A stretch of DNA of 64,000 nt from a virus. A program made the position numbers and the translations under genes. The stretch is taken from IMG/VR virus record IMGVR_UViG_3300027586_000003, positions 41,002-105,001 of that record; one strand, 5' to 3'. The notes under the pieces are model-generated. The model searched no databases. It was not told the DNA's origin and was given only the letters and a program-made list of their open reading frames with translations. This document shows, one piece after another, positions 1 through 64,000 of the stretch (positions are counted from its first letter, which is position 1; each line of letters begins with the position of its first letter).

Positions 1-3000
1 CATACGGCCCCCATCGCCTGTTGTGTAAATCTTTCCAGCGTTGACTGTCCCAGACAACTTGACGCCATCCGACGACATGGCAATGCTAGTCCAATTCCGG
101 TCGCTTTCTTCCGCCGCCCATGTCACTCCAAAGTCGCCAGAGGCGTAAATTCGACCGCCGTAAACCGTCGCTAACAGCTTTCCTCCGCTTGGCGATGAGG
201 CGATGGAACGCCAATTGCGGTTGTTCTCACGCGGAAACCATGTCGCACCGTAGTTGCTTGATGTGTAAATTTGGCCGCCCTCAACCACTGCCGCTAGATA
301 TTGTCCGGTTGACGATGAGGCGATGGAACGCCAATTGCGGTTGTTCTCACGCTGAAGCCATGTCGCACCGTAGGTGCTTGATGTGTAAATTTGGCCGTTC
401 CGGTCTGTCGCCGCTAGATATTGTCCGGTTGACGATGAGGCGATGGAAGACCAGTAAAAAGCTGCGTTCCCAGTCTGTGGGTGCCAGAAGACGCTTTGTT
501 TCCATGTTACACCCGAATCGGTAGAGGTGAAAACCCCGCCATACCAAACCACTGCTGCCAGTTTTTCTCCGTCATCAGATGAAGCTATGCCAGACCAGTT
601 CTCATTTGAATTTGAACCGTGAAAAGGCAAAACCCGCTCTGTCCACGTCGCGCCGTAGTTGATAGAGGTTATGATTTTACCGGGAAAAATAACAAGCAAT
701 CCATACTTCAATCCGCTATCCACAGCCGCCAACTTTTGTCCACTCACAGACGATGCTACTAACCAATATCCATTGGAGCCGGTCATTCGAGGTGTCCAGC
801 CTCTTCCAAAATCGTTTGAAGTGTAAATATAGCCTTCATAAACCCCTGCCACTTTATACTGTCCGGTTGACGAAGATGCGATGGAAAGCCAACTGCGGCT
901 ACTGTCACGCTCCGACCATAATAAAATAAGTTCGACAGTTGATCCGAGCAAAATTATAGACGCTGACTTAAAATTAGAGGCGGCGTAGAGATTAAAATTT
1001 ACTCCAAGCGCAATAATAGAAGCTGACGAAATATTGCTGCCAGAGGAAAGATTGAAGTTTGCTCTAAGCTCAATGCGCGAATTCGTCTCTAGTTGACTAG
1101 GAGTGATTGGGTTTCCAGAAGTGAACACGTTGCCGTCACTTAACGCCACAAGCAGACCGTTTGCCTCCGCCGAAGAGGCTATATTTCTCCAAGCTTTGAT
1201 GTCTCCAAACCCTCTCCAAGTCAAACCTTCGTCGTTAGAAATGTAAATCTGCCCGCCGTCAATCGTTGCCGCCAGTCTTTTCCAATCTTTCGACGAGGCG
1301 ATGTTGCTCCAATTCCGGTTGGCGTCGGTCATTCGCGCTGTCCACGTCGCGCCGTAATCTGCGGACGTGTAAATGTAGGCGTCGCCCCAAGCTGTGTGAA
1401 CCACCGCCGCAAGTTTCGACCCATCCCATGACGAGGTGATAGACTTCCATAACCGGTTGCTATCCCGCGCCGTCCACGTCACGCCGTAGTCGGTAGAAGT
1501 GTAAATCTGACCGCCCCGTGCCGTCGCTGCAATATTTTGTCCATTCCACGACGAGGTGATGGAATTCCACTGTCGGGCAATTTCACGCGCCGTCCACGTC
1601 ACGCCAGAGTCGTTCGACGTGTAAATCCTTTCTAAGTAACCCGCCGCTACTAGATTAGTCCCGTCCCACGAAGATGCGAATGGCTCCCAATTCCGGTTGC
1701 TGTCCCGCGCCGTCCACGTCGCGCCCGCGTTGGTCGAGGTGTAAATCTGGCCGCCCCAAGCCCCTGCCACCAGCTTCTTCCCGTCCGCCGACGAGGCGAT
1801 GCCCCGCCAGTATTGGTTTGGTAAATATTGATTCCAGCCCTCGCCTGAGTTGGCAGAAGCCCAAATCGTCCCGCCCCAAGTCCCTGCCGCCAAATTTTTA
1901 CCAGTATGTGAAGATGCAATGCAGGTTAATCCTGTTCCACCATAAGAACGAGCCGACCACACCTTTCCGGCTCCATCCAAAAGACTTACTTGTGTTGGCA
2001 AAAACCAAATAAATGACAACCCAGTTAATTTCGCCCCCGCAACCAAAACGCCACCGTTTCCGATGGAAGCTCTTGACGCTACCCCCATTCCAACCCCCGC
2101 ATTAAGGCTCCCGATTTCGGAAACAAGAATTTCGGATGAAAACGACAGCCCTTTCGGCGTTATAGTTTCTCCACTGTTCCCAATGGTGATTCCAGACACC
2201 GCCGAGAAAAGTTGCGGCACCCCAATTACACCGCTGTTTCCGAAGGTGATTCCAGACACCGACGAGAAAAGTTTCGGCACTCCAATTACGCCACTGTTTC
2301 CGATGATAATTCCAGATGCCGATGAAATGATTTGCGGCAATCTAATTACACCAATGTTTCCGATGATAATTCCAGATGCCGAAGAAAGCTGCGATGGAAC
2401 GAGCGGGTCGCTTCCAGTTGTGTAAATCTTTTCTCCGTAAACCGTTGCCGCCAACTTGACGCCATCCGACGACATGGCAATGCTAGTCCAACTCCTGTCG
2501 CTTTCATCCGCTACCCATGTCTCGCCAGCGTTAGTCGAAGTCCAAATCTGTCCGTTCAGAACCACCGCCGCTAGATATTGTCCGGTTGACGATGAGGCGA
2601 TGGAACGCCAATTGCGGTTGTTCTCACGCGGAAACCATGTCGCACCGTAGTTGCTTGATGTGTAAATTTGGCTGCCCTCAACCACTGCCGCTAGATATTG
2701 TCCGGTTGACGATGAGGCGATGGAACGCCAATTGCGGTTAGGCTCACGCGGAAACCACGTATCGCCGTAGTTGGTCGAAGTCCAAATCTGTCCGTTCTCA
2801 ACCACCGCCGCTAGATATTGTCCGGTTGACGATGATGCAACAGCAATCCAATTACGGCTACTCTCTTTCGCTGCCCACGATTGGCCGAAATTTATGGATG
2901 TATAAATCTGCCCTCCGCGAGCCGTCGCTACTAGATATTGAAGGTTTGAGGACGAGGCGACGGAAGACCAAGCCCTGCTCACGTCGGTCTGCACGTTTAT

Positions 3001-4479
3001 CCAGCTAATTCCGTAGTCATGTGATATGTAAATAAAACCGTTATCAACCGTTGCTACCAGAGATTGTCCAGTTGAAGATGAAGCAATGCCGCTCCAATTC
3101 CGGTAGCTGCTTGCCTGAGCCGTCCAGCCTGAGCCGTAGTTGGTCGAGGTGTAAATCCGAGCGTTTTTATCCACCGCAGCAAGTCGTGCCCCGTCCGCCG
3201 AAGAAGCGATACTCCACCAACTGTGGGGCCAATCAGGTCTATCCAGAGGTGTTAAGCGGGCTTTCCATGACTTAAAAAGTCCGCTATTGTTATTGGTGGC
3301 GACTGCCAGCACGTTTCTTCCAGATGCCCCTTCAAATACTTGCCCAACATTCAGCACACCACCGTTTCCAATGGCGGTTTCAGACGCTACCTCCATTCCA
3401 ACCCCCGCATTAAGGCTCCCGATTTCGGAAACAAGAATTTCGGATGAAGACGACAGCCCTTCTGGCGTTATAGTTTCTCCACTGTTCCCAATGGTGATTC
3501 CAGATGAAGACCAGAAAAGTTTAGCTACCCCAGTGTTGCCATTGTTTCCGGTGATAATCCCAGACACCGACGAGAAAAGTTTCGGCACTCCAATTACGCC
3601 ACTGTTTCCGATGATAATTCCAGATGCCGATGAAATGATTTGCGGCAATCTAATTAAACCACTGTTTCCGATGGTGATTCCAGATGAAGACGATATAAGT
3701 TTAGGTTCATCAGTGTTTCCTTTGTTTTCAATGGAAATTCCAGACGTTGCCTCCACGCTCAACCCCGCATTTAGGCCACCACCGTTTCCGATGCTAATTC
3801 CAGACACCCCTTGAAAGGGTTGCCCAACATTCAGCACACCACCGTTTCCGATGATAAATCCTAACGCCGACGAGAGGGGTTGCGGCGTTACAATTACGCC
3901 ACTGTTTCCGATGATAATTCCAGATGCCGATGAAATGATTTGCGGCAATCCAATTACACCAATGTTTCCGATGATAATCCCAGATGCCGATGAAATGATT
4001 TGCGGCAATCCAATTACACCAATGTTTCCGATGGTGATTCCAGATGAAGACGATATAAGTTTAGGTTCATCCGTGTTTCCGTTGTTTTCAATGGAAATTC
4101 CAGACGTAGACGATAAGAATTTCGCCAACCCAAGAGCACTATTGTTTCCGATGGTAATTCCAGACACCACTTCAAAGACTTGTCCAACATTCAGCACGCC
4201 ACTGTTTCCGATGATAATTCCAGATGCCGATGAAATGATTTGCGGCAATCTAATTAAACCACTGTTTCCGAAGGTGATTCCAGATGCCGAAGCAAGATGC
4301 TCCGAAGCGTTAAGGTTTGGAGCCGATGGAATCGTTATTGAAGACGCCGCTCTGAACTCAGCTACAAAGCTTAGTGCTATGGCGGACGCTATACCGCTGG
4401 CAATAGCAATAGAAGACACTGCGGACAGTGTAGCCGCTTTGGCAATCCCACGCCCGAAGATGAATGTGTTTAATGCCAC
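1..4479 (-). CDS. Large repeat-rich virion/adhesin protein (>=1493 aa, 3' end beyond window): 20-aa SGITIGNxG repeats alternating with three BNR/Asp-box beta-propeller blocks
   Basis: Absent from the ORF track (no stop inside the window). GTG at 4479 just after the stop of the collagen gene; MALNTFIFGRGIAKAATLS...; no in-frame stop in the stretches I read (most of the ORF), still in frame at base 1. ~40-aa repeats of type WRSIASSSTGQYLAAVVENGQIWTSTNYGDTWFPRE (S/T-x-D/N-x-G-x-T-W Asp-box). Confidence 0.85.
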   Translation of the reverse strand, partial: MALNTFIFGRGIAKAATLSAVSSIAIASGIASAIALSFVAEFRAASSITIPSAPNLNASEHLASASGITFGNSGLIRLPQIISSASGIIIGNSGVLNVGQVFEVVSGITIGNNSALGLAKFLSSTSGISIENNGNTDEPKLISSSSGITIGNIGVIGLPQIISSASGIIIGNIGVIGLPQIISSASGIIIGNSGVIVTPQPLSSALGFIIGNGGVLNVGQPFQGVSGISIGNGGGLNAGLSVEATSGISIENKGNTDEPKLISSSSGITIGNSGLIRLPQIISSASGIIIGNSGVIGVPKLFSSVSGIITGNNGNTGVAKLFWSSSGITIGNSGETITPEGLSSSSEILVSEIGSLNAGVGMEVASETAIGNGGVLNVGQVFEGASGRNVLAVATNNNSGLFKSWKARLTPLDRPDWPHSWWSIASSADGARLAAVDKNARIYTSTNYGSGWTAQASSYRNWSGIASSSTGQSLVATVDNGFIYISHDYGISWINVQTDVSRAWSSVASSSNLQYLVATARGGQIYTSINFGQSWAAKESSRNWIAVASSSTGQYLAAVVENGQIWTSTNYGDTWFPREPNRNWRSIASSSTGQYLAAVVEGSQIYTSSNYGATWFPRENNRNWRSIASSSTGQYLAAVVLNGQIWTSTNAGETWVADESDRSWTSIAMSSDGVKLAATVYGEKIYTTGSDPLVPSQLSSASGIIIGNIGVIRLPQIISSASGIIIGNSGVIGVPKLFSSVSGITFGNSGVIGVPQLFSAVSGITIGNSGETITPKGLSFSSEILVSEIGSLNAGVGMGVASRASIGNGGVLVAGAKLTGLSFIWFLPTQVSLLDGAGKVWSARSYGGTGLTCIASSHTGKNLAAGTWGGTIWASANSGEGWNQYLPNQYWRGIASSADGKKLVAGAWGGQIYTSTNAGATWTARDSNRNWEPFASSWDGTNLVAAGYLERIYTSNDSGVTWTAREIARQWNSITSSWNGQNIAATARGGQIYTSTDYGVTWTARDSNRLWKSITSSWDGSKLAAVVHTAWGDAYIYTSADYGATWTARMTDANRNWSNIASSKDWKRLAATIDGGQIYISNDEGLTWRGFGDIKAWRNIASSAEANGLLVALSDGNVFTSGNPITPSQLETNSRIELRANFNLSSGSNISSASIIALGVNFNLYAASNFKSASIILLGSTVELILLWSERDSSRSWLSIASSSTGQYKVAGVYEGYIYTSNDFGRGWTPRMTGSNGYWLVASSVSGQKLAAVDSGLKYGLLVIFPGKIITSINYGATWTERVLPFHGSNSNENWSGIASSDDGEKLAAVVWYGGVFTSTDSGVTWKQSVFWHPQTGNAAFYWSSIASSSTGQYLAATDRNGQIYTSSTYGATWLQRENNRNWRSIASSSTGQYLAAVVEGGQIYTSSNYGATWFPRENNRNWRSIASSPSGGKLLATVYGGRIYASGDFGVTWAAEESDRNWTSIAMSSDGVKLSGTVNAGKIYTTGDGGRM
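55..3240 (-). repeat. Tandem ~120-bp (40-aa) propeller-blade repeats in three blocks (~<1-915, ~1110-1960, ~2400-3240)
   Basis: Recurrent 'ccgctagatattgtccggttgacgatgaggcgatggaacgccaattgcgg'; 55-330 closely resembles 2455-2750. Confidence 0.88.
3300..4300 (-). repeat. Tandem ~60-bp (20-aa) coding repeats; second block at ~2050-2390
   Basis: Recurrent 'tgtttccgatg(a/g)t(a/g)attccaga' every 60 bp; 2085-2195 is a near-exact copy of 3395-3505. Confidence 0.9.
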
Positions 4480-4485
4480 AACAGC

Positions 4486-6468
<1,983 letters not shown>

Positions 6469-6470
6469 AG

Positions 6471-6878
6471 TTATTTTTGCTTGGCGTCCGAATCGCTGTC
6501 GTCAATGAGCCAGAACAGCGGCAGTAGGAGCGCGGGTTTAACCAGACTGTCGAACTCAACAATCTTCACTGACTTGACCGAAGGCGGAAGCGAAACCTCC
6601 TCGTCAAGTAGAGTCTTGAAAGCTGCTGCAAACTCCGCTTCCTTGCCTCCAAACTGGACGTTGTTTCCAACCACTGCCAACTTGCCGTCCGTGTCTTTTT
6701 CTCCGAACTGGTCGAGCAGTTTTTTGCGGGCCTCGTCGAAGTCAGTAACTTCACCGCTTACAAACTTGATGGCCTTCGCTATCCTGAACGCAACTACGGG
6801 TCGTTGCGGCATTCCAGCAAGTTCGTTAAGGGCTGCGGTGGATTCTACGATGTCTTTGAGTGTTGTCATTCTTGGCAA
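6471..6878 (-). CDS. Phage protein (DUF1617-like), fibre region
   Basis: AFRIAKAIK...[20 protein letters not shown]...F..LLDEEV pattern typical of this family; tightly packed in the operon. Confidence 0.6.
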
Positions 6879-6913
6879 TGGTGTGCTGCTTTTGGTAAGG
6901 AAAACAACTTATT

Positions 6914-7231
6914 TCAACCAATCTGCGACTTGATGACTGAAATTAGTGCCTTGCGGTCAGCGTAGGACATGGTTTTGGACGCCGTGGACAGCGACATAAC
7001 CGAGCGGTCAAATGCCTGCCGAGCATAGCTGGCAACCGCCTGCTGCACCATTGCGAGCAGATAGCTCTCCGGGGTCACTGCCGGGAGCGGTTCGGACGGA
7101 GGAACTTCGTGGGCGGCACGGAAAGCAACAGCCGAGTCAATAGCGGCCTGTGCGTCAGCGACCACGCCGAGTAGCGCGTCGTGTTCCTCGTCGTTGGTTT
7201 GAATGTCCGAGATAATGATTTCTAGTTTCAT
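6914..7231 (-). CDS. Hypothetical protein, fibre region
   Basis: 105-aa ORF in operon orientation. Confidence 0.65.
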   Translation of the reverse strand: MKLEIIISDIQTNDEEHDALLGVVADAQAAIDSAVAFRAAHEVPPSEPLPAVTPESYLLAMVQQAVASYARQAFDRSVMSLSTASKTMSYADRKALISVIKSQIG

Positions 7232-7251
7232 GGTGTTATGTTATCAACAAG

Positions 7252-7569
7252 TTACAGGTTTTGTTTCCGCAAAGTGAGGCCGAGGCTTGCCAACGAGCTT
7301 TCCATGAACTCGTATTCTGGCAGCCCCTCGCTCTCCATAATTACAAGATTCGGAAAGTAGTTCTCAAAATCCTTCAACCACACAAAGGCAGCGTCCGATA
7401 CGTTATGGAAGTGTCGCGTGTAGTAGGCAGGAACCAACTGCTCAGAGTCGCCTACGGAGAACGCTGGTGCGGTTAGGAAGTCCTCATCATCAAAGACTAG
7501 GGGGTTGTTTAGCCATTCGTTCAGGGATGCTCGCTCCCCGGCTGGTATAAAGATTCGGATTTCTCTCAC
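7252..7569 (-). CDS. Hypothetical protein
   Basis: Probable GTG start at 7569 coupled to the upstream TGA (GTGA overlap); the track uses 7596. Confidence 0.6.
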   Translation of the reverse strand: MREIRIFIPAGERASLNEWLNNPLVFDDEDFLTAPAFSVGDSEQLVPAYYTRHFHNVSDAAFVWLKDFENYFPNLVIMESEGLPEYEFMESSLASLGLTLRKQNL

Positions 7570-8315
7570 GATGCTGGTTGTGCTGGAGTTGCCCACTTGC
7601 TGCGAAGATATGTTTCAACCAATTGGCGGTTGGTGGTGCCTAGTGCGGAGTTGTAAATAATAATCTCGCACACGTCTGAGTTTGAACCTTCAGTGCCGTA
7701 GCTGGGGGAGGTCGCTCCTAAGCCGAGACTTGTTATGCTAGTAGCAGCAGACACCGAGCCTCGTTGAAACCCGTCCACGAAGTAGGTCATTACGGAACCA
7801 GTCGCTACCAAGCATCCTTGGTGAACGGAAGCCAGCGGCGTAGCCTGATAGCTTGCGATGTTCGTGCCACCAATGTAGCAGTTATTGCCCGAATTCCTCG
7901 CTGCAAGGTTGATGCAGGTTTCTGAACCGCCACCGTTGTTTATGGTTCTCGCATACGTCACGGAAGTAACGCCTTTCTCCACCAAGAAAATCGTGAAAGC
8001 ACCGGAGACCGTGTATCCCGTCGTCATCTTGTGCGTAGTGGCGTCGAACCGAACGACAGGCAAACTGTTAATCAAATTCGCCGAGTTGTAGTAGGTTGGC
8101 CGCGTGGTTGTTACTCCGGTGGCGTGACGCGCTGCCCCGCTCAAATCCGTAAATGTCGTCAAAGCGGCGGCGTTGGCAAGGCCGGTAAGTTGTGAGGCGT
8201 CCATCCACAACTGACATCCAGCAATGGACGTGAGGACGTTGAACAGCGGCGAGGCATACGAATCCACAGGGCCGGGGATTCGGCTGCGTTGCCTACTTTG
8301 TGTCGCAACACTCAT
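7566..8315 (-). CDS. ConA/LamG-like lectin-fold virion protein
   Basis: QLWMDAS...FTDLSGAARHAT...INSLPVVRFD...CEIIIYNSAL...VETYLRSKW signature of phage LamG-like domains. Confidence 0.75.
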   Translation of the reverse strand: MSVATQSRQRSRIPGPVDSYASPLFNVLTSIAGCQLWMDASQLTGLANAAALTTFTDLSGAARHATGVTTTRPTYYNSANLINSLPVVRFDATTHKMTTGYTVSGAFTIFLVEKGVTSVTYARTINNGGGSETCINLAARNSGNNCYIGGTNIASYQATPLASVHQGCLVATGSVMTYFVDGFQRGSVSAATSITSLGLGATSPSYGTEGSNSDVCEIIIYNSALGTTNRQLVETYLRSKWATPAQPAS

Positions 8316-8662
8316 GTCGTGTAATTGTTCACGTTCACAAAAAGGCTAATCACGTTTGTGGTTGAGGCCGCAGCCTTTACAAAAAGCCCGCCATTCAGCC
8401 TAATCCCCGGCACGACGAGATAAAGGCCGCTCTTGAACGCGATTGTAGCCTTAATACACTCTCCGGGGTCAACCACACCGCCCCACCCAATCACTAAATC
8501 TACATTAACGGTGTGGTTGTTTTGCGCCCAAATCCAGATTTCGTCTATGTTTGCTGCTCCAGCGGTTGCGGTGTGAATGGTCGTGCCGGATGCAATGGCG
8601 GTAGCGACTACCAAAACAGGCTTATTGCTGGTGCCGAAAGTGACGGGGAGGAATGAGGCCAT
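8312..8662 (-). CDS. Small beta-rich virion protein
   Basis: GTTIHTA...DEIWIWAQN...LVVPG pattern common in phage fibre regions; ATGA overlap with next gene. Confidence 0.65.
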   Translation of the reverse strand: MASFLPVTFGTSNKPVLVVATAIASGTTIHTATAGAANIDEIWIWAQNNHTVNVDLVIGWGGVVDPGECIKATIAFKSGLYLVVPGIRLNGGLFVKAAASTTNVISLFVNVNNYTT

Positions 8663-8666
8663 AAAG

Positions 8667-11600
8667 TTAGTTCATCATTGAGTTGTAGATTGCTTCCAAA
8701 TTGGTCAGGCCGGTAATCCGAGCGACGGGAACGGTTCCGGCGGTCAAAAGTCCCGCACTACTGACAATAAAGCCACCTAAATTTGAGTCGCCGACAACGT
8801 GCAGAGTAGATGTGGGGATTGTGATGCCGATGCCGACTTTGCCGGTGTTAAATATCGCAGCCGGGTTTGTTCCATCCCCGACAACGTAAAGGCGAGCAGG
8901 GATTGTTACTGTCGCTGGAGCATCTGCGCCGATTATTTGGACATTTCCTCTACCGAGATTTAAGCTGGCGGCATCTAAACCAGCAGCAACAACAGCGTTA
9001 TTTGCACTATTTAAGAATTGCCAATAGGGAGAATTAGACACGTTGGCTAATTGCACATTGTGTCCACCAGACTTTTCAAACCTCGCGGGGAATCCGCTTG
9101 AAAAAACGTGGAGCGTATTCGCAGGACTCGTCGTCCCGATGCCGACTTTGCCCGTCCCGGCAGGGGCAATTATCACGTCAATGTTCGCCGCCCCCGTTCC
9201 CGCAGTCTCCGCTGCCAGAGTGAATGAGTTAGCTGTTTGATTTATGGAGAATCGCTGGTAGTTGCTCGCGTTAGTGTAGGCGTAGTAACTGCGAATAACA
9301 CCCGTGTTTTCAATCGTGAAAACCTTTCTGCCGCTGCCTCCTGACGTGGTGAAGTCGAAGTTTTGGTATGCAACTAGATTAAGTGCTGCTGGCCCCGTCA
9401 TGCTGCATCCTGTGCCAGCCCAGTAAAATGTTTTTGCTGCCCCCATCGCAACGTCAATCAGGAACGTCGCGCTCGTATTGTCCGTCGTAAGCACATTGGT
9501 TCCGGTCTGCGGGGAGTAGAATATGAAGCCTGTGTATGGGGCCGATAGCACCATGTAGTTGCTGTATTCCTCAATCGTTCCGCCACCAGAAAACTTCAAG
9601 CCGTAGTTGTCACCTGTCGCAACAGTTAGTGCCTTGCTTGCGGCCATCGCCACCGCATTGGCGAAGGTGAAACTAGGCGCACTCCCCGCCGCCGTGAACG
9701 TAGTAAGCCCCACACTGGAAACCGTCGTGTCCATGTAAGTCGTTGCGCTGCCGTTCGCATCGTTGTAGGTCAGGCGCAGAGCCGATGACGGGCCGAGGTT
9801 GATTTCACAAACCTTGTCGGGAGCGGTGGTGCCGATGCCGACGTTGCCGGAGGAAGTGATTCGCATCTTTTCCGTAACCGTTGCCAGCACGCTCTGTCCT
9901 GCGGTCGTGCTTTGTGTTCCAAAGACTAAAGCTCCGAGACTGTTCATGTATGTGGAGTTCTCCTTAACCCCTCCAATGCTGGCGAATGTGGTGTCCACAG
10001 CACCTTGACCAGCAGTGCTACCTCCAAAAACAATTGTGCCGCCGTTGCCTGCCGCATAAACTCCGTTCGTGGGGTTTTCGCCGACGAACAGATTCCCGAG
10101 CGTTGAACTCTTGGTGCTTCGCGTGTTAATGACACCTTGGACGAGAGTGTCTCCTGTGATGTCCACTGCCCCAACCACCATCAGTCCATAATTCGAGCTT
10201 GCACCTATGGAGGAGAAGTAGCCTGCGACCAAATTGTTGTTTGCTCCTCCTGTCAGGACGCTCCTTATCCCATAAACTGTCCCAGTGTTGTCGGGTGGGG
10301 AGATGGCAATGTGCAGGCTTCCCGCCGAGTTAATCTTCGCCAGCACAGTTCCGCTGCTGTTCTGCACTTCCAGTGCGTTCGCCGTTGCCGAGGCTGCGAG
10401 TTTGATTATTGAACCAATGGTTCCTGCTGCTCCAGCGTTGACCTGCAACTGTGCGCCGGGAGACGCCGTGCCGATGCCGACTTTGCGCGTGCTTCCATCA
10501 AAAAATGCTATCGCGTTTTGTTTACCATCAAAAACAGTCAAGCTTCTGAACCGAGTAGTGCCGCCATTATATCCGGTATAGTTTATGCCACCCGAATTAC
10601 CAGAAGTTGTATCAGCATCTAGCCCATAATCAAAATTTAATTGATTGCGGTTACCTATATATATACCGTATCCTGACTGGTCGGTTACTTTTAATGGAAT
10701 TGGAACAGTGGGGAAACTGCTGGAAATATCCAACTTCGCCCCCGGACTCGTCGTCCCGATGCCGACGTTGCCCGTCGCCGCAGATATTACAAGCCGCCTT
10801 AAAGCTGCCGCCTCATCGTGGATGTAGAATTGGGCGTCGTCAGTTCCGAGCCGGTAATGCTTAGTGCCGCCATTAAAATTCAGTTTCAGATAAGGCCCAC
10901 CGCCGCCTTGCCCGATAGTAAAGATGCCAGACGAAAGGCCATTGGAACCAGAAAATGAGCCATCAGCACCAACCTGAAAGTATGCGTTTCCAACAGAGTC
11001 CTCCACCGCGAATACCGGAGCAACGACTTGGGCGACTGCTGACCTTCGCACCAATAAACCTTTACCATTAAACGAGCCATCTTGAGTTATAAAAACAGAG
11101 GCTTCACTGGCAGCTACTGGTGTGTTAACACTAAGTTTATTTCCCGGACTCGTCGTGCCGATGCCGACGTTTCCTGCATGATACATCTTTGCATTAGCAT
11201 CAACGGAGTAAATGCTGAATGGCAGATTGGTCTGTGTGCCTGCTGTTTGAGAGCCTATGTAGAGGCCATAGGTGTCCGTTATGGTTCCACCGCTACTTAG
11301 GGCACTAATGTGGATTGCACGCCTGTCGGCGGTTGTTCCTCCAACGCTGGTGGAGCGATTTGCGGCGATGTGGAGGCCGGTTTGATTAGTGACTCCGCTA
11401 GATGCTTGGGCCGAAGCATTGACTATTGCTCCTACCAAAGTGGTAACGGCTCCCGCGCCCAAGGCTTGTGCTGCCAAGGAATAGGTTCCGTAACAATTTT
11501 GGAGGGTGCCAGTTCCATAGTGGTAGTTATACATCAACGAGGCATAAACCGCGTTGAGATTTTCACTATTGGTCGCAGGCACAACCGTTTGAATCCACTT

Positions 11601-14600
11601 GCCGTAGTAATTGTGTGAGCCGCCAGTCCCCAGTGTGGCCGCCACTGTCACCATTTCAACAAGACCTGTGCTGGTGCTATTTGTTACTGGGCCTGTGATT
11701 GTGTAATTCAGCTTTGTGATGGCTGCACGGGTATTTCCCAAAAGGTCAACAAAAGAGGTTGGGATGGCTGACTGTGTAAGCGGGAGGTAATCAGTCGCGG
11801 CAGCCGTAGCTATTGTGCCGAGGCCAAGCGCAGTCCTCGCACCAGAATCAGTGGAGGCATTCGTGCCGCCGTTGGCTATGGGGAGGACACCCGTTACCTT
11901 GGTGGTGAGGTCTATAGAACCGGCCAACTGCGCGTTGGTGATGGTTCCGGTCAGGAGCGTGGTCGGGATTTCCCCTGCGGAGAGAGTGCCCACGGTGGAG
12001 ATGTCCGTCCCTACCAGCTTGCTCGCTGCAATGCTCCCTGCGAGGTCGGCATCGAGAATCTCACCCGTAAGCACCAACTTTGAGTAGGCGATGGAACCCT
12101 CCAGCATCGCATTCGTAACCTTCAACGCACCAATGGTGGTCGCGTTTCCAACAGAGGTAACGTCACCAGTAAGGTTGGCGTTAGTAGTGACATTTCCGGC
12201 AGTTAGTCCTGAAGCTGTTCCGGTGAGGTTGGTTGCTGTGCCGCCAGATGGGGTGCCGAGTGCGCCACCGGAAAATAGCAGCGTGCTGCTCGCGTCCGGC
12301 AGGGTGAAAATCTTAGTGCTGGTGATTGGGCCTGTGAATTGAACGAAGTCACTGCCAGCAGCAAGTGCGGTGAGGGCGGCATCTAAAGGCTGTTTTGCAT
12401 CAAGTGCCGACTGCAATCCAGAGGTTTTGGCGATGGACAGCGCAGCATCGGCAATGGCCGTAGCCCCATCGGCGGTGCTGGTCACAACGCCTGAGTGATT
12501 CGGGTGGACGTAGAGGTTAGCCCCAGTTGCAATGCCGTCTAATTTGGTCATGGCCGCAGCCGTCATGTGGCCCGCTACGGCTGCTGTGGCGGCTGGAATG
12601 CTGATGGCTGGTGTAGTGCCGCCGGAGGAGACGACGGGGGCGGTGCCAGTAACACCTGTCACCGCGTCGCCGACATAGAGGATATTGCCGTCAGAAACGG
12701 CGGTATCGAATTGAGCCTTCGTGCCGGTGATGCCAACAATCGTTGTCTGGTCGCCTGAGTTTGTTCCAGTCAAGCCGAGGTCAGTCTTCAGCGTAGCCAG
12801 CGTGTTCACTTCAGGCGCACCCGCGTTTGCCGTCTTGCGATAGAAGACGCTCGCCGTCGCTACATCTGCCATCTTCGCCAAGCTCACCGCTGAGTTTGCA
12901 ATGGTGGTTGCCACAGCCCCGGCAACGGTCGTTACATCCCCCGTAAGGGCTGGCATCCGTGCCGCAGGCAGCGTTCCAGAAGCGATGTTCGTCGCGTTGA
13001 GGGCGGTGAGGTTCACGCCGCTGAGAGCAGGCAACGTCGCCGGGAAGCGTGCATCTGCCAACGTGCCAGTGACGTGCGTGCCGCTCAGGTTGACAGCAGC
13101 GGCGGTGATGACTTGAGCGGAAATGCTCAGGTAGTTTTCGCCCGCCAGCGTCACGTCGCCCGTGTTTGTGTTAGAGGATGTCCCGCTGAAAGTTCCGCTC
13201 TGTGTTGCAAGCGTGCCGAGGCCAAGGTTGCTTCGTGCCGAGCTTGCGCTTGCCACGTCACTCAAGTTGTTCGCCGACAGCAGTGCGCCAACGAGGTTGT
13301 GTTCAAGTATGAACCAACTCGCGCCCACCGCCGACTGCGTGCCTCCGGCGTTGTCAGTCTGGCAAATGTATGTGTCTCCTATGTCAACGACTATCCCGCT
13401 CGCTCCGCCAATCTTTCCCGCAACTGTAACGTAGTAAGTGTCGCCCACGCTGCCTGCCGGGTAGTATGGATTGGTCGAGCAGTCTGCGCTCCCTTTCAGT
13501 TCCAGCAGTCCCGTCACGGCAAGGCTCACCGCCGCGCCCACGAAGGCCGTCGTAGCGATTTGAGTCGTGTTAGTGCCTCCGATAGCCGTAGGAGCGGTCG
13601 GGGTTCCTGTGAAGGTTCCACCGTTTATAGTCGGTGACGTGAGCGTTAGTCCTGCAACTGTGGCAGCGGTTGCGCCGAGTGAGACTGCGGTTGAGCCAAT
13701 CGTGACTGCGCTGTTGGAAAGTTTTGCGTTGGCAATCGAACCGTCGAGCATTGAGTTGGTGACTTTTCCTGCTCCAATGGCTGTGACGCCTGCGTTCGTG
13801 ATGGTCACGTCACCAGAAACGGCTACTGAAGCAGCGACGTTGCTCCCGCTGCCAACTAAAATGTTGGCTGAAGTGAGAGCGGTTCCAACGGGGGTGCGGG
13901 CGTCTGATAGGCGCGAGTCGTTGCCCACGCAAGCCGTAGCTCCACTTGTTCCAAAGCCGGGGAATGTGATAATACCGCTGTAAAGCGAGTTCGCCGAATT
14001 GTCGCCTGTGTTTGTGCCGGAGGATGTGCCGCTGAAGTTGCCGTTGATGTCCGAGTTGCCGGACACGGTCAGTTCACGGTTGGCGTTTCCGAGGAACACC
14101 GCCAGCTTTCGATGTCCGGTGAGCGTTTCATCGCTTCCAATTTGAAGGTCGAAGCTGGCTGCACTAGAGCGTATGTCCAAACGCCTTACCCACGTTCTCA
14201 AGGCGGTGACTTCCATCGCCTCAATTGGGGCGTTGTCTGCGGTTCCTGAACTGGAGCCGGGCGCAGCAGAAAAGGCGAGTCCACTGACGCCCGTGCCTGT
14301 CGAGATTCCGCCGGACAAGGTCAGCCAGCCGCCGTGCTTGTTCGTCGCGCCGTTGCTCGCGCCACCGGCCTTCATGGTGAGCGAGTTTCCAGCCGTGTCG
14401 CTGGTGGTGTGGCGATTCATCCCAACTGTTTTTGCAGCGTTGCCGCCGAACGCCAGAGAGGAGCGCAGCCAGATGTCTTGCTCCGTCGTGCCGTCTTGCC
14501 CGTAGGCGGTCAACCAGCCCGCCTGCCAGTTCAACTCGTAGTCAATGGAGCAACGAAGCGAAATTCCCTTGTTGGCCCCGATTCCGAGGTCTGTAGTTCC

Positions 14601-16166
14601 CATCATTAGCCGCGAGCCATTCTGAAAAACGATTCCCGTCGGCTTTACTAACAGGTGGTTTGCCCCGTCATAAGTATCTATGCCGTCGAAAATCACCATC
14701 GTCCCCTTGGAATGGTCGGCGGATAGTTGCACGCCAAGTCCCCAACCCGAAAGCTCGGAGTCGTGGCCGCCAGTGGATTCGGCTATAGTGACCGATGCGT
14801 CGGCGGCCATTGCACCGCCTGAAAGTTTTAGGTATCTTGCATCACCAAGGCTGTTGAAGTCGGTGATTCCGTATCCGCTGATGGTGGTGGGCGTGCCAGT
14901 GAGAGTTGCCCACGCCTGCGTGCCTGTGTGGTTTGCGCGGTCAAGCAGGTTCCCCACAGTGCTGCCTCCGTCCGACACCAGCTTGCCGGTGGTTCCATTA
15001 AAAACCACAACCCGAAGATTTACTGCCGATGAAGGCCCAACAATGTCTCCGGCCCCGTCGCCGGTTGCCCAAACACCATCACCACGGAGGTATGTGTTTG
15101 ATGTCGGCGTCCCAGTGCCAAGTCGCGCCACGGCAATCACTCCGCTCACAACGTCCGCAGCCGCGTGCGTGTGGCTTGCTGCCGCAAAATCACCAGCGGC
15201 ATTGAGTGCGGCACTGCCAAGGCCCAAGGTCGTTCTCGCAGCCGTCGCGCTCGTCAGGTCGGAGAGATTGTTTGCAGCCGCAAGGTAGCTCGAAGTCGCC
15301 GCCGTTGCGATTGTGCCGAGTCCAAGATTGGTTCGCGCCGTGGACGCACTTGCCAAATCTGAAAGGTTGTTAGTTACCGCAAGGTAGCTGGAAGCCGCTG
15401 CCACCGCTATCGTTCCGAGTCCAAGGTTTGTCCGAGCCGTGGACGCGCTCGCCAAGTTAGAAAGATTGTTTGCCGCTGACAAATAATCCTCCGCCGCCGC
15501 CCTAGCCATCGTTCCGAGTCCAAGGTTTGTCCTCGCATCTGACGCGCTGGTTGCACCAGTGCCGCCTTTAGCTATCGCAATCGCTGTTGCAGACCAAACT
15601 CCGGTTAAAACAGTGCCAAGCGTTGCAACTTGCGTTGTGCCAGTCCAAGTCGAAAGTGCGGTGTTTTCAACATCGCTAAGGCTCAGGTCGCTTTTGGTGA
15701 GCGATACTGCCCCGATGTAGCCGTTGACCGACGAAACTTTGTCGGTGTTGTCCACCTTCTGCCAAGTTGATCCGCTGAAGATAATCCAGTCGCCGACAGA
15801 CCAATCGCTCTCGCCGTCAATCGTGGTGGCTCCAGCAACCGATACCTTGTAGTAGTAACCTGCCGTTCCGGTTGCTGAAACGATGGCCGGGCTGTTCGTG
15901 TTGGCGTTCCAAGCTCCACGGTAGTTCAAACCGCCAAGTGCCGCCGCTGGCAACTGAGCCGTCGCAATTTTACCGTCAGCGTCAAGCCCGCATAGACCGC
16001 CAGCCACATTCCTTTGAGCCTCCGCTGGAAACTGAACCGATAAAACCTTCCCGTCGCTGTCGAGTCCGCAAATGCCACCAGCCACATTACGCTTCGCGTC
16101 AATGCGGGCATCAGCCTGCGTTGAAAAATCAAAAATCTGCCTAGCGAGCGGTTTGGTTTCAGCCAT
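8667..16166 (-). CDS. Giant tail fibre / adhesin (2499 aa)
   Basis: Ala/Thr/Gly-rich; YRGAWNA..GYYYKVSVAG domain; tandem NNLSDLASASTARTNLGLG repeats (~15200-15560); PTAPT..NTTQIATTAFV motif; repeated G(N/K)VGIGT beta-helix motifs. Confidence 0.88.
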   Translation of the reverse strand: MAETKPLARQIFDFSTQADARIDAKRNVAGGICGLDSDGKVLSVQFPAEAQRNVAGGLCGLDADGKIATAQLPAAALGGLNYRGAWNANTNSPAIVSATGTAGYYYKVSVAGATTIDGESDWSVGDWIIFSGSTWQKVDNTDKVSSVNGYIGAVSLTKSDLSLSDVENTALSTWTGTTQVATLGTVLTGVWSATAIAIAKGGTGATSASDARTNLGLGTMARAAAEDYLSAANNLSNLASASTARTNLGLGTIAVAAASSYLAVTNNLSDLASASTARTNLGLGTIATAATSSYLAAANNLSDLTSATAARTTLGLGSAALNAAGDFAAASHTHAAADVVSGVIAVARLGTGTPTSNTYLRGDGVWATGDGAGDIVGPSSAVNLRVVVFNGTTGKLVSDGGSTVGNLLDRANHTGTQAWATLTGTPTTISGYGITDFNSLGDARYLKLSGGAMAADASVTIAESTGGHDSELSGWGLGVQLSADHSKGTMVIFDGIDTYDGANHLLVKPTGIVFQNGSRLMMGTTDLGIGANKGISLRCSIDYELNWQAGWLTAYGQDGTTEQDIWLRSSLAFGGNAAKTVGMNRHTTSDTAGNSLTMKAGGASNGATNKHGGWLTLSGGISTGTGVSGLAFSAAPGSSSGTADNAPIEAMEVTALRTWVRRLDIRSSAASFDLQIGSDETLTGHRKLAVFLGNANRELTVSGNSDINGNFSGTSSGTNTGDNSANSLYSGIITFPGFGTSGATACVGNDSRLSDARTPVGTALTSANILVGSGSNVAASVAVSGDVTITNAGVTAIGAGKVTNSMLDGSIANAKLSNSAVTIGSTAVSLGATAATVAGLTLTSPTINGGTFTGTPTAPTAIGGTNTTQIATTAFVGAAVSLAVTGLLELKGSADCSTNPYYPAGSVGDTYYVTVAGKIGGASGIVVDIGDTYICQTDNAGGTQSAVGASWFILEHNLVGALLSANNLSDVASASSARSNLGLGTLATQSGTFSGTSSNTNTGDVTLAGENYLSISAQVITAAAVNLSGTHVTGTLADARFPATLPALSGVNLTALNATNIASGTLPAARMPALTGDVTTVAGAVATTIANSAVSLAKMADVATASVFYRKTANAGAPEVNTLATLKTDLGLTGTNSGDQTTIVGITGTKAQFDTAVSDGNILYVGDAVTGVTGTAPVVSSGGTTPAISIPAATAAVAGHMTAAAMTKLDGIATGANLYVHPNHSGVVTSTADGATAIADAALSIAKTSGLQSALDAKQPLDAALTALAAGSDFVQFTGPITSTKIFTLPDASSTLLFSGGALGTPSGGTATNLTGTASGLTAGNVTTNANLTGDVTSVGNATTIGALKVTNAMLEGSIAYSKLVLTGEILDADLAGSIAASKLVGTDISTVGTLSAGEIPTTLLTGTITNAQLAGSIDLTTKVTGVLPIANGGTNASTDSGARTALGLGTIATAAATDYLPLTQSAIPTSFVDLLGNTRAAITKLNYTITGPVTNSTSTGLVEMVTVAATLGTGGSHNYYGKWIQTVVPATNSENLNAVYASLMYNYHYGTGTLQNCYGTYSLAAQALGAGAVTTLVGAIVNASAQASSGVTNQTGLHIAANRSTSVGGTTADRRAIHISALSSGGTITDTYGLYIGSQTAGTQTNLPFSIYSVDANAKMYHAGNVGIGTTSPGNKLSVNTPVAASEASVFITQDGSFNGKGLLVRRSAVAQVVAPVFAVEDSVGNAYFQVGADGSFSGSNGLSSGIFTIGQGGGGPYLKLNFNGGTKHYRLGTDDAQFYIHDEAAALRRLVISAATGNVGIGTTSPGAKLDISSSFPTVPIPLKVTDQSGYGIYIGNRNQLNFDYGLDADTTSGNSGGINYTGYNGGTTRFRSLTVFDGKQNAIAFFDGSTRKVGIGTASPGAQLQVNAGAAGTIGSIIKLAASATANALEVQNSSGTVLAKINSAGSLHIAISPPDNTGTVYGIRSVLTGGANNNLVAGYFSSIGASSNYGLMVVGAVDITGDTLVQGVINTRSTKSSTLGNLFVGENPTNGVYAAGNGGTIVFGGSTAGQGAVDTTFASIGGVKENSTYMNSLGALVFGTQSTTAGQSVLATVTEKMRITSSGNVGIGTTAPDKVCEINLGPSSALRLTYNDANGSATTYMDTTVSSVGLTTFTAAGSAPSFTFANAVAMAASKALTVATGDNYGLKFSGGGTIEEYSNYMVLSAPYTGFIFYSPQTGTNVLTTDNTSATFLIDVAMGAAKTFYWAGTGCSMTGPAALNLVAYQNFDFTTSGGSGRKVFTIENTGVIRSYYAYTNASNYQRFSINQTANSFTLAAETAGTGAANIDVIIAPAGTGKVGIGTTSPANTLHVFSSGFPARFEKSGGHNVQLANVSNSPYWQFLNSANNAVVAAGLDAASLNLGRGNVQIIGADAPATVTIPARLYVVGDGTNPAAIFNTGKVGIGITIPTSTLHVVGDSNLGGFIVSSAGLLTAGTVPVARITGLTNLEAIYNSMMN

Positions 16167-16167
16167 A

Positions 16168-17502
16168 TTACGCCTTCACATAGTCAATTTTAGGAGCATC
16201 GCCAATTAGCGGAGCAGTTGAAAAAACAATGCCGCTGGTTCCTGACTCTGAATAGCTTCCTGCAACTCTTGACTGCCGAATTCCACGGATATAGACCGCC
16301 GTTGAACCTGCCTTGAAGTCGTAAGCCGTGGTGTAAATCGTGTTTGAACCGTCAACCGTTCCCGTCACAAGCTCGTCCGTCACCAGAGTCCCGTTTTCAC
16401 CGGATTCAATTAGGACGCCACGATAATTCATCACTAGCCCCTTGGCGTCGGTGAGTCCAATCAAGACCGGCTTGGATACCTGACCATCCGCCGCCGGTTC
16501 CGTGGTGGTAATAAACCCCGCTATATCCTCCGAAAGAAAGTAAACCGTTCCAGACTCAAGACCGGACACGCCACGAAGCAATCCGCCGTTGCGAACCAAG
16601 ATAAAATCGTTTCCATCAACGCGCTCCACAATCCCGACAGCCTCCGCGTTCACAACAGAGTTCGCTTGCGCCTTTACGTAATTTGCTCCGTCAAACCGCA
16701 CCACATTCATCGCCGTCAACCCGTGACCGGCCTGCGTCACTGTCTGCCGGTCGCTAAAGTAGCGGGCGTCCAACTCATCCGCTGAAAGGTAAATGTCGCC
16801 TCGCAAAACCGCCGTAACCAGTGCGGCGGGAGTTCCGTGAAGCGTGATGGTTCCGCCCTGAGCGTCCAGCACGCCGCTTGCGGTCAACGTCTCAGCCCCG
16901 TTCGTAACGGTGACCTCATTCGCTCCAAAGGCGATGCGATACGCCTTACCCATCGTCACCGAAACCGCGTAGTCTCCCGCGCCGTCATACACTGCCCCAA
17001 CTCCAATCAGGTTCCCGCCTTGAACCGGATAGTCAGAGTCTTTTGGGGTGCCGGGGTTAAAAACTGTGACGGTTGCGTAACCAGCAATAATCCACTTTCC
17101 AGACGTAGTGCGAAGCGAGCAAACGAGGAAGTAGCTTACGCTCACTTCACTTCCTAAATCAAAGTTTGTTTCGCTGTGTGGAAACTCAAAAACGCAGTGT
17201 TGAGCTATCCCGGCCTGCCAGTCCGCCAGCGTAACGGTTCCAACAATTCCACTAGCATCAACGGAGGCTGTCGCCAGCGCAGCCCCAGAGCGATTTGAAG
17301 TCGGCATGATTTCGATTTTAGCCGACTCGTAAATCGAAGCGTCAACCATCGCGTCGTTGAATGAGAAGCCGCATTCAAAACGCCAGTCGGTCTGCCGCCA
17401 CAAATCAACCCCCTTGCGCGTAATCTCATCACGACTGTCCGCGACGCTGTTCATTGAGAACATCAACCGAACTCTCTCACTGGTGTAAAATGGGGCTGGC
17501 AT
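16168..17502 (-). CDS. Virion structural protein (baseplate/fibre attachment-like)
   Basis: 444 aa; C-terminal YVKAQAN..AVGIV...GLESGTVYFLS..AG..TTTEP and GTVDGSNTIY domains seen in phage structural proteins. Confidence 0.65.
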   Translation of the reverse strand: MPAPFYTSERVRLMFSMNSVADSRDEITRKGVDLWRQTDWRFECGFSFNDAMVDASIYESAKIEIMPTSNRSGAALATASVDASGIVGTVTLADWQAGIAQHCVFEFPHSETNFDLGSEVSVSYFLVCSLRTTSGKWIIAGYATVTVFNPGTPKDSDYPVQGGNLIGVGAVYDGAGDYAVSVTMGKAYRIAFGANEVTVTNGAETLTASGVLDAQGGTITLHGTPAALVTAVLRGDIYLSADELDARYFSDRQTVTQAGHGLTAMNVVRFDGANYVKAQANSVVNAEAVGIVERVDGNDFILVRNGGLLRGVSGLESGTVYFLSEDIAGFITTTEPAADGQVSKPVLIGLTDAKGLVMNYRGVLIESGENGTLVTDELVTGTVDGSNTIYTTAYDFKAGSTAVYIRGIRQSRVAGSYSESGTSGIVFSTAPLIGDAPKIDYVKA

Positions 17503-17504
17503 AG

Positions 17505-17951
17505 TTATTTGGGGTCAGGGATGAGAACCGAACTTGACGGTTTCCCGCCAACAAATGCAAAAGTGGAGATGGTGGTTGCTCCAATAATTTTAACTTGAGT
17601 GTTCGTGAAGCCGCCTTTGATGTAAGCCCACTGAGAGCCATTCGGAGCGTCATCCACATTTCCCTTCCATAAGACTCCAACTCCAGACGTGCCAACCGCA
17701 AGCAGCATCGCGTGCGTGTTCGCGTCGGCTCCGGTGGCGTGAAGTTTTGTTACCACAAAGCCAATTTCGCTTTGATGGTTTCCACGGTTGAAAACCTTAA
17801 CTTCGCTGGCGTAAGTCGGCTGGAAAATATCCAGCACGTTCTTTCCACCAACTCCGGTCAGTTGCAGGGCGTCAGCGTTGCCGCAGATTTCAAGCTCCGC
17901 AGTAGTTGGCGGAGTAGCTGAACTGGTCGCATATCTGAACAAGACAAGCAC
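17505..17951 (-). CDS. Hypothetical tail-region protein
   Basis: 148-aa ORF directly downstream of the tube gene. Confidence 0.6.
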   Translation of the reverse strand: MLVLFRYATSSATPPTTAELEICGNADALQLTGVGGKNVLDIFQPTYASEVKVFNRGNHQSEIGFVVTKLHATGADANTHAMLLAVGTSGVGVLWKGNVDDAPNGSQWAYIKGGFTNTQVKIIGATTISTFAFVGGKPSSSVLIPDPK

Positions 17952-17972
17952 ACACGCAGGCTGTTGTTAAGT

Positions 17973-18950
17973 TTACACTGTCCCTATGACGAACAGTGGA
18001 TCGGGAAGACCAGCGGTGAAATTCCGCGTTGCCACAAACGAGAGTCCGCCGATGCGAGGCGTTGCCGCGCCGAACGCCATGCCGCCCTGCTTAATGGCAG
18101 CTTTGGTGATCGTCACTTTGGGGTCGCCAGCTACGTAGCCTCCAATTACAAGGTCGTTACCAGCAGCAGAAAAGCTTCCGCCGCGCTTTGTAGTGGTTTC
18201 CTGAAGCCCGGTTGCGACAAGAAGCTGCGCCTCCGTTAAGCCAAGCGGCATACAGCTTGCCGACGCATTCAAGTCGGCGAAAACCATGTCTACCACACCC
18301 AGTTCGTCCGTCTCAATCGGCTTCAAGGACATATCGAAGCTCACTTTGAACCCGTTGGATGAATTGAAATTAGTAAAACCGGCCACCGTTCCCCACGTCG
18401 CTTGGTAGCCAACGGTTTTAATGTCGGTGAGCAATAGGGTGCCAAGGTCGGCATCAGTGAACGCGCCTGCGGCTATTGTCATCAAGTTGTTGGCATCGTT
18501 CCAGTCCGTGTTGTCTTCACCGATTCCAGTGAACGTGACCGAGCCGATAGAAGTCTTCGTAGCGGACAACTCCAAGTCAGGCATTTTGGTGATAGCGGCG
18601 GACTTGAGCGTAATCACAGTGCCAGCAAGCGTGTTAATGACTAGCGGAAAGTCCGTGCCTGAGTTGGGCGTGGCGTAACTGGCCGGGTGGAAGATTGATT
18701 TTCCGAGCCGCATTGCAGAGAACGGCCAAAGCACGTTAATGAAGTCTGTCGTAAGCGCACCAACCGGGGTGAACGAAACCTCTACCTTGCGGGCGGTAAT
18801 ACGCTCGTCCAGCTTGCCGTGCGCGGAGGACTCCACGTTGAACGTGTCAAGCGAAGTGGAAAGCTGAATGTCATCCTTGGCGAAAAACTTCTGGCCGCGA
18901 TACGTGACCATCGCTGGCCCTTTGATGATATTATTGCGGATAATTGGCAT
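17973..18950 (-). CDS. Major tail (tube) protein, putative
   Basis: Likely start MPIIRNNIIKGPA at 18950; beta-rich with two similar halves; position after the neck genes. Confidence 0.6.
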   Translation of the reverse strand: MPIIRNNIIKGPAMVTYRGQKFFAKDDIQLSTSLDTFNVESSAHGKLDERITARKVEVSFTPVGALTTDFINVLWPFSAMRLGKSIFHPASYATPNSGTDFPLVINTLAGTVITLKSAAITKMPDLELSATKTSIGSVTFTGIGEDNTDWNDANNLMTIAAGAFTDADLGTLLLTDIKTVGYQATWGTVAGFTNFNSSNGFKVSFDMSLKPIETDELGVVDMVFADLNASASCMPLGLTEAQLLVATGLQETTTKRGGSFSAAGNDLVIGGYVAGDPKVTITKAAIKQGGMAFGAATPRIGGLSFVATRNFTAGLPDPLFVIGTV

Positions 18951-18961
18951 ATTTTTTTTAG

Positions 18962-19684
18962 TTAAGTGAACACTGCACGAACAACATCGCTTGCAATCCA
19001 GCCTGCTTTGAACGCGCAAGCTCGTATGCTTTTTGAGTTCGTAACAGAAAAAGGAACGCTGTAAAGAGAAGAGTTCACATTCCCGGCATAGGGATGCGAG
19101 CCGTCCATAGTGTAATAAATTGCCGCCCCGGACGTGCTACAAGTCAGCGTCACGGTCTGAGGTGCAGCCCCCTCTTTTGGACTGGCTACCGGCTGCGACA
19201 CTTTTAGGTAGGGTTCGCTGTCCGCTTCGTCCGTCTCAAACCTTACCTCGAAAGCGACTGGGGCCAAAGGGTCGTCCACAGGGATGATGCAACTCGACAG
19301 CGGTCGGAACGGCTGGCCGAAGCCATGCGGGCGGAAACCTGCAAGCAAGTCGAACAGTCGGCGCACGATAGCCGTAGCTGACATCAGTGTGCCGGTTGCG
19401 CCTTGATTCACCACTGGGTCTTCCAGCACGCGAAAGGCAAGCCCGATGGTCAATGGCGCACCCGGAACCCCAATCAGTCCGGGGTCTAGCTTCGCCGTCG
19501 GGGCCAGCACGATGATGCACGCGCCCACCTTGCTGCCGCGCTCGTTAAACGTGCCGAGCGAGGAAACCACATCATTCAGAATGTCGCCTTTGCGCTGATT
19601 GATGACCGCCACCTGAGCAAGTCCGGCGTCAGCAACTACCCGGTAGTAGCCTTCATCTTGAAGATTTGTAATGCTGTCACTCAT
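18962..19684 (-). CDS. Tail terminator-like protein with C-terminal Fn3-associated (chitobiase/hexosaminidase C-terminal) domain
   Basis: C-terminus PVASP..G....VTLTCSTSGAAIYYTMDGSHP...YSVPF...IRACAFKAGWIASDV is the Fn3_assoc pattern; position between neck and tube genes. Confidence 0.65.
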   Translation of the reverse strand: MSDSITNLQDEGYYRVVADAGLAQVAVINQRKGDILNDVVSSLGTFNERGSKVGACIIVLAPTAKLDPGLIGVPGAPLTIGLAFRVLEDPVVNQGATGTLMSATAIVRRLFDLLAGFRPHGFGQPFRPLSSCIIPVDDPLAPVAFEVRFETDEADSEPYLKVSQPVASPKEGAAPQTVTLTCSTSGAAIYYTMDGSHPYAGNVNSSLYSVPFSVTNSKSIRACAFKAGWIASDVVRAVFT

Positions 19685-20226
19685 GCTAACGCCTTCCCAA
19701 CTGCATCGTTAATTACTTCTTCAAACCGGTCAGCAGACGGCACCACTGCCGGGTCGCCAGCCTGTCGGACTGACTCTTTCATCACGAACATTCGCCTACC
19801 TGTCATTGGTTCAGCCAAGGCCACCATGCGTGGGCTGCCGTTGATGTAGCGGATGACCGGCTCAAGATTCATGCTGCGCGGTGACTTGCCGTGCGCAAGG
19901 GCGTCAACCGGGATAGCGAGGTAGCGGCCATTTTTCGCAGTGATTACACCGCCGTAAATCCGCTGATTCACGCCCGGCCCGGTCGTCGTGACTCTTGCCC
20001 CCTCCTGCGTTTCAGAGGCCACCGTGTTTCCAGCGAGCTTTTGGTAATAACCAGTCGTAGTCCCGCCCAACTTGTTTGGGTGCGAGCCTCCGTAGCTGAC
20101 CAAGTGCTGCTTTATCTCATCCCTAACTGCCTTCGCTGCAATCATCGCAACCGCCTTCGGATTGAGCTTAGATTTGACGCGCTCAATCTCGGCGAGAATG
20201 TCACCCTTGATGGTGATGGTGGTCAC
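19681..20226 (-). CDS. Neck / virion morphogenesis protein (Mu gpG-like)
   Basis: Likely GTG at 20226; GGVITAKNGRYLAIP...ESVRQ motif; ATGA overlap downstream. Confidence 0.6.
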   Translation of the reverse strand: MTTITIKGDILAEIERVKSKLNPKAVAMIAAKAVRDEIKQHLVSYGGSHPNKLGGTTTGYYQKLAGNTVASETQEGARVTTTGPGVNQRIYGGVITAKNGRYLAIPVDALAHGKSPRSMNLEPVIRYINGSPRMVALAEPMTGRRMFVMKESVRQAGDPAVVPSADRFEEVINDAVGKALA

Positions 20227-20231
20227 GATAA

Positions 20232-20663
20232 CTACACTGTTCGCGGCCCGAACTTGGCATCCAACTCTTTCAGATACGCCTCCATCTCCGGTGACTGCTC
20301 CCACACCGTCCCGTCATCCGGCACAAGGCGGCGGTCAACATCCTTCGGAAACTGCGTGAAGCTCGCTACGTCATTCGGCGTTGGCAACAATTCGACAGCC
20401 CGCGCCGGGTCATCCATCGGCACCACGGACAGATTGTAGTTTCCGCACAGCCTGATAAGGCTGTCGCAGAACAACTCCGGCTCGTCGGTGATGTCCACGC
20501 TCCGCTCGCTCTCCGGGTCAAAAAAGTCCTGCTTGACGACCATTTCCGTCGCGGCGGTGTCCGTCCAGCGCATCCTGCCGTCCGGCAGAAACTCAATCTC
20601 ACCAGCCCAAATTCTCGCCTGTGTTTCACGCGAAAACTCCTGAATTTGAATGTGACGGCTCAT
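20232..20663 (-). CDS. Acidic hypothetical protein coupled to the kinase gene (possible immunity/partner)
   Basis: ATGA overlap with the kinase stop; D/E-rich 143 aa. Confidence 0.6.
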   Translation of the reverse strand: MSRHIQIQEFSRETQARIWAGEIEFLPDGRMRWTDTAATEMVVKQDFFDPESERSVDITDEPELFCDSLIRLCGNYNLSVVPMDDPARAVELLPTPNDVASFTQFPKDVDRRLVPDDGTVWEQSPEMEAYLKELDAKFGPRTV

Positions 20664-22384
20664 GGTGCTCTCAGTCTAGCAAGGAAATTATCCGCATCTT
20701 TCGTCCCATGCGCCGACTTGCGCATCGCCTTGAAAAAAGTCGGGTTTGCGCCGCCGCTGGCATGAAGCATGGGTTGCAGATTAGCCGCACGCTGTTTCAT
20801 TGTCGAGACTGAACCGGGCAACAATCCATGCGTTGCTCCAAAGGTGTCAAGCCACGTTGCGAATTCTGGAGAATTTACTTTTCTTGAAAGCTCTGAAACT
20901 CTCCGGTCTGCCGCTGCATCCATCTGAACCTCGTGCGCAAAAACCATCGCCGTAGAGACGTTGCCCCCAACAAGCCCGGTGTGCTCGTAGGTGTGGTGGC
21001 TCTCTGGCAACGTCAATCCGTGGTCAATTGGATGAAGCCTTCCAACCTTGTCAACCATCATGTTGCCACTATGTCGGTCAGTGTTTCCAGTGATGTAGTC
21101 AAGCACTGCCAACTCCGCCAACCTAGACTTGTCATTATCCCAAAGTTTCGGCCAAAACTTCTTTGCGCGAACCTCATCCCCGTAAGCGTTTTTGGTAGGC
21201 ACTGAATCAGGATCGAAGTCAATCAACGATTGCAGTGAGCCTTTCTTGCCGTCCACTATCACCATCGCTGTTATGGAATGCTCAATCCCAAGTTGTTTTG
21301 CAATATCGTAGGAGGCAACCTCACGCTTCGCGCCGCTAACTGCACGATCATCAATGTTCGATCTGGCACCCTTACCTTCACCCGATTCCGGCTTGAAGAC
21401 GCCTTTCGTAACGGTTCCGTCGGCTGCGGTAGCCTTCAGAATGAAAGACTGGCTGTAGTTTTGCCTGCCGCCCAACTTGTCCAATTTTCTTGTGGTTGAA
21501 GTTGCAATATCGCCCGCCACTTTCTGCTGTTCGGCGTGAATGTTGGATTGGAAATTTCCGGGTGTGACTGGCGCAATTGGCTGCGCTGCCGGGGCGGCTT
21601 GGGCTACGGGGGCCACGGGGCGCATCGAATTTCGCTCCATGTGCGCTATCACGTCCTGCTGCCACCTTTTAATCCGTGGGGCAGCACCGTTCAGATTCAC
21701 GCCGCGCACAGCAGCCACGTCGTTGCGATAAATCGCCTGATTGATTGCGGCGATTCCAGCCCTTCCGATTGGTGCGTGTGCCTGTGGCCTAATGACTGGC
21801 GCACGCGGTGGCAGATGTTGCGCCGCTGCTTGCCGTGCAATAATCGCCGCTTGGCCTCGCAACGGGCCAGCCGCCGGGGGTTGCACTGCTGCCTGCCGTG
21901 CGATGTCCGCCGCGATTTTAGCGTCACGGACGGCCTGTGCGTTGGCTTCGGCGGCACGGGCGTTGTGTTCGGCCACAATGACCGCCCGGCGGGCGTCCTC
22001 TGGCGACGGAACTGGCAATGGGGCCGGTCGCTGAATCGCCGGGCGTGCGGCCTGCGGCGGTGGAGCCGTGTCCGGTCTGCCGGGGAGCGCACGGCGAGGG
22101 GGCCACTCGGCTGACATCGGATTCGGTTTCTCAACATCCGCCACCCGTTGCAGCCTGCCGCCGACCTTGGCGTAGTGCTTCCTGCCAAACTTGGGTATCT
22201 TCCCAATATCGCCTTGATTACCAGCCCCAGCCCCGACGTGGCACTTCAGGTCGCCTGCGATGAATCCGTCGCCGCACGCCTTACCACCACGCACACGGGC
22301 GTTTGCCAGCGTGCGTGCCGTGCGAACAATCTCGGCGTATGCTTGGTTGAGCATTTTTTGGAAATTAACTAAGCCGCTTGCCAT
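20660..22384 (-). CDS. Tagged protein with C-terminal PI3/PI4-kinase / HipA-like kinase domain
   Basis: GVFKP, KREVASY, GSLQ, DYITGNTDRHSGN and IDHGL motifs; N-terminal LAN...KACGDGFIAGDLKCHVG tag; Ala/Pro linker. Confidence 0.85.
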   Translation of the reverse strand: MASGLVNFQKMLNQAYAEIVRTARTLANARVRGGKACGDGFIAGDLKCHVGAGAGNQGDIGKIPKFGRKHYAKVGGRLQRVADVEKPNPMSAEWPPRRALPGRPDTAPPPQAARPAIQRPAPLPVPSPEDARRAVIVAEHNARAAEANAQAVRDAKIAADIARQAAVQPPAAGPLRGQAAIIARQAAAQHLPPRAPVIRPQAHAPIGRAGIAAINQAIYRNDVAAVRGVNLNGAAPRIKRWQQDVIAHMERNSMRPVAPVAQAAPAAQPIAPVTPGNFQSNIHAEQQKVAGDIATSTTRKLDKLGGRQNYSQSFILKATAADGTVTKGVFKPESGEGKGARSNIDDRAVSGAKREVASYDIAKQLGIEHSITAMVIVDGKKGSLQSLIDFDPDSVPTKNAYGDEVRAKKFWPKLWDNDKSRLAELAVLDYITGNTDRHSGNMMVDKVGRLHPIDHGLTLPESHHTYEHTGLVGGNVSTAMVFAHEVQMDAAADRRVSELSRKVNSPEFATWLDTFGATHGLLPGSVSTMKQRAANLQPMLHASGGANPTFFKAMRKSAHGTKDADNFLARLRAP

Positions 22385-23358
22385 GTCAATAGCGATGCTT
22401 TTTAGTTTGCGGCAACTATGTCACCATGCGACTGACTCTTGCAGCCGCCCATGTTTGCCCCGCGTCTCCGCCCCACAATGCCCACGCAATGCGGCCTGCG
22501 GAGGGAAAGCCATCTTCATTAGGCGTAAAACCTTGCCCCTTTTTATCAACTTCGTGTCGCGCAAAAAACGAGTGCATCCGCTTAACGGTGTCGTCGGAAA
22601 GATTTGATTCGTTGCTAATGTCCCTAGCGCGAGCAACCCCGACCTCGGTTCCTCCTCGGTTGTGTTCTCTGCGCCAAGCCAGACCGCGAGCGGCTTCCTC
22701 AATCATGTCTTTGCTCGGCTTGTTCTGAGATTTCTCAAACTCGGCAGAGTTGTTGAATGACTCGCCGCACGGTTGCCCGCTGTTCGCCAAGGCAACCGGC
22801 CCGTCGCACGCCGCCATCAATTCATCGAAGCTGAACTTGCCACGGTTCCGTAGCTGAACGTCCCGCTCAGTGACGCCGCCGACCAAGTTCTTAACCTGCT
22901 TGGCGAAGTGCAACATCTCGTCGAATCCGCGACTCGCCGCGTCCTTGATTGAGTCGTAGCTGTTGTGGAACATGGCTTTTGGAATCTCGTCCACGACCTC
23001 TAGCAGCGTCGCCCTGAACGTCTTCTCCATCTCTGGAATGGTGAACGTCTTTTGATGCTCGGCCAGCACTGCCTCTGGATTCTGTTCGTAGGCGAACCTC
23101 GCCCCGGCCCGCGTGTTCTTGCTCGCCACGACCATGAAAACCCGCTGCGTGCCGCTGGCGTCCTTTGCCTTGAACGTGACCGCCGCCATTCTGGCTGTCT
23201 CAGGCACGTCCACTCCGAGTTTGTCGCCCTGACCGGCGTGGCACTCTTTGTCCGCTGCTATGAAGCTGTCACCGCACGCCTTACCACCACGCACACGGGC
23301 GTTTGCCAGCGTGCGTGCCGTGCGAACAATCTGGGCGTATGCTTGGTTGAGCATTTTT
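22272..23358 (-). repeat. ~87-bp direct repeat (22272-22358 / 23272-23358) encoding MLNQAYAxIVRTARTLANARVRGGKACG
   Basis: Near-identical nucleotide sequence 1000 bp apart. Confidence 0.9.
22416..23354 (-). CDS. Tagged head-associated protein
   Basis: N-terminus duplicated from the kinase gene; C-terminal ARGLAWRREHNRGGTEVGVARARD...RMHSFFARHE...GRIAWALWGGDAG domain that I recognise from phage head-region proteins. Confidence 0.7.
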   Translation of the reverse strand: MLNQAYAQIVRTARTLANARVRGGKACGDSFIAADKECHAGQGDKLGVDVPETARMAAVTFKAKDASGTQRVFMVVASKNTRAGARFAYEQNPEAVLAEHQKTFTIPEMEKTFRATLLEVVDEIPKAMFHNSYDSIKDAASRGFDEMLHFAKQVKNLVGGVTERDVQLRNRGKFSFDELMAACDGPVALANSGQPCGESFNNSAEFEKSQNKPSKDMIEEAARGLAWRREHNRGGTEVGVARARDISNESNLSDDTVKRMHSFFARHEVDKKGQGFTPNEDGFPSAGRIAWALWGGDAGQTWAAARVSRMVT

Positions 23359-23369
23359 CGGGAAAGTAA

Positions 23370-26300
23370 TTAGGATTGCTGCGATGTAAACGCGAGTTCC
23401 GGGTGTTCGTCCGGCTCGTCAGCGCGATTCTTCATCGCCTCCGATTCTTCGAGAATCTTGGCACGAACCTGCTCCGGCGTGACCTCAAAGTTTTTTTCCA
23501 GCACCCAATCACGGACGGACGCCTTGACCGCCCCGATTTGAGTCCCCTTGAGCTTGGGAGCCGCAGCCATAATGTCCTTGCCGGTGAACACGGCTGAGAG
23601 CCGCTTTTCCATCTCCTCTTTCTTGCCGAACTGCTCAACCAAGCGGTCGGCACGGCCCATCTTTTTCTCGAAATCCTCCGCCTTGAACAGCGCACCACGG
23701 GACGCTTCATCGCTGCGCATGACCTCTCGCAGCAGCGGCCAGTTCTTCTCCTGCCGGAACCGCAGCGCGAGCCTGTCGCTCACCGCGTCGAAGTTGTGGC
23801 CGACCATGTGGTGTTCCACCGCCAGCGCAATCGCCTCTTTCTGCTCGTTGCTGAACTTCAACCGTGCGGCTGCCTTCTCCAAGAGCGGGATGCCAGCGGC
23901 CTCGTGCGCGATGTAGGTCGGCTGGCCGTCCTTCTCACCACGGGTGGTGGCCTTGCCGATGTCGTGAAGCAGAATGGCGACGTTCGTTGTCGCATCATTG
24001 GTGTTGCTGGCCTTGACCGCCTCCAAGACGTGCTCATACACGCCGCCCTCCGGGTGGTGCTTCGGGTTGTGCGGCAGTCCACGCATCGCCGCCACCTCTG
24101 GCAGCGTGTGCTCCAGCAGCCCGGCCTCGCTCATCACCGACACGAACTTCGCCAGCGACTTGCCGTTGTCCGCCGCCTTGAACACCTCGTCACGGATGCG
24201 CTCGCCGGAAATCGTGGCGACTGACGGAGCCAGTTTCTTCATGGCGTCCATCGTCTTCGCTTCAATGTCGAAGCCCAGCCGACCGGCGAACCTCGCCGCC
24301 CGAATCATCCGCAACGGGTCTTCAGTGAACCTTGCCTCCGGGTCGCCGACGGCGCGAATCACCTTGGCTTCTATGTCGGCTTTGCCGTTCTGCGGGTCAA
24401 CCAAGTTGCCTGCGGCGTCCATCGCCATCGCATTGATGGTAAAGTCACGACGCTTCGAGTCTTCATCGAAGCTGCCCGCCGCCGTGACAGAATCCGGCCT
24501 GCGCTGGTCGGTGTAAGCCCCGTCCGTGCGGAACTGTGCGACCTCGAATGTGTGGCCCTCATGTGGAATCGCCACAATGCCAAAGTCTGCGCTGTTGCCG
24601 ATTTCGTGCGAGCGGAAAGCGGACTGCAACTTCGCTGCGGGCAGCGGCGTCGCAATGTCGAAGTCCTTCGGCGTCTTGCCCATCACCATGTCTCTGACCG
24701 CGCCGCCGACAATGAGCGGATTCGTGCCGGGGAACTGCCGTTCAATCTCACCGAGGATGGACACGGCAGCCTTGGCCTGCGGGTTCGACTCAGCCATCTC
24801 TTTCAATCCGCCGCCTTCCTTGGGTGCGAACTTGCCGTCGGCGGCGCGAGGGTGAAGCGACTCCTCAAACTCGCCGGAGTTACTGATTTTGTTGCTCGAC
24901 TTGTTGAACCGTTTAGAGAGCGGGATGACGTTGCCTTGGTCGTCGCGGGTGATGGGGTCGGCGGATTTGATTTGGGAGGGGCTGAAGACGACAGTGACAT
25001 TGCTCGTGGCTGTCTGCCCCCCTTCGACTACGTTGCTTACCTTGAGAGAATCATGCCCGCGAGTTTGGGCAATGCCTGCGATGTCTCCTATGTCGCTGCG
25101 AGTATTGCCGTAGGTTACATCATACCACTGGGAGCCTTTTGCATCGACTGACAGCGGGTTATTAGTTTTAAGAAACACCTCCATTTGTGGCAGGTCGTTC
25201 ACCGGAGAGTCTGCAAAGTATATCCCGTCACCTACGTCGTTTGAAAATTCAGTGAACTTCTTATCTGTCCCGTGATAAGCCTTGGTGCCATACCCCGCCG
25301 CCTTCGCCGCCTCATCCACCATCTTCTGAGCCGTGAACGTGTCGCCCGACGCCACCGCGCCTGCGTAGGCCGCGTCCTGCTCAGGTGTGACCCCCACATG
25401 GCAAGTGTCGCCGGACTCAATAAAGCTCTCGCCGCAGGGCTGGCCGCTGTTGCTGATTTTGTTGCTCGCCCTGTTGAACCGTTTAGAAAGTGGGATGACG
25501 TTGCCAGCGGAGTCGAACACAACAGGTGAAGACGACTTTATCCTAGCGGAGTCGAAAACAGCTATCTCCCTGCTGCGAGTTTTCACTTCACCAAGCCCAC
25601 CAGCCGTCATATATCCACTGACAGAATTGAATCCTTTTCTTATTAAGTCATCAATGTCTCTGCTAGATATGTTACTTGAAGACCTTATCCCGTCTTTAAC
25701 TGTTGCCGTTCGCCCCAAGTTGACAAAGTATTTTACAGGCTTCATCATACCAACACCAATGTCTGTGAACTTCAAAAGCCTGTTTGAATCTTCAACCGTC
25801 GGTGTTAGATAGACTGCTTTCCTATACGTTGTTTTTCCAACGCCTTCAGATGGCTTGTAGTCGTCCGGCAACTTGCCAGCGTCAACCGCCTTGACCCAAG
25901 CATCGGCCCCGTGCTTGGCCGCAAAGTCACCCCAAACCTCATTCTCAATCGAAAGCGGTGTCCGTGGATACTCGGTTTGAAAAACCTCAATCGGCGACCC
26001 ATTTCTGGTTCGATGGTAGGCAACCGTGTAGCCAGCCGCCTTCGCCGCATCGTCCACCATCTTCTGAGCGGTCACAGTGTCACCCGCCGCCACCGCACCC
26101 GTATAGGCTGCGTCCTGCTCCGGCGTAACTCCGACGTGGCAAGTGTCTCCGGCTTCGATGAATGAATCACCGCACGGCTGGCCGCTGTTGCTGATGTTCC
26201 TGTCGCCCTTACTCCATGTGCCACGGTTGAATGCCGATTTAATCTGTTCAGGACGCAATGCGATGTAACTTGTGCCTTTGGACTCGCCCTTGTTATCGTA

Positions 26301-29300
26301 AATAACACCGTCGTAACCAATGCTGTTGAGCCACTTCACGTTCACGAGCCATCGCCCCTTGCTGCCATAGGTCGAGTTCTCGTTCAGTTCATCAATCCAT
26401 TCTTTGTGTTTGGATTTAGAGATTACCCCTTCGTTGAACATCTTGTTGTGAACATTGTGCCAATCAAAATCATCCAGCCTTAGTGGGTTTTTTATGCTGA
26501 TATAAACAGGCTTTATGTTCGCGCCTTCGGCGTAGGCTGGGTTTTCGTATCCTTGAAAGAATCGGCTTCTAAAGTTGTAATTTATGATGTCGTTTGCCTG
26601 CTGTGCCGTTCCGAAATGCGAGCCTAAACCTTCCTTTACCCTTCCAAACTCCGTGAAACCAGCATTGGTTCCGTGATAGACCACAAGCGGCTTCCCGTCC
26701 TTATCCACAACCTTCGAGTCTCCGAACCATTCCTTGAACTCAGGCGATTCTGTGCTGGCGGGCCTGAGTGCTGGCGCGGTCTGGCCTTCACCTTCACCAA
26801 CATGGCACGTTTTGTCTGCGGAGATTGACGACTCACCGCACGGCTTGCCGGTGTTTCTGTTCAGCATCGGTTCGTCACGATTCGCCAGCTTCTTCGGCGC
26901 AATGCCCATCTCCTTTGTGAACTTGTTTGCCGCCTTCAACACATCTTTGATGTCCATGTCAATTCGGCGCGTCTTGATTTTTGTGTCGCCGAACTTTCCG
27001 TCCTTCGCATCCAGCCCAATCTTCGCCGCCCAGCGGTGGTGCCCATCAATCACATAGCCATCACGCGACACGAAGATGGAGTTCTCATCAAGGCCGACCG
27101 CCTTCTGACCCTCCGGCGACATCATAAACGCCACGTTGCTGCCCTTCAACTCGCTCTGCGACGCTTTCAATGAAGAAGCAGGTTGGTCAATGTCTTCGGT
27201 CTTGACGCCCTTCTTTAAGAGGCTCTGAACGAACGCTTCGCCGACATTAACCTCGCCCGCTTTATCCTTCGGGAAATTTTTCTCATCGTCCACGGTTGAA
27301 CCTTTTACCGGAAACCCAGCCAGTTGCGGCATCTCGGAGCGTGGAATCGGCTTACCGTCGTCGCCCTTCAATGACTCGCCGCAGAACAGGTTGGTTCCCG
27401 GCACGGACACCTTGCACAGATTCAGGTTTACCTTCTCGCCGCTCTTCTTAGCTTCGTTAGCAAACTTGTGGATTTCCTCAATTGCGGTGTTGACCTCTTT
27501 CACGCTTTTCAGAACCACGTCACCACCGCCTTTAAGCGCAGTGACCGCCGCCTTGCCAGCCTCCTCTTCCGCTGTGGCCTTCACCGGCTTCTCCTCAACC
27601 GCCTTGACCGCAGCTTCCGGTGCCTTCGGCGATTCAGCCGCCTTGGCCGCTTCCGGCTGTGCGCCAAGATACTCGCCTATCTTGTCGGAAAGTTTGCGCG
27701 ACGCGCCGATGGCTCGCTGTTGCTGCTGCAAGGCGTGAAGGACTTTCAGTTCCTTCATCTTGTCTGTGTCAGGAAGAGCCTTCGCTGTCTCGACGTGCGC
27801 CTTCAACTCGCCAAGCAATTTGCCAACCTCTTCGATGCTTTTCGGCTTCACCATCTTGATTTGGCCGGACGCTGCCATTGTGGACATGGGCTTGGCACCC
27901 GCAGAATCCGTCTTGCCCGCCTTATCCGCCTTCGGAGTCGCCGCCACCGCCGCCGTGACCGGCGCATCCTTTGTCGGGGCTGTCTCGCCAATGTGGCACT
28001 CCATTTCCTCGCCGATGAATGACTTGCCGCACGCCTTGTTTTCCAGTGTGCCTTCGCTGTTCTCCTTGACCAACTTCGCAATCTGTTCGTGCATCTCCTC
28101 TGCGGACACACCACGCGGGAATATAAAGCTCACGCGCCCGCCCGGAGCGGCATTCTGCAAGCGAATCTCCGCCATCTTGCCAAGGTCGAAAATAGCGAGT
28201 TCCTTCAACTGCTTGGCCTGCTCCATTGCGCCGCCGACCGCCTTGTGAATCTGAACCACGTCCAAGAAAATCTTGCCGCTCACCTTGTCAAACCAGCCGC
28301 CCATGTGCGCCAGAGGGTCTTTCTTCAACGTCTCTGCCGCCCGGTCGAAGAAACCCTTCACCGCCTTGACGGAAAGCTGCTTGGCGTTCAACACCACCTC
28401 TAAATGCTTGTAGGCACTGACTGCGAAGCCGGACTTTGGAGACTTGTTCTGAGCCGGTTCGTAGGTGAAGCCGCCTGACTTCCTGAGCTTCGTCACCAAC
28501 TGCTTTCCCTCTGCGTGTGAGAAGTCACCTTCACGGCACGTCTTGTCATCGGAAATGAAGGACGCACCGCATGGCTTGTTCGACAGCGCATCGTCTTCAA
28601 TCCACGGTGCGTCGTTGTCCAGTTCTTCGCTGACCGGCTGCGTCGTGTCCTCCATCTTCAACCACGCCTTGAACTCGTCAACCGTCATCGGCGTCACGTC
28701 GCCGACCCGCTCTGCACCGCGACCGTCGCTGAATCCCTTATGATATGTGCTGAGTGCGGTGAACAGGTTCGGGAACGCCAGCATGACCTTGTGTTCGTCA
28801 AAGTCACCCGTGTTGGCATCCACTTGGTCAATCACAAACACCTTGCTGGAATCGGGTGCGTCGCCGAGATACACGTCAACCTCATCTCCGTCGGCTCCCT
28901 CAGTGTCAATGACGTAGCCATACGAAGCTGGCATCACCGTCGCCCAAGTTTCCCCTTCACTGTTCGTCCCACTACGGACGCCGCCCTTGGGATTCTCGAC
29001 GCTGATTGACAGGCCGTTCCACGTCGCCTCGCCCTTCAGGTAGTTGCCGGACTCTTTCTGCGCATCCGTCGGAGCCGCCGCCACCGTCACCGGCTGGCCT
29101 AGCACGGTCGCTGCCACTATGTCGGTGCGGTTGTTGAACTTGCTGTTGTTGCTATTGAACCGCTGGGAAAGCGGAATCACACTGCCAGTATCATCACGAA
29201 CAACCGCATCACTTCGCTTGAATTTTGAAGTGTCAAAGATTGCAATATGCCTTCCGGTCGCTCCCGGCCCGTCGTGTATCGCCGCCGAGAATCCAGCCTT

Positions 29301-30008
29301 CAAAAGTCCAGCGGCTACGCTGCCATACCGACGCTCCAGCGAGATAAGCGGCAAAGCGTCAGTCACAGTTCTTCCGAGAAGTGTTCCGACGGCACCCGCA
29401 ACTTCCGGCGTTATTGGCTTTGTCATGTCAACCACACGACCGCCAACGTAACCGGACGCAACTCGGCCAGAGGCAAGTTGCGCTGGATTCCAAGAGCCTT
29501 CCAAGGTCGCATAAATCGCGGGGCCAAGCACCGCTCCTTCCCTTGACTTTGAAATGTCGAAGTCTGCAAAATTAGCATTGGTTCTGTGAACAGCCGGGCC
29601 AACCGTATATCCAGCCGCCGCCGCCGCTTCATCCACCATCTTCTGAGCCGTGGCCGTGTCACCAGACTCCACCGCCTTCGCATACGCCGCGTCCTTCTCC
29701 GGCGTCACCCCAACATGGCAAGTGTCGCCATCCTCAACAAATCCAGCCCCGCACGGCTGGCCGTTCGTAAGCCGCTCAAACGAGTTTGGAACGCTAACCG
29801 CAGGATTAGCCCATTCACTCACCCTGTTCGCCCACGCGCCAGCCTGACGCGCAGGCGGGCCATTCTGGATGAACTCTTTGAACGCAGCACCTCCGGGAAG
29901 GACGGATTGCAATACTTGGCGGGTGACTGCCGCCGGAAACCGGGAGCGGTTCAGGAACGCAACCACCTCACGAACCCGCGTAGCGTAAATAACGGAGGGG
30001 TTGTGCAT
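23370..30008 (-). CDS. Polyvalent protein (2212 aa): 4 ART-PolyVal-like domains, InPase domain, ParB/Srx-like domain, unknown domain, C-terminal CCA-adding enzyme with HD domain
   Basis: FKEWFGDSKVVDKDGKPLVVYHGT...IKNPL...GYDGVIY...QIKS (ART-PolyVal); GNYLKG..W.GLSISVENPKG..R.G...YGY...GADGDEVDVYLG (InPase); DGYVIDGHHRWAA (ParB-like); VGGAVRD/DFDIAT/RRDFTINAMA/EDPLRMIRAARF/HHPEG/LLHDIGK (class II nucleotidyltransferase + HD). Confidence 0.9.
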   Translation of the reverse strand: MHNPSVIYATRVREVVAFLNRSRFPAAVTRQVLQSVLPGGAAFKEFIQNGPPARQAGAWANRVSEWANPAVSVPNSFERLTNGQPCGAGFVEDGDTCHVGVTPEKDAAYAKAVESGDTATAQKMVDEAAAAAGYTVGPAVHRTNANFADFDISKSREGAVLGPAIYATLEGSWNPAQLASGRVASGYVGGRVVDMTKPITPEVAGAVGTLLGRTVTDALPLISLERRYGSVAAGLLKAGFSAAIHDGPGATGRHIAIFDTSKFKRSDAVVRDDTGSVIPLSQRFNSNNSKFNNRTDIVAATVLGQPVTVAAAPTDAQKESGNYLKGEATWNGLSISVENPKGGVRSGTNSEGETWATVMPASYGYVIDTEGADGDEVDVYLGDAPDSSKVFVIDQVDANTGDFDEHKVMLAFPNLFTALSTYHKGFSDGRGAERVGDVTPMTVDEFKAWLKMEDTTQPVSEELDNDAPWIEDDALSNKPCGASFISDDKTCREGDFSHAEGKQLVTKLRKSGGFTYEPAQNKSPKSGFAVSAYKHLEVVLNAKQLSVKAVKGFFDRAAETLKKDPLAHMGGWFDKVSGKIFLDVVQIHKAVGGAMEQAKQLKELAIFDLGKMAEIRLQNAAPGGRVSFIFPRGVSAEEMHEQIAKLVKENSEGTLENKACGKSFIGEEMECHIGETAPTKDAPVTAAVAATPKADKAGKTDSAGAKPMSTMAASGQIKMVKPKSIEEVGKLLGELKAHVETAKALPDTDKMKELKVLHALQQQQRAIGASRKLSDKIGEYLGAQPEAAKAAESPKAPEAAVKAVEEKPVKATAEEEAGKAAVTALKGGGDVVLKSVKEVNTAIEEIHKFANEAKKSGEKVNLNLCKVSVPGTNLFCGESLKGDDGKPIPRSEMPQLAGFPVKGSTVDDEKNFPKDKAGEVNVGEAFVQSLLKKGVKTEDIDQPASSLKASQSELKGSNVAFMMSPEGQKAVGLDENSIFVSRDGYVIDGHHRWAAKIGLDAKDGKFGDTKIKTRRIDMDIKDVLKAANKFTKEMGIAPKKLANRDEPMLNRNTGKPCGESSISADKTCHVGEGEGQTAPALRPASTESPEFKEWFGDSKVVDKDGKPLVVYHGTNAGFTEFGRVKEGLGSHFGTAQQANDIINYNFRSRFFQGYENPAYAEGANIKPVYISIKNPLRLDDFDWHNVHNKMFNEGVISKSKHKEWIDELNENSTYGSKGRWLVNVKWLNSIGYDGVIYDNKGESKGTSYIALRPEQIKSAFNRGTWSKGDRNISNSGQPCGDSFIEAGDTCHVGVTPEQDAAYTGAVAAGDTVTAQKMVDDAAKAAGYTVAYHRTRNGSPIEVFQTEYPRTPLSIENEVWGDFAAKHGADAWVKAVDAGKLPDDYKPSEGVGKTTYRKAVYLTPTVEDSNRLLKFTDIGVGMMKPVKYFVNLGRTATVKDGIRSSSNISSRDIDDLIRKGFNSVSGYMTAGGLGEVKTRSREIAVFDSARIKSSSPVVFDSAGNVIPLSKRFNRASNKISNSGQPCGESFIESGDTCHVGVTPEQDAAYAGAVASGDTFTAQKMVDEAAKAAGYGTKAYHGTDKKFTEFSNDVGDGIYFADSPVNDLPQMEVFLKTNNPLSVDAKGSQWYDVTYGNTRSDIGDIAGIAQTRGHDSLKVSNVVEGGQTATSNVTVVFSPSQIKSADPITRDDQGNVIPLSKRFNKSSNKISNSGEFEESLHPRAADGKFAPKEGGGLKEMAESNPQAKAAVSILGEIERQFPGTNPLIVGGAVRDMVMGKTPKDFDIATPLPAAKLQSAFRSHEIGNSADFGIVAIPHEGHTFEVAQFRTDGAYTDQRRPDSVTAAGSFDEDSKRRDFTINAMAMDAAGNLVDPQNGKADIEAKVIRAVGDPEARFTEDPLRMIRAARFAGRLGFDIEAKTMDAMKKLAPSVATISGERIRDEVFKAADNGKSLAKFVSVMSEAGLLEHTLPEVAAMRGLPHNPKHHPEGGVYEHVLEAVKASNTNDATTNVAILLHDIGKATTRGEKDGQPTYIAHEAAGIPLLEKAAARLKFSNEQKEAIALAVEHHMVGHNFDAVSDRLALRFRQEKNWPLLREVMRSDEASRGALFKAEDFEKKMGRADRLVEQFGKKEEMEKRLSAVFTGKDIMAAAPKLKGTQIGAVKASVRDWVLEKNFEVTPEQVRAKILEESEAMKNRADEPDEHPELAFTSQQS

Positions 30009-30455
30009 TTATAATCCGTCTTGGTCACGAAATGTTCGTTTGCGAGCATCAATTGTCGGCGTGAAAACTTGAGTTGTCTCAGCGTCTAGCACGCTCGGCA
30101 AGTCCACCGCAAAATTACAACGTGCCACGTCACGCAGAATCGCCATTGCCTCCCGCGCCGAATTCGCCCGGTGTCCGTTCGGGTCAATCAGCTTGCCAGC
30201 GCACCGCTTCTCCACCTCAACCACCAACAGGTCAAGTGTTGCCCCCAGAAGCTTCTCAGGAATCGTGTCATCCGGGCCAAGCCGATTTCGCTGGCACGCC
30301 GCAATGTAGCCCCGCACCAAATCTACAACCTGCAACGTCACCGCCGCTACCGGGTCGGCCTGCCCAGCCGCCAATGCCGCCGAACGGAAGGCCGCTAGTT
30401 CCGGGCCGCTGATGCGGGTCTTTAACGAGTTTTCAGAAACAAGAATCCAAGCCAT
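30009..30455 (-). CDS. Head-tail adaptor (Mu gp36 / DUF1320-like)
   Basis: VDLVRGYI...IPEKL...DL...A..ILRDVA pattern; position after the major capsid gene. Confidence 0.75.
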   Translation of the reverse strand: MAWILVSENSLKTRISGPELAAFRSAALAAGQADPVAAVTLQVVDLVRGYIAACQRNRLGPDDTIPEKLLGATLDLLVVEVEKRCAGKLIDPNGHRANSAREAMAILRDVARCNFAVDLPSVLDAETTQVFTPTIDARKRTFRDQDGL

Positions 30456-30548
30456 AGTGCGAACCGCCGCAGGTCTGCGGCACGGCTCACGCCGTTGGTA
30501 ACTGCGCCACCGTGGATTTCAAGCGCAAACGGCTGTCTAGGAATTAAA

Positions 30549-30911
30549 TCAGCCGGAATTAAAAAGCGAACTGCACTTCGGACGGTCAACCTGATGCGCA
30601 AACACCTTCAACCCGCCACGCTTCGCCTCCTGTATCAGCCCGTCAACATCCTCCCCGCTTCGCACCACAACCAAGGCGTCCGCATACGCAATCATCTGCC
30701 GCCGCTGAACTTGAGTCATCCGGTCACTGGCATCGTCTGACGGAAGCCGCCGAACAGGTATCCCGTGTTCCTCTGCCCACTGCTCGCCAAGCGCATCCTC
30801 TGCTGCGCAACCCAACACCACTTCCGACACCGCAAACGGATAAGCCATCATCGCCGCAAATACCTCTCGATACTCCGCCACGCCACCACAACCAGCGATG
30901 ATCGTTCGCAT
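30549..30911 (-). CDS. SLOG family (DUF2493/YspA-like) protein, possibly degenerate
   Basis: MRTIIAG...EVVLGCAAEDALGEQWA..HGIPV...MIAYADALVV. Confidence 0.7.
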   Translation of the reverse strand: MRTIIAGCGGVAEYREVFAAMMAYPFAVSEVVLGCAAEDALGEQWAEEHGIPVRRLPSDDASDRMTQVQRRQMIAYADALVVVRSGEDVDGLIQEAKRGGLKVFAHQVDRPKCSSLFNSG

Positions 30912-30992
30912 GGTTACGAAACCTCTTAGAATCAGCAACGTGGTCAAGAGGAAACGGTTGAACTTGTGCCGCGTTGACCGTTTCTAAAAAGC

Positions 30993-31027
30993 AAAAACCC
31001 CGGCTCCTTTCGGAAACCGGGGCTTTT
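30993..31027 (-). terminator. Rho-independent terminator after the major capsid gene
   Basis: Minus strand CCCCGGTTTCC-GAAA-GGAGCCGGGG-TTTTT. Confidence 0.85.
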
Positions 31028-31041
31028 GTTGAGATTTTCGC

Positions 31042-31971
31042 TTAGGAGGTGATGTTCAGTCGGACGGCGGCAGTCGAGTTTGTCACCTTGACATCCTCAC
31101 TCCAGTCAAACTTGGCGACTTCCACACGCCCGTCGTCGCGGACGTAGCTGCCCGGCACCATGTAGTTGTTGGTGAGGCGGAACGTCTTCATAAACGACGG
31201 GTCGCGGCGCGTGGGGTTAGCGCGGCGGGCGAAGATGAGGACGGTGGAATCCAGCACGAAGTTGATGTCTTCGGCGACGCCTTCGGGGGCGTTGTCATAC
31301 ACCATGTAGGACACGCGCACGTCAGGGGAGCCGAGGAACAGCGAGGACGCGGATTCCGGGGTGATGTTCGGGATGGCATTGCCGCCAGCCGTGGTGAAGC
31401 GAGCGCGGACGTTCGCCTGATTCTTGAAGATGCGAAACGCAGACGCACCGAACAGGACGCCGACACCCATGAGGGAGCCATACTTCGCGGCCTTGATGAC
31501 GGCGAGAACATAGGTGTCAATGTCGTTGACGGGGTCGGCGGACGAGTTCCACGTCTTGTCGGTTCCCGCTCCGATGCTGGAGAGCGCGGTATCCACGACA
31601 AGCTTTTCGTGGGCGAGGCCCGCGATTTCAGCGACGAGGGTGGCACCCTCTTCGAGCACGGATTCCAGCCCTTCAGCTTCAAGCTCTTCGAGGTTGTCCA
31701 CAGGGAAGTCGAGGGCGTGCGGGGCGCAATTATAGGTTGCGTCGGCGACGGCGAACGAGAGTTCCGTGGCGCGTCCACCGATGCCACGAAGGGTGGCGGG
31801 GATGCGGAAGCGGTTCTTCTCGGTGTATTGCTTGTAGCGGCCAACGCTGGCAGCGACAGGCACGGTGGGGGCGATGAAGTCGGCGACAGGCTGAACGCCT
31901 TCCTGAGCCGCGCCTTGCGCGTAATCACGAAGCATCTTGCTCTCACTGACGGATTGGAGACGTGTAGGCAT
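31042..31971 (-). CDS. Major capsid protein (HK97 fold, gpE-like)
   Basis: 309 aa; L.DYAQG...VADFIAPTVPV....GRYKQY pattern; order protease-scaffold-cement-capsid-adaptor; followed by a terminator. Confidence 0.85.
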   Translation of the reverse strand: MPTRLQSVSESKMLRDYAQGAAQEGVQPVADFIAPTVPVAASVGRYKQYTEKNRFRIPATLRGIGGRATELSFAVADATYNCAPHALDFPVDNLEELEAEGLESVLEEGATLVAEIAGLAHEKLVVDTALSSIGAGTDKTWNSSADPVNDIDTYVLAVIKAAKYGSLMGVGVLFGASAFRIFKNQANVRARFTTAGGNAIPNITPESASSLFLGSPDVRVSYMVYDNAPEGVAEDINFVLDSTVLIFARRANPTRRDPSFMKTFRLTNNYMVPGSYVRDDGRVEVAKFDWSEDVKVTNSTAAVRLNITS

Positions 31972-32013
31972 ATTTTGTTTTTGCTGGTTGTTTGGATTGA
32001 CTCGTCAGTATTA

Positions 32014-32439
32014 CTAGATAGTGACGTTGCCGATGTGAACCGGCAACACGTTGACAAGCTGGCCGTCAACGAAATCTTCGAGGGCGATGCCGATAACGGC
32101 ATAGGTGCCACTGGCACCGGGGATAGCGCGAACCTTGCCCGCGTCGGCGGCGGTCGCCGGGTCAGCGTTCACCAAGCGAACGCCAGCAGCACCAGTGCTC
32201 TTGGCCTTCACGCGAACCGAGCCGCCGGAGAAGATGGGGCGAAGGGTGGATTTCTCGCCAGCCCCGGCCCCGTCCTCAACCACGCACAGGGCGTTGTCGG
32301 TGATGGCGGCGGGAACAGCGGCGGTCGCGGCACTGGAGGCCGATGCGATGACGACGAGGTAGCCCTCTTTACCGGACAGAGAGGCCGTGCTGTTCACGGC
32401 AATCAGGCCCGACTGAGTGTTCGACATTGTGGGGGACAT
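32014..32439 (-). CDS. Capsid cement/decoration protein (DUF2190-like)
   Basis: Small Ala/Gly-rich protein, G.VRVKA...ADAGKVRA...VIGIALE, directly before the capsid gene. Confidence 0.75.
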   Translation of the reverse strand: MSPTMSNTQSGLIAVNSTASLSGKEGYLVVIASASSAATAAVPAAITDNALCVVEDGAGAGEKSTLRPIFSGGSVRVKAKSTGAAGVRLVNADPATAADAGKVRAIPGASGTYAVIGIALEDFVDGQLVNVLPVHIGNVTI

Positions 32440-32477
32440 ATTTTGGTTTGGTTTGTTCTGATTACGTGGACAGTGAG

Positions 32478-33062
32478 TTAAATGGAGTTTTTGATGGACA
32501 GTTCCGTGCGTGCCTTATGGAAGGCGTCTCGGTGAGCCATACCCTTGTTGGAAAGCTGAATCTCGGTTGTCCGGTTGCGAATCCACGCGCTGTCAGAGGC
32601 GGGCATGGTGGCAGCGGAATCGCCGACGATGGATGCCGGGAGAGCGGAACGGTTGCGATTATGCAACGGGGCGGACACGGTGGCGGTGTCAGCCGAAGGA
32701 GCAGCGGGAGCCGACTTCAGGCCGGTGAGGAACTTATACGTCGCATCACGGTTGGAAATCAGAGACTCCTTTACGGAGGCGGCGTCGCGGATGACCGACT
32801 TGAACGCTTCCACGTCGCGGTTGGCAAGCTCTTCGAGGAGGACAACCGTGCGGTTCTGGAGCGACACAATCCGCTCATTAGAAGCGGTCGTCTCAGCGTT
32901 TGCGACAGCGACTTCATCGCGTGCCTTGAGGATGGCATCGTCCATCTGCTCCTTGTAGCCGACCATATCCTTTTGGAAGGATGAGTTAGCCAAAGAGATT
33001 TCCTCGTCAGTGGCCGAATTCGCCAGACCGAGCAGACTGATAAGTTGTTCTTTGTGATTCAT
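32478..33062 (-). CDS. Scaffolding protein
   Basis: LLGL..SATDEEI motif of Mu-type scaffold regions; helical; C-terminal capsid-binding-like helix (HRDAFHKAR). Confidence 0.75.
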   Translation of the reverse strand: MNHKEQLISLLGLANSATDEEISLANSSFQKDMVGYKEQMDDAILKARDEVAVANAETTASNERIVSLQNRTVVLLEELANRDVEAFKSVIRDAASVKESLISNRDATYKFLTGLKSAPAAPSADTATVSAPLHNRNRSALPASIVGDSAATMPASDSAWIRNRTTEIQLSNKGMAHRDAFHKARTELSIKNSI

Positions 33063-33130
33063 ATATCGCGTTCGTTATTGCGGATGTAATTCAAGCCGCA
33101 TGGTTGTCAAAACAATTTTAAGAAATTTTT

Positions 33131-34351
33131 TCACCGTGAAATAGGAGTTAGACCCTTTAGGTTTGGCTCATTAGTCAAAGCTACTGAATCTAGCACCATT
33201 GGACGCAACTGGCCGTTGTCAAGTGTTTCGCAATTGCGCTTGAGCCATACTGGCGAGACGAGCCTATACCGCCCGCCGTTGACCGCCTTCTCGCCTACGT
33301 CTGTCCATCGCACCTGTCCCCACATACCGTCGTTACGCTTGGCAAGGTTTTCAATCCAGCCGCCCGCCTCCGATGGCTTATCGCCTGACTGAGAGAAGTG
33401 GTCAAAGTCCAGCAATGCTCCGGTGAAGTTTTTGTCGCTGGCCTTGCGGGCGGCAAAGTTCGCCACCATAGCGTCCACCGATTTTGCATCAATCAGTTGC
33501 ACCACGCCGGTTGGATGAGGATGGCTGCCGAACGGTGCAAGGTGAATCCAGCCGTCGGATGGAACACTGAATCGGTTGTTCAGCTTGCTCACGGCTTCAA
33601 CGCAGATGCCAAGCCGGACTTCGGATGTGTTTCCGTAAATGGTTTTACTCCGCAGCGGATACATCACCTTCACGCCTGACGAGTCTATCCTTTCCTCGTT
33701 GCTTTGAAGCGCGACTGGGATTCTCGTCCCCTTCGCGTAGGTGTCCACCCGGTATCCCTGCTTGTATTTTTCGCCTTCGTTAATCGTTCGATGCGTCTCG
33801 TCGGTTGTGACAGAGCTTAGAAGCGGGAGTTTCAAAGAGCGGCGGATGAAATCAGGAGTCGGTATCCCGTGGTCGTCTGTCGGAGCACTCACGAACTTGC
33901 CATCACTCATGTATTGCCAAACGGGTTGCTTGGTTTCCGGGTTCCACGTTCTGACGGATAAATTAGCCCGGTCAAAATCGGAAATGTCATGCGAACCTTC
34001 ACCGCCGACATGGCATTGATGACCGTCAGGGATGTGCGAGTCGCCGCACGGCTGCCCGTTCGCCAAAGCCTGCTCACCGCTCAGGCTGTGCATCGGAGCC
34101 ACCGTGTCGCCCTGTTCCTGTTTCGTAGCGTCTTCCGTAGCAGCGGAATCAATCTCCATCCGGGGAACGGTCTTCTGCCGCTCCCGATACTCACGCTGCT
34201 TCGCTGACGCCGTGATGCGGGCCAAACGGTCAGGGGTCAGGTTGTGCTGCCCAACGGCTACCTTCTTGGCGGTGACGTGCTGAGAGACACGGGCACGCGA
34301 CGGCGCGGCGGTCGTCTTGGTGCTGGCACGGTTGAAGAGTTTGTAGAACAT
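33131..34351 (-). CDS. Prohead protease (Mu gpI-like) with ~250-aa N-terminal extension carrying a tag
   Basis: WIHLAPFG...LLDFDH...AGGWI..L..R.DGMWGQVRWT..G...V..GRYRLVSP...VALTNEPNL at the C-terminus. Confidence 0.88.
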   Translation of the reverse strand: MFYKLFNRASTKTTAAPSRARVSQHVTAKKVAVGQHNLTPDRLARITASAKQREYRERQKTVPRMEIDSAATEDATKQEQGDTVAPMHSLSGEQALANGQPCGDSHIPDGHQCHVGGEGSHDISDFDRANLSVRTWNPETKQPVWQYMSDGKFVSAPTDDHGIPTPDFIRRSLKLPLLSSVTTDETHRTINEGEKYKQGYRVDTYAKGTRIPVALQSNEERIDSSGVKVMYPLRSKTIYGNTSEVRLGICVEAVSKLNNRFSVPSDGWIHLAPFGSHPHPTGVVQLIDAKSVDAMVANFAARKASDKNFTGALLDFDHFSQSGDKPSEAGGWIENLAKRNDGMWGQVRWTDVGEKAVNGGRYRLVSPVWLKRNCETLDNGQLRPMVLDSVALTNEPNLKGLTPISR

Positions 34352-34354
34352 GGG

Positions 34355-36640
34355 CTACTCGTGCTTTTTTTGCCACTTCTCGCCAGCAATGCGTCGGCGT
34401 TCAATCATCTTACGAAATTGTGGTGAGCGAACACGGGCGTCCATCGCTGCCCGCTCTTCAGCGGTTCCAACTTGAACTGGCAGATGTTCGACTTTCACCA
34501 CCTTATGCAACTTCTCATTGCTCCGCTCAAACGGCCTGCCGAGATAATGCTTCTCCACATCTTCCTTAGTGCCGTTTATTTCTGTGGCGAAACTGTCGCC
34601 GCTGTCAAAGTGAACCTTCACGGCCCGGCGTTTGAAAACAGCGTCGTCCACGGAGGCTGGCGTTGCGGATTCTCCGACACGGCACGTCAGACCGGCTGCG
34701 ATGTGCGAGTCGCCGCAGGGCTGTCCACCGGCACCAGCGTTCACAATCGTTTCGAGCGGTTCTGTGACGGAGCGGTTCTCGTGCTTTTCTTGCCATTTCT
34801 TACCAGCAATGCGTCGGCGTTCAATCATCTTGCGAAATTGTGGCGAGCGAACGCGGGCGTCCATCGCGGCCTGTTCAGCCGCAGTTCCAACTTGAACTGC
34901 CGATGGGCCGGGACTCGCTGTTGGCGGAGCCGCAACGGGCGCAATGTCACGCGCCTTCTTGCCCTGTTCGTAAAACTGCCGCATCCGCCGAAACGCAATC
35001 TCTGTCATTTTGTCTGATTCAATCTCGCCTCGCTCTGTCGGCTCGCCTGTAACGGCGCGGTCGTAGCGGCGTCTCTCGTCCACCGACAAGAACCGCTTGA
35101 ATGATGAGGCGTTGGCGGGAAGCGCAGCCTCAACCGGGTCGGTATCAATGTCATCGCCGCCAAGCGAAAGATGATGAACACCATCGCCATTACGCCGCGT
35201 CTCCCAAGATTTCCTCACACCCTCGCTCGTTCCCGCATTCGCTATCTTTTCCCGGTCTTTGTTCAGCACTTTGAAAACTTCTCCAACCCCTTCGAGGGAC
35301 TCAACGTGCAGGAAAAGTTCCGGCAGCTTTCTAGCCTCATTTGGCTCGGCGCGGCCAGCGGCCAATACGTGTCCAGCCCCATACTTTTTGGCAGTGAATG
35401 TCTCCCTGCCAGACCGCTCAACCAATGCCTTTTGAGTCTTGCTAAGGCGGCACGTCAGACCGGCTGCGATGTGCGAGTCGCCGCACGGCTGTCCGCCAGC
35501 ACCCGCATTCACCATCGCCTCCAGCGCATCATGGTAGCGGTTAGCGTAACCCGGACGGTCACGCTCAACCATGTGGTCAATCGTCTCCATCAGGTTGTCG
35601 GCATACACGTCGTCGCGCTTGCCCTGCGGCTTCCACTGGCCCATCCGCACCTTGCCAGTTTCAACCATATAAGTGTCGTTCGCCATGAGGCGCACCTTCA
35701 CGATGCCGTGACCGAGCTTGCCGCCGTTGACTTTGAACTGAACGCCGCCCCTCTGGTAGCCGCCGTCCGGTGTCGAGCCAGCGGGCATGATGGTAAGATT
35801 TCTGGTGCCCCACGCCATTATAGCACTGCGGTCGGTGGCTTTGATTTGGTCAATAATCGTGGTGGCTATGTAGCGTTCCTCGTGCTTTTGATCGGTATCG
35901 GAATTAGGGGTTGTCTTCGGCTCGCTCTGATACGTTGGACGGGAACCGTCCCCGACACGGCATTGATGCCCATCGGGAATGTGCGAGTCGCCGCAGGGTT
36001 GAGAATTTGAATAGCGGCGAGGAGGTGGCAAGTCGGCGGATAGGTATTTCCCATATTTAGGGTGAGTTTTCTCCGAAATGATAACAGCACGCTTGTCGCC
36101 GTCACGTAATCGGTCAATACGCGACGATGAAGCATGAATCTCAACAATCTGGCCGTTAAACTTAACGTATTTCGCCCCATCCCCGAGAATTACCGCATCT
36201 ATGCGAGCAATCTGTTTTGACGACTCTTGTGGAGCCGCGCCTTGACCGACACGGCATTGATGCCCGTCGGGGATGTGGCTGTCGCCGCAGGGCTGTGAGT
36301 TGAACAGGCTGCCGACGCTGTTGCTAACCGAGTGCGAGTCCTTCCACATCTTCCGCTCCTTGATTTCCTCACCAACCTTGGCGAGTCCTTCAAGCGAGTT
36401 CGGGTCATCCTTCGTGACGAGTGCGCTCTCCGAAAGTGACGCGAGACGCGAGTTTCGCATTGCGCTCATTGCCGCCCGGTAGCCGCCGTTCTCCATCTCT
36501 TCATCGTCGTCACCTTCATAGTCGTTGACGATCTTGGTGTCATAGTCGTTGACAATCTTGGTGTCGGCGGCTTGCTCGTCGTCGGCCTCACACTTGGCGC
36601 AGCCGCACCCGCCGTTAAACAGTTTGTAGAACTGTGTCAT
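34355..36640 (-). CDS. Modular head-region polyprotein (761 aa) with 4 C-x10-C tags and small cargo domains
   Basis: NSQPCGDSHIPDGHQCRVG x2, NAGAGGQPCGDSHIAAGLTCR x2, NAGTSEGVRKSWETRR; internal ~40-aa duplication (34360-34480 / 34780-34900). Confidence 0.8.
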   Translation of the reverse strand: MTQFYKLFNGGCGCAKCEADDEQAADTKIVNDYDTKIVNDYEGDDDEEMENGGYRAAMSAMRNSRLASLSESALVTKDDPNSLEGLAKVGEEIKERKMWKDSHSVSNSVGSLFNSQPCGDSHIPDGHQCRVGQGAAPQESSKQIARIDAVILGDGAKYVKFNGQIVEIHASSSRIDRLRDGDKRAVIISEKTHPKYGKYLSADLPPPRRYSNSQPCGDSHIPDGHQCRVGDGSRPTYQSEPKTTPNSDTDQKHEERYIATTIIDQIKATDRSAIMAWGTRNLTIMPAGSTPDGGYQRGGVQFKVNGGKLGHGIVKVRLMANDTYMVETGKVRMGQWKPQGKRDDVYADNLMETIDHMVERDRPGYANRYHDALEAMVNAGAGGQPCGDSHIAAGLTCRLSKTQKALVERSGRETFTAKKYGAGHVLAAGRAEPNEARKLPELFLHVESLEGVGEVFKVLNKDREKIANAGTSEGVRKSWETRRNGDGVHHLSLGGDDIDTDPVEAALPANASSFKRFLSVDERRRYDRAVTGEPTERGEIESDKMTEIAFRRMRQFYEQGKKARDIAPVAAPPTASPGPSAVQVGTAAEQAAMDARVRSPQFRKMIERRRIAGKKWQEKHENRSVTEPLETIVNAGAGGQPCGDSHIAAGLTCRVGESATPASVDDAVFKRRAVKVHFDSGDSFATEINGTKEDVEKHYLGRPFERSNEKLHKVVKVEHLPVQVGTAEERAAMDARVRSPQFRKMIERRRIAGEKWQKKHE

Positions 36641-36643
36641 AGC

Positions 36644-38203
36644 TCAGTTTTGTTCATCCATCCACTCCTCGTATTGCTCACGAAGGTCGTCCGGCAGCGT
36701 TTCCCCGTTGCTGGCATAGTCCGCTACTTCATCCAGCATCTCTTGAACGTCGTGCTGGTAGTTCTTCAGCAGACCGCCACGGAAGCTGTTGAGCAGCGCA
36801 CCGTAGGCACGGTTTCCGAGCGATGATGCGTGCGCGGCCTTGGCCTTCACCAGTGCGGGGTGATACTTGCTGTGAATCTCCTTGAGAATGGATTCAGCCT
36901 TGGCCTTGAGTGCGTTCTGCGCCTCAGTGCCATCGCCGAAGTCACGGGCGCGGGCGTAGTAAGCCTTAGCGCGGGACACGTTCTGACCGATGAGGCCGTT
37001 CGCCTTGTCCGGCTCGCTGCCCTTGCCGTATTTCTCGCGGATGCCGCCGGGCTTCGTCACTGGCTCGTAGCCGTGGATGGTGTGGAAATCTTCGCCACGG
37101 GAATTCTTCTCGAAGTCCGCATTCGGTTTCCAAGAACCCGCTGCAATCGCGGTGTGAACGTCCTTCGGCAAATCCAGTTCGATGTTCTTCTGCCCATCAA
37201 GCTGACCTTGGATTGTCAACTTGACGTGCTTGCCGCTGCCGCTTTCGTGGTCGAACGTGTCGCCAGCACGGACGCCGCCGCGACGGGTCAGCCAACCTTC
37301 GTGTGCGCCTTCGGAGTTGCCTGCGTTCTCCACGCCGTCTTTCTTCCACGGCGGAACCCACGCTTTCTTGCCGTCTTTATCCTCTTCATCGCCGTCATCG
37401 TTCGGGCCTTTGCCGTCTTTGTGTTCCGGCTCTTTCTTGGCGTCGTCTTTTATGTCGCCAAGGGAGTTTTGGCCCTTCTTGAACAGCACGAACTCGCCGT
37501 TTGCCATCTTTTTGTTCGCGCCTTCACCTTCTTTTTCTTCGTCTATTCCGCCATCCTTCGCATCCTCTTCTTTATCTTTGGACTCGTCTGCCGCGATGTC
37601 GCCAAGGGAGTTCTGCCCTTTCTTGAACAGCTTGAACTCGCCGTTCGCCAGCGCGTCGGCGGGCTTCGTGGCGGCGGCGAGCTTGTTGGCGAGGGTGTCG
37701 GCGTCGGGCTGTGCTGAATTTTTATATGCCGGAGTCGCCCCACCTTTCACAAGCCTCGCTTTCAAAGTTGGGTGCATCTTCGTTGCGTCATGCGGGAAAT
37801 CCCAAGTGGACGACCTTGGGTGAACTGGGTTGGAGTAGGTCTCGTTGTCCGCGTGAAGGTATTGAACCCCGTCCTTGTGTTTCTTAATCAAGGGAGGCCC
37901 GTCGCCGTTTGATGCGTCCACAACCCGCTTATTCGCATCCTCGCTTCCTGCCCACTTCACATACTCTTCCAACCGCTTCCTTTGCTCAGGAAATTCTTTC
38001 GGGTCATTGGCTGCGATGCTGGCGCGAACACTGGCAACCGTGTCTTTTGGCTGTAATCCGCCACCTCCCGCCCGCCGCGTCTCCCAGCCTTTCAGCGCAC
38101 CTTCCGACGTGCCGTTCACCAGCGCAAGGTCGGAAGCCCGCTTGGCCGCAAGGCTGTTTCCGTGGTTGCGTCCGTTGCTTACCGAAAAAGGAGTGCGCTT
38201 CAT
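36644..38203 (-). CDS. Charged low-complexity head-region polyprotein (519 aa)
   Basis: NGTSEGALKGWETRR / NAGNSEGAHEGWLTRR; duplicated ANGEF.LFKKGQNSLGDI; first gene of the head operon. Confidence 0.75.
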   Translation of the reverse strand: MKRTPFSVSNGRNHGNSLAAKRASDLALVNGTSEGALKGWETRRAGGGGLQPKDTVASVRASIAANDPKEFPEQRKRLEEYVKWAGSEDANKRVVDASNGDGPPLIKKHKDGVQYLHADNETYSNPVHPRSSTWDFPHDATKMHPTLKARLVKGGATPAYKNSAQPDADTLANKLAAATKPADALANGEFKLFKKGQNSLGDIAADESKDKEEDAKDGGIDEEKEGEGANKKMANGEFVLFKKGQNSLGDIKDDAKKEPEHKDGKGPNDDGDEEDKDGKKAWVPPWKKDGVENAGNSEGAHEGWLTRRGGVRAGDTFDHESGSGKHVKLTIQGQLDGQKNIELDLPKDVHTAIAAGSWKPNADFEKNSRGEDFHTIHGYEPVTKPGGIREKYGKGSEPDKANGLIGQNVSRAKAYYARARDFGDGTEAQNALKAKAESILKEIHSKYHPALVKAKAAHASSLGNRAYGALLNSFRGGLLKNYQHDVQEMLDEVADYASNGETLPDDLREQYEEWMDEQN

Positions 38204-38271
38204 AGGTAGCGCACACGTAACTTTACCGCCATCGTTTGCAAGCGCAAAACGTCAGGCGACCGTCGGCAGGT

Positions 38272-39246
38272 TCATGCAGCTACCAAAGCCCTCGCCACGG
38301 TCAACGCCCGATACTTCACCTTGGCACCGTTGCCCCACCAGACGTGCTCCAAGCGGCGGCTGGACTTGTCTTCGGCGTAGTAGGGCCGGTAGTCCTCGTA
38401 TTCGGTCACGGCATTGTAAGCCGCCCACAGCGTCCCGCGCACCCCGCGCTCGGCGTTGCCCCGGCCAGTCTCGAAAAGCTGCGTCAGCTTGTCCTCCGCA
38501 CGCCACCCGGTTAAGGCTGGACGCTGATACACCTTACGGAAGTATGCGTTTACCGTTTCTGCATTCAGGTTTACGCCCGCCATGCCGGTGAACAGTTCGC
38601 CCGCTTTCTCGAAAGTGTTGACCGCAGTTTCCATGATGCGTGACGCCGCTGCGACGTTCTCCGCTACGTTCAGCCGGTGACGACTGCCGCCGAACGCTTC
38701 GTAATCGCTGAGTGCCAGCCGCAGCGTATTCTCGCAGCAGACTCGGACGCCCGTGAAGCCGTATAGAACACGGGATTGACCGTCGTGCGAGTTCGACAAC
38801 AGCGCATACTTCCGCACCACGTCGTCTCGCTTCACCCGAATCTCGCCCGCTAGTCGCACCAACGCCCACACGCGCCGACCGCCATGAAGCGAGCCTGCCG
38901 TTTCATAACAGCCGCCATGCTCCCGCAGAATCGGGTCAAAGAAGGCGAAGGCGTCCCGGTTTTGAAAGGACGTATAGTGATTGCCGACCACCCCCACTGC
39001 CCGCTCGGTGTCCATCCGCACGTTGACGAACGCACTTGCGACTGTCTCGTGCCCGCCCGTGCGCTTGAACAGCACGGGACGCTTCTCGACGCTCCAGTTC
39101 AGCCCGGCGGCGTCAATCGCAAGGCTGCTGTCTCGGCAGTTGTCGCCGATGTCCAGCCCTAGCCCGTGCCACGCTGGCTGCGTGTTAAAGGCCATTGTCT
39201 CGACGCCGCCACTGGCGGTCGGTGTTGCTTGTGTTTGTCTTGGCAT
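38272..39246 (-). CDS. DUF932 family phage/plasmid protein
   Basis: PAWHGLG...AGLNWSVEK...YETAGSLHGGRRVW...NSHDG...RVCCENTL...GTLWAAYNAVTEY. Confidence 0.88.
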   Translation of the reverse strand: MPRQTQATPTASGGVETMAFNTQPAWHGLGLDIGDNCRDSSLAIDAAGLNWSVEKRPVLFKRTGGHETVASAFVNVRMDTERAVGVVGNHYTSFQNRDAFAFFDPILREHGGCYETAGSLHGGRRVWALVRLAGEIRVKRDDVVRKYALLSNSHDGQSRVLYGFTGVRVCCENTLRLALSDYEAFGGSRHRLNVAENVAAASRIMETAVNTFEKAGELFTGMAGVNLNAETVNAYFRKVYQRPALTGWRAEDKLTQLFETGRGNAERGVRGTLWAAYNAVTEYEDYRPYYAEDKSSRRLEHVWWGNGAKVKYRALTVARALVAA

Positions 39247-39251
39247 AATGG

Positions 39252-39620
39252 TTATCGGTCAGCCGCAGTGTCAGCGAAGTGTTCAGTCCGGCACGTATCA
39301 TCTTCCGGCTCACGGTCTGGCGGCTCCGGGCCGTCGTCATCCGCACCCGCCAAGCTCTCACGGGCCGCTTCCTCCAAGGCTTCCTTGCATCGTGCAGGAA
39401 TGAAATCCCATTCAAGCTCTGTGCCGTCATCCTTGCGAGTGACCTTGATGATTTCAACCTCGTCCGGTTCCTCCGGGTGTCCGGGGTCGCCGTTGCGGAG
39501 ATACATGACCGCCGCATGGCCGGGCCAATAGTTCGCCTCCACGTTGACCTCGACCTCGACACACTCAGTCTCCGTGTCAACGAGCGTCAGCGTCATTCCA
39601 AATTGCAGTTTGCGTTTCAT
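39252..39620 (-). CDS. Acidic hypothetical protein
   Basis: 122 aa, NGDPGHPEEPDEVEI motif. Confidence 0.65.
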   Translation of the reverse strand: MKRKLQFGMTLTLVDTETECVEVEVNVEANYWPGHAAVMYLRNGDPGHPEEPDEVEIIKVTRKDDGTELEWDFIPARCKEALEEAARESLAGADDDGPEPPDREPEDDTCRTEHFADTAADR

Positions 39621-39632
39621 TTCAGTGTTTGG

Positions 39633-40127
39633 TTAAGCCGCCGGGAAGTTTACCACAGGTGCGCCGCCCTCTTTGCGATACGTGACGTTGTAGCCAGCCA
39701 CCTTCAGATGCCCAGCCGTTGCCCGGGCGTGCGCCAATGCCTTTGCCGCCGGAACGTCGGGCCACTGCGCAACCACCAAGGCCGCAATCTCACGGGCCGT
39801 CAGCACGCCGTCAAAGACGTGCTCGGCAATGAAGGCACGCCTGCCACCCCAAGTCAGCACGGGCCGTCCTGCGGGCCTCGCCACGGGCAAGGAAGCCACG
39901 GGTGCGATGCCAGCCGCAGTTAACACCACGGGAGCCGCCACGGGCGAGGGGGCCGCCTCCTTTGGCACCAGAGCGAACTGGCGGTCTTTCCAAATCCCGA
40001 AGTCGAATGACTTGCCGGGAATCAGGGTGTCGAAGTTGTCACGCCGCACCACAACCGAAACGCCGTCAACTAGCTGGCGTGCGTGGGTTGCTTTGGTCGG
40101 CCAATGGATTTCAGATTTTGCGCTCAT
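39633..40127 (-). CDS. Hypothetical protein (possible C-terminal winged helix)
   Basis: Preceded by a promoter and an A/C-rich leader. Confidence 0.6.
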   Translation of the reverse strand: MSAKSEIHWPTKATHARQLVDGVSVVVRRDNFDTLIPGKSFDFGIWKDRQFALVPKEAAPSPVAAPVVLTAAGIAPVASLPVARPAGRPVLTWGGRRAFIAEHVFDGVLTAREIAALVVAQWPDVPAAKALAHARATAGHLKVAGYNVTYRKEGGAPVVNFPAA

Positions 40128-40162
40128 GTCGTTGTCGTTGTTGTTGTCGTTATCTGCCGTGT

Positions 40163-40191
40163 ATCTTTGCAGCTACATAGTTTGAAGTCAA
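40163..40191 (-). promoter_or_regulatory. sigma70-like promoter
   Basis: TTGACT-N17(ending TGC)-AAAGAT. Confidence 0.55.
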
Positions 40192-40199
40192 CTCTTTTC

Positions 40200-40442
40200 T
40201 CAACTTTCTTCACGCCCCATGAATGCCCGTGCAATGTCCGCCGGATGCTCCCCCGTCTCTTCCCCCCAAAAGTGGCGAGCCGCAAGCAACTGGCCGGACG
40301 AGTTGTATTCCCGACCGCACCGGCAGTCCACGTCGCCTCCCGCCCGCCAGCCTTCCAAGGTGCAACCGCAGTCGCAGCGCATTTGCATCGGCTTGATGCT
40401 CCGGTCTTCGTTGCGTTCCCATCGTTGAATCAGTCTGCTCAT
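40200..40442 (-). CDS. Small Zn-ribbon protein
   Basis: RCDCG...DCRCGREYNSSGQLLA...WGEETGE. Confidence 0.65.
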   Translation of the reverse strand: MSRLIQRWERNEDRSIKPMQMRCDCGCTLEGWRAGGDVDCRCGREYNSSGQLLAARHFWGEETGEHPADIARAFMGREES

Positions 40443-40579
40443 TCAGTTGCCTTTCCGATTGCCGCTTTCTCGATGCGGCGGGTTGCCCGATTTGCCATTT
40501 GCTTACCTTCACGGCGAAGATGTTTCCACCAGCCGCAAAGCGACCGTGCCTTGGTTGAAGTGGCGTAGGTGATTTTCAT
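40439..40579 (-). CDS. Small basic protein (46 aa)
   Basis: MKITYATSTKARSLCGWWKHLRREGKQMANRATRR; fills the gap between neighbours with an ATGA overlap. Confidence 0.5.
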   Translation of the reverse strand: MKITYATSTKARSLCGWWKHLRREGKQMANRATRRIEKAAIGKATE

Positions 40580-40580
40580 T

Positions 40581-40940
40581 TCACGCAGGCCAGACAGCCG
40601 AAAGTTGCAGCCCGAACCGGGCCGGGTTGACCGCCGCACGGAAGGCGTTGGCGAAGGCCGCTTCATCCGCCGCCATCGCAGCCTGCTCCGCAAGCTCCCG
40701 CTCTTGCTGCTCCCGCTCGTTGGCGATGCAGGCGTCCACGCAGTTGAAGTATTCCGCCGCACACTCCTCGACCGATGCGAGGGCCATCCAGCGAGGGCGG
40801 ATGCCGTGGGCGTCCTTGTGGGCGTCGCTCACCATGCTGTAGGCGAACTGCTGCGGGCCACTGTAGCCGTGTTCCTCCAGCCATGCGGCGTCGGGAATCT
40901 CTGCGACGAACCGGGCGAGGGATTCAGGTGAGAGTTTCAT
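40581..40940 (-). CDS. Hypothetical protein
   Basis: SDAHKDAHGIRPRW motif recurrent in phage early genes; start after the (CACCAAA)n leader. Confidence 0.65.
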   Translation of the reverse strand: MKLSPESLARFVAEIPDAAWLEEHGYSGPQQFAYSMVSDAHKDAHGIRPRWMALASVEECAAEYFNCVDACIANEREQQERELAEQAAMAADEAAFANAFRAAVNPARFGLQLSAVWPA

Positions 40941-40942
40941 CA

Positions 40943-40975
40943 GTGTTTGGTGTTTGGTGTTTGGTGTTTGGTGTT
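40943..40975. repeat. 7-bp tandem repeat (GTGTTTG)x~4.5 in a 5' leader
   Basis: gtgtttggtgtttggtgtttggtgtttggtgtt. Confidence 0.85.
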
Positions 40976-40987
40976 CTAACTGTTGTG

Positions 40988-41016
40988 AGTATGCAGCCAC
41001 AGACTTCTCACGTCAA
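40988..41016 (-). promoter_or_regulatory. sigma70-like promoter
   Basis: TTGACG-N17-CATACT. Confidence 0.6.
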
Positions 41017-41023
41017 GAGTTTT

Positions 41024-41302
41024 TTACCACAATCTTTTCGACATGGAAATTTTACGGGTAGCTTTCGCCAGCGCAATCCTAGCCTCCAGCGACGCTTGCC
41101 TCTGCGCTCGCTCCTTGCACCGGCACGAAGGGCAGAGGAAACGCCCGTCGAAGCTAAGGAATGAAATGCCCATCCATTCGATGCAACCGTTGTCAATTCC
41201 ACGGTCGCACTTGTCGCACGTCTCCGTGTAATCGTAGCCGAACAAGCTCCGTAAGCTGGCCTGTGACCGGCTCTTGCCTTTGATGGAAATGCTTGGATAC
41301 AT
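41024..41302 (-). CDS. Small Zn-finger protein
   Basis: CDKC...CPSC. Confidence 0.6.
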   Translation of the reverse strand: MYPSISIKGKSRSQASLRSLFGYDYTETCDKCDRGIDNGCIEWMGISFLSFDGRFLCPSCRCKERAQRQASLEARIALAKATRKISMSKRLW

Positions 41303-41317
41303 AGTGGTGTTGGTGTT

Positions 41318-41683
41318 TCAGAATGGAGCCTGCTCGCCGATTTCGGAGTCGAAAACTGGAACCAGCGCAACGACCGGCAGGCGTGGATACACGCACAAGC
41401 CGCCATCGCAGTAGCCCGAAAGTTCATCCGCCTTGGCGTCGGCCTCCGCACGGCTGGCGAAGTCTCCGGCGATGTTTTCCTGCGAAAACAAAACCGCATC
41501 CGTGTAGCGGCAGTGAACGTAATCGTCCGTGGTGACGACGAACCGGCCAACAGCAACCAAGGCCGCAATGTCGCCGGAAATGTCAACCCGATGCTCGCTC
41601 ATGCGAGACACCTCGAAGGCCCGCTGGAACTCGTTGCTGCAACCGTCCCCGAATTCTTCGTCTGCAATCAGTGCGTTATTCAT
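41318..41683 (-). CDS. Hypothetical protein (leaderless)
   Basis: ATG 6 nt after a -10 element. Confidence 0.6.
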   Translation of the reverse strand: MNNALIADEEFGDGCSNEFQRAFEVSRMSEHRVDISGDIAALVAVGRFVVTTDDYVHCRYTDAVLFSQENIAGDFASRAEADAKADELSGYCDGGLCVYPRLPVVALVPVFDSEIGEQAPF

Positions 41684-41689
41684 ACCAGC

Positions 41690-41718
41690 ACTGTCTCACG
41701 CTACTTGAAATCTGTCAA
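41690..41718 (-). promoter_or_regulatory. sigma70-like promoter, leaderless
   Basis: TTGACA-N17(TGA)-GACAGT-N6-ATG. Confidence 0.6.
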
Positions 41719-41733
41719 GGGTATTTCTTGCAG

Positions 41734-43005
41734 CTACAAAGTTGCGTAACCAAGCCGCCGATACAGGTCGTGACGGACTCGGCTGTGTTTAGCAGCGAGT
41801 GGATGCCAGTAGTCTGCGAAGTCGTAAATCACACCCGATGATTTTCCGGCGAAGCTGCGAAGCACCCGTCCAGTGCGCTGCTCTGTCCGTGCGTTGCTGC
41901 GACCGGCTGACACAAGCACAAGCACATTGGCCCTCGGCAAATCCAATCCCTCATCAGCCAGACTCGTCGCCACGATGCACGGGCAATGACCGGCGGCGAA
42001 CTCCGCCAGCGTCTCCCGGCGTTTCTTGACACCCATCTTGGAGAAGCACGCCACCGCACCGGGTATCATCTCGGCAATCGCCTTGGCGTGGTCAACGTGG
42101 TTCACTAGCACAATCACGGAATCTCTGCGGTGTGCGACCGCCTTGGCGACGGCGGCGCGGGTGCGAAGCTTGTTGCGGACTATCCCAAGCTCCACGCATT
42201 TCTGGAAAGCAACCTGCCCCCAAAGTATTGCCTCGAACTTCGCCATCATCGCCACCGCCGCACGCTTCCGCTCCTCGGACGCTGATGTGTCGGCCAAGGT
42301 GCGTCGGCACATGGCAACCTCGCCCGTGTGCCAGTAGCGGCGGCGGTAAGCCATCGCACCGTCAATCTCTTGGTCTATCGCGTCCTTCAGGCCGGGGTCG
42401 GTTGCTGAGAGCGTGACGACGCGGGCTTGAACGAGGCGCGAACCAACCTCCTCACGCTCCACGGTGAAGAACTCGTTCCCAAAAATCGCCTTGTATGGCG
42501 GGAACCGTTCGTCGCCTTCCACGGGCGGCGTTGCGGTAAAGCCCCACACCGCTCCATGACAAGTTGCAATCTGTTCAGCCCAGCCTTGGGCTACGGCGTG
42601 CTGGCATTCATCCACCACCAACGCCACGCAGTCGCTCCAATCCGTTGCAGCAGCAGCGCACGCCACCCGCACGTCCGCGCACGAGGCTATGTGTGGGAAG
42701 TGTGCGAGGGCTGACCGCGCTTGGGATGCTTGCTCAACGGTGTTGCACATCCAGCCGATTTGCACCCGTCCTTGGCGCGGCTTTGAGGCCAGCACGGAGT
42801 CAAGTGTCGCCGCACCGATGATGGTCTTGCCTGAGCCTGCGGGCGAGTGGACTGCTCCCCGCCGCTTGGTGCGCAGCCAAGCCACGGCGCGGGCCTGATA
42901 CGGTTCCAGCACCACGCTTAAAAGGAAATCCCCCTGACTGGCCTCGTGCTTCAGCCGCTCCACGTCCACGCGCTCGCGGATTCCCGTTACTGTGTCTGTC
43001 ATCAT
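41734..43005 (-). CDS. SF2 DEAD/DEAH-box helicase
   Basis: LEPYQ, SPAGSGKT, DECQH, TATP, DEGLDLP and QRTGRVLR motifs. Confidence 0.92.
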   Translation of the reverse strand: MMTDTVTGIRERVDVERLKHEASQGDFLLSVVLEPYQARAVAWLRTKRRGAVHSPAGSGKTIIGAATLDSVLASKPRQGRVQIGWMCNTVEQASQARSALAHFPHIASCADVRVACAAAATDWSDCVALVVDECQHAVAQGWAEQIATCHGAVWGFTATPPVEGDERFPPYKAIFGNEFFTVEREEVGSRLVQARVVTLSATDPGLKDAIDQEIDGAMAYRRRYWHTGEVAMCRRTLADTSASEERKRAAVAMMAKFEAILWGQVAFQKCVELGIVRNKLRTRAAVAKAVAHRRDSVIVLVNHVDHAKAIAEMIPGAVACFSKMGVKKRRETLAEFAAGHCPCIVATSLADEGLDLPRANVLVLVSAGRSNARTEQRTGRVLRSFAGKSSGVIYDFADYWHPLAAKHSRVRHDLYRRLGYATL

Positions 43006-43271
43006 GTTCGCTCCACGAACGCCAGCGGGCCGCTGAATACCCAAGCCCATTGACCAGCGGTGACAACATCCGCTCCTGTGGCGTCTTTGAACGTCAGCCC
43101 TGCCTCCGGGTTCACCTTCAGCTTGGTGAATGCGAACTCGCTCTTGCTGCCTTCCATTGTGACCACCACCGTATCAGGTGAGTCAGTGGCAGACGGCGAG
43201 GGCAACAAGCCCACGAGCTTTACGATTTCTTCGGGGGTGAGAACGGTTTGGTTTTCGAGATGAATCATCAT
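43002..43271 (-). CDS. Hypothetical protein
   Basis: 89 aa, coupled to the helicase start. Confidence 0.6.
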   Translation of the reverse strand: MMIHLENQTVLTPEEIVKLVGLLPSPSATDSPDTVVVTMEGSKSEFAFTKLKVNPEAGLTFKDATGADVVTAGQWAWVFSGPLAFVERT

Positions 43272-43283
43272 AGTTTTGTTTGG

Positions 43284-43574
43284 TTAATTTCCTGAAAATC
43301 TGTGCGCCCCGTTCACAACACGCTCCTGCTGTGTAAAACCTACGGTGCGAACCTCGTTGTGCAAGCTGTCCATGAAGTCAATCTCCTGCTTGTCGGTTTT
43401 GTTCTCGTTGATGGATTGAGCCACGACCGCCATGCAGGAGACCGCGCCCGCATGAAACGCCTGTCGCACTTGCTTCTCCTGCTCATAGGCCATCCCAACC
43501 GGGTAGGCGCGTGACTTGTAATCCGACCACTCTGCTGTGAATGGATTGCTGTATTTCGATTTGCTCTTGCTCAT
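43284..43574 (-). CDS. Hypothetical protein
   Basis: Q..QVRQAFHAGA motif; ATGA overlap with RusA. Confidence 0.6.
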   Translation of the reverse strand: MSKSKSKYSNPFTAEWSDYKSRAYPVGMAYEQEKQVRQAFHAGAVSCMAVVAQSINENKTDKQEIDFMDSLHNEVRTVGFTQQERVVNGAHRFSGN

Positions 43575-44095
43575 ATTGTTGCGTTTAGTTTCCACACTGA
43601 AACCACTACTCGCGGGTTAAGTTTGTCGTCGAATCGTTGCGCTTCGATGCGCTCAATCTGAGCGTCGTCAGCGTAGGCGAATCCTTGCAGCACATCTTCA
43701 ATCACCTTGATGCGGTTGCCAAGGTCGCCCCGGCGAATCGGGCGGTGAACCAGCAGCTTGATTCCCACCGGGCCTTCAAATGGACGCTTGAAGGCGGCGG
43801 CAGCAATTATGGCGCACTTCGCCTTATATTGCCGCGCCTCGGCGGACACCAGCACCCGCACGGCTCCCTTAATCACAATCGAACGCCAGTAACGGTTGGC
43901 CGAAGGAGGATACGGCAGTGTCAGGGTGACGCTCTCATGCTCTCGCTCTAAAAGCGCAGGCCCACTGAGGATGCTCGTTGCCAGAACGAGTGTTGTGAGT
44001 GGATTAAGCTTAATAGCCGCACGCGCCAGTTCGGCATCAACGAATTTTCGGCCAACCTTAGTTGCCGCAAGCTGTTGGGTTGTCCACTTAGGCAC
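43571..44095 (-). CDS. rusA: RusA family Holliday junction resolvase
   Basis: LPYPPSANRYWR...RRGDLGNRIKVIEDVL...YADDAQI. Confidence 0.85.
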   Translation of the reverse strand: MPKWTTQQLAATKVGRKFVDAELARAAIKLNPLTTLVLATSILSGPALLEREHESVTLTLPYPPSANRYWRSIVIKGAVRVLVSAEARQYKAKCAIIAAAAFKRPFEGPVGIKLLVHRPIRRGDLGNRIKVIEDVLQGFAYADDAQIERIEAQRFDDKLNPRVVVSVWKLNATI

Positions 44096-44112
44096 GTTTA
44101 GCCTCTTTGAGT

Positions 44113-44409
44113 TCAGTAGCCAGCTTCGATAGCTCGCTTGCGAAGTTCTGCACTGCGGTCAAATTTTCGCCACGGATGGCCGCTTGCAATGCTGCCCGCA
44201 CTTCGCGGTATCTTTTCCATTTCTTTGATTCGCTCATTGTCTTTGTCTTGTTGTTTATGTTTTGCTTTTGAAGCCAACTTTCGGGCCTCTGTCATTGTCC
44301 TTCCTGTGCCTTCAACTACCACCGACTCTGACGCCATTAGACGCCACCGCACTCCGCTTGCTGTGCGGATGAACACCATGCGCGTCGTCTGTATGTATAA
44401 CTTGCCCAC
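44113..44409 (-). CDS. Small basic hypothetical protein (start uncertain)
   Basis: Ends with HPWRK motif; overlaps the HNH gene 3' end. Confidence 0.45.
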   Translation of the reverse strand: MGKLYIQTTRMVFIRTASGVRWRLMASESVVVEGTGRTMTEARKLASKAKHKQQDKDNERIKEMEKIPRSAGSIASGHPWRKFDRSAELRKRAIEAGY

Positions 44410-44917
44410 GTTGAATCAGTGCTGCATTTCTGTCAAGTGTTTTCTGACGCTGTTCAGGCGACGTGTTCCACTGGCCGCTCGGCGCAATCAGCCCAAGCGC
44501 ACGCGCCTCAACCGGATGGCTGCCGACCCAGTCGTGGTGCATCCGGCAGAGCGGCTTCCACCACCGGGCATCCGTCAGCAAAGCCCCAATCTTCCCTCTG
44601 GAATGGTGACAGTCCGTAGTCGGTTTGTCGCACCCGCCGGTATAACTGCACATCCGATTCTCTGGCAACGCCTTCCACGCTTTAACCATCCGGCTATACT
44701 CACGCAACTGGGCTGAACGGACTTTGGACACATGATTGACCGTTTTGCGAGGTTTTTTTGCAGTCACAGAGTTTATAGTGCAGCGAGTTATGCCAGCCGC
44801 TTTGAGTTCAGGATTCAACTTGGCGGGCTTTTCAGCGGCGACACAGGGATTCGTCCCGACCTTGTTCAAAGTCCACAAGGCAGGCTTTGTTGTTGGCTTA
44901 TATCCGTAGAGGCTCAC
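44312..44917 (-). CDS. HNH-like (His-Me finger) nuclease
   Basis: C....C....TDCHHSRGK...LCRMHHDWV..HP..A..LGL; likely GTG start at 44917. Confidence 0.7.
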   Translation of the reverse strand: MSLYGYKPTTKPALWTLNKVGTNPCVAAEKPAKLNPELKAAGITRCTINSVTAKKPRKTVNHVSKVRSAQLREYSRMVKAWKALPENRMCSYTGGCDKPTTDCHHSRGKIGALLTDARWWKPLCRMHHDWVGSHPVEARALGLIAPSGQWNTSPEQRQKTLDRNAALIQRGQVIHTDDAHGVHPHSKRSAVASNGVRVGGS

Positions 44918-45096
44918 TTTTTCCACTCCTCTCCCGGCGTGTCGTCGTCTCCAAGCGTGCTGTGCCGTCCAAGGGCAGTCGTCGCCTGCTCGTAGATAGC
45001 CCTCTCCCCTTCCGACCACCTGTGACCGTGCTGCGACAGGGCTGTAGCCAGCGAGTCTAACGCACCAAGAATGAGTTGCTTGTCGTCGGCGTTCAT
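44914..45096 (-). CDS. Hypothetical protein (60 aa)
   Basis: Coupled on both sides. Confidence 0.55.
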   Translation of the reverse strand: MNADDKQLILGALDSLATALSQHGHRWSEGERAIYEQATTALGRHSTLGDDDTPGEEWKK

Positions 45097-45566
45097 TGTG
45101 GATTTGCAATAGAGTCCATGATGGATTTAACAGCGACCGTGAATGGTGCGACGAACGGCTTCGGCGGTGACAGCTTCGCCACCCGATTGCGCTCGGCAAC
45201 CTCAACCGCCTTGAAGTGACCGAACAGCACGATGGCTGAGAAGACGTGCTTGCAGCTTTGCCACGCATCCGGCTCCTGAACGTCCCGCTTGTTACAGGTG
45301 AAGCTCTCACAAGTGCAGCGACCACGCCCGCCGTTGCTCACCACGTCCACAAGATAGCTGACCGGCTCGGCAGCGGCCCCGCAGTGCGGACACGGCTTCT
45401 CCGACTTGCTGGTGAACTTCACCATGCACGACGGGCAGCGATACCGGGTGTCTGAGAAGGCGTGGAAGCGGCCTTCTTCCCCGTCAATCGGCTGGAGGTT
45501 GACCGCAAAGCCCACTGCGCTTGTTACCCGATATAGCGGGCCTTCACCGATGACCTTGATTTGCAT
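45093..45566 (-). CDS. SWIM zinc-finger protein
   Basis: CPSC..CPHC and CTCESF...CKH. Confidence 0.7.
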   Translation of the reverse strand: MQIKVIGEGPLYRVTSAVGFAVNLQPIDGEEGRFHAFSDTRYRCPSCMVKFTSKSEKPCPHCGAAAEPVSYLVDVVSNGGRGRCTCESFTCNKRDVQEPDAWQSCKHVFSAIVLFGHFKAVEVAERNRVAKLSPPKPFVAPFTVAVKSIMDSIANPQ

Positions 45567-45629
45567 TGTCGTTGTCTTGTTAAGGGAGGGCGACGGCAGG
45601 GGTTGCCTGCCGCCGCTCGAAATTACTGT

Positions 45630-45791
45630 TTACTGGCGACCGGCGACTTCAGCGGCTCGGCGAAGGAAGCCAGCACCGTCACCGGGCGGAGGTGAAGCCC
45701 CACCACCGGCACCGCCGCGACCGGGGAAGTTGACTCCACCACCTCGGTAATTACGGGTGCCATCACGGGCGTTACGATTGATTCGTTGCAT
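45630..45791 (-). CDS. 53-aa Gly/Arg-rich peptide
   Basis: MQRINRNARDGTRNYRGGGVNFPGRGGAGGGASPPPGDGAGFLRRAAEVAGRQ; starts 2 nt after the upstream stop with GGAG SD; followed by a GC hairpin (~45589-45616). Below the track length cutoff. Confidence 0.65.
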   Translation of the reverse strand: MQRINRNARDGTRNYRGGGVNFPGRGGAGGGASPPPGDGAGFLRRAAEVAGRQ

Positions 45792-45793
45792 GA

Positions 45794-46267
45794 TTACTCA
45801 CCCCCTTCCTGCGGAAGCGGTTCGATTGGGTCGAAGTTCAAAGTCATTGCCTTGTCTTGCTTCTCGCCGATGAAGTTGACGGCCTGTTCAGGGATTGCAA
45901 CCCCAAACTTTTTCGCCACCAACCGCCCGTCGAGGTAGCGAGGGCCAAGCTCGGTCAACCCGGCGTTTTCGAGGAAGGCCATCTTCTGCGCCTCGCTCTG
46001 GAAAACGAGGCAGCACCAATAGTTCGTGTCCATCGCCAGCCCTTGCCGGTCGTTCTCTTTCTTCTCCTTGCCCTTGAAGTGACCCGCCTTCACCTTCTGC
46101 TCGGCAAAGGCGTCCGTCATGGCCTTCTGCTCGTCGTAGCTATCGCTCTCGATGTTCCCAGTGACAGGCAGTTTCGCCAGCGGGTCTTTGACGGGCGTGT
46201 ATTTCAATGTTTTGTCGCTCATAAATGGTCTTTCATTCCGGCGAACTCGCCACGCTTCAACTCGCAC
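45794..46267 (-). CDS. Conserved partner of phage PAPS-reductase-like genes
   Basis: DTNYWCCLVFQSEAQKMAFL...RYLDG motif; true start probably MSDKTL (~46222). Confidence 0.65.
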   Translation of the reverse strand: MRVEAWRVRRNERPFMSDKTLKYTPVKDPLAKLPVTGNIESDSYDEQKAMTDAFAEQKVKAGHFKGKEKKENDRQGLAMDTNYWCCLVFQSEAQKMAFLENAGLTELGPRYLDGRLVAKKFGVAIPEQAVNFIGEKQDKAMTLNFDPIEPLPQEGGE

Positions 46268-46950
46268 TCGATGAGTGGGAAGTATTCACGAAGCCGTTCG
46301 TAATCCTTCGGGAAATGTTTTTTTATGGGGGCGATGAAGCGGTAGTCCAACCCGTCCAACGACCGGCCAAAAATCCAGTAGTCAACCGGCAGCTTCAGCT
46401 TCGCCTTGAAGATTTCCACACGAACCTCTTCCTTAGTCCAGTCCCACACCGGGTAGAACTTTTTGTTTTTGTGATTTATCGCCCCGCTGCGGGTGAACAT
46501 CGTCCGGCGGAAGATTGAATCCGCCGCCCGCACGCCAAGGGCCGTGAACGTGGTCGCCGGGAGCTTCAAATGCTGGATGACACCAGCCTGAAGGTCGTGT
46601 GCGTTGAACACCGGAAGCGATGAAGCCATGCACGGTGCAACCTGCTCTGGTGTGGCATACGTGCAGTCAATCCACCACCGATAAAGCATTGGTGACGGAA
46701 CCCGTGTGATTTTCTCACCGAACTTCTCCTCGTAGTAGTCAATCGTGCGGTTCACGAACTCCAAGTGCGGATGGATGTAGTAGAAATACGGGAACACCTT
46801 CACACCCCGTCGTTGCAGCGCAATCATGGCGGCAACCGCATCCTTGCCGCCGCTGAACGCCAGCGACACCTTGCCGCCGCTCTGTGCGGCCACTTGGTCA
46901 ATGATGGCCTCGCTTGGAAGGACGCCTTTGATTTCTATTCGCTGTGGCAT
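46219..46950 (-). CDS. PAPS reductase-family (PP-loop) protein
   Basis: AFSGGKDA PP-loop, GVRAADS..R, YPVWDW. Confidence 0.85.
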   Translation of the reverse strand: MPQRIEIKGVLPSEAIIDQVAAQSGGKVSLAFSGGKDAVAAMIALQRRGVKVFPYFYYIHPHLEFVNRTIDYYEEKFGEKITRVPSPMLYRWWIDCTYATPEQVAPCMASSLPVFNAHDLQAGVIQHLKLPATTFTALGVRAADSIFRRTMFTRSGAINHKNKKFYPVWDWTKEEVRVEIFKAKLKLPVDYWIFGRSLDGLDYRFIAPIKKHFPKDYERLREYFPLIECELKRGEFAGMKDHL

Positions 46951-47150
46951 CAGGCGATGGTAATTTCCAAGTTGGCGGTCGGTGCCGGGAGGCTTCCCAG
47001 CTTGGCGATAATGCCGTTGCGTTGCTTGGTCAGCACGGCGAGACGCTTGTTCACGTAGGAACGGGGGAACTCACCGTCGCCGCACAGGTTCTCAGGCGAG
47101 AGTTGGCAGTCCACATCCGCCAACTGATTCAGCAAGGCTTGTCTTGTCAT
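46950..47150 (-). CDS. Small phage protein (LSPENL..DGE family)
   Basis: Leaderless start at 47150. Confidence 0.65.
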   Translation of the reverse strand: MTRQALLNQLADVDCQLSPENLCGDGEFPRSYVNKRLAVLTKQRNGIIAKLGSLPAPTANLEITIA

Positions 47151-47156
47151 GCGAGG

Positions 47157-47185
47157 AGCTTTGCACGACCGCCGCCCGTCGTCAA
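47157..47185 (-). promoter_or_regulatory. sigma70-like promoter, leaderless
   Basis: TTGACG-N17(TGC)-AAAGCT-N6-ATG. Confidence 0.55.
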
Positions 47186-47202
47186 GTGTTTTGTAGCACC
47201 AA

Positions 47203-47400
47203 TTACACGCCTGCCGAACGTGCGGCCCGGACAATTTCGGCGTATGTGGACGGGCCTGCCGCATTGACCGGCGGAACAACCCGTGTCAGCGTGTCCGGCA
47301 GCGGAAGGCCATCAACATCTTTGATAGTCCCGTCTGGAGACACGTCCAGAAAGCAAACGTCCGGCTCTGCGAAGTCATCATCTTCAGTTACGTCGTTCAT
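47203..47400 (-). CDS. Small acidic protein downstream of the GNAT effector
   Basis: 65 aa, starts 6 nt after the upstream stop. Confidence 0.5.
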   Translation of the reverse strand: MNDVTEDDDFAEPDVCFLDVSPDGTIKDVDGLPLPDTLTRVVPPVNAAGPSTYAEIVRAARSAGV

Positions 47401-47406
47401 AATGGA

Positions 47407-50400
47407 TTAACAACTTGGCGTGTTTTCCGGCGTCTTTTTTCGCATGACATACCGCTTCGTTTCATCAAGGTTAGCCGTAGCCATCTTTATTGTTCCGTGA
47501 AACGTCTTGCCGACGAACATTTCAGCACCGATTTTAATGCACCCGTATTTAGCGGATGCCAGCCGAATCAGGTCACGCGGGTCGCCGCTGTCAACCAGCT
47601 TCATTAACTCTGTGTAAGCCTCTTCCGAAATCTTGGTTCCGGGGAGTGGAACATTGTCCGTCTTGTGGTTGTAAATTGAGTTTTTGTTAATCAGCGCATT
47701 GCGTTTTTGCGACGCTTCATCTTTGGTGATTACGTTGTTTTTTTCATCGGTATCAATCTTGGCGATTTTAACAGCCGTGTCAGGCTTTGTGTGCCGACCG
47801 TCGCTCGCTAAGTTTGCGCCCTGCGTCTTCAGCCGCGCAAGCGTTGATCGGGCAATGGTGCGGTAGTTTTCCGCGCTGCCGTCTGATTCATCCGGCACGA
47901 ATCCATGTTTAAGCCATACGTATCCGCCGTGCGAAAGCGCAGCAAAAACTTTTATTTCTTTCACCCCAGCCCGCTCGTATGCGCCAATGCTCTGCTTGAA
48001 CAGTCGTTGTGAAATCCCCTCTCCTTTGTTGTCTCCCGCATTAAAATAGCCATGATAAACAGATAGCCCATTTGCGCCCATGCTGAAGCTGCGCGTAATA
48101 GCGGAAGGCATTCCCGGATGAATGAATGAAACTTCAAGCCCGCCACCGGAATCAGCGACGGCCTTCACTTGCCATTTCGCTGTGACGCTGCCAATTTTTT
48201 CAGGCAAATCACTCACCATTGACAGCACCGTGTCCTTTATTTTTGCCGCAACCTCTGTTTGTGGCACTCCAAACGTCGCCGCAACCACTCTGGCGTGTCT
48301 GATTAACGATGCGTCTTCAACATACGTTGCGTTGTGACCGGCTGCGCTGTTCGGCACAAAGTCAGACGGCTGAAAAATTACCGTCCCGTCACTTCTAGTT
48401 AAAGTTGCGCTCGCTTTGCCAACCCTCGCAAGAGTCTCCTCCTTTTCTAAGCGGCTGATTTCTTGAACCCGGCGTTCAGCCGAAAGTCTTGCAGCTTCAC
48501 GGGCTGGAGCAACCTCACTGGTTCTAGCCAGTAAGGCGGCACGATGCGCTTCGTTAGCGCGTTCTAAATCTGCGGCTGCGGTGCGTGTATTTGATTCAGC
48601 TTGAGCAATCGCTGGCGCGTGACTAGCAAAAGCCTGCCGCTCTGCCGCAGCGGCAGCGTTCCGCTCGGTTTCGGAACGGCTTTCAACGGCTTGCCGCTCG
48701 GAATCAATCCGGTTAATATCAGCCTGCTCTTCTGCGCTCAAGCTCCTTCCCGGTGGAATCACAACTGGATACACTGGATTCAACCGCGCCTGCATCGCCT
48801 CATCACGCACACGCTCCCTCTCAACGCGAGCTACCTCACGCGCCCTCGCTTCGGGGGTTAATGCAGCCTCACGCGCCTGCTGTTCCATGTGTGCAACGAC
48901 ATTGGTGTGCCACGTCCGGTGCTGTGAAAGCGGCTCACCACCGCCAGCCCCAGCGGCCCGAACAGCATCTAAGTTGCCCGTGGCAATTGCGGTGTTCACG
49001 CGGTCAACAAAAGCGCGAGTGTGGGGGTAGTCGTCAGACCTGCCAGCGCGGTCGCTTGGAATCTCTGGCGCGGCGGGTATCGAGTTCTGCGCAAGTTGTG
49101 CGGGTGCAGCGGGTGCAGCGGGTGCAGCAGCCTGTCCTGCTTGCGCTGCTTGTGAAAAACCATACTGACCAACGTGGTCAATGAGCCGCTGGTGATACTC
49201 ACGTAGTATCGCATATTGACCGCGACTTGCATCCGAACCCGCCATCCTCAGATAGCGGATTGAGTCTGGATTGCGGCTGGCAACAGCAGAGCGGATACGA
49301 CTCAAATATCTCTGTCCCTCAACGTGATTCGGGTTGGTGTGTGGCTCACGCGGCAGCGGGGGCGCAACCACGGGGCTTGCTGCCGCTACGGGGCTTGCTG
49401 CCGCCACGGCTGCGGCTGCGGCTGCGGCTACGGGTGCGGCTACGGGTGTTGGGGCGGCGACCGGGACAGCGGCCTGCGCGGGAGTTCCGTTCTGCTCCAT
49501 GTGCCGAATCACGGCGGCTTGCCAGTCACGGGCGTTCTGATTGATTGGAGGGCTTGGAGAAATCGCCCTAACCGCAGCCAAGTTGCCAGTTCCAGCCGCC
49601 TCCCGAACCGCCAACACATAAGCGTGCGACAGCGGAGCGTTCGCCGGGTCGGAGAACGGCTGAACCGGAAGCGCGGCAATGAGTCCAGCGCGAACAGGGT
49701 CGGCCTGTGCGCCGCTGTTAATCGCCATCACCGCAGCTAAATCGTTTGCGGCGGCAGCGTCATTGGCTCGCAGATAGTCAACAACCGACTGACGCCACGC
49801 ACGAACGTCCGCGTTCACTGAGGGTTCCAACTCCAAATCGGAAATCGCGTTGTAATTTCCAGCCCGCGCTAGTGGCAGAATTGTTGCGACCGCAGCCGTG
49901 CTGTCTGGAAATCTGCGCTGTATGTCCTGCAAACTGTATCTCTGTGGAGCCTCTGGCATCACTGACTGCGCCACGGGGGCCGCAGCGGGCGCGGAAACCG
50001 GAGCGGGTTGCCTTGCCTCCGGCTGCGCTGCCGCCTGAACCGCTGCCGCCACCCGTGCATCAGCCTCACTAGCGGCGCGTCTGGTGATTTCAATGGCCTG
50101 TTGAACGGCCTCCGCTCGTGCGGCATTCTCCCGCCCCATCGTCGCCGCCATCGCCGCGTCCAGAGTCGGTGAAGCGGAGACAGCGGGAACATCATCCACA
50201 GTCGCTCGACGCCACCACCGCCCCGCCTGAAGTGTTGCCGCCTGCCTCGCCGCTTCAGCAGCCCGGTCAGTTTCAAGCTGCGCCGCCCGCGCATCAATCT
50301 CGGCGTGCCGCCGCGCAATAGCCGAAGTGTCCTCCGCCGGTTGTGCGGGTGCCGCAACCGGCTCTGGCCGCTGAATCGCCGGACGCTGCGCTTGACCGGA

Positions 50401-50700
50401 TTCTCGTGCGTGCAGGTTCGCTTCCCGACGGTCGGCTGCCCTCCTGAGAGTTTGGTAAGCGGCGGCTGGAATCTGGCTCCTTTCCTGTGGCAATCCTTGC
50501 GTCCGCTTCATTTCACGCTGAATCTCCAATACCCTCGCCTGACGCTCTGGCGTCCGCCGTGAACCCGCCCGCTGTGCGTCACCGGCCCCGACGTGGCATT
50601 CAAGCCCCCCGGCGATGAAGCCGTCGCCGCAAGGCTGCCCCGTGTTCGCCAGTAGGCGGGCGTCATTTACGATAACTGTGTAGGCAGCAGTGGCGGTCAC
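47407..50700 (-). CDS. Tagged 1097-aa protein with C-terminal GNAT-like acetyltransferase domain
   Basis: N-terminal LANTGQPCGDGFIAGGLECHVG; VYHGYF....KGEGISQRLF...Y...GVKEIKVFA...GGYVWLKHGF (GNAT acetyl-CoA motif and C-terminal W..xGF). Confidence 0.78.
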   Translation of the reverse strand: MTATAAYTVIVNDARLLANTGQPCGDGFIAGGLECHVGAGDAQRAGSRRTPERQARVLEIQREMKRTQGLPQERSQIPAAAYQTLRRAADRREANLHARESGQAQRPAIQRPEPVAAPAQPAEDTSAIARRHAEIDARAAQLETDRAAEAARQAATLQAGRWWRRATVDDVPAVSASPTLDAAMAATMGRENAARAEAVQQAIEITRRAASEADARVAAAVQAAAQPEARQPAPVSAPAAAPVAQSVMPEAPQRYSLQDIQRRFPDSTAAVATILPLARAGNYNAISDLELEPSVNADVRAWRQSVVDYLRANDAAAANDLAAVMAINSGAQADPVRAGLIAALPVQPFSDPANAPLSHAYVLAVREAAGTGNLAAVRAISPSPPINQNARDWQAAVIRHMEQNGTPAQAAVPVAAPTPVAAPVAAAAAAAVAAASPVAAASPVVAPPLPREPHTNPNHVEGQRYLSRIRSAVASRNPDSIRYLRMAGSDASRGQYAILREYHQRLIDHVGQYGFSQAAQAGQAAAPAAPAAPAQLAQNSIPAAPEIPSDRAGRSDDYPHTRAFVDRVNTAIATGNLDAVRAAGAGGGEPLSQHRTWHTNVVAHMEQQAREAALTPEARAREVARVERERVRDEAMQARLNPVYPVVIPPGRSLSAEEQADINRIDSERQAVESRSETERNAAAAAERQAFASHAPAIAQAESNTRTAAADLERANEAHRAALLARTSEVAPAREAARLSAERRVQEISRLEKEETLARVGKASATLTRSDGTVIFQPSDFVPNSAAGHNATYVEDASLIRHARVVAATFGVPQTEVAAKIKDTVLSMVSDLPEKIGSVTAKWQVKAVADSGGGLEVSFIHPGMPSAITRSFSMGANGLSVYHGYFNAGDNKGEGISQRLFKQSIGAYERAGVKEIKVFAALSHGGYVWLKHGFVPDESDGSAENYRTIARSTLARLKTQGANLASDGRHTKPDTAVKIAKIDTDEKNNVITKDEASQKRNALINKNSIYNHKTDNVPLPGTKISEEAYTELMKLVDSGDPRDLIRLASAKYGCIKIGAEMFVGKTFHGTIKMATANLDETKRYVMRKKTPENTPSC

Positions 50701-50740
50701 TGGCTTCGTTTAGTGAATCGTGGGGCGATTGCAAGCAGCT

Positions 50741-51115
50741 TCATCGGGCACTGTTAATCTCCGTCATCGGGCACACGTCGTTTCGATTCGTGATTACCCT
50801 GTCGCCGCTGACCGTGTTTCTGGCGACCTGAGTTCCATACTCGCACTGAACCGGCGGAACCGTCTTCACCCACCCAACGGGCAGATTGAACGTGTAGTCG
50901 AACTGCCGGAAGCTTTCGATGGTTTCCCTGTTGCTCCTACGTGCGACCGGGTTGCCAAGTAGAATCGTCATCTTCACGCTGGCGTTTGGCACTGTGATGA
51001 ACACGCCGCTTGGCCGATACCCGCCTCTGGCACGCTCCTGCTGCTGCATCGCTTGAACGAAACCGGCACGCCGGGAAGTGCGGGGTTGCCGGACTCGGTA
51101 AATGAAACCGCTCAC
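50741..51115 (-). CDS. Hypothetical protein
   Basis: GTGA overlap with the HDAC stop. Confidence 0.5.
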   Translation of the reverse strand: MSGFIYRVRQPRTSRRAGFVQAMQQQERARGGYRPSGVFITVPNASVKMTILLGNPVARRSNRETIESFRQFDYTFNLPVGWVKTVPPVQCEYGTQVARNTVSGDRVITNRNDVCPMTEINSAR

Positions 51116-51990
51116 TTGCCACCCCACACTTCCGCCGCCGCCTTGAACGTGCCGACGTGCAACGCCACCACCTTGTCCAAGGTGGAGTAACCACCAGCAA
51201 GATTGAACAGAACCGGGATGCCCGCCGCCTTGAAGTGGCGGAACACCGTCAGGTCACGCTCGTAAATCTGCTCTGTCGTGAGGTTGGCACCACCAAGCGG
51301 GTCATCGCAGTGTGCGTCCATCCCAGCCTGATAAAGAACGATGCCCGGCTTGAAGACCGCCGCTGCCTTGAACGCCCGCCCAAGTGCCTCGGCATACGGC
51401 TTGAAGTCACCCGTCAGCATCACATGGTCAACCACGCTGCGACTGTGCGACTCCGCACCAAACATCGAACCGCAGACCGAGTAGTTGAACAGATTTGGAA
51501 GCGACTTAGCGAACTCCGCCGTGCCATCGCCGCCATGATTATCGCAATCCAACACGAACACCCGGCGACCGGGGGTTTCCTTAGCGACAAGAGCCAACCC
51601 GTTGAACGTGCAGAACCCGCCGCCGTGATTCGGTTGGCTGTGATGAAATCCTTGGCTCACACACGCCGCAATGCCGTGCGCAATCGCCAGCCGTGCGCCT
51701 GAGAGCATCCCGGCATTCATCGCTAACACGCCGTCACGAATCTGCGGACTCCAAGTGAATCCGTTGGAACTCGCCAGTCGGCCCTCTCCACTCACGAACG
51801 CAGCAACGTAATCCGGGTCGTGAAGCGCATTTAAGCGGGTCACGATTCCCAGCAAGTGCGCCAAGTCCGGCTCCTGCAACTGTGCGTAGCCGAGCTTCGC
51901 CGCTGCCGCCGCCACCGGGGCCAGCTTACGCATGGACGGGGTCGGCGTGTTGGCCGCAAACTTCGGGCTGAATACCGTTTGGATTTTCAC
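51112..51990 (-). CDS. Histone deacetylase / AcuC-family Zn-dependent deacetylase
   Basis: GFHHS, GGGFCTFNG, LDCDNHGGDGT, YQAGMDAHCDDPLG and AGGY motifs. Confidence 0.93.
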   Translation of the reverse strand: MKIQTVFSPKFAANTPTPSMRKLAPVAAAAAKLGYAQLQEPDLAHLLGIVTRLNALHDPDYVAAFVSGEGRLASSNGFTWSPQIRDGVLAMNAGMLSGARLAIAHGIAACVSQGFHHSQPNHGGGFCTFNGLALVAKETPGRRVFVLDCDNHGGDGTAEFAKSLPNLFNYSVCGSMFGAESHSRSVVDHVMLTGDFKPYAEALGRAFKAAAVFKPGIVLYQAGMDAHCDDPLGGANLTTEQIYERDLTVFRHFKAAGIPVLFNLAGGYSTLDKVVALHVGTFKAAAEVWGGK

Positions 51991-52172
51991 TGTGTCACAA
52001 TCCTTTTCCCCGCAACGTGCGGAATTCCACGGCGCACCAACTCTGCCGCCACAAGCGGCTCATTCTCGTGAACGCCGCCGTTGAGAGTCCGGCGAAGGAA
52101 CTGCATCACGTTCCAAGTGGCGACAACCTCACGGCTTGTCATTTCACTTAATTCAGAATTCAGTTTTAACAT
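51987..52172 (-). CDS. Small hypothetical protein (leaderless)
   Basis: ATG 6 nt after -10; coupled to HDAC. Confidence 0.55.
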   Translation of the reverse strand: MLKLNSELSEMTSREVVATWNVMQFLRRTLNGGVHENEPLVAAELVRRGIPHVAGKRIVTQ

Positions 52173-52178
52173 GGCGTG

Positions 52179-52207
52179 ACTCTCGCACTTCGACCGGCTT
52201 CTGTCAA
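52179..52207 (-). promoter_or_regulatory. sigma70-like promoter, leaderless (drives small ORF + HDAC)
   Basis: TTGACA-N17(TGC)-GAGAGT-N6-ATG. Confidence 0.6.
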
Positions 52208-52218
52208 GTGTATTGTTT

Positions 52219-52413
52219 TCAATCGCCCCAATCTTTTCGGTCTTCCTCGCCGTCGTAGGCCGCACGATACTCCGCAATCTCGGCGGGCGTCATCTTGTCC
52301 TCTTCAACCCGCTGACTGTCAGCGGTGATATAGTGCGGGCATGGCAAGCGGTTATACCAAGCATCCGCTGAACCTCTGTCGGCGGGGCAGCCGTGGCGTG
52401 GCCGACCGCTCAT
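52219..52413 (-). CDS. Small phage protein (HG.P.DRGSAD..Y.R...PHY family)
   Basis: Recognisable motif of a common phage hypothetical family. Confidence 0.7.
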   Translation of the reverse strand: MSGRPRHGCPADRGSADAWYNRLPCPHYITADSQRVEEDKMTPAEIAEYRAAYDGEEDRKDWGD

Positions 52414-52640
52414 GCGAACCTCCGGGGCGTGACCGCCGCCATCATGGACTGATGCTGCCGATGGTCGAAGGCCAGCGGGCCAGCCGGATAGTGTTCACGG
52501 CAGAACTCGTCCACGGGGTCGGCGGGCTGGCGGGCCGGGTCGTAGAAGCGCAGCACCGAATGAAGGGCGTGCTTTGCGGACTTGCCGCACTTGCAACAGG
52601 AATTCCACTCCGTCGGTGAACCATCAATCTCGTAATACAT
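52410..52640 (-). CDS. Small Zn-binding protein (leaderless)
   Basis: CCKCG...FCREH. Confidence 0.55.
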   Translation of the reverse strand: MYYEIDGSPTEWNSCCKCGKSAKHALHSVLRFYDPARQPADPVDEFCREHYPAGPLAFDHRQHQSMMAAVTPRRFA

Positions 52641-52646
52641 GGTGCG

Positions 52647-52674
52647 ACCTTACACCATGCGTGCAGCCTGTCAA
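52647..52674 (-). promoter_or_regulatory. sigma70-like promoter, leaderless
   Basis: TTGACA-N16-TAAGGT-N6-ATG. Confidence 0.6.
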
Positions 52675-52687
52675 GTGTATTTGTTTG

Positions 52688-53173
52688 TCAATCTTTGAAC
52701 TTGTAGGAACAGGAAGGGCAGACGTGATGCTTGGCCTCTTTCGGCTCTGCTTCAGCGTCGTCAGCGGGCGGGTCATCAAATCCAAGGCCAAGCTCAACAT
52801 CGCTGAACCCCCACGCTTTCAGGTCGTCCAGTTCAAAATTGTTGGCGAGCACGTCGTAGTTCCACTCGCCCGTGTTTTTGTTGAGCCGAACCACAAGCTC
52901 TTTGAACTCCGCTGCGGTCAGTGGACGGCTCGGCACCCGCACGTCAATCACAGTGTCCGCCATCCCAAGCTCAATCATCACCCGCACCCGCTGGTGTCCG
53001 CCGATGAGCCGGTTGTCGGGGTTGACGATGGGAACGTCAGCCAGCCCGAACTTCTGCAACGACTCGGTGAGCAGCCGGTGCTGGTCGGCGGTCAACTGGC
53101 GCGGGTTGTATTCGTAGGGCGTCAGGTCGCGCACCTTGCGCTTCTCCGTTGTCCACGTAATCGGTTCACTCAT
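52688..53173 (-). CDS. ParB N-terminal domain protein with C-terminal Zn ribbon
   Basis: LTPYEYNPR...SLQKFG...IGGHQR...LNKNTGEW; CPSC; start MSEPITW. Confidence 0.85.
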   Translation of the reverse strand: MSEPITWTTEKRKVRDLTPYEYNPRQLTADQHRLLTESLQKFGLADVPIVNPDNRLIGGHQRVRVMIELGMADTVIDVRVPSRPLTAAEFKELVVRLNKNTGEWNYDVLANNFELDDLKAWGFSDVELGLGFDDPPADDAEAEPKEAKHHVCPSCSYKFKD

Positions 53174-53180
53174 AATCTGG

Positions 53181-53354
53181 TCACTTGGCCTTGGCGTGAC
53201 GTTCCTTGGGCACCACCACTGCCAGACCTTCCACCAACTCAGCCCCTTCGCTTGTCGCAATGATGGTGACGTGCGGATGGTAGCTGCGCAGGAGCGCGAG
53301 CAACGGCTTCGTGGCCTTGGCGAGTTCCTTGATTTGCTTTTGGTTCAGTATCAT
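53181..53354 (-). CDS. 57-aa phage protein
   Basis: MILNQKQIKELAKATKPLLALLRSYHPHVTIIATSEGAELVEG...; leaderless promoter upstream; below the track cutoff. Confidence 0.65.
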   Translation of the reverse strand: MILNQKQIKELAKATKPLLALLRSYHPHVTIIATSEGAELVEGLAVVVPKERHAKAK

Positions 53355-53359
53355 AGGAC

Positions 53360-53388
53360 ACTTTTGATTTTAGAAGCGAGCCAGTCAA
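53360..53388 (-). promoter_or_regulatory. sigma70-like promoter, leaderless
   Basis: TTGACT-N17-AAAAGT-N5-ATG. Confidence 0.5.
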
Positions 53389-53418
53389 GTGTTTTCTTTG
53401 AAGCGGTGCGTGGTCAAA

Positions 53419-53460
53419 TGGTTGGCCCGGTCGGGTTCTTACCGACAACCTTACGGGCCG
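53419..53460 (-). ncRNA. tRNA-like minihelix (acceptor stem + T arm, ending ACCA)
   Basis: C-GGCCCG-TAAGGTT-GTCGG-TAAGAAC-CCGAC-CGGGCC-A-A-CCA. Confidence 0.5.
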
Positions 53461-53600
53461 AAAGTTTCCGCGCCGTTCCACAACAGGTGGAGTCCGCTAC
53501 TGGATTAGTTGCATTTCAATGGTGAAGCGAACGCGGCGCGAAAAGTGGTTGGCAACCGGAGCGGAACTAAGCGTCGTTACTGCCCAAGGTTAGGCAGCAA

Positions 53601-53939
53601 TCACGCCAGCTTCATTTCCATCACGTCAAGTGCGGCGGACTGAATGACCGCCCGCAACATGGGCTTCAGCTTCTTGCGGCCCTTCAGGATGCTGATGAAA
53701 TTCATCGCGGCTTCGTAGGCTCCGCACTTACGCTGCTTCATGTCCTTCACAATGAGGCTCCGCCACGTTCCAACGCGGGTGTGATACCGCTCACCCCAAG
53801 CCGTCTTGAGTTGGCGACGCTCCGCCTCCATGCGGTGTGCGTGCTTTCGTATTAAGATGTTAGGCCCAGCCTGAACCGGCGTGATAATACGAGACGAGGC
53901 GCGGGTAAGAATGCGGTTTTCAGGCTCTAAGTTCTGCAT
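53601..53939 (-). CDS. Hypothetical basic protein
   Basis: 112 aa with A/C-rich leader. Confidence 0.6.
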   Translation of the reverse strand: MQNLEPENRILTRASSRIITPVQAGPNILIRKHAHRMEAERRQLKTAWGERYHTRVGTWRSLIVKDMKQRKCGAYEAAMNFISILKGRKKLKPMLRAVIQSAALDVMEMKLA

Positions 53940-54041
53940 AGCTTATTTGGTTTGGTTATTGAGGGGTGTGTAAATTGAGTCTGACCGTGGAGCCTCACCG
54001 CGCATCGGAGGCGTTCAACAGCCCAGTTGTCAGACTTGAAA

Positions 54042-54167
54042 TTACTTTTTCACCGCGTCAATAACGCTGCCCACTTTTTCAACGATGCTTTTGTTGCGGC
54101 GGCTGAACAAAAGGCATCCAACAAAACCCACAGCCGCTCCAGCAACGAACGTAAACACGTATGACAT
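54042..54167 (-). CDS. 41-aa single-pass membrane peptide
   Basis: MSYVFTFVAGAAVGFVGCLLFSRRNKSIVEKVGSVIDAVKK; hydrophobic N-terminus then basic residues. Confidence 0.55.
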   Translation of the reverse strand: MSYVFTFVAGAAVGFVGCLLFSRRNKSIVEKVGSVIDAVKK

Positions 54168-54217
54168 AGGATGGATTGATACTCGACGCGGTTCAACTCA
54201 GTCAACCGCAAAAGGAA

Positions 54218-54616
54218 TGGACACGGTGGGAGTCGAACCCACGTCCTACAAATGTTCAAACGTCACATCCACACGCTTCCCTTGACTGCCCGCCGTCGCA
54301 GCCCGCCAAGGATGGCTGTAGCGACGTTTTTGTGGGCTTGGATACGTCAGAGTGCCGCCCTTGCACCCCGCTCCGTCCTGCTATCTTCAGCGCATCGCCT
54401 TAGCAGGCGTCCAGCGTGCGCTGTCGGGGCTGATTAAGCCGCGAGAGCTTCCTCGACGAAGCCGAACCGTGCGAGAATCGCATCGGCCTCGGCCAGTGAG
54501 GGAGCCATGTCTAGTGCGTTAGCATTTGACTGGTGATTGGAGATTTAACGAGGCCAACAATCATCCTCGGCGTGTCGCGCCGTCCTAGTTTTCGTAGTCA
54601 AAACCATGACGTGCCC
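54218..54616 (-). ncRNA. ssrA: tmRNA (SsrA)
   Basis: 5' GGGCACG-TCATGGTTTTGAC; 3' GTGGG-TTCGACT-CCCAC-CGTGTCC-A with G3.U pair; internal tag frame 54523-54434 ANALDMAPSLAEADAILARFGFVEEALAA*. Confidence 0.93.
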
Positions 54617-54619
54617 GTA

Positions 54620-55458
54620 AAAAGTTGAAGCCTTCTGATTGGTGGTCATCCAGCTTCAGGGGACGCAGCGGTTTCCCGTGCGCTTCCACCACTCGCCGGG
54701 TGACTGGCAAGACGGTTCACAACGCTTGAAAGCGTTTACTTCGCCATTAAATCGTTGTCGCCCGCACCTTCAAGCAGCCTGCAACGGCTGGTTGCCACGG
54801 TGACGACACTTAGCCGCTTCTTAGCCGTTGACCGAAGTCGGTTGCACGACTGCGGGCGGCGTCTGCGGCTACGTTGTGGACTCAGTTGCAGGTTACAAGT
54901 GCCTGCGGCTTGCCTCCGTTAGCGGGAGGCCGCTCTGAATCCGAAAAGTATACAAGTTGAGGAATTTTACCCCGCTTTTTTAGAGTCACACTACTTGTCC
55001 AGTTGCGTGACAACCCTCTCTCACCGGATACGTTTTCCAGCGATTGAAATTTTGGTGATGTGTCTGTCATTTCGCCTACACCCAGCCTTATCACGTCGTT
55101 TTCGTAACCGCCTTTCGACGGCCTTTCGTTCAACGTGGACTCCGCAAGACACTGTTGCGTCGGATTACTCCGAAGTAGCGGCGATACAACCCCGATGGCA
55201 TTTGTTTGCGCCACTACTTAAATTGACCGTGTCGGAAAGCGGATGCCTCCTGACACGGTTTTGCTTCAAAGAATTTGCACCTGTGCGCTGTCGCTCTGCT
55301 GTATGTAGAACTTCGCATCACAAGCTGGCCGCTTCTTGAACGGCAGTTTGGTAACGCAGTCTTGCAGTCGTCCGTGTCTCAGCTTCACCGTTGGTGAGCT
55401 TTGCCGGGTCGCCGCTCTGCGGAGTTTTCTGGGTTCATCTCAAACCGCTCGCAACTGT
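54620..55458 (-). ncRNA. Candidate large structured ncRNA or ncRNA array
   Basis: ~840 nt without a convincing ORF, dense hairpins with GAAA/GCAA/UUCG loops on the minus strand, between a promoter and the tmRNA. Confidence 0.55.
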
Positions 55459-55462
55459 CACC

Positions 55463-55490
55463 AGATTACTACCGATTTTTCTTCCGTCAA
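55463..55490 (-). promoter_or_regulatory. sigma70-like promoter for the ncRNA region
   Basis: TTGACG-N16-TAATCT with an A-rich upstream tract. Confidence 0.55.
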
Positions 55491-55536
55491 GTGGTTTTGA
55501 AATCTTTTTTTGCTTTGCGTCAACCGCACAATTCTA

Positions 55537-56106
55537 TCAAGCGAGAATCGCCGGTCGCTCGCCGTGGTAGTTGCGGGCCAAGTCCAGCCGCACCTCACGG
55601 CCATTCACCTTTCCGATGGAGTTGACCACAACACGGAAGGCGTCCTGAACCTGTTCGTCCGTGAACGGCAGCGACTCCTTGGCATCAATCAGCAGTTCGA
55701 CAACCGTGGTGTCGGTGGTCACGTCCTGACAGTCAATTGTTCCCCCATCGAACACCAAGTCAGCAATCTCGCGCAGCAACGGCGTCAGTTGCGCCGCCCC
55801 AAAGTCCGGGTTGCGCGTGAACTGGCGGCGTGTGTTATCCCGCTCGTCGGGCGTGGTGATGACCATGCGGCCCTCCTTGCCGTTCTCCTTCTCGACAGCG
55901 ATGCGATACAAAAGCTCCAAGGCGTGCAGGTTCGCCGCGCTCTTGCCCAGCACAGCACCGAAGCAGGCCGGTGATGGCTCGACGGTCAGCGTGATGCTGT
56001 TGCGCATCTCAACCTCACGATAGACAATGCGCGGCGTCGGGCACATGGCGTCCATGATGCGCTTGAAAATCTCACACCGTCGGCTGGCTTTGATTGGGGT
56101 TTGCAT
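55537..56106 (-). CDS. KH-domain (KhpA-like, apparently tandem) RNA-binding protein
   Basis: ITLTVEPSPACFGAVLGKSAANLHAL resembles the KH GxxG loop region; second degenerate repeat in the C-half. Confidence 0.6.
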   Translation of the reverse strand: MQTPIKASRRCEIFKRIMDAMCPTPRIVYREVEMRNSITLTVEPSPACFGAVLGKSAANLHALELLYRIAVEKENGKEGRMVITTPDERDNTRRQFTRNPDFGAAQLTPLLREIADLVFDGGTIDCQDVTTDTTVVELLIDAKESLPFTDEQVQDAFRVVVNSIGKVNGREVRLDLARNYHGERPAILA

Positions 56107-56216
56107 AATGAAGGTTTTGGTATTTCAAACCACGTCAAATAAAGGCCCGTGGCTCATCGCTTCAACACACTGCGGACTCATCCACAGCAATTCGGTTTGT
56201 TTCTGCTGAGTGATTC

Positions 56217-56498
56217 TCATACAAGCGTGTCCATAATGTTAAGCGTTTGCAACCACGCTTCTTTGGTTTTGAAATAGATTTCCATTGTGGTTTCGCCGCC
56301 GCTTTTGTCCATTAAGTAAATGTCTAAACCATAAAGAGCAGTGTCGTCTTTGTATGCGTAAAGCCCTCTGAAATCTAGTTGGTTGAAGCAAAAAAACAGC
56401 CGTCCGCTGATGTATATTCGCACGCGCCCGTTGTAAATTTTACAGGTGTATTTTTGGCTTTTGCTCGTTGGCTGAGAGCGTGTTAAATTTTTGGTCAT
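56217..56498 (-). CDS. AT-rich hypothetical protein
   Basis: 93 aa, visibly lower GC than flanks. Confidence 0.55.
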   Translation of the reverse strand: MTKNLTRSQPTSKSQKYTCKIYNGRVRIYISGRLFFCFNQLDFRGLYAYKDDTALYGLDIYLMDKSGGETTMEIYFKTKEAWLQTLNIMDTLV

Positions 56499-56634
56499 AA
56501 AATTTTAACTGGTTCTATGTAAGCGTTGTGGAAGCCAAACAAGATTTAGGTATTGTCGCCGTAGATAATAAAACCCTTATGCTGTGTTTTAATTTTCATT
56601 TGTCGTTGTCGTCAGCAGCGATGTAGCACGACGC

Positions 56635-56988
56635 TTACGCGGCGTCAATTCTGATACGTGGCCCGCTTTTCCGTCGGACTAGCTTCTCATAAGATTGGTG
56701 ATACGCTCGCCCGCTGAGTCCAGCCAGTTCAGGCCGCTTCTTTCGTATCAACGGAAACCCGGTGCCGGTCTGTAAGCCAGCCGCCTTTCGCTCGGCTCGG
56801 ATGCGCCGCATACATTCCAGATTTCGCTCGTTCTTTGAGCGGCCATCCGCCGGAACAACGGTTCTCGGCTTCCGCTCCGCACGCACTTGAACAATGACTG
56901 GAGCCTTGCTGAGTTGAATCTTTGGAAGCCAGCCAGCCTTGATAGCGTCTGCCACAACCTGCGGCCAGTTTTCCTGTGTGACGCTCAT
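56635..56988 (-). CDS. Basic hypothetical protein
   Basis: ATGA overlap with the DnaC-like gene. Confidence 0.6.
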   Translation of the reverse strand: MSVTQENWPQVVADAIKAGWLPKIQLSKAPVIVQVRAERKPRTVVPADGRSKNERNLECMRRIRAERKAAGLQTGTGFPLIRKKRPELAGLSGRAYHQSYEKLVRRKSGPRIRIDAA

Positions 56989-57650
56989 CGGCGGCTCGGC
57001 CAGTTGCAGGCAATCATTCCACCCGTCTCATTTAAGCGTGACACCAGCGACGGGCCAAGATGCGTGCTGAGTTCCGATGACGTGAGATTGGAAATCAGCA
57101 CCGTGTCTTTCACGTCATTATATCTCCGATTCAACAAGTGAAATAAAAGATTATTCTCCCACAGCGACTCACCGCGCTTTTCCACTTCGTCAATCACAAG
57201 CAAGCTTGGCTTCCTATATTCCTCAATCAGCTTTGTCTCGTCCTTATCGGCTTCGTCCTTATATGTCGCTTTAACTGCCATGAAGAATTCCATCGCCGTC
57301 GTGAACCTCGCCGACTTCATCCGCTTCTCGATTTGGTAGCGCATGAGTTCGACACCAAGCTGCGTCTTGCCGCCGCCGTGGACACCGTGCAGCACCACCA
57401 GAAACCCGGTGCCAAGTTTCGGTGCGAACGCACTTAGCGTTTTGCCCCACTCGCCATCCATTGCGACTGTGGTGTTTAACTGTCGCTTGGGCGCATTCCA
57501 GTTGAGCCTGAGTTCAGCAGCCTTGCACTCATTCATGTCCCGCTGCCTTTCAGCTTCACGGGCGTTCCGCTCCTCCGCCGTGCGAATTGGGCCTGCCGCT
57601 TGCAACCTTTCAAGTGAGATTTTCAGCGTGTCGGTGAGTGGTTCGGTCAT
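56985..57650 (-). CDS. DnaC/IstB-like AAA+ helicase loader
   Basis: GVHGGGKT, LLVIDEV, LLNRRY...TVLISNL...SRL. Confidence 0.9.
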   Translation of the reverse strand: MTEPLTDTLKISLERLQAAGPIRTAEERNAREAERQRDMNECKAAELRLNWNAPKRQLNTTVAMDGEWGKTLSAFAPKLGTGFLVVLHGVHGGGKTQLGVELMRYQIEKRMKSARFTTAMEFFMAVKATYKDEADKDETKLIEEYRKPSLLVIDEVEKRGESLWENNLLFHLLNRRYNDVKDTVLISNLTSSELSTHLGPSLVSRLNETGGMIACNWPSRR

Positions 57651-57699
57651 AGGGTTTGGCTTTCAGTTTCGAGTTGTCTGAATATGAGTTGCTTTGCGT

Positions 57700-58245
57700 T
57701 CACAGTAGCTTTGGCATCATCTTGCAATTCAGCACATAGCTATCCTTGGCATTCCCAGCTTCGTCATTTACGCGCCTCTCGTATCGGTGAATTGGAACCT
57801 TTCCAGTCTCAATACGCATGAGAAGCGACTTTAGGAGAACCATGTGTGTGCCGGTGTAAAATTCATGGTTCACATCAAAGATGATGCATATGTTGGGATA
57901 TTTCTCCTTGTAACGCTCCACGTCCTTGACGTTCAAGGTTACTGCATCGCTTGATTGTATGCCAAACTTTGCAAAAGCTGTCCGAAATGGCGTGGTGACG
58001 GTCTTTACATCGCACTGGAGCATGAGGAATAAATCATGTGTGTATTGGTCAGTGGATTTTGCCGGGTTCAGTAACACGGACGCACCGGAGTCAAACAGCC
58101 TTGTGACGAAGAGCTTCTCCTTCACCTCGCCGTCCCTGCACCAAGCATACTTATTTTCGGTGTCGTGCATGAGTTCGGGGGAGTTCACTTGCGGGAACTC
58201 CTCTTCGCGCTGCTGCCATTCTTCCAACGCCATTTGCTCGCTCAT
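57700..58245 (-). CDS. Hypothetical protein, possible PD-(D/E)XK nuclease
   Basis: E..F...HDL...CDVK motif; ATGA overlap with the rep gene; lower GC. Confidence 0.55.
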   Translation of the reverse strand: MSEQMALEEWQQREEEFPQVNSPELMHDTENKYAWCRDGEVKEKLFVTRLFDSGASVLLNPAKSTDQYTHDLFLMLQCDVKTVTTPFRTAFAKFGIQSSDAVTLNVKDVERYKEKYPNICIIFDVNHEFYTGTHMVLLKSLLMRIETGKVPIHRYERRVNDEAGNAKDSYVLNCKMMPKLL

Positions 58246-59249
58246 AGCTGCATGACTTTGCCCATCAAGACGGGCGTGGTGGACTGCGGTTGGCCGGACG
58301 TGCGGTGGGTGCTGGCTGGCTCCGGTGCGGCAAGCTCTGCTCGAATCTCGTTCAGGCGGGCGGCGAAGTAGGTAATGGTCACGGCCTTCTCGCAGTGCCA
58401 GAACTTCGGCCCGGACTTCTGCCAAGCCGCCTGCGCCGTGGCGATGAGTTCGTCCACGTCGGGGTCAAAGGCGAGGAGTTCCTTGACGGCCTTGCCATCC
58501 ATGCCACCCGTCACCTTGTATTTCTCGCCTCGGTCGTTTTCGTAGGCGGCGCACCATTCGGAGAAGAAGTGCGCGTGAGCGACACCGTTCTTCGCGCCCA
58601 CGTAAGGCTTGCGGCTCTTTTTGGCGTCACCGGGCGTCTCGGCAGGGTTTGAGGGTTCCGAAGGCGCGGCGGGGCTTGCAGGCGGCTCCACGGCAGGCTC
58701 AGACTGAATCCCGGCTCCCGTCACCACAACCGGCTCGCCGCTTGCGGCGAGAATGGTTCCTGCCTCTCCCTGTTGCCTGCTCCCTGTTGCCTCTCCCTCT
58801 GCATGGGCTGATTGCGGCTTACTACGGCTTACTACGGCTGACGGCGGCTTACTACGGCTGACGGCGGCTGACGCTTCTGCGGCCTTCACGGCACGGTATT
58901 TCGACTGCGCCTTGCGGTTCTGCTCTCGCTTGTCTTCGGAGTCCCTGATTGTCCGGTATTTGACGTAATTCACTACCTGCCAACCCCATACGCGGTGAGC
59001 ATCCATCCGCACAAGCCTCGCACCACCCTCTTCCGGCGACCGGCTTTCAGTGTCAGGAGCCTCCAAATGTTCGATGGCAGCCTTCACTTCATCAAGGCTC
59101 AAACCGACCTCATCAGAGATTGCCTTGAAGTGCTTGTCCACGAAACCATCCCGGTCGCAGTGCGCAAGGAGGTTGGTGAAGACGAGGATTTCATGGGCGC
59201 GGCCTCGGAGCGTGCCTTGGTAGAGGGAGGCGAAGAGCTTGCAATACAT
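58242..59249 (-). CDS. Phage replication initiator (replisome organizer)
   Basis: MYCKLF.S...GTL...LLAHCDRDG...L.APD..SRS...GARL...GWQVVNYVKYR N-terminal wHTH, low-complexity linker with DNA repeats, upstream of the DnaC-like gene. Confidence 0.8.
   Translation of the reverse strand: MYCKLFASLYQGTLRGRAHEILVFTNLLAHCDRDGFVDKHFKAISDEVGLSLDEVKAAIEHLEAPDTESRSPEEGGARLVRMDAHRVWGWQVVNYVKYRTIRDSEDKREQNRKAQSKYRAVKAAEASAAVSRSKPPSAVVSRSKPQSAHAEGEATGSRQQGEAGTILAASGEPVVVTGAGIQSEPAVEPPASPAAPSEPSNPAETPGDAKKSRKPYVGAKNGVAHAHFFSEWCAAYENDRGEKYKVTGGMDGKAVKELLAFDPDVDELIATAQAAWQKSGPKFWHCEKAVTITYFAARLNEIRAELAAPEPASTHRTSGQPQSTTPVLMGKVMQL
58815..58873. repeat. 11-bp tandem repeats (putative origin iterons)
   Basis: cggcttacta / cggctgacgg units of 10-11 bp, ~6 copies, inside the rep gene. 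Confidence 0.7.
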
Positions 59250-59394
59250 GAGAGAATTAGTAAGCCGCCAGTTATTACTGTCAACGATAAATCTTACTGT
59301 CATCAAATCTGATACTCAACACCTCACGGCGGGACTCATGCGAGGGTAGGCTTCCTGAATCCAGCGCACTCGCTCTCAAATCGCAGCCACAGAC

Positions 59395-59673
59395 TCACGC
59401 CAACGGCTCTCCATCCGGCCCGATGATTCGCCACCGCTTGCTGCCGCAGTCCTTACAGCCGCCGGTCAAGCTTAACGGATTGGTCGTGGCAGCGTTAAAA
59501 ACCACTTCCACGCCACATTCATCGCAGAGGAATCGGCATATACGGCTACGATGCTCCTGACACCGCTCGGTTGCGGCCAAGGCTTCGGCCCGTTCGCGGG
59601 TTGCGCCGCCGTCGTATTGGTGGATTGCGGCCCGCTCCTCCTGAATCTCCCGGCAGTGTGGGCAGGCGGTCAC
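59395..59673 (-). CDS. Zn-binding hypothetical protein
   Basis: EERAAI..YDGG..R..AE motif plus CxxC pairs. Confidence 0.65.
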   Translation of the reverse strand: MTACPHCREIQEERAAIHQYDGGATRERAEALAATERCQEHRSRICRFLCDECGVEVVFNAATTNPLSLTGGCKDCGSKRWRIIGPDGEPLA

Positions 59674-60017
59674 GGCGTCCGAAGCTCCCTGAACGTGATG
59701 AAGCCTTGTAAGTCGGGGTGTTCCGCCATCATCTTCCTCGCGTAGCGACTACGATAGTTGTTGCACAACTTGTAGTCGCTGTTCGGGTCGTCGGTGGACT
59801 GATAGTAGTTCCAGCGAAGGACTTCGTAGAGCATCCCAATGCCGATTTTTCTGCGGCCTCGGCTTTGTATTTGCCGGGCCAGCGCAACCAACAAGTTGAA
59901 CACCGTTGGATTTATGTCGTGAAAACTCTCAAACTTCTCCTGTATCGTCCGCGCTGTGCCTGCCTCAACCTCGTTGAGTGGAGGAACGAGAATGTCGTGA
60001 AATGTTTGTTGGCTCAT
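59670..60017 (-). CDS. Conserved phage hypothetical protein
   Basis: F..FH..NP.V...YEVLRW...YKLCNNY...YAR; start MSQQTF. Confidence 0.7.
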   Translation of the reverse strand: MSQQTFHDILVPPLNEVEAGTARTIQEKFESFHDINPTVFNLLVALARQIQSRGRRKIGIGMLYEVLRWNYYQSTDDPNSDYKLCNNYRSRYARKMMAEHPDLQGFITFRELRTP

Positions 60018-60028
60018 GGCAGCACAGA

Positions 60029-60766
60029 TTACGAGCGCACCGACACGGTCACGCCCCAAGTGATTTCAAGTCCGGGGAACTCTGCCCCCTCAAAAAGAAC
60101 ATCGTTCAGCGCAGAGCGGTTAAGCTCCATGCGAACCAGTGCTGGGTTGTGGGCAAGCAGTGCCACCAAGTCTTTCACCACAACGGTCGGCACTCGCTTA
60201 ACGGCCATGCCGGTTGCCCTCTGAACCTCTGGCAATGGTGCGTAGATAGCAGTCGTTGCGGCTGCTGCCGCCTGAATCACCACCGCCTCCGCCGCTACCG
60301 CACGGTCAAGCTCCACTGGCCCGGCCATTGGGTTGTTCAGCTTGGCTTCGGCTGCGGCTTGGGCGTCCCGTGCGGCTTGCTCATTGGCCTGCAACTGTGC
60401 AATGGCATCCGCCCGCCGACGGTTCTCGTGCTCCACCCGCTGTATCTCAGCATTCTGAAACGTAGAAATCAGCCTTGTAACCCGACTGTATTCGGAATCC
60501 AACTGACCGGAGAAATCTTTGGCGATGCTATCAATCTTCCGCCCTAAATCCAACACCGGTTTCTTGACTGAAGTTCTGGCGATTTCAAGGTCGCCCAACA
60601 GTCCCTTAATGTCTCGGCAAACTTCTGCGGCGACACGTTGCTCGTCTGCGCTGGCGACGGACTCGACCTGCGATGAGTCCGCAAGGATGATAGCCCGACG
60701 TTCGTGTGATGATGGTGCCAGTTCTACGCTAGACATTGGCCCGCTGAAAAGTATGAGTGCGCTCAT
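60029..60766 (-). CDS. Coiled-coil phage protein (recombination region)
   Basis: E.ARTSVKKPVLDLGRKID...coiled coil...PGLEI. Confidence 0.7.
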   Translation of the reverse strand: MSALILFSGPMSSVELAPSSHERRAIILADSSQVESVASADEQRVAAEVCRDIKGLLGDLEIARTSVKKPVLDLGRKIDSIAKDFSGQLDSEYSRVTRLISTFQNAEIQRVEHENRRRADAIAQLQANEQAARDAQAAAEAKLNNPMAGPVELDRAVAAEAVVIQAAAAATTAIYAPLPEVQRATGMAVKRVPTVVVKDLVALLAHNPALVRMELNRSALNDVLFEGAEFPGLEITWGVTVSVRS

Positions 60767-60788
60767 AGATTGAAAGGCTGTCCGACGG

Positions 60789-61412
60789 TTAGCTGATTTT
60801 CTCGATGCTGCCGCACGGGATGTCGGTGAACAACATACGGCGGTCGGCGGCGATGAAGAGCGTGGACACGACTGCCTGAAACTGCTCGTCAGTCATCGGC
60901 CTATCAATGTGACCTTTATCGAATTCAGTGCGCACGTATTCGCCTCCCGCAAGGCAGAACAGGTAGCCGTTCGCCAACTTGTTCAGTTCCCGCTTGCAGT
61001 GTGCGACCGGATTCTCGCTGGCGACGGTGCGGGCTACTGGAGCCTGCTGCGGGACTGTCCTTTGGGCAGCAATCGTAACCGTTTGGCCGACTTGCTGCGG
61101 AACCGGTGCGTGCTGGGCTTGCGGGAGTTGCTGCGGCAGCGGTGCGTTGCCAACTGGGGCAACAGCGATGGTTGCCGTTTCGCGGCCTCCAAGGGCGGTA
61201 AGCGAAACCTCCCGCCCCTTCAACCCGGTCAACGCTTGCGCACAAGCGTCATTCTCGGTGTCGTAGCGGCGGGAATAGCCGTCCAGCTTGAGCATGACGT
61301 AGGGCGGCTTTCCGGCATACTTAGAGTTCAGAACGTCCGTCTCGACCAGCACGGCAACCTGCCCACGTTTGGACAGTTCGCTGTGATACAGGGTTGTTTT
61401 TGGGGCTTCCAT
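60789..61412 (-). CDS. Putative ssDNA-binding protein
   Basis: N-terminal beta domain, Gln/Pro linker, helical C-terminus; own promoter; function inferred from architecture and position. Confidence 0.45.
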   Translation of the reverse strand: MEAPKTTLYHSELSKRGQVAVLVETDVLNSKYAGKPPYVMLKLDGYSRRYDTENDACAQALTGLKGREVSLTALGGRETATIAVAPVGNAPLPQQLPQAQHAPVPQQVGQTVTIAAQRTVPQQAPVARTVASENPVAHCKRELNKLANGYLFCLAGGEYVRTEFDKGHIDRPMTDEQFQAVVSTLFIAADRRMLFTDIPCGSIEKIS

Positions 61413-61466
61413 AGTTTTGTCGTTGTCGTTGTTTTGTTGCCACCGGAATTACGGTGCGATGTGAGG

Positions 61467-61495
61467 AAGTTACACGCCTCCAAGCACCACGTCAA
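61467..61495 (-). promoter_or_regulatory. sigma70-like promoter
   Basis: TTGACG-N17-TAACTT. Confidence 0.6.
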
Positions 61496-61508
61496 GGGTT
61501 TTGCAAAA

Positions 61509-63044
61509 TTATTTTGACACCGAACCGATAATCGCACGCACCCTCGAAGCCGTGTGGTCGCCGTAGCGAATGGCTTTCTTATTGTCCACCCCGGCGTCGG
61601 CGATGAACCGCCCTGCAACCTCGCTGATGTTCTCAAGCTCGCGGTTCAGCATCGCGTCGCTGGCTTTGGTCGCCTTCTCAATCTCTGTCGCAACCGACCT
61701 GATGCTGTTCTGCGTAGCCTCGTCAAAGTTGAACCCGGCGTAAGGGTCTTCCTCCTGCTGCTGCGCTGCCGCTTCCTGTTCAGCTTTGGCAGCGGCTTCC
61801 TGTTTCGCTTGTTCCGCTGCTGCCGCTTTCTCCTGCAACTCGACTTCAATCTCACGCTTGAGTTTGATGCGGTAGCCAGTCTTTTCGATAAGCTGTCCAA
61901 CATCCATCTCGTAGCCAGCCGCATTCAATTCTTGCGCGTCCTTGATAGTCTTGTCGCCTTCACCAATGTCTTGATGGTTAAGTGCGAAATACACCATCGC
62001 ATCCGCGTCTGGGAATTCGCGGGCAAGCTCAATTTCGTCATACTGGCGTTGGAACGCCTCTGAAATCAGCACCGCCTCACCCGCTGCAATGTCTGTGAAG
62101 GCATCTTGGTGGTTCTTTGACTGCCCCTCATTCATGCCGGTGGCCTGCGACAGCGCGGTTAGAAGCCCACCGGTCGCTGCCAAGACAATCTGTTTGTCCT
62201 GATAGTCAATGTGCTCCATAAACGGCCTTCCGCCACGGGAACCGTCGGGGACGCTCGCCACTTTTGCGCCGTTGGGCAGCACGCCGCGTGAGTCGCCAAT
62301 GACCTGCTCGATAATGGTCTGATACTCCGCGCCGCCCGTGCCGACACCCATTGGCATTTCGATGAACAGCGGCGGGATTCCGAATGTTTCCACGAACCCA
62401 TCCCAATCCTTTTGGCTCATGTTCTTCCGCAGAAAACAGATGGACGCGATTTCGTCAATCGGGCTTTCCACTTCACGAATCACGAAGTTAATCGGGTTAA
62501 TCTCTTGGCCTCGGTTTGTGCTGATGGCGCGAGGATTGTAATACCACTTCGGGTCTGGCATCCGCCTCGCCCAATACCACTGCGGAACAGGCTCAAAGTG
62601 AAACACCCCTTCATCCGGTCGCTGATTCCGGTAGTGTTTCTCGATGTGCGCAAACCCACGGAAATCCGCTCCAGCAAGGAACTCGATTGAGGCTTTTAGG
62701 TTGTCAACCCCGTCGTAGCATTCGTGAAGAAATTCCTGCTGCTTCTTTGCGGCGTCTGTAGGCTTGGAATCGCCGCCCTTCGTCTTCTTGGCGAACTTCT
62801 CTTTCACTTTGATTGACCAGTCCAGAGTTTTGATGGCCGCGAACCTTCGCCGTTTCACCGCAAGCAATGTGGCGTCACGCTTTTCAATGTAGTGAAACAG
62901 CCAAGAAATGTCGGCGTAATAACCCCGCTCCGCCATGTTCAGCATTGACACCAACCGCGACATTGTCAGGCCGACAAGCGGGTTGTAGTTGTAACGCCAA
63001 TTTGCGCCGGGCGTGAAGGCAACATTTGCGGGCCGAACTTGCAT
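61509..63044 (-). CDS. Portal protein (Mu gp29 / DUF935-like)
   Basis: IEKRDA.L....RR..AI..LDW, DW..FVE.FGIP, G..LT, H.D.F.DI...EA motifs; likely start MQVRPAN at 63044. Confidence 0.88.
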   Translation of the reverse strand: MQVRPANVAFTPGANWRYNYNPLVGLTMSRLVSMLNMAERGYYADISWLFHYIEKRDATLLAVKRRRFAAIKTLDWSIKVKEKFAKKTKGGDSKPTDAAKKQQEFLHECYDGVDNLKASIEFLAGADFRGFAHIEKHYRNQRPDEGVFHFEPVPQWYWARRMPDPKWYYNPRAISTNRGQEINPINFVIREVESPIDEIASICFLRKNMSQKDWDGFVETFGIPPLFIEMPMGVGTGGAEYQTIIEQVIGDSRGVLPNGAKVASVPDGSRGGRPFMEHIDYQDKQIVLAATGGLLTALSQATGMNEGQSKNHQDAFTDIAAGEAVLISEAFQRQYDEIELAREFPDADAMVYFALNHQDIGEGDKTIKDAQELNAAGYEMDVGQLIEKTGYRIKLKREIEVELQEKAAAAEQAKQEAAAKAEQEAAAQQQEEDPYAGFNFDEATQNSIRSVATEIEKATKASDAMLNRELENISEVAGRFIADAGVDNKKAIRYGDHTASRVRAIIGSVSK

Positions 63045-63091
63045 TGCAAATGGCGTAACACAGCGAACCGCAACGCGCAAGTGCGCAAGTG

Positions 63092-63349
63092 CTACGTGTT
63101 TTTAGCACGAAGCTGCTTGAACTCCTTCTTGTAATCCCGCTCTACCGCCGCCGCCGCTTGGGTGGAAAGCTCGCCCCGCCCAAGCCGGAGAAGAATTATC
63201 TCGGCTAACCGCACTCGGTAACTATCCGTTTTATGCGAGCGATATTGATCGTCGTGCATTCGTTGCCGATTGTCGCGTCGCCACGCCGTATGTGAAAACC
63301 CGTTACCGGAAGCATTGTGGTCTGGAAGCTCGCCTGCGGCGTAACTCAT
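63092..63349 (-). CDS. Hypothetical protein
   Basis: 85 aa, ATGA coupled. Confidence 0.55.
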   Translation of the reverse strand: MSYAAGELPDHNASGNGFSHTAWRRDNRQRMHDDQYRSHKTDSYRVRLAEIILLRLGRGELSTQAAAAVERDYKKEFKQLRAKNT

Positions 63350-63765
63350 AGGGACTTCAAGGCGTTCTTTGCGATGATTTCGGCGGCGGTGATGTTGAAG
63401 CGGATTTCCCCATCGCTACAACGCCTCGCCTGCTCGGTTGACCGCATGATGGCGATGAAAGCCGTGCGGCAGTTTTCCAGCTTGGCAGTGGCGTCAACCA
63501 GCTTCGCTTCCAGCAGCAGGATTGCCGCACTGTCCACCTTTTCAGCGAACGTGATGCGTCCGGTTTCGGCATCTTGAGTCCGTGCGGGCGGCTGGGCCGT
63601 CACTGGCTTGGCGATAGGAGCGACCGGCGGAGTAATGTCGGGCGTTAAAAATCCCATCTGATACTTTTCGGCGACTTTATCTGCTTGTTCTGCTTTCATA
63701 GTGTGTGTTCTACAGCGTTGACCAAATTGACCTCTTTTTATCGCACGGCTGAAAGCCCGTGTCAC
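63346..63765 (-). CDS. Hypothetical protein (start may be 63699)
   Basis: ORF in operon orientation. Confidence 0.55.
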   Translation of the reverse strand: MTRAFSRAIKRGQFGQRCRTHTMKAEQADKVAEKYQMGFLTPDITPPVAPIAKPVTAQPPARTQDAETGRITFAEKVDSAAILLLEAKLVDATAKLENCRTAFIAIMRSTEQARRCSDGEIRFNITAAEIIAKNALKSL

Positions 63766-63816
63766 GGTGACTCCGTGAGGGATTTTAATTGCGGCGAATT
63801 TGCCATATTAAAAGGC

Positions 63817-64000
63817 TCAAGCACGCCCCCTCGCCGCCCGCCGCTCTTTGGCGGCCTCACGCTTCGCCCGTGCGAGCGCAGCGACCTCAACCCGGTGGAC
63901 GTAGGAATACAAGTCGAATGCACTGACCGCCTTGCGCTGCCGTGTGCCTTTGGGCCGGAACACAATCAAATCGCCGTCCATCAAGCTCACCACGAGCTTG
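63817..64000 (-). CDS. Partial hypothetical protein (5' end beyond window)
   Basis: ...KLVVSLMDGDLIVFRPKGTRQRKAVSAFDLYSYVHRVEVAALARAKREAAKERRAARGRA*. Confidence 0.6.
   Translation of the reverse strand, partial: KLVVSLMDGDLIVFRPKGTRQRKAVSAFDLYSYVHRVEVAALARAKREAAKERRAARGRA

Follow-up and report, generated by a model that had tools for sequence, protein, structure and literature searches.

Phages pack effector proteins into their heads, as the T4 internal proteins, the P1 Dar proteins, MuF fusions and polyvalent proteins illustrate, and for most of these effectors we know of no mechanism by which the cargo is selected. In an uncultured 105-kb phage, a recurrent peptide of about 20 residues with a C-x10-C core, here called the box, is encoded in six genes that fall within the 64,000-nucleotide window analysed. 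The question raised by this locus is what the peptide does. The original prediction was that it is a portable tag directing any fused domain into the virion, and our analysis indicates that it most likely marks capsid-carried proteins that are sent into the host. All positions given below are window coordinates, and all features lie on the minus strand.

We found 14 full copies and one truncated copy of the box, each full copy lying where it had been predicted; scanning all 105,001 bases of the record in six frames yielded zero box copies beyond these. Within this phage, the pattern is [G/N/S][QK][PA]-C-G-x-[SG]-[FHS]-[IV]-x5-C-[HR]-x-G. The predicted C-x10-C spacing thus holds, but the regular expression written for it does not, because five residues rather than four separate Ile from the second Cys. 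Deviant copies have Val for Ile (one) or Ser for Phe/His (one), or the tails REG, HIG, HAG and RLS. Against a box profile, the full copies scored 27.7-45.7 bits and the next best non-box stretch in the genome 7.7 bits, which excludes a chance origin. Two degenerate relics were present besides. The Asn site predicted to lie shortly ahead of the copies was also found, with a hydrophobic-x-Asn motif ([LIVMFY]-x-N) located 2-8 residues upstream in 15 out of 15 boxes.

Single-module genes share one layout, consisting of a leader of about 7-33 residues that ends in the site (about 10 residues in related lineages), the box and the cargo. The gene g574 (20660-22384) encodes a leader, a box at residue 37 and a PI3/PI4-kinase-like domain (PF00454, E = 1.5e-11); the C..C core of its box (22241-22276; 37.7 bits) follows TLAN-ARVRGGKA and contains both Cys residues of the protein. 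In g312 (22416-23354), a leader and a box at residue 27 (23241-23276; 38.0 bits) are followed by cargo without a known family (phrog_2859) and by the truncated box (22755-22790; LAN-SGQPCGESF), which has lost its second Cys and scored 12.5 bits. To judge from its sequence, this copy looks like a recombination scar; the relative P0047 has a full box at the same position, followed by another domain. The gene g1097 (47407-50700) sits among DNA-metabolism genes, distant from the head module, and carries a leader and a box at residue 24 (50596-50631; LAN-TGQP-C; 37.1 bits) on a 1074-residue protein without a known family. A PDB sequence search with g1097 found nothing, and neither Pfam nor PHROG supported the 'ParB-like' and 'GNAT' labels that had been proposed for some of the fused domains.

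The remaining three proteins are more elaborate. The g2212 protein (23370-30008) contains InPase, ART-PolyVal, CCA-adding enzyme (PolyA_pol), PolyA_pol_RNAbd and HD domains together with six boxes, at residues 86 (29718-29753; LTN-GQP-C), 480 (28536-28571; LSN-KP-C), 660 (27996-28031; LEN-KA-C), 1057 (26805-26840), 1279 (26139-26174; ISN-SGQP-C) and 1525 (25401-25436; ISN-SGQP-C), the ART-PolyVal domain beginning 45 residues after the fourth. One of the two relics, a bare C-x10-C pair (CKVSVPGTNLFC, 27381-27416), accounts for the only two non-box Cys residues of this protein. The g761 protein (34355-36640) occupies the MuF position after a putative portal and has boxes at residues 118 (36254-36289; LFN-SQP-C), 216 (35960-35995; YSN-SQP-C), 386 (35450-35485; MVN-AGAGGQP-C) and 642 (34682-34717; IVN-AGAGGQP-C). 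Its N-terminus is the other relic, a degenerate leader and box (36590-36631; FYKLFN-GG-CGCAKC); at this place, the box of the relatives P0012 and P0004 is complete. We found no Pfam family in g761, including MuF/SPP1 gp7 (PF04233), and no family match for the 519-aa 'portal', whose label reflects its position only. Finally, g406 (33131-34351) comprises the leader MFYKLFN, a helical hairpin, a box at residue 102 (34013-34048; LAN-GQP-C; 45.7 bits), a small beta domain and a Mu-like I protease (residues 265-406). As expected of a portable tag, the segments downstream of the boxes are mutually unrelated, except for three paralogous domains. Box residues make up 28 of the 39 Cys residues in these proteins, the cargo being otherwise almost free of Cys.

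The copies are conserved as peptides. At the DNA level, the copies are only 62% identical, and the codons used at identical box residues match in a fraction of 0.55, compared with 0.48 expected; selection therefore acts at the peptide level, and a DNA-level repeat was rejected because the box codons vary. These data also bear on whether the box is a functionless linker relic, kept as a recombination junction for module shuffling. Cargo modules are indeed shuffled between relatives, and the truncated box of g312 resembles a scar left by recombination at a box. However, Cys, Gly and Ile are invariant while synonymous sites are free, the box is retained across lineages that have no other sequence in common, and the identity between copies is too low for homologous exchange, so we regard a relic as highly improbable.

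The site upstream of the box points to the prohead protease. The boxless gene g194 (32478-33062) matches the tails of Mu-like I proteins (E = 2e-19) and, by this match, is the split-off scaffold of a Mu-like I protein, the counterpart of its Z part. Ten of the 13 Asn residues in g194 lie in hydrophobic-x-Asn sites (3.3 expected; none of 2000 shuffles reached 10), as do 14 of the 26 in g761 (5.9 expected; none of 2000 shuffles reached 14). The scaffold tails of 53 Mu-like I proteins contained 334 such sites, compared with 116 expected, with Arg as the next residue in 215. Residues 269-404 of g406 matched PF10123 with 72.4 bits (cut-off 25.2; E = 6e-20), and the AF2 model of the protease domain had a pLDDT above 90. 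No fused scaffold part follows this domain, the scaffold being the separate gene g194, and g406 ends precisely at the P-L-S-N|R junction of its relatives. Because it is enriched both in g194 and in the scaffold tails of Mu-like I proteases, hydrophobic-x-Asn is probably the prohead-protease cut site.

All six box proteins have leaders of varying length that end in hydrophobic-x-Asn, and the conserved box follows the site. Because boxless sites exist, the box itself is not what signals cleavage. It could nonetheless be an exosite on which the prohead protease docks, making the adjacent site cleavable, given that a site lies no more than eight residues upstream of every box and that the protease gene g406 itself has one. 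We consider this role quite unlikely: the scaffold has ten sites and zero boxes, a single box type occurs across lineages whose proteases and sites differ, secreted box proteins lack the site, and the AF2 model of g406 places the box in a disordered linker (pLDDT below 60) away from the protease domain. The expected tie to Mu-like proteases also failed, as boxes accompany only 6 of 119 relatives of the g406 protease and other lineages use other proteases together with R-x-D sites.

Within one protein, the site class is uniform, same-class pairs making up 0.70, compared with 0.34 in shuffles (0 out of 2000), and it differs between lineages, R-x-D replacing Asn in others. In the other lineage, R-x-D enrichment was significant for one kinase protein only, which leaves the Asn lineage with the best support for the site rule. 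We rejected self-cleavage of the intein or Asn-lyase type, given the Asp in other lineages and the many sites in the scaffold, as well as 2A-type ribosome skipping, to which there was no match.

To place the box among other phages, we searched 1.84 billion representative proteins with the box profile, which matched 473 protein clusters at E ≤ 1e-3. The box proteins that we traced are encoded among phage head genes of three unrelated head-module types, and the predicted restriction to head-module and effector proteins holds both in the studied phage and in three unrelated lineages of phages. At 80 viral loci, box genes occupy the interval from the portal gene to VSP421, a conserved gene for a virion structural protein; in a third lineage, they adjoin another protease and another major head protein. 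MuF is present but boxless in the other main lineage. The domains fused to boxes include InPase, DnaJ, 2H, NUDIX, LRAT, ADP-ribosyltransferases, kinases, NAPRTase, Acb1, GNAT and lipase. They make up a typical set of injected effectors, in keeping with the predicted fusion to varied enzymes. With the boxes masked, we detected no phage protein common to the studied phage and the other main box-bearing lineage; a specific capsid receptor must therefore be structural or universal. Tandem boxes also occur, without the site, in small secreted proteins that have signal peptides, which means that the box is not phage-specific in principle.

As had been anticipated, the motif has no named family: none in Pfam, NCBIfam or PHROGs covers it, and literature searches returned no description. 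Among cultured phages, megablast matched nothing to the head region, and a 945-aa protein of the other lineage likewise had no match. HMO-2011 has one structural gene in common with that lineage, but no box. Searches for related loci with g406 and with P0003 found nothing, nor did a genome-contig search with P0057, and an Atlas search gave no lead. A degenerate DNA pattern run against genome contigs gave 13 matches, about the number expected by chance, the real ones being two tiny metagenome-bin contigs, so the GKPCG form is practically absent from sequenced prokaryote genomes. Searching with the box peptides by tblastn gave weak matches only, one of which led to the cultured cyanophage CL131.

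In CL131, all eight boxes, mostly of a four-Cys form, are in ORF044, ORF045, ORF047 and ORF048, whose genes adjoin the tape-measure gene. Published mass spectrometry of CsCl-purified CL131 virions detected 23 of 149 ORFs, and all four box-bearing ORFs were among them (Table S5, PMC6293099). The predicted presence of tagged proteins in virions is thus borne out in one phage, by evidence of virion presence rather than of placement in the head.

The CL131 box proteins have a pI above 9, and 67% of boxes are net basic. Together with the lack of any phage-encoded partner common to the lineages, this would fit a box that binds a universal ligand, such as DNA, a metal bridging boxes or a conserved host component, so that the modules accompany the DNA or, once ejected, find a target in the host. 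Box charge is not conserved, however, those in this window being net acidic (-3 to +1), and the invariant potential metal ligands number only two. A universal ligand therefore seems improbable to us.

Further analysis of 321 boxes addressed the chemistry of the loop. His was present at position +4 in 34%, at +9 in 20% and at +12 in 35%, and Pro was conserved immediately ahead of the first Cys. The two Cys residues are the only invariant residues able to bind metal, whereas a zinc knuckle or zinc ribbon has four conserved Cys/His ligands; the proposed Cys2(His) zinc site is weak, as only 35% of boxes have the His after the second Cys. Relatives also contain a four-Cys form that is absent from this window, and its extra Cys pair covaries perfectly (52/52, compared with 3/304; Fisher's exact test, 2e-59), with C0 and C11 always kept. 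Because His is infrequent, Cys residues come and go in pairs and signal-peptide proteins carry boxes, the box looks, as a sequence, more like a disulfide-type staple than a Cys2-His zinc site. AF2 produced neither a confident box fold nor a box-protease contact, and in the box region of the Big945 family (44 sequences) the box also had a pLDDT below 60. Heme attachment (C..CH) was rejected because the His is not conserved. The first half of DUF4215/TIGR02232 (myxo_disulf_rpt), found in secreted proteins, has the same spacing (C-G-x-G-x-[VI]-x2-G-E-x-C), but membership was rejected, with about 11 bits and E-values of 0.4-0.5 against cut-offs of 27 and 20.8 and with the remainder of the repeat absent.

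A staple could be all that the box is: a disulfide- or metal-closed hairpin that caps each freed module with a protease- and oxidation-resistant N-terminus in the extracellular virion, perhaps doubling as a redox switch that is reduced upon entry, while loading depends on the leaders or the polyprotein. The gain or loss of the extra Cys pair as a unit fits independent cross-strand pairs, and the tandem boxes of secreted proteins, the near absence of Cys from the rest of the cargo proteins, the Pro directly ahead of the first Cys and the g406 leader MFYKLFN, which has no box of its own, all agree with this reading. Against it, capsid assembly takes place in the reducing cytoplasm, the His at the aromatic position in about a third of boxes leaves room for a metal site, and a cap alone leaves the restriction to virion and effector proteins unexplained. 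We therefore hold a purely structural role to be rather unlikely.

Taking these results together, we favour, at about even chances, a reading in which every copy serves a capsid-cargo system as a junction cassette composed of a cut site and a Cys loop that likely serves as a loading or retention handle. The first part would be a lineage-specific prohead-protease cut site, here hydrophobic-x-Asn read by the Mu-like I protease g406 and in other lineages R-x-D or other sites. The second, directly after the site, would be a universal loop of about 20 residues, G-[KQ]-P-C-G-x-S-[aromatic/His]-I-x5-C-x-x-G, acting as an autonomous mini-unit stapled via its Cys pair, and polyvalent proteins would be chains of site-box-cargo modules. 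As the head matures, the protease would cleave the sites; the fragmented scaffold would exit, and the enzyme modules would be freed inside the head with the box as their new N-terminus. The box would then serve as the loading or retention handle in the virion before the cargo is delivered into the host. It is most likely a handle because it is common to the proteins that stay in the virion. A single tag per polyprotein would suffice for loading, so something else must account for a box at each junction, for instance fusion history, retention or stability.

If the box does flag virion cargo, injected anti-defence enzymes could be read directly from the genomes of uncultured phages, including remote genes such as g1097 and domains without a known family. 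The boundaries of the released fragments would be given as well, and capsid loading of foreign proteins would gain a candidate handle. The hydrophobic-x-Asn rule is a directly testable prediction of the specificity of Mu-like I proteases. More tentatively, and with rather less confidence than in the junction cassette itself, the box may be a universal handle across lineages, serving procapsid uptake of any protein that bears it, retention after cutting and release when the Cys staple is reduced in the host. Such a handle would be the phage counterpart of an encapsulin loading peptide with an added redox switch, usable for chosen proteins. Encapsulin cargo-loading peptides are short portable tags that place varied enzymes inside a shell of the HK97 fold. 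Unlike the box, they sit at the C-terminus, contain no Cys and bind to a defined pocket of a homologous shell protein; neither proteolysis nor delivery is part of that system.

Among phage systems, g2212 belongs to the published polyvalent proteins, joining several effector-type domains in one chain that adjoins head genes (PMC5512222); the major head protein (31042-31971; phrog_1005, E = 5e-25; no box, one Cys), the scaffold and the protease lie within 4 kb upstream of it. Assemblin-like peptidases occur at the C-terminus of published polyvalent proteins (Iyer, Burroughs, Anand, de Souza and Aravind 2017, PMC5512222), and g406 is similar. The full text of that paper contains neither 'cysteine', a zinc-ribbon term nor 'linker', and does not describe a junction cassette (PMC5512222). 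Phage P1 injects a giant anti-restriction protein, and the N-terminus of its DarB contains a signal, less than 30 residues long, that suffices to bring a reporter into the capsid (PMC9024508). By contrast with the box, the DarB signal is present in a single copy, has no Cys loop or similarity to it and needs other Dar proteins.

The capsid-targeting sequence (CTS) of T4, like the DarB signal a precedent for the favoured reading, is found on the internal proteins IPI-III and Alt and is cut by the prohead protease gp21 (PMC9026906). Like the box cassette, it is short and portable, stands at the N-terminus of proteins that are otherwise unrelated and has a protease site of the hydrophobic-x-acid/amide type directly behind it; the T4 cargo is packed into the head and injected, and the position of the carrier genes in the genome is unrestricted (PMC9026906), as g1097 illustrates for the box. 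The box differs in its two invariant Cys residues, its repeats inside polyproteins and its occurrence in unrelated lineages, and the two have no sequence similarity. The 10-residue CTS of T4 is a propeptide and is cut off, whereas the box follows the putative cut and remains on the cargo.

The original prediction had placed 14 full copies and one truncated copy of a two-cysteine peptide of about 20 residues (hereafter, the box) in six minus-strand genes, which we name by protein length as g574, g312, g2212, g406, g761 and g1097. The box is real, and we recovered every copy where it had been placed. The C-x10-C copies stood up, but the motif as first written had a spacer one residue too short; the consensus in the window phage is [G/N/S]-[QK]-[PA]-C-G-x-[SG]-[FHS]-[IV]-x5-C-[HR]-x-G. 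Profile scores were 28-46 bits for the copies and 7.7 bits for the best unrelated stretch of the genome, and no further copy matched in the whole source record (105,001 bases, an IMG/VR virus with an estimated completeness of 77%), of which the window spans 41002-105001. No near relative of this phage was found among cultured phages. Box cysteines account for 28 of the 39 cysteines in the six proteins, which are otherwise nearly cysteine-free: g574 has none outside its box, and g2212 has two more, themselves spaced as a C-x10-C pair.

Segments downstream of the boxes were mutually unrelated, except for three paralogous g2212 domains and a C-terminal stretch that recurs in g761. Some 40 residues long (…VQVGTA-x-E-x-AAMDARVRSPQFRKMIERRRIAG…), this stretch closes g761 and also forms the end of the previous module, immediately ahead of box 4 (approximately 34358-34480 and 34790-34910, minus strand), so modules may carry a conserved C-terminal piece besides the N-terminal box. 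Between box copies, mean DNA identity was 62% and codon agreement at identical residues was 0.55, barely above the 0.48 predicted from codon usage, which argues that the peptide is the conserved entity. A functionless recombination junction ranked last of five readings of the box.

The head module lies on the minus strand. Its first gene, of 519 aa, occupies the portal position and had no family match. It is followed by g761, by g406, which ends in a Mu-like I prohead protease (PF10123) of 140 residues, and by g194, a box-less scaffold. A 141-aa gene that weakly matched a scaffold comes next, then the major head protein (phrog_1005), two small genes and, last in order, g2212, g312 and the kinase-like g574. 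The 2212-aa g2212 is a polyvalent protein with InPase, ART-PolyVal, CCA-adding enzyme and HD domains. Its last module (23526-24713, minus strand) holds a complete CCA-adding enzyme (tRNA nucleotidyltransferase) plus the HD domain; this tRNA-repair enzyme is probable virion cargo, which would fit the countering of anticodon or acceptor-end nucleases. The remaining tagged cargo gene, g1097, lies 11 kb from the head module in a DNA-metabolism region (41734-47279, minus strand), amid minus-strand genes for a helicase (41734-43050), a RusA-like resolvase (43571-44095) and a PAPS-reductase-like protein (46219-46950).

The box is widespread and lineage-independent. A pattern scan of viral contigs confirmed 113 box loci, and a profile of 76 boxes, applied to 1.84 billion representatives, retrieved 473 clusters (E <= 1e-3), in many of which the box occurs 2-6 times. 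We kept 80 loci, all of one clade with a fixed gene order: terminase, portal (Phage_portal_3), a protein of about 945 aa with a box near residue 600, a box-less MuF, several box-bearing proteins (kinases included) and a virion structural protein. With boxes masked, the window phage and these 80 loci had no detectable protein in common except one small ORF (59673-60065, minus strand; E 2e-14 to L041:1753-2223), their sole similarity. In a third lineage, which has a different protease (phrog_530) and a different major head protein (phrog_264), a box protein lies 3 kb downstream. An expected link to Mu-like proteases failed: of 119 proteins related to the g406 protease, only 6 carry a box. The other main lineage besides that of the window phage (L044:9870-11944 and related loci) has small box proteins of 347, 175 and 167 aa with glycine-zipper hydrophobic segments; they share a C-terminal D-S-[VI]-W-A-x-G-F, also seen upstream of internal boxes in relatives, and the box of the 167-aa protein has an extra Cys.

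Pfam searches of 50 box proteins outside the window found InPase, DnaJ, 2H phosphoesterase, NUDIX, LRAT, three kinds of ADP-ribosyltransferase, protein kinases, NAPRTase, CCA-adding enzyme, LPD1, Acb1, GNAT and lipases. Such a repertoire has been reported for polyvalent and injected proteins (PMC5512222), in an account from which the box is absent. That tagged proteins would be present in virions was borne out in the cultured cyanophage vB_AphaS-CL131, which we reached through weak tblastn matches. All eight of its boxes (110 kb scanned of the 112.8-kb genome), mostly of a four-cysteine form, lie in ORF044, ORF045, ORF047 and ORF048, the last with one canonical two-cysteine box (24.5 bits) and four four-cysteine boxes. 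LC-MS/MS of CsCl-purified particles identified 23 of 149 ORFs as virion proteins, including all four box ORFs, with ORF048 scoring highest (Table S5, PMC6293099). These genes adjoin the tape-measure gene, and the data speak to virion presence, not head location. The box has good support as a marker of virion cargo. Also abundant in CL131 virions is the box-less ORF012 'portal' (MG209611.1 8800-12981), which at 1393 residues far exceeds portal-domain length and is probably a portal-effector fusion.

In the window phage, a hydrophobic-x-Asn triplet lies 2-8 residues upstream of every box. Such triplets also occur away from boxes: in g194, 10 of 13 Asn residues are in this context (3.3 expected; 0 of 2000 shuffles as high). 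This scaffold and the scaffold tails of ordinary Mu-like I proteins are homologues (E 2e-19); in 53 such proteins the tails hold 334 triplets against 116 expected, 215 with Arg next, a count that, given the kinship of the proteins, does not amount to 53 independent tests. The scaffold gp22 of T4 is studded with L-x-E, and the window scaffold is likewise peppered with its motif, the pattern predicted for a cleavage site. The protease domain of the Mu-like I family ends at ALTNDPNLKG-x2-P-[LI]-[ST]-N|R, and g406 and its closest relatives end precisely at P-[LI]-[ST]-N|R. At this conserved junction an ancestral Mu-like I gene, which encoded both protease and scaffold Z, was split (32478-34351, minus strand) into g406, with a cargo-like N-terminal extension ahead of the protease, and the scaffold g194. 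We found no published specificity for the family in the literature. Judged from sequence, the Asn site is probably a protease cut site and an element separate from the box. Since some sites have no box beside them, a site does not owe its cleavability to the box; a protease exosite ranked third among the readings of the box.

The upstream site varies with lineage: elsewhere it is R-x-D or L-D-K-K, and a third group has a G-Q-x-x-L type. Its class is constant inside one protein. In one lineage (P0003, P0032, P0035, P0052 and L076), the stretch before the box, P-G-Q-[MG]-x-L-[FDN]-L/F (for example QMSLF), resembles the beta-clamp-binding pentapeptide QL[SD]LF, but may instead be the protease site of that lineage. 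Many box proteins have a leader of about 10 residues and then a box (62 of 321 boxes fall within the first 50 residues), a layout similar to that of the T4 capsid targeting sequence.

Across 321 boxes, C0, G1 and C11 (counted from the first box Cys) were invariant and I5 was 98% conserved; position +3 was Ser or Gly, +4 was His or aromatic, and a G-[KQ]-P turn preceded the box. Net charge varied, being basic in 67% of boxes and acidic in the window. In the four-cysteine form, all 52 boxes with Cys at +4 had another at -6 or -7 (once -8), compared with 3 of 304 boxes lacking Cys +4 (Fisher 2e-59); the two members of the second pair therefore come and go together, whereas the first pair is always present. 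From this covariation, the pairs appear to behave as independent cross-strand staples rather than as one four-ligand metal site, although the frequent His means that the box could still bind zinc. A universal-ligand binder ranked fourth among the readings. In small signal-peptide proteins, two or three boxes stand in tandem, flanked by Ala/Pro/Lys-rich linkers and lacking an upstream site, which indicates that the box is autonomous and functions in an oxidising compartment as well; a pure stability or redox cap ranked second. These seven proteins (P0041, P0043, P0057, P0069, P0074, P0084 and P0125; 73-133 residues) are metagenomic only, probably from Pseudomonadota, and no relatives were found in the genome collection. 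In the AF2 model of g406, the box falls within a disordered linker of 50 residues that joins a helical hairpin to a small beta domain and lies away from the protease. AF2 likewise gave the box no confident fold from 44 aligned sequences of another lineage.

The model with most support is a junction cassette of two parts: a lineage-specific protease site would come first, and after it a universal box, stapled by its cysteines, that would remain attached to the cargo. This model would account for N-terminal boxes as marking single modules, for internal boxes as marking fused modules separated by cutting at maturation, for a scaffold that has sites but no box and is hence removed, and for the tag on the distant g1097. 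A loading or retention handle ranked first among the five readings of the box.

Pfam, NCBIfam and PHROG models do not cover the box, we found no description of it in the family libraries and papers searched, and virtually no copy of its GKPCG form turned up in 185,579 prokaryote species genomes. The nearest model, the DUF4215/TIGR02232 cysteine-rich repeat, has a first hairpin that resembles the box, with sub-threshold matches only. The strategy behind the box is a known one, that of packaged effectors, targeting propeptides and maturation cleavage, within which the box is a new form.

Follow-up and report, generated by a model that had tools for sequence, protein, structure and literature searches.

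A clade of Mu gpI-type proteases of the assemblin fold, carried by phages and prophages whose hosts are PVC-group bacteria, probably cuts after asparagine and would dice both the capsid scaffold and a set of cargo polyproteins. The window, which is the whole stretch of 64,000 nucleotides that was analyzed (positions 41,002 to 105,001 of IMG/VR record IMGVR_UViG_3300027586_000003), carries the head module of an uncultured phage with a genome of roughly 136 kb; its host is probably a Verrucomicrobia-type (PVC) bacterium. The genome record comprises 105 kb and is 77% complete, with 23% missing; all genes for which coordinates are given below are located on the minus strand. The element in question consists of a hydrophobic residue two positions ahead of Asn (h-x-N), and the available data support it as a real, selected element of this protease lineage. 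It is present at the places where maturation cuts would be expected, namely at both borders of the protease domain, in scaffold linkers, at leader ends, and at every module joint. We infer cleavage at the motif by the Mu-type protease, with a scissile bond that follows Asn, as well as packaging and injection of the modules; the position of the bond is suggested by leaders ending in Asn and by alignment with module ends elsewhere. The papers searched contained no report of an Asn-specific prohead protease or of a cleavage preference for Asn in the assemblin-fold family, and yielded no proteomic data.

The candidate enzyme is encoded by an ORF of 406 amino acids (33131..34351), annotated in PHROG as a head maturation protease. 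Its only Pfam match is Mu-like_Pro (PF10123; 6.4e-20; 72.4 bits, cut-off 25.2), spanning amino acids 269-404 and profile positions 1-133 of 330, and a profile search of the whole genome recovered the same locus. The protease domain (amino acids 260-406; 33134-33574) includes His318 and Ser366, the equivalents of His68 and Ser116 that are invariant in 18 protease-scaffold fusions; judged by homologous families, these two residues would be catalytic. Structural alignment of the domain (VIA-align) placed T4 gp21 in the top row (5jbl_A; Z 9.5, rmsd 3.5, 126 residues), followed by the proteases of VZV (1vzv_A; Z 7.7) and HCMV (8j3s_A; Z 5.4); Foldseek on its own gave a weak match (E 0.15, probability 0.8). 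The protease is assigned to the Mu gpI family and folds like T4 gp21 and herpesvirus assemblin. Candidate sites surround it. The ORF starts with a 7-residue leader ending in LFN and continues to a Cys-Gly tag at amino acid 101, which is preceded by LAN (34058-34066) and followed by a passenger region, while LNN-R (33575-33583) lies directly ahead of the protease domain. At the other end the ORF terminates with P-I-S-R, within one residue of the place where fused relatives have the junction P-[LIV]-S-N/R (the slash marks the predicted cut). Protease and scaffold are separate genes in the window, with a gap of 68 nt; most relatives have them fused.

A sequence-only reading of the window had proposed Asn-specific processing and, as a check, motif counts in head versus tail and replication proteins against shuffled controls. 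With h-x-N-[SGARK] ([LIVMF]-x-N-[SGARK]) and 2000 composition-preserving shuffles per protein, five proteins proved enriched: the scaffold (10 copies versus 1.3 expected, p=0.0005, which is the floor of the test), the 761-aa protein (9 versus 2.2, p=0.0005), the 519-aa protein (8 versus 2.1, p=0.001), the 2212-aa protein (17 versus 9.0, p=0.0065), and the 312-aa protein (5 versus 1.4, p=0.009). Counts in the 2499-aa tail protein (21 versus 16.0) and in the protease ORF (4 versus 1.6) were not significant, and the helicase and the replication-side ORFs were not enriched. When all 108 ORFs of the 105-kb record are ranked by enrichment, the scaffold and the 761- and 519-aa proteins take the first three places. 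An unbiased scan covering 20 residue types and 7 offsets gave, as the strongest signal of the head-cargo set, a hydrophobic residue at -2 of Asn (80/223, p=1.8e-6); the control set lacked this signal. That the motif punctuates every head-region protein was, on the other hand, an overstatement, because the Mu-like major capsid protein (31042..31971) shows no excess (1 versus 1.6), nor do the 148-, 132-, and 141-aa proteins show a significant one. Equating every h-x-N with a site was rejected as well: the capsid protein has an invariant V-[TS]-N-[SA], which is common to Mu gpT and is probably structural.

The 194-aa scaffold (32478..33062) contains 10 h-x-N-[SARK] sites; as had been read from the letters, 10 of its 13 Asn residues stand in [LIV]-x-N (LAN three times, VAN, LQN, ISN, LHN, IRN, LSN, and IKN), each followed by S, A, R, or K. 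Conserved in position are LHN-R (32658-32666), situated in a Pro/Ala linker, and IRN-R (32574-32582), 31 residues from the C-terminus. The major capsid protein, used as query, yielded 116 related loci, and approximately 75 related protease/scaffold genes from IMG/VR phages and from prophages in PVC-group genomes share the motif, with the consensus [IL]-x-N-R. It recurs there at fixed places: immediately ahead of the protease domain, where protease and scaffold join, within the scaffold linker, and about 30 residues from the scaffold C-terminus. Among 20 IMG/VR relatives a hydrophobic residue occupies -2 in 133/231 scaffold Asn (p=2e-33), Arg accounts for 43% of the residues after Asn, and the dipeptide NR occurs 106 times versus 18 expected; 56 dereplicated genes, drawn independently from PVC-group genomes, gave 302/555 (background 0.207, p=3e-68). 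The junction after L-T-N-x-P reads h-x-N-[RSKA] in 33/33 genes. In the alignment of the 18 fusions, Asn 144, 156, and 240 are kept without exception, and N264, N293, and R294 almost without, amid otherwise variable sequence. Mu gpI/Z (1/10 Asn), RC1, MP48, and a Ralstonia phage are without the repeated motif; the proposed Asn specificity would therefore be a feature of one clade and not, as had been suggested, a general trait of Mu gpI-like proteases.

Conservation of this kind might also be expected of an uncut signal that docks scaffold and cargo, by avidity, to the inner capsid surface or to the protease, in the manner of encapsulin cargo-loading peptides. Such a role is rather unlikely overall, even though the motif is present in many copies, also at extreme N-termini where cutting would gain little, and is coupled in the cargo to tags resembling packaging signals. 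In the AlphaFold model of one fusion (pLDDT 81), I-R-N-R-A-x-E-I, the scaffold site with the highest conservation, is enclosed in a helix that is predicted with confidence and belongs to the conserved C-terminal domain; this site may therefore be a structural or binding element, and a docking or autoinhibitory role of the motif fits as well as a cut. In the same model, a disordered linker begins at the junction Asn, a further Asn is found at a helix break, and a third in a disordered stretch. Docking has no need for exact placement at protease-domain borders, every module joint, and leader ends, or for a protease gene that stops at the junction site, as in the window, and the position after Asn accepts only small or basic side chains, as is typical of a cleavage subsite. 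The model bears likewise on a reading in which the motif is neither cut nor docked, with the scaffold copies being structural and the cargo copies belonging to a conserved joint at which cassettes are swapped by recombination. Helices are often capped by Asn, and the site at the helix break would agree with such capping; the scaffolds of Mu, RC1, and MP48 have no such bias, however, and within the variable Pro/Ala-rich stretches nothing is conserved except the two disordered linker sites.

The cargo side of that reading is best considered together with the cargo proteins themselves. The sites that the sequence-only reading had listed in the 2212-, 761-, 519-, and 406-aa proteins were all found where it had placed them. 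The 761-aa protein (34355..36640) is of the beads-on-a-string type and starts with the leader FYKLFN; its five tags, four of them Cys-Gly and one SEG, all follow h-x-N (Y-S-N in one case), and its AlphaFold model (pLDDT 47) is too poor to show the joints as linkers. In the 519-aa protein (36644..38203), h-x-N immediately precedes each of two SEG tags and each of two GEF-LFKKGQ repeats. The largest member, a polyvalent protein of 2212 aa (23370..30008), was resolved by Pfam and sequence into ART-like modules (ART-PolyVal), InPase, a ParB-like motif, and a CCA-adding enzyme (PolyA_pol plus RNA-binding domain) with HD; it has six Cys-Gly tags, and the majority of its 17 h-x-N-[SGARK] sites are at module borders. 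Two further tagged proteins, of 312 aa (22416..23354; two tags) and 574 aa (20660..22384; PI3/PI4-kinase-like), have in common an 18-residue leader ending in LAN; in the kinase-like protein, all three h-x-N sites lie within a 28-residue leader that ends in LAN (22301-22309), and none beyond. Outside the head module, a 1097-aa protein (47407..50700) has an N-terminal leader followed by LAN and a Cys-Gly tag (50644-50652) and is therefore a further candidate cargo. Leaders ending in h-x-N are thus found in the 312-, 574-, 761-, 406-, 519-, and 1097-aa proteins, with leaders shared between different proteins.

In the window, 20/20 cargo tags have an Asn at most 7 residues upstream. The same holds for 34/34 distinct tag junctions when eight homologues whose modules are shuffled are examined, and 33 of these 34 have a hydrophobic residue at -2. 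The modules are visibly shuffled among relatives at these joints, as a recombination joint would predict. Spacing between Asn and tag ranges from 0 to 7 residues, however, so site and tag are separate elements, and the tags vary freely in synonymous codons (Ser codons of either family and each of the four Pro codons occur) and are therefore conserved at the protein rather than the DNA level. Taken with the scaffold evidence above, a motif that is neither cut nor docked is distinctly unlikely. Residues after Asn are preferentially S, G, or A at cargo sites and R at scaffold sites. The frequent Asn-Gly and Asn-Ser pairs at cargo joints are those most prone to succinimide formation, by which a chain can break unaided by any protease, as happens in inteins and when the capsids of nodaviruses and picornaviruses mature. 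Autocatalysis of this kind is extremely improbable, since the scaffold sites are chiefly Asn-Arg, many sites are in disordered linkers with no fold to catalyze the reaction, and the need for a hydrophobic residue at -2 suggests a binding pocket.

The differing preference after Asn would also suit a second enzyme at the cargo joints, whether encoded by the 23% of the genome that is missing, supplied by the host, or contained as a domain in the polyproteins. Iyer, Burroughs, Anand, de Souza, and Aravind (2017) predicted the processing of polyvalent proteins into units and assigned it to zincin-like MPTase domains (PMC5512222). The present case resembles theirs, since a single polypeptide encoded beside virion genes brings together InPase, ART-PolyVal, and further effector domains. 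In contrast to the polyvalent proteins of that study, no MPTase-PolyVal (PF18818) was matched at E<=0.1 in the 105-kb record (77% complete), with a positive control genome matched; neither an S78 protease nor any second recognizable protease was found in the same record, although, given its incompleteness, a further one could be encoded in the missing part. The cargo joints share their motif with the capsid scaffold, which indicates the head protease rather than an MPTase, and in the approximately 75 genes that have no cargo at all the scaffold is likewise full of the h-x-N core and the protease is bordered by it, which ties the motif to the head protease. A separate enzyme for the cargo is accordingly very unlikely.

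Under the preferred reading, i.e., cleavage by the head protease, the enzyme of this clade would recognize [LIVM]-x-Asn and cut directly after Asn; the residue that follows is Arg at scaffold sites and Ser, Gly, or Ala at those of the cargo. For the small prophages, a cut at P-[LIV]-S-N/R would free the protease from the fused scaffold, another at I-R-N/R would sever the scaffold from its C-terminal helical end, and the remaining scaffold would be shredded. Larger phages, including that of the window, would have taken over the same code for cargo, which consists of unrelated enzyme modules, each with a leader or linker ending in h-x-N and then a Cys-Gly or SEG tag; polyproteins of 312 to 2212 aa would be diced into single tagged modules within the prohead. 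Of the original interpretation, a real and selected motif, tied to the protease lineage and positioned at expected cut places, has stood, but neither its generality nor the step of tail passage. Cutting had been thought necessary to make domains small enough to pass the tail, which is unsupported; the N4 virion RNA polymerase and T7 gp16 are very large and are ejected nevertheless.

The Mu-type portal (PF06074/Portal_Mu; 61509..63080), encoded 23 kb from the head module, has MLN-R (61644-61652), LEN, and VDN-K in the C-terminal tail past its Portal_Mu domain. The first two had been named before and are real, but the gene lies outside the region 20660-38203 to which they had been assigned. The tail is reminiscent of Mu gpH, which Grimaud is said to have described in 1996 as processed at its C-terminus. 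Further likenesses to Mu are the homology of the protease to gpI/gpZ (72 bits, the L-T-N-x-P end motif, conserved His and Ser), the protease-scaffold fusion in most relatives, the portal type, and the Mu-like capsid protein. Unlike the phage studied here, Mu has no repeated h-x-N-R in gpI/Z but repeats A-A-L-S-A, and its I/Z genes are nested, whereas the scaffold of the window has a gene of its own and the protease bears an N-terminal tagged passenger. With the herpesvirus assemblin precursor the system shares the fold and the layout of release (R) and maturational (M) sites, here represented by candidates: one conserved site between protease and scaffold (N156, invariant) and one about 30 residues from the scaffold C-terminus (N293 and R294, nearly invariant, 25-31 residues from the end); herpesviruses cut at Ala-Ser, however, and differ in that many extra internal sites and cargo substrates are found here and the M-like site is predicted to be helical.

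Capsid-targeting leaders of T4 end in L-x-E, and the short N-terminal leaders ending in the code resemble those of IPI-III and Alt. The capsid protease fold is that of T4 gp21 (L/I-x-E), phiKZ gp175, and SPN3US gp245 ((S/A/G)-x-E or A-x-E; PMC10052503), and the A-x-E code of SPN3US gp245 in head proteins is a precedent for a P3-x-P1 code (PMC10052503). Common to all are a three-residue code with a fixed last residue, its enrichment in scaffold or core and internal proteins, which in the present phage does not extend elsewhere, and sites at the borders of the protease itself. The systems differ in that the last residue of the code proposed here is Asn instead of Glu, and in that long polyproteins, built of swappable enzyme modules, would be among the substrates, each module keeping its Cys-rich or SEG tag after the proposed cut; moreover, the protease belongs to PF10123, the Mu gpI Pfam family, and not to the gp21 family.

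If the cuts are real, the capsid-protease family would gain a new specificity, Asn at P1, predicted purely from sequence and easily tested with a 150-residue enzyme and short peptides. A head protease, instead of an in-built metallopeptidase, could then process polyvalent effector proteins, which would answer how those without a peptidase domain are processed and would turn the open prediction of Iyer et al. 2017 (PMC5512222) into a direct experiment. Leader, h-x-N, and tag would amount to a portable address-and-release label for bringing foreign proteins into capsids, comparable to T4 capsid-targeting. A wider reading, by which a Mu-type protease branch with a strict post-Asn preference provides large PVC phages with a universal cut mark that, together with Cys-rich and SEG tags, serves to load, dice, and reshuffle anti-host enzyme cassettes in the capsid, is advanced tentatively, its chances being somewhat short of even. 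The motif is also usable for annotating cargo genes distant from the head module, here the 1097-aa protein. A cultured carrier is available in the prophage of the isolate Pontiellaceae B12227, and relatives are also present in Akkermansia genome bins.

The most economical reading of the hydrophobic-x-Asn (h-x-N; h being L, I, V, M or F) sites in the head region would be that the Mu-type protease of this clade cleaves after [LIVM]-x-Asn, and that it acts on scaffold and cargo polyproteins as well as on its own flanking sequences and on the tail of the portal; this is considered reasonably probable. A parallel three-residue code, L/I-x-E, is that of T4 gp21. Cutting of SPN3US gp245 at A-x-E is likewise a parallel to the [LIVM]-x-Asn proposed here (PMC10052503). 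The finding belongs with the known cleavage codes of proteases, here in combination with cargo proteins of the polyvalent type. In the literature searched, which covers few subscription journals, no report was found of an Asn-specific prohead protease or of the cleavage specificity of Mu gpI, and the P1 paper contained no relevant site. For polyvalent proteins, MPTase-PolyVal (PF18818) has been proposed as processing enzyme (Iyer et al. 2017); neither this domain nor the S78 peptidase family (PF04586) was matched anywhere in the 105-kb IMG/VR record, the completeness of which is estimated at 77% and the final 64 kb of which constitute the window.

According to gene prediction in the window, the head-region genes are all encoded on the minus strand; listed as they are transcribed, they comprise a 519-aa ORF, a 761-aa ORF, a 406-aa ORF, the 194-aa scaffold, a 141-aa ORF, the 309-aa major capsid protein (phrog_1005), two small ORFs, and ORFs of 2212, 312 and 574 aa. 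The 406-aa ORF (33131-34351) ends in a protease of the Mu gpI type, which occupies its final 150 residues and is matched by Pfam Mu-like_Pro (72 bits) and by the PHROG annotation head maturation protease. The 2212-aa polyvalent protein contains InPase, ART-PolyVal, CCA-adding enzyme and HD domains. The 574-aa ORF (20660-22384, minus strand) includes a PI3/PI4-kinase-like catalytic segment (Pfam, 1.5e-11), located behind a leader and tag that are common to the 312-aa protein, and from its sequence it is a candidate for an injected kinase. The portal (61509-63080, minus strand; Portal_Mu, 1.4e-34) is encoded 23 kb upstream of the head module, which for a head of the Mu type is an uncommon arrangement. 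The annotated part of the gap (38272-50700, minus strand) encodes a DUF932 protein, an ERCC3/SNF2-like helicase (41734-43050), a PAPS-reductase-like protein (46219-46950) and a tagged 1097-aa protein, all on the minus strand. A tmRNA gene was predicted by ARAGORN at 54218-54616 on the minus strand, with a predicted tag peptide of 29 residues ending in ALAA.

All sites listed by the sequence-only reading are present in the sequence. In the scaffold (32478-33062, minus strand), 10 of 13 Asn residues have L, I or V at position -2 and are followed by S, A, R or K. The motif h-x-N-[SGARK] was tested for each protein against 2000 composition-preserving shuffles; the predicted excess was found in the scaffold (10 observed, 1.3 expected) and in the proteins of 761 aa (9 and 2.2), 519 aa (8 and 2.1), 2212 aa (17 and 9.0) and 312 aa (5 and 1.4), but not in the capsid protein (1 and 1.6). 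For the 2499-aa tail protein the values were 21 and 16.0, and replication-side ORFs showed no excess in the shuffle test. Among the 108 ORFs of the record, the scaffold, the 761-aa and the 519-aa protein rank first to third in enrichment. When 20 residues at 7 offsets were scanned without presupposing Asn, a hydrophobic residue at -2 of Asn emerged as the top signal of the head-cargo set (80/223, p=1.8e-6), whereas it was not among the top signals of the control set. The claim that the motif punctuates every head protein was overstated, since enrichment is lacking in the capsid protein and in the 148-, 132- and 141-aa proteins. The capsid protein does have one V-[TS]-N-[SA] site at aa 296-298 (31075-31083, minus strand), 11 residues from its C-terminus, in which Asn is invariant in 37 sequences and position -2 is hydrophobic in 95%; phage Mu gpT shares it as V-S-N-E. 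It is probably structural, and hence not every h-x-N would count as a site. The N-glycosylation sequon was dropped as an explanation, because most sites are not N-x-S/T.

Searching 50,697 GenBank phages by tblastn with the capsid protein and with the scaffold gave no match, and for the protease domain only relatives of 27-34% identity were found there. IMG/VR contains 36 relatives of the capsid protein (44-70% identity), and at least 80 more occur in bacterial genome bins, almost all of them from Verrucomicrobiota, Lentisphaerae and Kiritimatiellia, including the isolate Pontiellaceae B12227 and Akkermansia bins. Because capsid relatives sit in such bins, the host is probably a bacterium of the PVC (Verrucomicrobia-type) group. 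Protease and scaffold form a single gene in most relatives, as in Mu; in the prophage of Pontiellaceae B12227 (L095) the fused product has 350 aa. The motif is much stronger in the scaffold parts of the fused IMG/VR relatives than in the window: 133 of 231 Asn residues have a hydrophobic -2 position (p=2e-33), 106 NR dipeptides stand against an expectation of 18, and the consensus is [IL]-x-N-R. An independent set of 56 dereplicated genes from genome bins gave 302 of 555 (background 0.207, p=3e-68); sequences inside each set are related, so that the p-values overstate independence, but the effect size is equal in both. In Mu gpI/Z, h-x-N is found at one of 10 Asn and N-R repeats are missing; RC1, MP48 and one Ralstonia phage keep L-T-N-x-P and nothing else of the motif set. 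As judged from these comparisons, the motif is a general property of neither helical scaffolds nor the Mu family, and would be restricted to a clade, since Mu, RC1, MP48 and the Ralstonia phage are without the repeats. General scaffold composition and helix capping were dropped for the same absence of the bias in Mu, RC1 and MP48. In Akkermansia phage DTMo-2021a, the closest phage in GenBank, the junction reads L-V-N|R. Classical Mu-like scaffolds contain another short repeat in 3-5 copies each, A-A-L-S-A in Mu gene I/Z (L037, 7057-8142) and A-A-L-T-A/R in MP48 (L040) and the Ralstonia phage (L041), a possible equivalent of the h-x-N-R repeat.

Aligning 18 protease-scaffold fusions gave invariant columns among which are three Asn as well as the His and Ser that are presumed to be catalytic; two further Asn and one Arg are nearly invariant. 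Six sites are marked by these Asn: (a), 8-14 residues ahead of the D-G-W with which the protease domain begins; (b), L-T-N-x-P at the end of that domain, which Mu has too; (c), the protease-scaffold junction P-[LIV]-S-N|R, which follows (b) by about 10 residues and was found in 33 of 33 genes from genome bins; (d), [LIV]-x-N-R-E, ahead of the final helices of the scaffold; (e), P-[LIV]-x-N-R, in a variable Pro/Ala-rich linker; and (f), I-R-N-R-A-x-E-I, about 30 residues from the C-terminus. Sites (c) and (f) match the layout of release site and maturation site in herpesvirus assemblin. With Foldseek against the PDB, the protease domain gave only weak matches; in a wide VIA search, it aligned best with T4 gp21 (Z 9.5), followed by the VZV and HCMV proteases. 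In an AlphaFold model of one fusion (pLDDT 81), residues 1-145 are predicted to be a folded protease, site (c) would open a disordered linker, (d) would lie at a helix break and (e) in a disordered stretch. Site (f) is placed within a confidently predicted helix, which speaks against its being simply accessible. The main rival, a docking signal that stays uncut, would be served by this helical I-R-N-R copy and by motif copies at extreme N-termini; it is regarded as rather unlikely. For cleavage, it is relevant that the window protease gene ends in P-I-S-R-stop, at most one residue from site (c), so that the gene split falls where the cut of the fused proteins is proposed. The portal tail has M-L-N|R in the window and comparable sites in several relatives. 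Two relatives (L010, 7052-7996; L011, 6914-7912) have, after the protease, a Cys-rich zinc-ribbon-like segment with a basic tail and no helical scaffold; the L-A-N|R junction is retained in them.

The tagged proteins are built like beads on a string, and each bead opens with a Cys-Gly tag ([PA]-C-G-x-[SG]-[FH]-I, 4-5 residues, C-[HR]), a "SEG" tag (G-T-S-E-G-A-x-K-G-W) or the repeat G-E-F-x-L-F-K-K-G-Q. The window has 20 such elements, one of them on the 1097-aa protein outside the head module, and all start 0-7 residues after an Asn; position -2 of these Asn is L, I, V or M in 18 cases and Tyr in one, and the remaining one has h-x-N two residues further upstream. The variable spacing indicates that Asn site and tag are separate elements. 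Leaders are shared as well, F-Y-K-L-F-N by the 761- and 406-aa proteins and one ending in T-L-A-N by the 312- and 574-aa proteins. In eight homologues encoded on other contigs, the beads of the 761-aa protein recur in different order and number, sometimes with the F-Y-K-L-F-N leader in an internal position; Asn is found at 34 of 34 distinct joints, with hydrophobic -2 at 33. Ser codons of both families and all four Pro codons occur in the tags, which argues for selection on protein and not on a DNA recombination site; joints of the latter kind were dropped on this ground. The sites of the 2212-aa protein lie to either side of its Pfam domains (InPase 315-451, ART 1102-1262, CCA enzyme from 1766), and only two of 17 fall inside them. 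An AlphaFold model of the 761-aa protein (8 sequences, pLDDT 47) places five of five joints in low-confidence stretches, as it does 65% of residues. The suggestion that cleavage releases domains small enough to pass the tail found no support, the predicted fragments reaching about 390 residues; much larger proteins are known to be ejected. The Cys-Gly tag gave one weak 16-residue match (E 0.0076) and none convincing in the full records of five relatives, and in small PVC prophages no tag was located up to 8 kb from the capsid gene.

A scissile bond directly after Asn is favoured by three hints: leaders end with Asn, tags start as near as the next residue, and in another phage lineage the start of an ART module aligns right after the I-S-N position. 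In that lineage (37-44 kb contigs; proteins P0003-P0016, loci L125-L158), the joints between ART-PolyVal modules read S-E-D-I-R-[YF] and then M-P; free-standing modules begin exactly at M-P-S-D, and I-R-[YF] of the polyproteins aligns without gaps with I-S-N of this phage. The I-R-[YF]/M-P motif occurs in 2-5 copies inside giant proteins of 1500-2400 aa and once more in a neighbouring ORF; in these loci it is almost confined to the giant protein, and no scaffold repeat was seen.

Two further observations concern the tags. The 132-aa protein (30549-30947, minus strand; weak SLOG/YAcAr match) ends in L-F-N-S-G-stop, a string found before Cys-Gly tags elsewhere. Directly after its F-Y-K-L-F-N leader, the 761-aa protein has a Cys cluster, G-G-C-G-C-A-K-C (aa 10-17; 36590-36613, minus strand), which in relatives (P0020-P0022) reads C-x-C-G-C-G-K-C; this cluster and the pair of invariant Cys in every Cys-Gly tag suggest metal-mediated or disulfide cross-linking of the cargo.

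Follow-up and report, generated by a model that had tools for sequence, protein, structure and literature searches.

Within the window, a 64,000-nucleotide stretch of a 105-kb IMG/VR phage record, positions 23370–30008 of the minus strand form a single uninterrupted open reading frame (ORF) of 2,212 codons (P0001). With a probability of roughly 0.6, its product is a phage-type polyvalent protein that serves as a virion-packaged effector chain and is cut into modules by the prohead protease. The most distinctive feature of the protein is a set of repeated motifs at the module boundaries, which the original prediction had missed. All coordinates below refer to the window and to features on its minus strand.

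Genomic context

Three relatives show conservation starting at residue 1, which supports the start of the ORF, and the ORF abuts the upstream gene directly (TAAATG). The N-terminal region (residues 1–82; 29763–30008) belongs to no family and is 60–66% identical in the relatives P0002–P0004. The gene order is prohead protease (33131–34351, with Mu-like_Pro at residues 269–404), scaffold, major capsid protein (MCP), a gp36-like gene and then the 2,212-residue ORF, with a strong terminator-like hairpin after the MCP gene. The gp36-like gene (148 residues; 30009–30455) was assigned from a sub-threshold Pfam match to Mu gp36 (E 0.0044) and from synteny, as it adjoins the MCP gene in relatives.

Of 36 fetched loci, synteny was analyzed in those that have a related MCP and extend far enough downstream. 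In these loci, g207, g240 and g348 homologues come within 0.4–2 kb after the gp36-like gene; in the window, cargo genes spanning 10 kb separate the gp36-like gene from the conserved downstream genes. Two relatives (L063 and L081) carry other InPase-containing polyvalent ORFs at exactly the same position. Sequence comparison thus supports the view that the gene forms an accessory block within the head operon, bounded by the gp36-like gene and the conserved downstream genes. The original prediction of an insertion between head adaptor and neck genes holds as far as the accessory block is concerned; the adaptor corresponds to the sub-threshold gp36 match, and the "neck" genes have no family match at all.

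Domain composition

The module set consists of two canonical ARTs, two degenerate ARTs, an InPase, a ParB/sulfiredoxin-like module, a GGFT domain and a complete class II CCA-adding enzyme plus an HD phosphohydrolase. The single ORF and the order and coordinates of its domains closely match the original prediction, and the assignment to multi-enzyme proteins of the polyvalent type is borne out by the presence of the hallmark ART-PolyVal and InPase domains. Pfam and PDB searches confirmed the InPase, two ART-PolyVal domains and the CCA-adding and HD domains.

Four segments had been predicted to be ART-like. Two of them are ART-PolyVal by Pfam and have intact catalytic motifs: A2 (residues 1102–1262; 26223–26705; 1.2e-20), with YHGT (1111–1114) and GYDG (1231–1234), and A4 (residues 1545–1708; 24885–25376; 2.5e-10), with YHGT (1578–1581), GIYFAD and GHDS (1651–1654), whose match at residues 1575–1684 scores 41.7 bits (cut-off 31.2). 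The other two, A1 (residues 103–288; 29145–29702) and A3 (residues 1299–1517, with an insertion; 25458–26114), have no Pfam match and were recovered with a custom HMM whose training set consisted of ART-PolyVal-type domains from other proteins. This HMM links all four modules, matching A3 at 4.9e-23 and A1 in two pieces (1e-16 and 5e-9), and the protein-atlas neighbours of A1 are ART-PolyVal as well (score 0.92). A1 keeps the histidine (VHRT, 140–143) and A3 keeps YHRT; the conserved aspartate of the family is replaced by serine in A1 and by asparagine in A3. Judged by sequence, both are divergent or degenerate ART-PolyVal paralogues that lack a near-invariant aspartate and hence may be inactive or altered.

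ART-PolyVal is a member of a clade, Tox-ART-HYD2, that is shared with polymorphic toxins (PMC5512222), and relatives of the protein swap modules, both of which would suit a prophage-borne, polymorphic-toxin-like effector aimed at competing bacteria or mobile elements rather than at takeover of the phage's own host. Such a role is very improbable, given that the gene belongs to an operon for virion morphogenesis in a 105-kb phage record and that neither the ORF nor its neighbours yielded any domain typical of secretion systems, immunity genes or toxin delivery.

The InPase, a family I pyrophosphatase domain (residues 315–451; 28656–29066; Pfam PF18823, 7.9e-48), has an intact catalytic motif (DGDEVDV, 373–379). 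InPase domains have been described fused to portal proteins (PMC5512222). The GGFT domain (residues 495–655; 28044–28526), listed in the original prediction as a domain of unknown type, proved to be real and widespread in phages, with 1,228 relatives. It is unassigned in function and fold, with no Pfam family and no PDB structure match for its model (pLDDT 92.7); the model has 23 phage matches in BFVD, and the fold is joined to XkdF in a BFVD entry.

An Ala/Lys/Glu-rich low-complexity stretch (residues 675–819; 27552–27986) shows conservation limited to close relatives, and the ParB/sulfiredoxin-like module (residues 820–1050; 26859–27551), delimited by alignment, sits behind it. The N-terminal subdomain of this module carries an invariant C-x10-C. 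Comparisons based on the predicted model (pLDDT 82) confirmed the expected ParB/sulfiredoxin-like fold for residues ~932–1041, which include DGHHR (988–992): each of the top ~20 Foldseek matches belongs to ParB-N, sulfiredoxin or Noc (best E 0.018, probability 0.99), and VIA gives Z scores of 5–6.4. Pfam ParB families, including ddrB-ParB, gave no match. Elsewhere in phages the module is found stand-alone or fused to Peptidase_S78_2, and in one locus (L010) it is fused to an XkdF-type prohead protease.

The C-terminal part contains a class II CCA-adding head and neck (residues 1766–1974; 24087–24713), with the motifs GGAVRD...DFD, RRDFTINA and EDPLRMIRAARF, followed by an HD phosphohydrolase domain (residues 1980–2072; 23793–24071; Pfam 5.9e-6) with an H...HD motif. 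The Pfam spans are 1766–1885 for the PolyA_pol head, 1912–1974 for the RNA-binding region and 2000–2072 for HD. Catalytic motifs are intact in the CCA head and HD, as in the InPase, A2 and A4. In the PDB, the enzyme best matches bacterial CCA-adding enzymes (6ibp, 1.6e-46; 1miv, 1e-44), and the stand-alone phage tRNA nucleotidyltransferases of phrog_2244 match at 2.1e-79. Bacterial Cca, a class II nucleotidyltransferase plus HD domain with multiple functions in CCA addition and repair, and the phrog_2244 enzymes share with it head motifs A–D, the RNA-binding neck and HD in the same order; the enzyme described here differs in being attached C-terminally to an effector chain of 1,700 residues. 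The best NCBIfam matches are CCA families with scores under the equivalog cut-offs, so that the specificity may be for CCA or for A-adding/poly(A).

MuF, portal and MPTase domains usually tie polyvalent proteins to virions. A Pfam search detected none of them in the 2,212-residue protein (for MuF, as predicted), which counts against packaging and would suit a late cytoplasmic enzyme fusion that maintains tRNA or tmRNA 3' ends, removes PPi and ADP-ribosylates host proteins in the producing cell, the head-operon position reflecting timing only. The phage has a tmRNA gene in which the CCA is not encoded, implying a need for CCA addition in the cell, and among IMG/VR and JGI metagenome sequences, all 117 of the nearest CCA relatives fetched are free-standing enzymes 340–557 residues long. 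We nevertheless consider this explanation unlikely, since ART-PolyVal and InPase are hallmarks of virion-delivered polyvalent proteins, relatives have other polyvalent ORFs at the same position, modules of the protein are fused to prohead proteases elsewhere, and the motifs described below recur in the protease ORF and in further proteins of the head region.

Boundary motifs and proposed processing

Six copies of a Cys-loop motif, [L/I]-x-N...CGxSFIx5C[H/R]xG, and one HPRxxxGKF motif are located at module boundaries, all seven preceded by [L/I/M]-x-N. The Cys loops are at residues 86–100 (29709–29753, preceded by L-T-N), 480–494 (28527–28571, L-S-N), 660–674 (27987–28031, L-E-N), 1057–1071 (26796–26840, M-L-N-R-N), 1279–1293 (26130–26174, I-S-N) and 1525–1539 (25392–25436, I-S-N); at the seventh boundary (residues ~1708–1730; 24819–24887), I-S-N is followed by the EFEESLHPRAADGKF motif. 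A motif search also located the Cys loop inside the prohead-protease ORF (residues ~101–116) and near the N-termini of three other, single-domain proteins, where it comes after short N-terminal peptides: a downstream protein of 312 residues (22416–23354), one of 574 residues with a PI3/4-kinase-like region (20660–22384) and one of 1,097 residues located 17 kb away (47407–50700). Both cysteines are invariant in 20 of 20 distinct copies of the tag, and G at +1, S at +3 and I at +5 are almost invariant.

A 13-residue motif, Y-A-x-R-V-R-x-V-V-x-F-L-N, is present at residues 8–20 (29949–29987) and likewise ends in L-x-N. It has only four occurrences in the genome, all N-terminal, in the 2,212-residue protein and the same three proteins, which together make up the four cargo proteins. 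Neither the tags nor the 13-mer were found in 116 loci of the same capsid lineage or in database proteins of similar size, which argues that they are no general packaging signal of this capsid type. In the scaffold, L, I, V or M precedes asparagine at position −2 in 10 of 12 cases (p<0.0005), as expected if a protease shreds the scaffold. Over the whole polyprotein, [LIVM]-x-N is found at 24 of 96 asparagines, with no enrichment (p=0.11), and the boundary asparagine may simply be part of the tag.

We propose that this late chain of independent effector modules, encoded in the head operon, most likely enters the procapsid and reaches the next host cell along with the DNA, and that the Mu-like prohead protease probably cuts it into modules. 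The N-terminal 13-mer would act like a capsid-targeting propeptide, and the seven [L/I]-x-N boundaries (six with a Cys loop, one with HPR) would be the cut sites, although we know of no Asn-specific prohead proteases. After ejection, the ARTs would modify host targets using NAD+, the CCA/HD enzyme would restore damaged or missing 3' ends of tRNA (or tmRNA), and the pyrophosphatase would possibly clear PPi. Virion association and an anti-defence function are what we infer from context; packaging is suggested by the fusion of ParB-like, GGFT and InPase modules to capsid proteases or portals elsewhere. Coupling of the InPase to the CCA reaction, a general idea previously voiced for InPase domains (PMC5512222), loses force if cleavage at the boundary motifs is real, as the two modules would then be separated.

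The chain might instead be packaged uncleaved, as a giant internal or ejection protein resembling the virion RNA polymerase of N4, which is packaged without processing (PMC5512222). The Cys loops would then be metal- or disulfide-stabilised structural knuckles or inter-module contacts, and the InPase would work beside the CCA enzyme, as originally proposed. The invariant cysteines and near-invariant G, S and I do suggest a folded element and not only a cleavage site, and the lack of polyprotein-wide [LIVM]-x-N enrichment also favours an uncleaved chain. However, the loop is also present in three single-domain proteins that need no inter-module joint, every boundary has the hydrophobic-x-Asn for which the scaffold shows strong enrichment, and a chain of 240 kDa would need to get through the tail in one piece, which together make an uncleaved protein quite unlikely.

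Packaging followed by cleavage would have counterparts in T4 internal proteins and Alt and in the ejection proteins of SPN3US and phiKZ, which are diverse counter-defence or takeover proteins with only a short N-terminal signal in common. Cargo of the T4/SPN3US type enters the prohead, is trimmed by the prohead protease at a short motif of the hydrophobic-x-acid type and is ejected together with the DNA; T4 uses a capsid-targeting sequence, and SPN3US ejection proteins are processed by the prohead protease at A-x-E (PMC3012670, PMC10052503). In contrast, the candidate P1 residue here, predicted from sequence, is Asn instead of Glu. A Mu-like protease takes the place of the T4 gp21 type, and most of the cargo is a single polyprotein in which the motif recurs internally.

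Comparison with polyvalent proteins and relatives

Polyvalent proteins of phages and conjugative elements were surveyed by Iyer, Burroughs, Anand, de Souza and Aravind in 2017 (PMC5512222). The protein resembles them in its many unrelated enzymatic domains per polypeptide, late or virion gene context, ART-PolyVal copies, InPase and ParB-like domain, and modular reshuffling among relatives. It differs in the absence of a MuF, portal or zincin (MPTase) domain, in its full C-terminal CCA-adding/HD enzyme and in the Cys-loop motif that delimits modules. The words "CCA", "cysteine" and "linker" do not occur in the text of the survey, which reports Pol-beta NTases in polyvalent proteins for conjugative elements only; CCA enzymes fused into polyvalent proteins are missing from it.

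Similarity blocks shared with P0002–P0004 end at residues 82, ~313–331, 657, 1043 and 1708, at or close to boundary motifs, and DNA repeats of 63–170 nucleotides are found at the tags. Since the motifs are repeated in the DNA and coincide with the points at which relatives swap modules, they probably double as recombination joints. Relatives also carry Acb1-like 2H domains beside the same CCA module, which fits a counter-defence toolkit. In P0002, P0003 and P0020, all from public metagenomes, CCA/HD is joined to ART and/or 2H (Acb1-like) domains in a long phage protein; the protein described here has a different module set, with four ART-like modules and no 2H domain, and for it both the location in the head operon and the Cys-loop boundaries are documented.

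Overall organization and class of the polyprotein

The polyprotein is encoded by one uninterrupted frame of 2,212 codons on the minus strand (window 23370–30008) of a linear, 105 kb IMG/VR virus record with an estimated completeness of 77%. Its ATG abuts the stop codon of the upstream gene (TAAATG), and the position of the start codon is borne out by residues 1–82, which are 60–66% identical to the first residues of the three nearest relatives in the databases. The original prediction of a multi-domain 2,212-residue ORF was confirmed, with at least eight modules that include transferases, a phosphatase, a nucleotidyltransferase, a ParB-like module and one module of unknown type. No paralogues of these modules were found elsewhere in the genome, and in a tblastn search against phage GenBank records no record spanned more than 20% of the polyprotein.

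Polyvalent proteins were defined by Iyer et al. (2017) by 2–15 disparate domains, a location among late or virion genes, membership of typical families, and delivery together with the DNA. The polyprotein combines disparate domains, its gene lies in the late or virion gene context of a phage or conjugative element, and two ART-PolyVal domains and an InPase domain score above their Pfam cut-offs. Pfam scans of the polyprotein detected no MuF (as originally noted), MPTase or LPD domains. There is thus good support for placing it in the polyvalent-protein class of that study (PMC5512222). A CCA enzyme, which the polyprotein also contains, is absent from the list of Iyer et al., who report Pol-beta nucleotidyltransferases only from conjugative elements (PMC5512222).

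Polyvalent proteins are a predicted and barely tested route by which phages would deliver ready-made enzymes into the cell. The polyprotein offers a clean, testable case, because a repeated motif marks its module boundaries and cleavage at these positions can be checked directly. It yields both a hypothesis on processing that is open to test and a domain that is widespread but uncharacterised.

ART-like modules

Two of the four proposed ART-like modules are members of the ART-PolyVal family (PF18760, cut-off 31.2 bits). Module A2 (residues 1102–1262) was matched by Pfam with 75.1 bits, and module A4 (residues 1538–1712), when scanned by itself, gave a second match above the gathering score (41.7 bits, 2.5e-10). 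Both carry the conserved histidine and aspartate, in YHGT and in GYDG or GHDS respectively. The other two modules, A1 (residues 103–288) and A3 (residues 1299–1517), have no Pfam match even at E<5. They retain the histidine and fall short of the family in both gathering score and aspartate, the near-invariant aspartate of ART-PolyVal (GyDG) being replaced by serine in A1 and by asparagine in A3. Because the aspartate is present in one pair and replaced in the other, A2 and A4 look catalytically canonical and A1 and A3 degenerate or changed.

A relationship of A1 and A3 to ART proteins is nevertheless indicated by a custom HMM built solely from ART-PolyVal-type domains of other proteins. Each of the four modules is recognised by this HMM (A1, 1e-16 and 5e-9; A2, 5e-20; A3, 5e-23; A4, 1e-46). 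For A1, the protein-atlas neighbours are also ART-PolyVal clusters. Thus, the four ART-like segments originally proposed comprise two family members and two relatives that lie outside the family as defined by Pfam score and conserved residues.

InPase and CCA-adding modules

The InPase module (residues 315–451) matches PF18823 with 162 bits (7.9e-48) and contains the acidic metal-binding signature DGDEVDV at residues 373–379, which fits the PROSITE pattern of family I pyrophosphatases, D-[SGDN]-D-[PE]-[LIVMF]-D-[LIVMGAC]. The C-terminal part consists of a PolyA_pol head (PF01743, residues 1766–1885), a PolyA_pol_RNAbd neck (PF12627, residues 1912–1974) and an HD domain (PF01966, residues 2000–2072). 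The last 500 residues align with bacterial CCA-adding enzymes (6ibp, 1.6e-46; 1miv, 1e-44), and the class II motifs A, B and D and the HD motif are intact (GGAVRD...DFD, RRDFTINA, EDPLRMIRAARF and H...HD). The top NCBIfam and PDB matches are CCA enzymes, with all NCBIfam scores below the equivalog cut-offs and PcnB only somewhat lower, so CCA addition is a candidate specificity alongside A-adding, CC-adding and poly(A) polymerase activity. Both the InPase and the class II CCA-type/HD assignments of the original prediction hold at the level of domains and motifs.

All 117 of the nearest fetched relatives of the CCA module are stand-alone proteins, searches of IMG/VR and JGI metagenomes with the CCA part returned solely stand-alone enzymes at no more than 50% identity, and only five other long CCA-bearing proteins were found. 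With the polyprotein, a complete tRNA CCA-adding and repair enzyme joins the candidate injected proteins, which is relevant given the defences that cut tRNA tails (PMC12851939). The module may mend tRNA 3' ends attacked by such host defences, and phage CCA enzymes have been discussed as repair factors (PMC7824862). Alternatively, it may act in maturation of the tmRNA that the phage itself encodes, since CCA is missing from the tmRNA gene.

The tmRNA gene was located at window 54215–54616 on the minus strand (Rfam RF00023, 98.2 bits), and its discriminator base is followed by TTC, not by CCA. The 105-kb record contains no tRNA genes.

ParB/sulfiredoxin-like module

The segment proposed as ParB/sulfiredoxin-like has no Pfam match, ParB families included, and no significant match to PDB sequences, either alone or as a profile. 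Its structure was modeled from seven homologues (pLDDT 82). In a Foldseek search with this model, essentially all of the top 20 or so matches were ParB-N, sulfiredoxin and Noc proteins (best E 0.018, probability 0.99), and VIA gave modest Z-scores of 5–6.4 over residues 932–1041. Together with a DGHHR motif at residues 988–992, the predicted fold supports membership of the ParB/sulfiredoxin superfamily, as originally suggested, at modest scores.

In two loci from other phages, L010 (9455–10939, plus strand) and L011, a homologue (62% identity) forms one protein with the prohead-protease domain Peptidase_S78_2 (XkdF). Four other loci (L005–L008) encode the ParB-like module alone, as proteins of 352–365 residues with a Cys-rich N-terminus. 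In the alignment of the ParB-like module (window 26859–27551, minus strand; alignment A2), the N-terminal subdomain contains an invariant C-x10-C (LCKVSVPGTNLFC), with the same spacing as the boundary Cys loops described below and an unrelated sequence.

GGFT domain

The GGFT domain (residues 495–655) is defined by the pattern GGFT...GGW...LD...FDL. Among 1.84 billion representative sequences, 1,228 relatives were detected at E≤1e-3, many of them small single-domain proteins; a search of IMG/VR returned no close relatives. None of 46 members tested has a match in Pfam or among PDB sequences, and the segment gave nothing significant against PDB sequences either by itself or as a profile. The domain was modeled with high confidence (pLDDT 92.7). 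Foldseek found nothing similar in the PDB, and the best Z-score from VIA against 48,161 chains was 4.3 (none reached 5), a result that is not proof of a new fold. Among the predicted phage proteins of BFVD, the model has 23 matches, some of them fused to Zeta-toxin or XkdF domains. The GGFT domain is a common, uncharacterised phage module, and its wide distribution, confident model and lack of a Pfam family or solved relative make it a good target for structural and functional studies.

Head-operon context and relatives

Upstream of the polyprotein, the gene order is protease (Mu-like_Pro), scaffold, major capsid protein (MCP), a strong terminator-like hairpin, a 132-residue protein gene and a gp36-like gene. 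For comparison, 36 IMG/VR loci with MCP identities of 44–70% were fetched. In those with enough downstream sequence, homologues of genes g207, g240 and g348 lie within 0.4–2 kb downstream of the gp36-like gene; here, the 10 kb that follow it are occupied by the polyprotein, the tagged 312- and 574-residue protein genes and a 143-residue protein gene. Two relatives (L063 and L081) have different InPase-containing long ORFs directly after the gp36-like gene, which makes this position a recurrent cargo slot. PHROGs provided no names for the downstream genes originally described as neck genes.

The hairpin (window 30992–31028, minus strand) has 16 pairs and a T-run, and lies between the MCP gene, which it follows directly, and the cargo genes. 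It would reduce expression of the cargo genes relative to the capsid protein.

The MCP lineage is common in metagenome-assembled genomes of Verrucomicrobiota, Lentisphaerae and Kiritimatiellia (L085–L164), which suggests a host from the PVC superphylum. The boundary tags are absent from all 80 of these loci.

Three close database relatives (P0002–P0004) resemble the polyprotein at the N-terminus, across the InPase-GGFT-ParB block and in the CCA module (92% identity), and differ by a swapped middle; in P0002 and P0003, a 2H/Acb1-like domain takes the place of the ART-like modules. The blocks of similarity stop at or near the boundary motifs, where DNA repeats of 63–170 nt are also found.

Boundary motifs and proposed processing

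The Cys-loop motif, or tag, reads [L/I]-x-N, 1–4 residues, [P/A]-C-G-x-S-F-I-x5-C-[H/R]-x-G. Its six copies in the polyprotein (residues 86, 480, 660, 1057, 1279 and 1525) are located exactly between modules, and a seventh boundary near residue 1710 has I-S-N followed by EFEESLHPRAADGKF. HPR motifs akin to the one at this seventh boundary stand ahead of modules in other polyvalent proteins and in small GGFT proteins. In the 312-, 574- and 1,097-residue proteins, the Cys loop comes after a short peptide at the N-terminus, and it is also present near residue 101 of the protease ORF (window 33131–34351). In 20 distinct copies from six proteins, both cysteines are invariant and the residue after the second is histidine or arginine. 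Since invariance is limited to the two cysteines and histidine alternates with arginine at the next position, a zinc knuckle is doubtful. Self-cleavage of the intein or Hedgehog type was set aside, because the asparagine is 2–5 residues from the cysteine and a Hint domain is absent.

A 13-mer, Y-[AT]-x-[IR]-V-[RN]-x-[AV]-[RV]-x-[LF]-[AL]-N, is found at the N-termini of the polyprotein and the 312-, 574- and 1,097-residue proteins, and a six-frame ORF search of the genome gave no further copy. Because these same four proteins were used to build the pattern, only its shared position and spacing count as evidence. Within the MCP lineage, searches of 36 IMG/VR loci and 80 genome loci for the tag, 13-mer and HPR motifs gave one tag (L063) and otherwise only chance-looking matches.

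In the scaffold (window 32478–33062, minus strand), 10 of 12 asparagines have Leu, Ile, Val or Met at position -2 (shuffle p<0.0005). The same holds for 12 of 26 asparagines in the 761-residue putative portal (window 34355–36640, minus strand; p=0.0005), and the polyprotein overall shows no such enrichment. An Asn-directed prohead protease would fit the pattern in scaffold and portal.

The polyprotein is probably packaged in the virion, as judged from its place in the operon, the cargo slot, fusions of its modules to protease or portal domains in other proteins and the motifs that it has in common with the protease. Cleavage may occur at the hydrophobic-x-Asn boundaries, a reading that draws on the enrichment in the scaffold and on the precedents of the T4 capsid-targeting sequence and the A-x-E sites of SPN3US (PMC3012670, PMC10052503); the polyprotein would then be a T4-type capsid-targeted, protease-processed cargo, a comparison based on sequence patterns. 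Prediction of a complex of MCP, scaffold and polyprotein residues 1–100 gave a score of 0.00, which speaks neither for nor against binding. The original interpretation as a pre-packaged toolkit is supported in part: membership of the polyvalent class is upheld, and packaging, like the cleavage proposed here, is a step that we infer.

A more specific proposal, to which we assign about one chance in five, is that the 13-mer, the [L/I]-x-N sites and the Cys-loop/HPR motifs constitute an undescribed cargo-loading and processing system. An Asn-specific Mu-like prohead protease would dice the 240-kDa polyprotein within the procapsid into at least seven tagged effectors. Among these would be a tRNA 3'-end repair enzyme, delivered by the virion, that forestalls host defences directed at tRNA tails.

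Tagged neighbours of the polyprotein

A homologue search with the N-terminal 60 residues of the 312-residue protein (window 22416–23354, minus strand) returned only the protein itself. It contains a second, truncated tag at about residues 190–200 (LAN-SGQPCGESF, with no second cysteine), which precedes a C-terminal domain matching phrog_2859. The tagged 574-residue protein (window 20660–22384, minus strand) has a PI3/PI4-kinase-like, SCO1664-family region (residues 316–467) that lies behind a long Pro/Ala-rich stretch.

Follow-up and report, generated by a model that had tools for sequence, protein, structure and literature searches.

To our knowledge, the phage proteins that are injected into the host have their effect on the entry of DNA, on restriction or transcription, or on proteins of the host. 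In T4, the internal proteins bear a short leader which is cut by the prohead protease. A polyvalent protein of phage phi24B has been found in virions by proteomics. Phage-type polyvalent proteins are defined by the InPase and ART-PolyVal domains, families which are tied to virion-associated proteins (Iyer, Burroughs, Anand, de Souza and Aravind 2017, PMC5512222).

A protein of this type is encoded in the window (the whole stretch of 64,000 nucleotides that was analysed) of an uncultured ~136-kb phage whose hosts are probably PVC-group (Verrucomicrobia-group) bacteria. A single ORF of 2212 aa (P0001; Table 1) joins unrelated domains in one chain: an InPase domain, a ParB-like module, two ART-PolyVal domains and, immediately downstream of the second ART-PolyVal domain, a CCA/HD module (hereafter the CCA module) that makes up the last ~480 residues. 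PHROG matches of the InPase region were phrog_20705, a “virion structural protein”, and phrog_4660, a “minor head protein”. Directly upstream of the gene are those for a Mu-like protease (33131-34351), the major head protein and a gp36-like protein, and on its other side lie tail genes. It adjoins the head and packaging region of a tailed phage, as polyvalent-protein genes do. Judged by the TAA-ATG junction with the upstream gene, P0001 is translationally coupled into this Mu-like head operon, while a terminator-like hairpin just behind the major head gene is a candidate for attenuating transcription into the minor-protein genes. The N-terminal domain of P0001, a candidate head-targeting part, produced no Pfam match (E up to 10) and only sub-threshold matches in the ESM Atlas. 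Megablast of the P0001 gene against phage records returned no match.

Table 1. Features of the locus, with positions in the window and residues of the 2212-aa ORF.
Feature	Position	Strand	Residues	Basis or remark
P0001 polyvalent protein ORF	23370..30008	-	1-2212	ATG at 30008 right behind TAA of gp36-like ORF; co-linear relatives P0002, P0003, P0180
N-terminal domain	29769..30008	-	1-80	Kept in P0002, P0003, P0180
InPase domain of polyvalent proteins	28656..29066	-	315-451	PF18823, E 8e-48
ParB/Srx-like module with DGHHRW motif	26910..27239	-	924-1033	phrog_2859
ART-PolyVal ADP-ribosyltransferase domain 1	26223..26705	-	1102-1262	PF18760, E 1e-30
ART-PolyVal domain 2	24957..25286	-	1575-1684	PF18760, E 2.4e-10, 41.7 bits, over cut-off
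Cys tag SGQPCGESFIESGDTCHVG, last of six heading P0001 modules	25383..25448	-		Read in sequence
Other five P0001 Cys tags	29700-29765, 28518-28583, 27978-28043, 26787-26852, 26121-26186	-		
Junction ISN-SG	24873..24887	-	1708-1712	Hydrophobic-x-Asn site
HPR tag EFEESLHPRAADGKFAPK, heads CCA module	24819..24872	-	1713-1730	Read in ORF; kept in P0002, P0003
CCA-adding/HD module	23373..24818	-	1731-2212	Pfam, PHROG, motifs, tree, AlphaFold model
16-bp GC-rich hairpin + T run behind major head gene	30992..31028	-		Terminator-like
Phage tmRNA	54215..54616	-		ARAGORN + Rfam, one call, 98 bits

The initial annotation had placed at 23440-24885 a complete class II tRNA nucleotidyltransferase with an HD domain, preceded by ISN-SG and a short tag. 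The completeness of the enzyme was borne out by Pfam, phrog_2244, intact motifs, the tree and the fold, and the ISN-SG and tag were read at aa 1708-1730. The range does hold the enzyme (aa 1709-2190 of the ORF) but not as a gene of its own: a separate cca gene was rejected, the enzyme being the C-terminal part of the single ORF, with the module limits of Table 1. Pfam resolved this part into a PolyA_pol head (aa 1766-1885, E 4e-31), a PolyA_pol_RNAbd domain (1912-1974) and an HD domain (2000-2072), and phrog_2244 (“tRNA nucleotidyltransferase”) was matched at E 2e-79. The catalytic residues were present throughout: i) motif A (GGxVRD) and the catalytic DxD (G1768, G1769, V1771, R1772, D1773, D1782 and D1784), invariant in the alignment; ii) motif B (RRD; R1854 and D1855), the nucleotide-template motif D (EDxxR; E1896, D1897 and R1900) and motif E (R1937 and E1941), with the columns of motifs B, C, D and E invariant or nearly so; iii) the HD residues H1985, H1993, H2015-D2016, H2035, H2067 and D2100, which (H1993 aside) form the invariant metal-ligand pattern H...HD...H...H...D and were matched by the HD region of E. 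coli Cca in the alignment. In a set of 28 homologues that included the window module, no variation was seen in motifs A-E, in the flexible loop or in these metal ligands, and the module kept 36/36 invariant family positions. CC-adding enzymes have lost the flexible loop that separates motif A from motif B. In the module it is full length, with FRTDGAYTDQRRPDSV aligning without gaps to FRTESSYSDNRRPDSV of the 6IBP CCA enzyme. The best solved relatives were the true CCA enzymes 6IBP and 1MIV (E 1e-46), as compared with 1e-27 for E. coli PAP. Moreover, the AlphaFold model of the module (pLDDT 92.4) had the head-neck-body-tail fold, and its top Foldseek matches were all full-length CCA enzymes (1MIV with a TM of 0.80 over 461 columns). 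With catalytic residues invariant in 28 homologues and a predicted model at pLDDT 92, a chance pattern is ruled out. Judged from sequence and predicted structure, the module is apparently an enzyme like E. coli Cca, in which a class II CCA-type tRNA nucleotidyltransferase with intact catalytic residues is combined with an HD phosphohydrolase.

The C-terminal half of the protein was shuffled among the close relatives P0002, P0003 and P0180. P0002 and P0003 carry a CCA module 93% identical to that of P0001 and differ from it in other modules; P0180 has the InPase domain without the CCA module, and a specific InPase-CCA partnership was rejected on this ground. All 117 retrieved relatives of the CCA module (31-50% identity) were standalone genes, encoding proteins of 340-560 aa; therefore CCA fusion to a polyvalent protein is rare but recurrent. 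A set of 59 large CCA-bearing proteins was also retrieved. The nearest standalone relatives (P0060-P0067, L001 and L002; 50-53% identity) were found on long contigs, some of them IMG/VR virus contigs. Scanning IMG/VR and the JGI metagenomes with the CCA module yielded standalone relatives only, at ≤50% identity, and no fusion, while the middle modules of P0001 retrieved from IMG/VR one short contig (L203) with a standalone 363-aa ParB-like ORF. Among 116 loci with related major head (MCP) genes, the CCA module and the Cys tag were found in none and InPase in two. No description of a CCA-module fusion in a polyvalent protein was found in the literature searched.

The modules of P0001 are headed by short peptides of two kinds. 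The Cys tag occurs in 14 copies across six genes of the phage genome and is common to P0001, the protease gene and the gene of a 761-aa head-region protein. The HPR tag heads the CCA module, where the chain reads ...NKISN-SG-EFEESLHPRAADGKFAPK-EGGG...; a second copy stands ahead of an HExxH module in P0003. Beyond these relatives, the HPR tag flanks the CCA/HD module of an unrelated 1514-aa protein (P0059), and in the cultured Burkholderia phage vB_E436 it sits between the portal and PBECR3 effector (nuclease) domains. A [LIV]-x-N site precedes every tag in P0001. This pattern holds 10/12 Asn of the scaffold (p 5e-6), as against 20/96 Asn in P0001 overall, where it is not enriched. The ISN-SG junction is a candidate protease cut site.

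Packaging of the CCA module in the virion, and its injection, are plausible because of the polyvalent architecture, the operon position, the tags common to head proteins and the HPR tag at the portal-effector join. As the best explanation, at roughly even odds (probability about 0.5), we propose that a head-operon polyvalent protein with a CCA module is packaged, ejected with the DNA and repairs tRNA ends. The 2212-aa chain would be made late in infection, loaded into the prohead via its N-terminal part and/or the repeated tags, and possibly processed at hydrophobic-x-Asn junctions, of which ISN|SG is that of the CCA module. The processed protein would then exit the capsid together with the DNA, and in the new cell the ~56 kDa module would supply tRNAs, and the CCA-less tmRNA of the phage, with new CCA ends, its HD site clearing 2',3'-cyclic or 3'-phosphate ends. 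Translation might in this way be kept running, ahead of phage gene expression, despite damage to tRNA 3' ends by defence systems or toxins. Only tentatively do we extend the proposal to a capsid-loaded, tagged and protease-released CCA+HD cargo that is injected and protects translation, from the very first second of infection, against defences directed at the acceptor end, with the HPR and Cys peptides as address or processing labels of an undescribed cargo-loading system. Several observations count against the cargo reading: no MuF, portal or metallopeptidase domain was found in P0001 by Pfam, the HPR and Cys tags had no Pfam match (E up to 10), and 117/117 standalone relatives imply that the enzyme works well without fusion. 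Against the repair reading, we know of no tRNA-end-damaging defence for this phage’s host.

The same standalone relatives favour a late cytoplasmic enzyme that is never packaged, is merely expressed along with the structural genes and, in the producing cell, keeps tRNA 3' ends intact while the other modules of the protein modify host factors. Consistent with this, P0001 carries no recognised head-anchoring domain, and the one neighbourhood listed for L002 (unannotated) contains small ORFs only and no giant ORF. Nevertheless we think it unlikely, since ART-PolyVal and InPase are tied to virion-associated polyvalent proteins (PMC5512222), the tags are common to the protease and a head-region gene, and the HPR tag is attached to a portal-fused module in a cultured phage. 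Quite improbable, in turn, is an RNA-tailing effector that would contribute to host shut-off by labelling host RNAs for decay, through an activity like that of poly(A) polymerase or through CCACCA addition. The head domain is indeed about equally like E. coli PcnB (32% identity over 265 aa, 122 bits) and E. coli Cca (31% over 332 residues, 142 bits), and the NCBIfam pcnB subfamily model scores 170 bits. However, the Cca alignment includes the HD domain, which the module possesses and which lies outside the PcnB alignment; a clade of their own (support 100) holds PcnB and the PAP-like paralogues of the hosts, and the module lies outside it, with CCA-adding enzymes; two CCA equivalog models score higher (224 and 217 bits); the flexible loop aligns ungapped to true CCA enzymes; and the fold search places PAP structures no higher than 22nd. 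Tree placement, the presence of HD and the profile scores led to the rejection of a poly(A) polymerase identity. Since all equivalog cut-offs were missed (NF009814, 224 bits against 290; TIGR02692, 217 against 439; NF008137, 177 against 451), the module is by these profiles a divergent phage clade rather than an equivalog, and they do not decide between CCA, A-only or other addition. The phylogeny suggested in the initial annotation sets the module apart from the poly(A) polymerases and with the CCA enzymes; of the outcomes which the annotation had named against itself, neither a poly(A) polymerase nor an inactive enzyme is indicated by the separate PcnB clade and the intact catalytic motifs. 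That the module is an inactive relic, or serves only as a structural part of a large head protein, is barely credible: nothing specific speaks for it beyond the rapid shuffling of modules in polyvalent proteins, and it is opposed by the 36 retained family positions, the confident fold prediction and the 93% identity in P0002 and P0003 amid differing modules.

The phage tmRNA offers a further alternative, namely that the module serves chiefly to mature this RNA, in a host whose own tRNA and tmRNA genes encode CCA and which therefore keeps only repair-level CCA-adding activity. The tmRNA has a 7-bp acceptor stem with G3:U70, a discriminator A and a 29-aa tag peptide ending in ALAA; its 3' end reads GUCC-A followed by UUC, so that CCA is not encoded and must be added enzymatically, as the initial annotation had stated. 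The phage genome has no tRNA genes, and SmpB, RtcB and 2H phosphoesterase had no match in the phage genome record. The 3' part of the tmRNA had no match in an exact-pattern search of IMG/VR, and the tmRNA was 52-54% identical to three host tmRNAs, with no clear nearest host. In favour of the maturation role, CCA is encoded in the tmRNA gene of 6/8 candidate-host (PVC) genomes with related head genes, and in all sampled tRNA genes of two out of three such genomes (15/15 and 12/12). On the other hand, a PolyA_pol-family gene was present in 3/3 host genomes searched (with a CCA-type paralogue in 2/2 read), the remaining 2/8 PVC genomes lack an encoded tmRNA CCA, so that the phage may just copy its true host, the argument rests on a single case, and an RNA made after entry needs no injected enzyme. 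We regard this role as less probable still than an unpackaged enzyme, and the link between tmRNA and CCA enzyme as circumstantial. Of the tmRNA maturation claimed at the outset, the need for an enzyme stands; injection is not required for it. The counter-toxin role assigned to the module is one that we can only infer.

If the CCA enzyme is indeed packaged and injected, pre-emptive counter-defence would reach the translation apparatus by way of an RNA-repair enzyme, and damage to the tRNA acceptor end would be a danger from the onset of infection. The CCA module is cleanly bounded by junction and tag, which makes the cargo module a testable unit. Moreover, the HPR tag on a portal-fused effector makes packaging and cleavage testable in a cultivable Burkholderia phage.

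In comparison with known enzymes, the module is built like E. coli Cca from head, neck and HD parts, with conserved motifs A-E and HD residues, and differs from it in its 31% identity, a score under the equivalog cut-off (177 against 451 bits), an extra C-terminal tail of ~110 aa and its fusion behind ~1700 residues. With PcnB it shares the nucleotidyltransferase head and neck, but it belongs to another clade, has an HD domain and gives lower PcnB profile and fold scores. The concept of a head-carried enzyme is that of T4 Alt, the T4 internal proteins with a capsid targeting sequence, the N4 virion RNA polymerase and P1 DarB, to none of which P0001 is related in sequence, its own targeting and cleavage being inferred only. 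Like the CCA enzymes of jumbo phages (PMC7824862) and Autographiviridae (PMC7693777) the module is phage-borne, yet those are separate standalone genes, whereas the module lies inside a structural-operon polyprotein of a phage without a tRNA gene. From the phage-type polyvalent proteins (PMC5512222) P0001 departs in having a CCA-adding module (“CCA” has 0 occurrences in the main text of that report), in lacking MuF, portal and metallopeptidase domains and in the Cys and HPR tags that head its modules. It resembles them in joining unrelated enzyme domains in one polypeptide, in its InPase, ART-PolyVal and ParB-like modules, in adjoining portal-terminase head genes and in a module content that differs between close relatives.

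The enzyme that the initial annotation had placed at 23440-24885 belongs, as its final module, to a polyvalent protein as defined by Iyer et al. 2017 (PMC5512222) and is no separate gene, because a single ORF, P0001, carries InPase, ART-PolyVal and CCA domains. The observation itself was confirmed: the nucleotidyltransferase and its HD domain were recovered as the C-terminal CCA module (aa 1731-2212, 23373-24818) by Pfam and by PHROGs (phrog_2244, “tRNA nucleotidyltransferase”, E 2e-79), and the ISN-SG junction with its short tag was located directly ahead of it. The InPase part matched PHROGs families labelled “virion structural protein”, “minor head protein” and “DarB-like antirestriction”.

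Gene order around P0001, with the domains of P0001 (residue numbers of the protein)
Order	Feature	Position	Strand	Family or remark
1	519-aa ORF and 761-aa ORF		-	family unassigned
2	Mu-like protease		-	PF10123
3	194-aa ORF, read as scaffold	32478-33062	-	
4	Major head protein		-	phrog_1005
5	Strong hairpin terminator			after major head protein gene
6	132-aa ORF, then gp36-like ORF		-	
7	P0001, single ORF, 2212 aa	30008 to 23370	-	ATG directly after TAA of gp36-like ORF
	InPase domain	aa 315-451		Pfam
	ART-PolyVal domain, copy 1	aa 1102-1262		Pfam
	ART-PolyVal domain, copy 2	aa 1575-1684		Pfam
	Junction ISN-SG and peptide EFEESLHPRAADGKFAPK	aa 1708-1730		
	PolyA_pol head	aa 1766-1885		Pfam
	PolyA_pol_RNAbd	aa 1912-1974		Pfam
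	HD domain	aa 2000-2072		Pfam
8	312-aa protein, then 574-aa kinase-like protein		-	
9	More ORFs, one of 2499 aa		-	tail-fibre match (2499-aa ORF)

Several lines of evidence led us to conclude that the CCA module is a predicted active enzyme of the CCA type, its HD domain being of the repair type: i) all positions invariant in an alignment of 28 homologues were kept (36/36), including GGxVRD and DxD (motif A), RRD (motif B), the D and G of motif C, EDxxR (motif D), R/E (motif E) and the HD ligands (H1985, H2015-D2016, H2035, H2067 and D2100); ii) the nearest solved structures by sequence were genuine CCA-adding enzymes (6IBP and 1MIV, both at E about 1e-46), to which its flexible loop aligned without gaps, versus 1e-27 for the E. 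coli poly(A) polymerase structure and about 1e-17 for A-adding and CC-adding enzymes; iii) E. coli Cca aligned across 332 residues, HD domain included, while the alignment of PcnB was limited to head and neck; iv) the top NCBIfam scores were those of CCA equivalog models (224 and 217 bits, pcnB 170 bits), with the equivalog cut-offs reached by none of the models scored; v) in a tree, the comparison proposed in the initial annotation for telling CCA enzymes from poly(A) polymerases, E. coli PcnB and PAP-like paralogues from two candidate-host genomes formed a separate clade (support 100), and the module grouped with those of P0002 and P0003, co-linear relatives of P0001, within a clade of HD-bearing enzymes; vi) its AlphaFold model (pLDDT 92.4, pTM 0.87) best matched full-length CCA-adding enzymes (1MIV, TM 0.80), with a poly(A) polymerase first at rank 22. 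Sequence and predicted structure support a CCA-type identity, and a poly(A) polymerase is unlikely.

Delivery of the CCA module in the virion, as had been proposed, is the best-supported reading (probability roughly 0.5). The long ORFs tiling 4.5-38.2 kb are all on the minus strand. A Cys motif, GQPCGxSFIxxxxxCHVG (variant GQPCGxS[FH]IxxxxxC[HR]VG), occurs in 14 copies in six genes (20660-50700, minus strand; e.g., 22276, 23276, 34048, 34717, 35995, 36289 and 50631): six copies head modules of P0001, and the other genes are the protease gene, the 761-aa head-region gene, two genes downstream of P0001 and that of a 1097-aa protein 17 kb away. The motif had no Pfam match, and 116 loci carrying related head genes all lacked it. 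At the head of the CCA module stands not this tag but a second one, the HPR tag (aa 1713-1730), which is conserved in P0002 and P0003 and recurs in P0003 at the head of a C-terminal HExxH module. The HPR tag is linked to modular head cargo by two independent findings. In P0059 (1514 aa), an unrelated protein, a CCA/HD module just 29% identical to ours has the tag on each side and a third copy further on. The other case is the protein annotated as portal in vB_E436, a cultured Burkholderia phage (L284, record 2563-4842); it runs from Phage_portal_3 (aa 123-484) through QFKEDDHPRDADGKF, an HPR tag with a Gly-rich linker, to a PBECR3 nuclease domain (aa 612-719); this tag was identified by motif, the peptide BLAST match being not significant (E 7).

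Cleavage at the candidate site ISN|SG is a reasonable idea, because a hydrophobic-x-Asn site precedes every tag in P0001 and 10 of the 12 Asn of the scaffold-like protein follow the pattern [LIV]-x-N (binomial p 5e-6), which may be the mark of a prohead protease directed at Asn; across the whole of P0001 hydrophobic-x-Asn was not enriched. The close relatives P0003 and P0180 show a further, third kind of linker, N[AS]GNCGTGDGGFxxGNTC, and the C-terminal HExxH (metallopeptidase-like) module, both of which are absent from P0001. The 574-aa protein (20660-22384, minus strand) shares a leader with the 312-aa gene and carries a single Cys tag, a region rich in Pro and Ala, and a domain resembling PI3/PI4 kinases (PF00454, E 1.5e-11), making it a candidate cargo kinase.

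The source record is an IMG/VR virus contig of 105,001 bp with a completeness rating of 77%. An open frame at the window start (1-4479, minus strand) seems to run on upstream, forming one ORF of roughly 3350 aa (35428-45480 of the whole record, length divisible by 3), with a 1893-aa ORF just before it. The head protein has relatives at 55-72% identity in 80 MAG contigs. A PVC-group bacterium is the probable host, since the named MAGs were mostly Verrucomicrobiota, Lentisphaerae or Kiritimatiellia. Single PVC-group MAGs held several copies (e.g., five loci in CAIVKH, three in CAMBRF; L077-L156); so multi-copy and widespread a family suggests that prophages or related elements are abundant in these bacteria.

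The genome record holds one tmRNA and no tRNA genes, and no SmpB, RtcB or 2H genes were found in it. The tmRNA (54215-54616, minus strand) forms a regular acceptor stem of 7 bp that includes G3:U70, and its discriminator A is followed by UUC, bearing out the earlier claim that it lacks an encoded CCA. Its 29-aa tag (ANALDMAPSLAEADAILARFGFVEEALAA) is host-like at its start (AN) and at its end (ALAA); those of eight PVC host-group tmRNAs are 9-10 aa. Eight PVC genomes with related head genes were compared: six encode CCA in the tmRNA gene and two do not, and sampled tRNA genes of three such genomes encode it in 15/15, 12/12 and 6/12 cases. Because most of these tmRNA genes encode CCA, the phage tmRNA departs from the commoner host state and needs complete CCA synthesis. 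That difference could favour a CCA module dedicated to the phage tmRNA, a role compatible with virion cargo; however, PolyA_pol-family genes occurred in all three host genomes searched and a CCA-type paralogue in both whose genes were read, and such dedication appears improbable.

The relatives of the CCA module were standalone ORFs of 340-560 aa in 37 of 37 IMG/VR and 80 of 80 JGI metagenome cases. The closest fused forms, P0002 (2355 aa) and P0003 (2751 aa), have CCA modules 93% identical to ours, and their other modules are partly unlike those of P0001, including a 2H/Acb1-like phosphoesterase; P0180 shares the N-terminus of P0001 and lacks the CCA module. Fusion recurs in P0004 (ART-PolyVal and CCA, 37% identity), as small polyvalent-type insertions in P0061 and P0066 (phage clade at 50% identity), and in about 55 more proteins of 1200-3800 aa that join a CCA-type head to kinase, NUDIX, cytidylyltransferase or Acb1-like domains. 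The standalone phage CCA clade P0060-P0067 (50-53% identity) has a conserved C-terminal extension with a very basic tail at its end; in P0061 the insert is ART-PolyVal, and in P0066 an N-terminal module ending GNIIPLSRRFN is flanked by a duplicated NFNLFVENALDHYG start. Standalone phage CCA enzymes have been mentioned (PMC7824862, PMC7693777), and no description of a CCA module within a polyvalent protein was found in the literature searched. Polyvalent proteins themselves are already known; new here is one with a CCA-adding/HD module headed by a previously undescribed tag.
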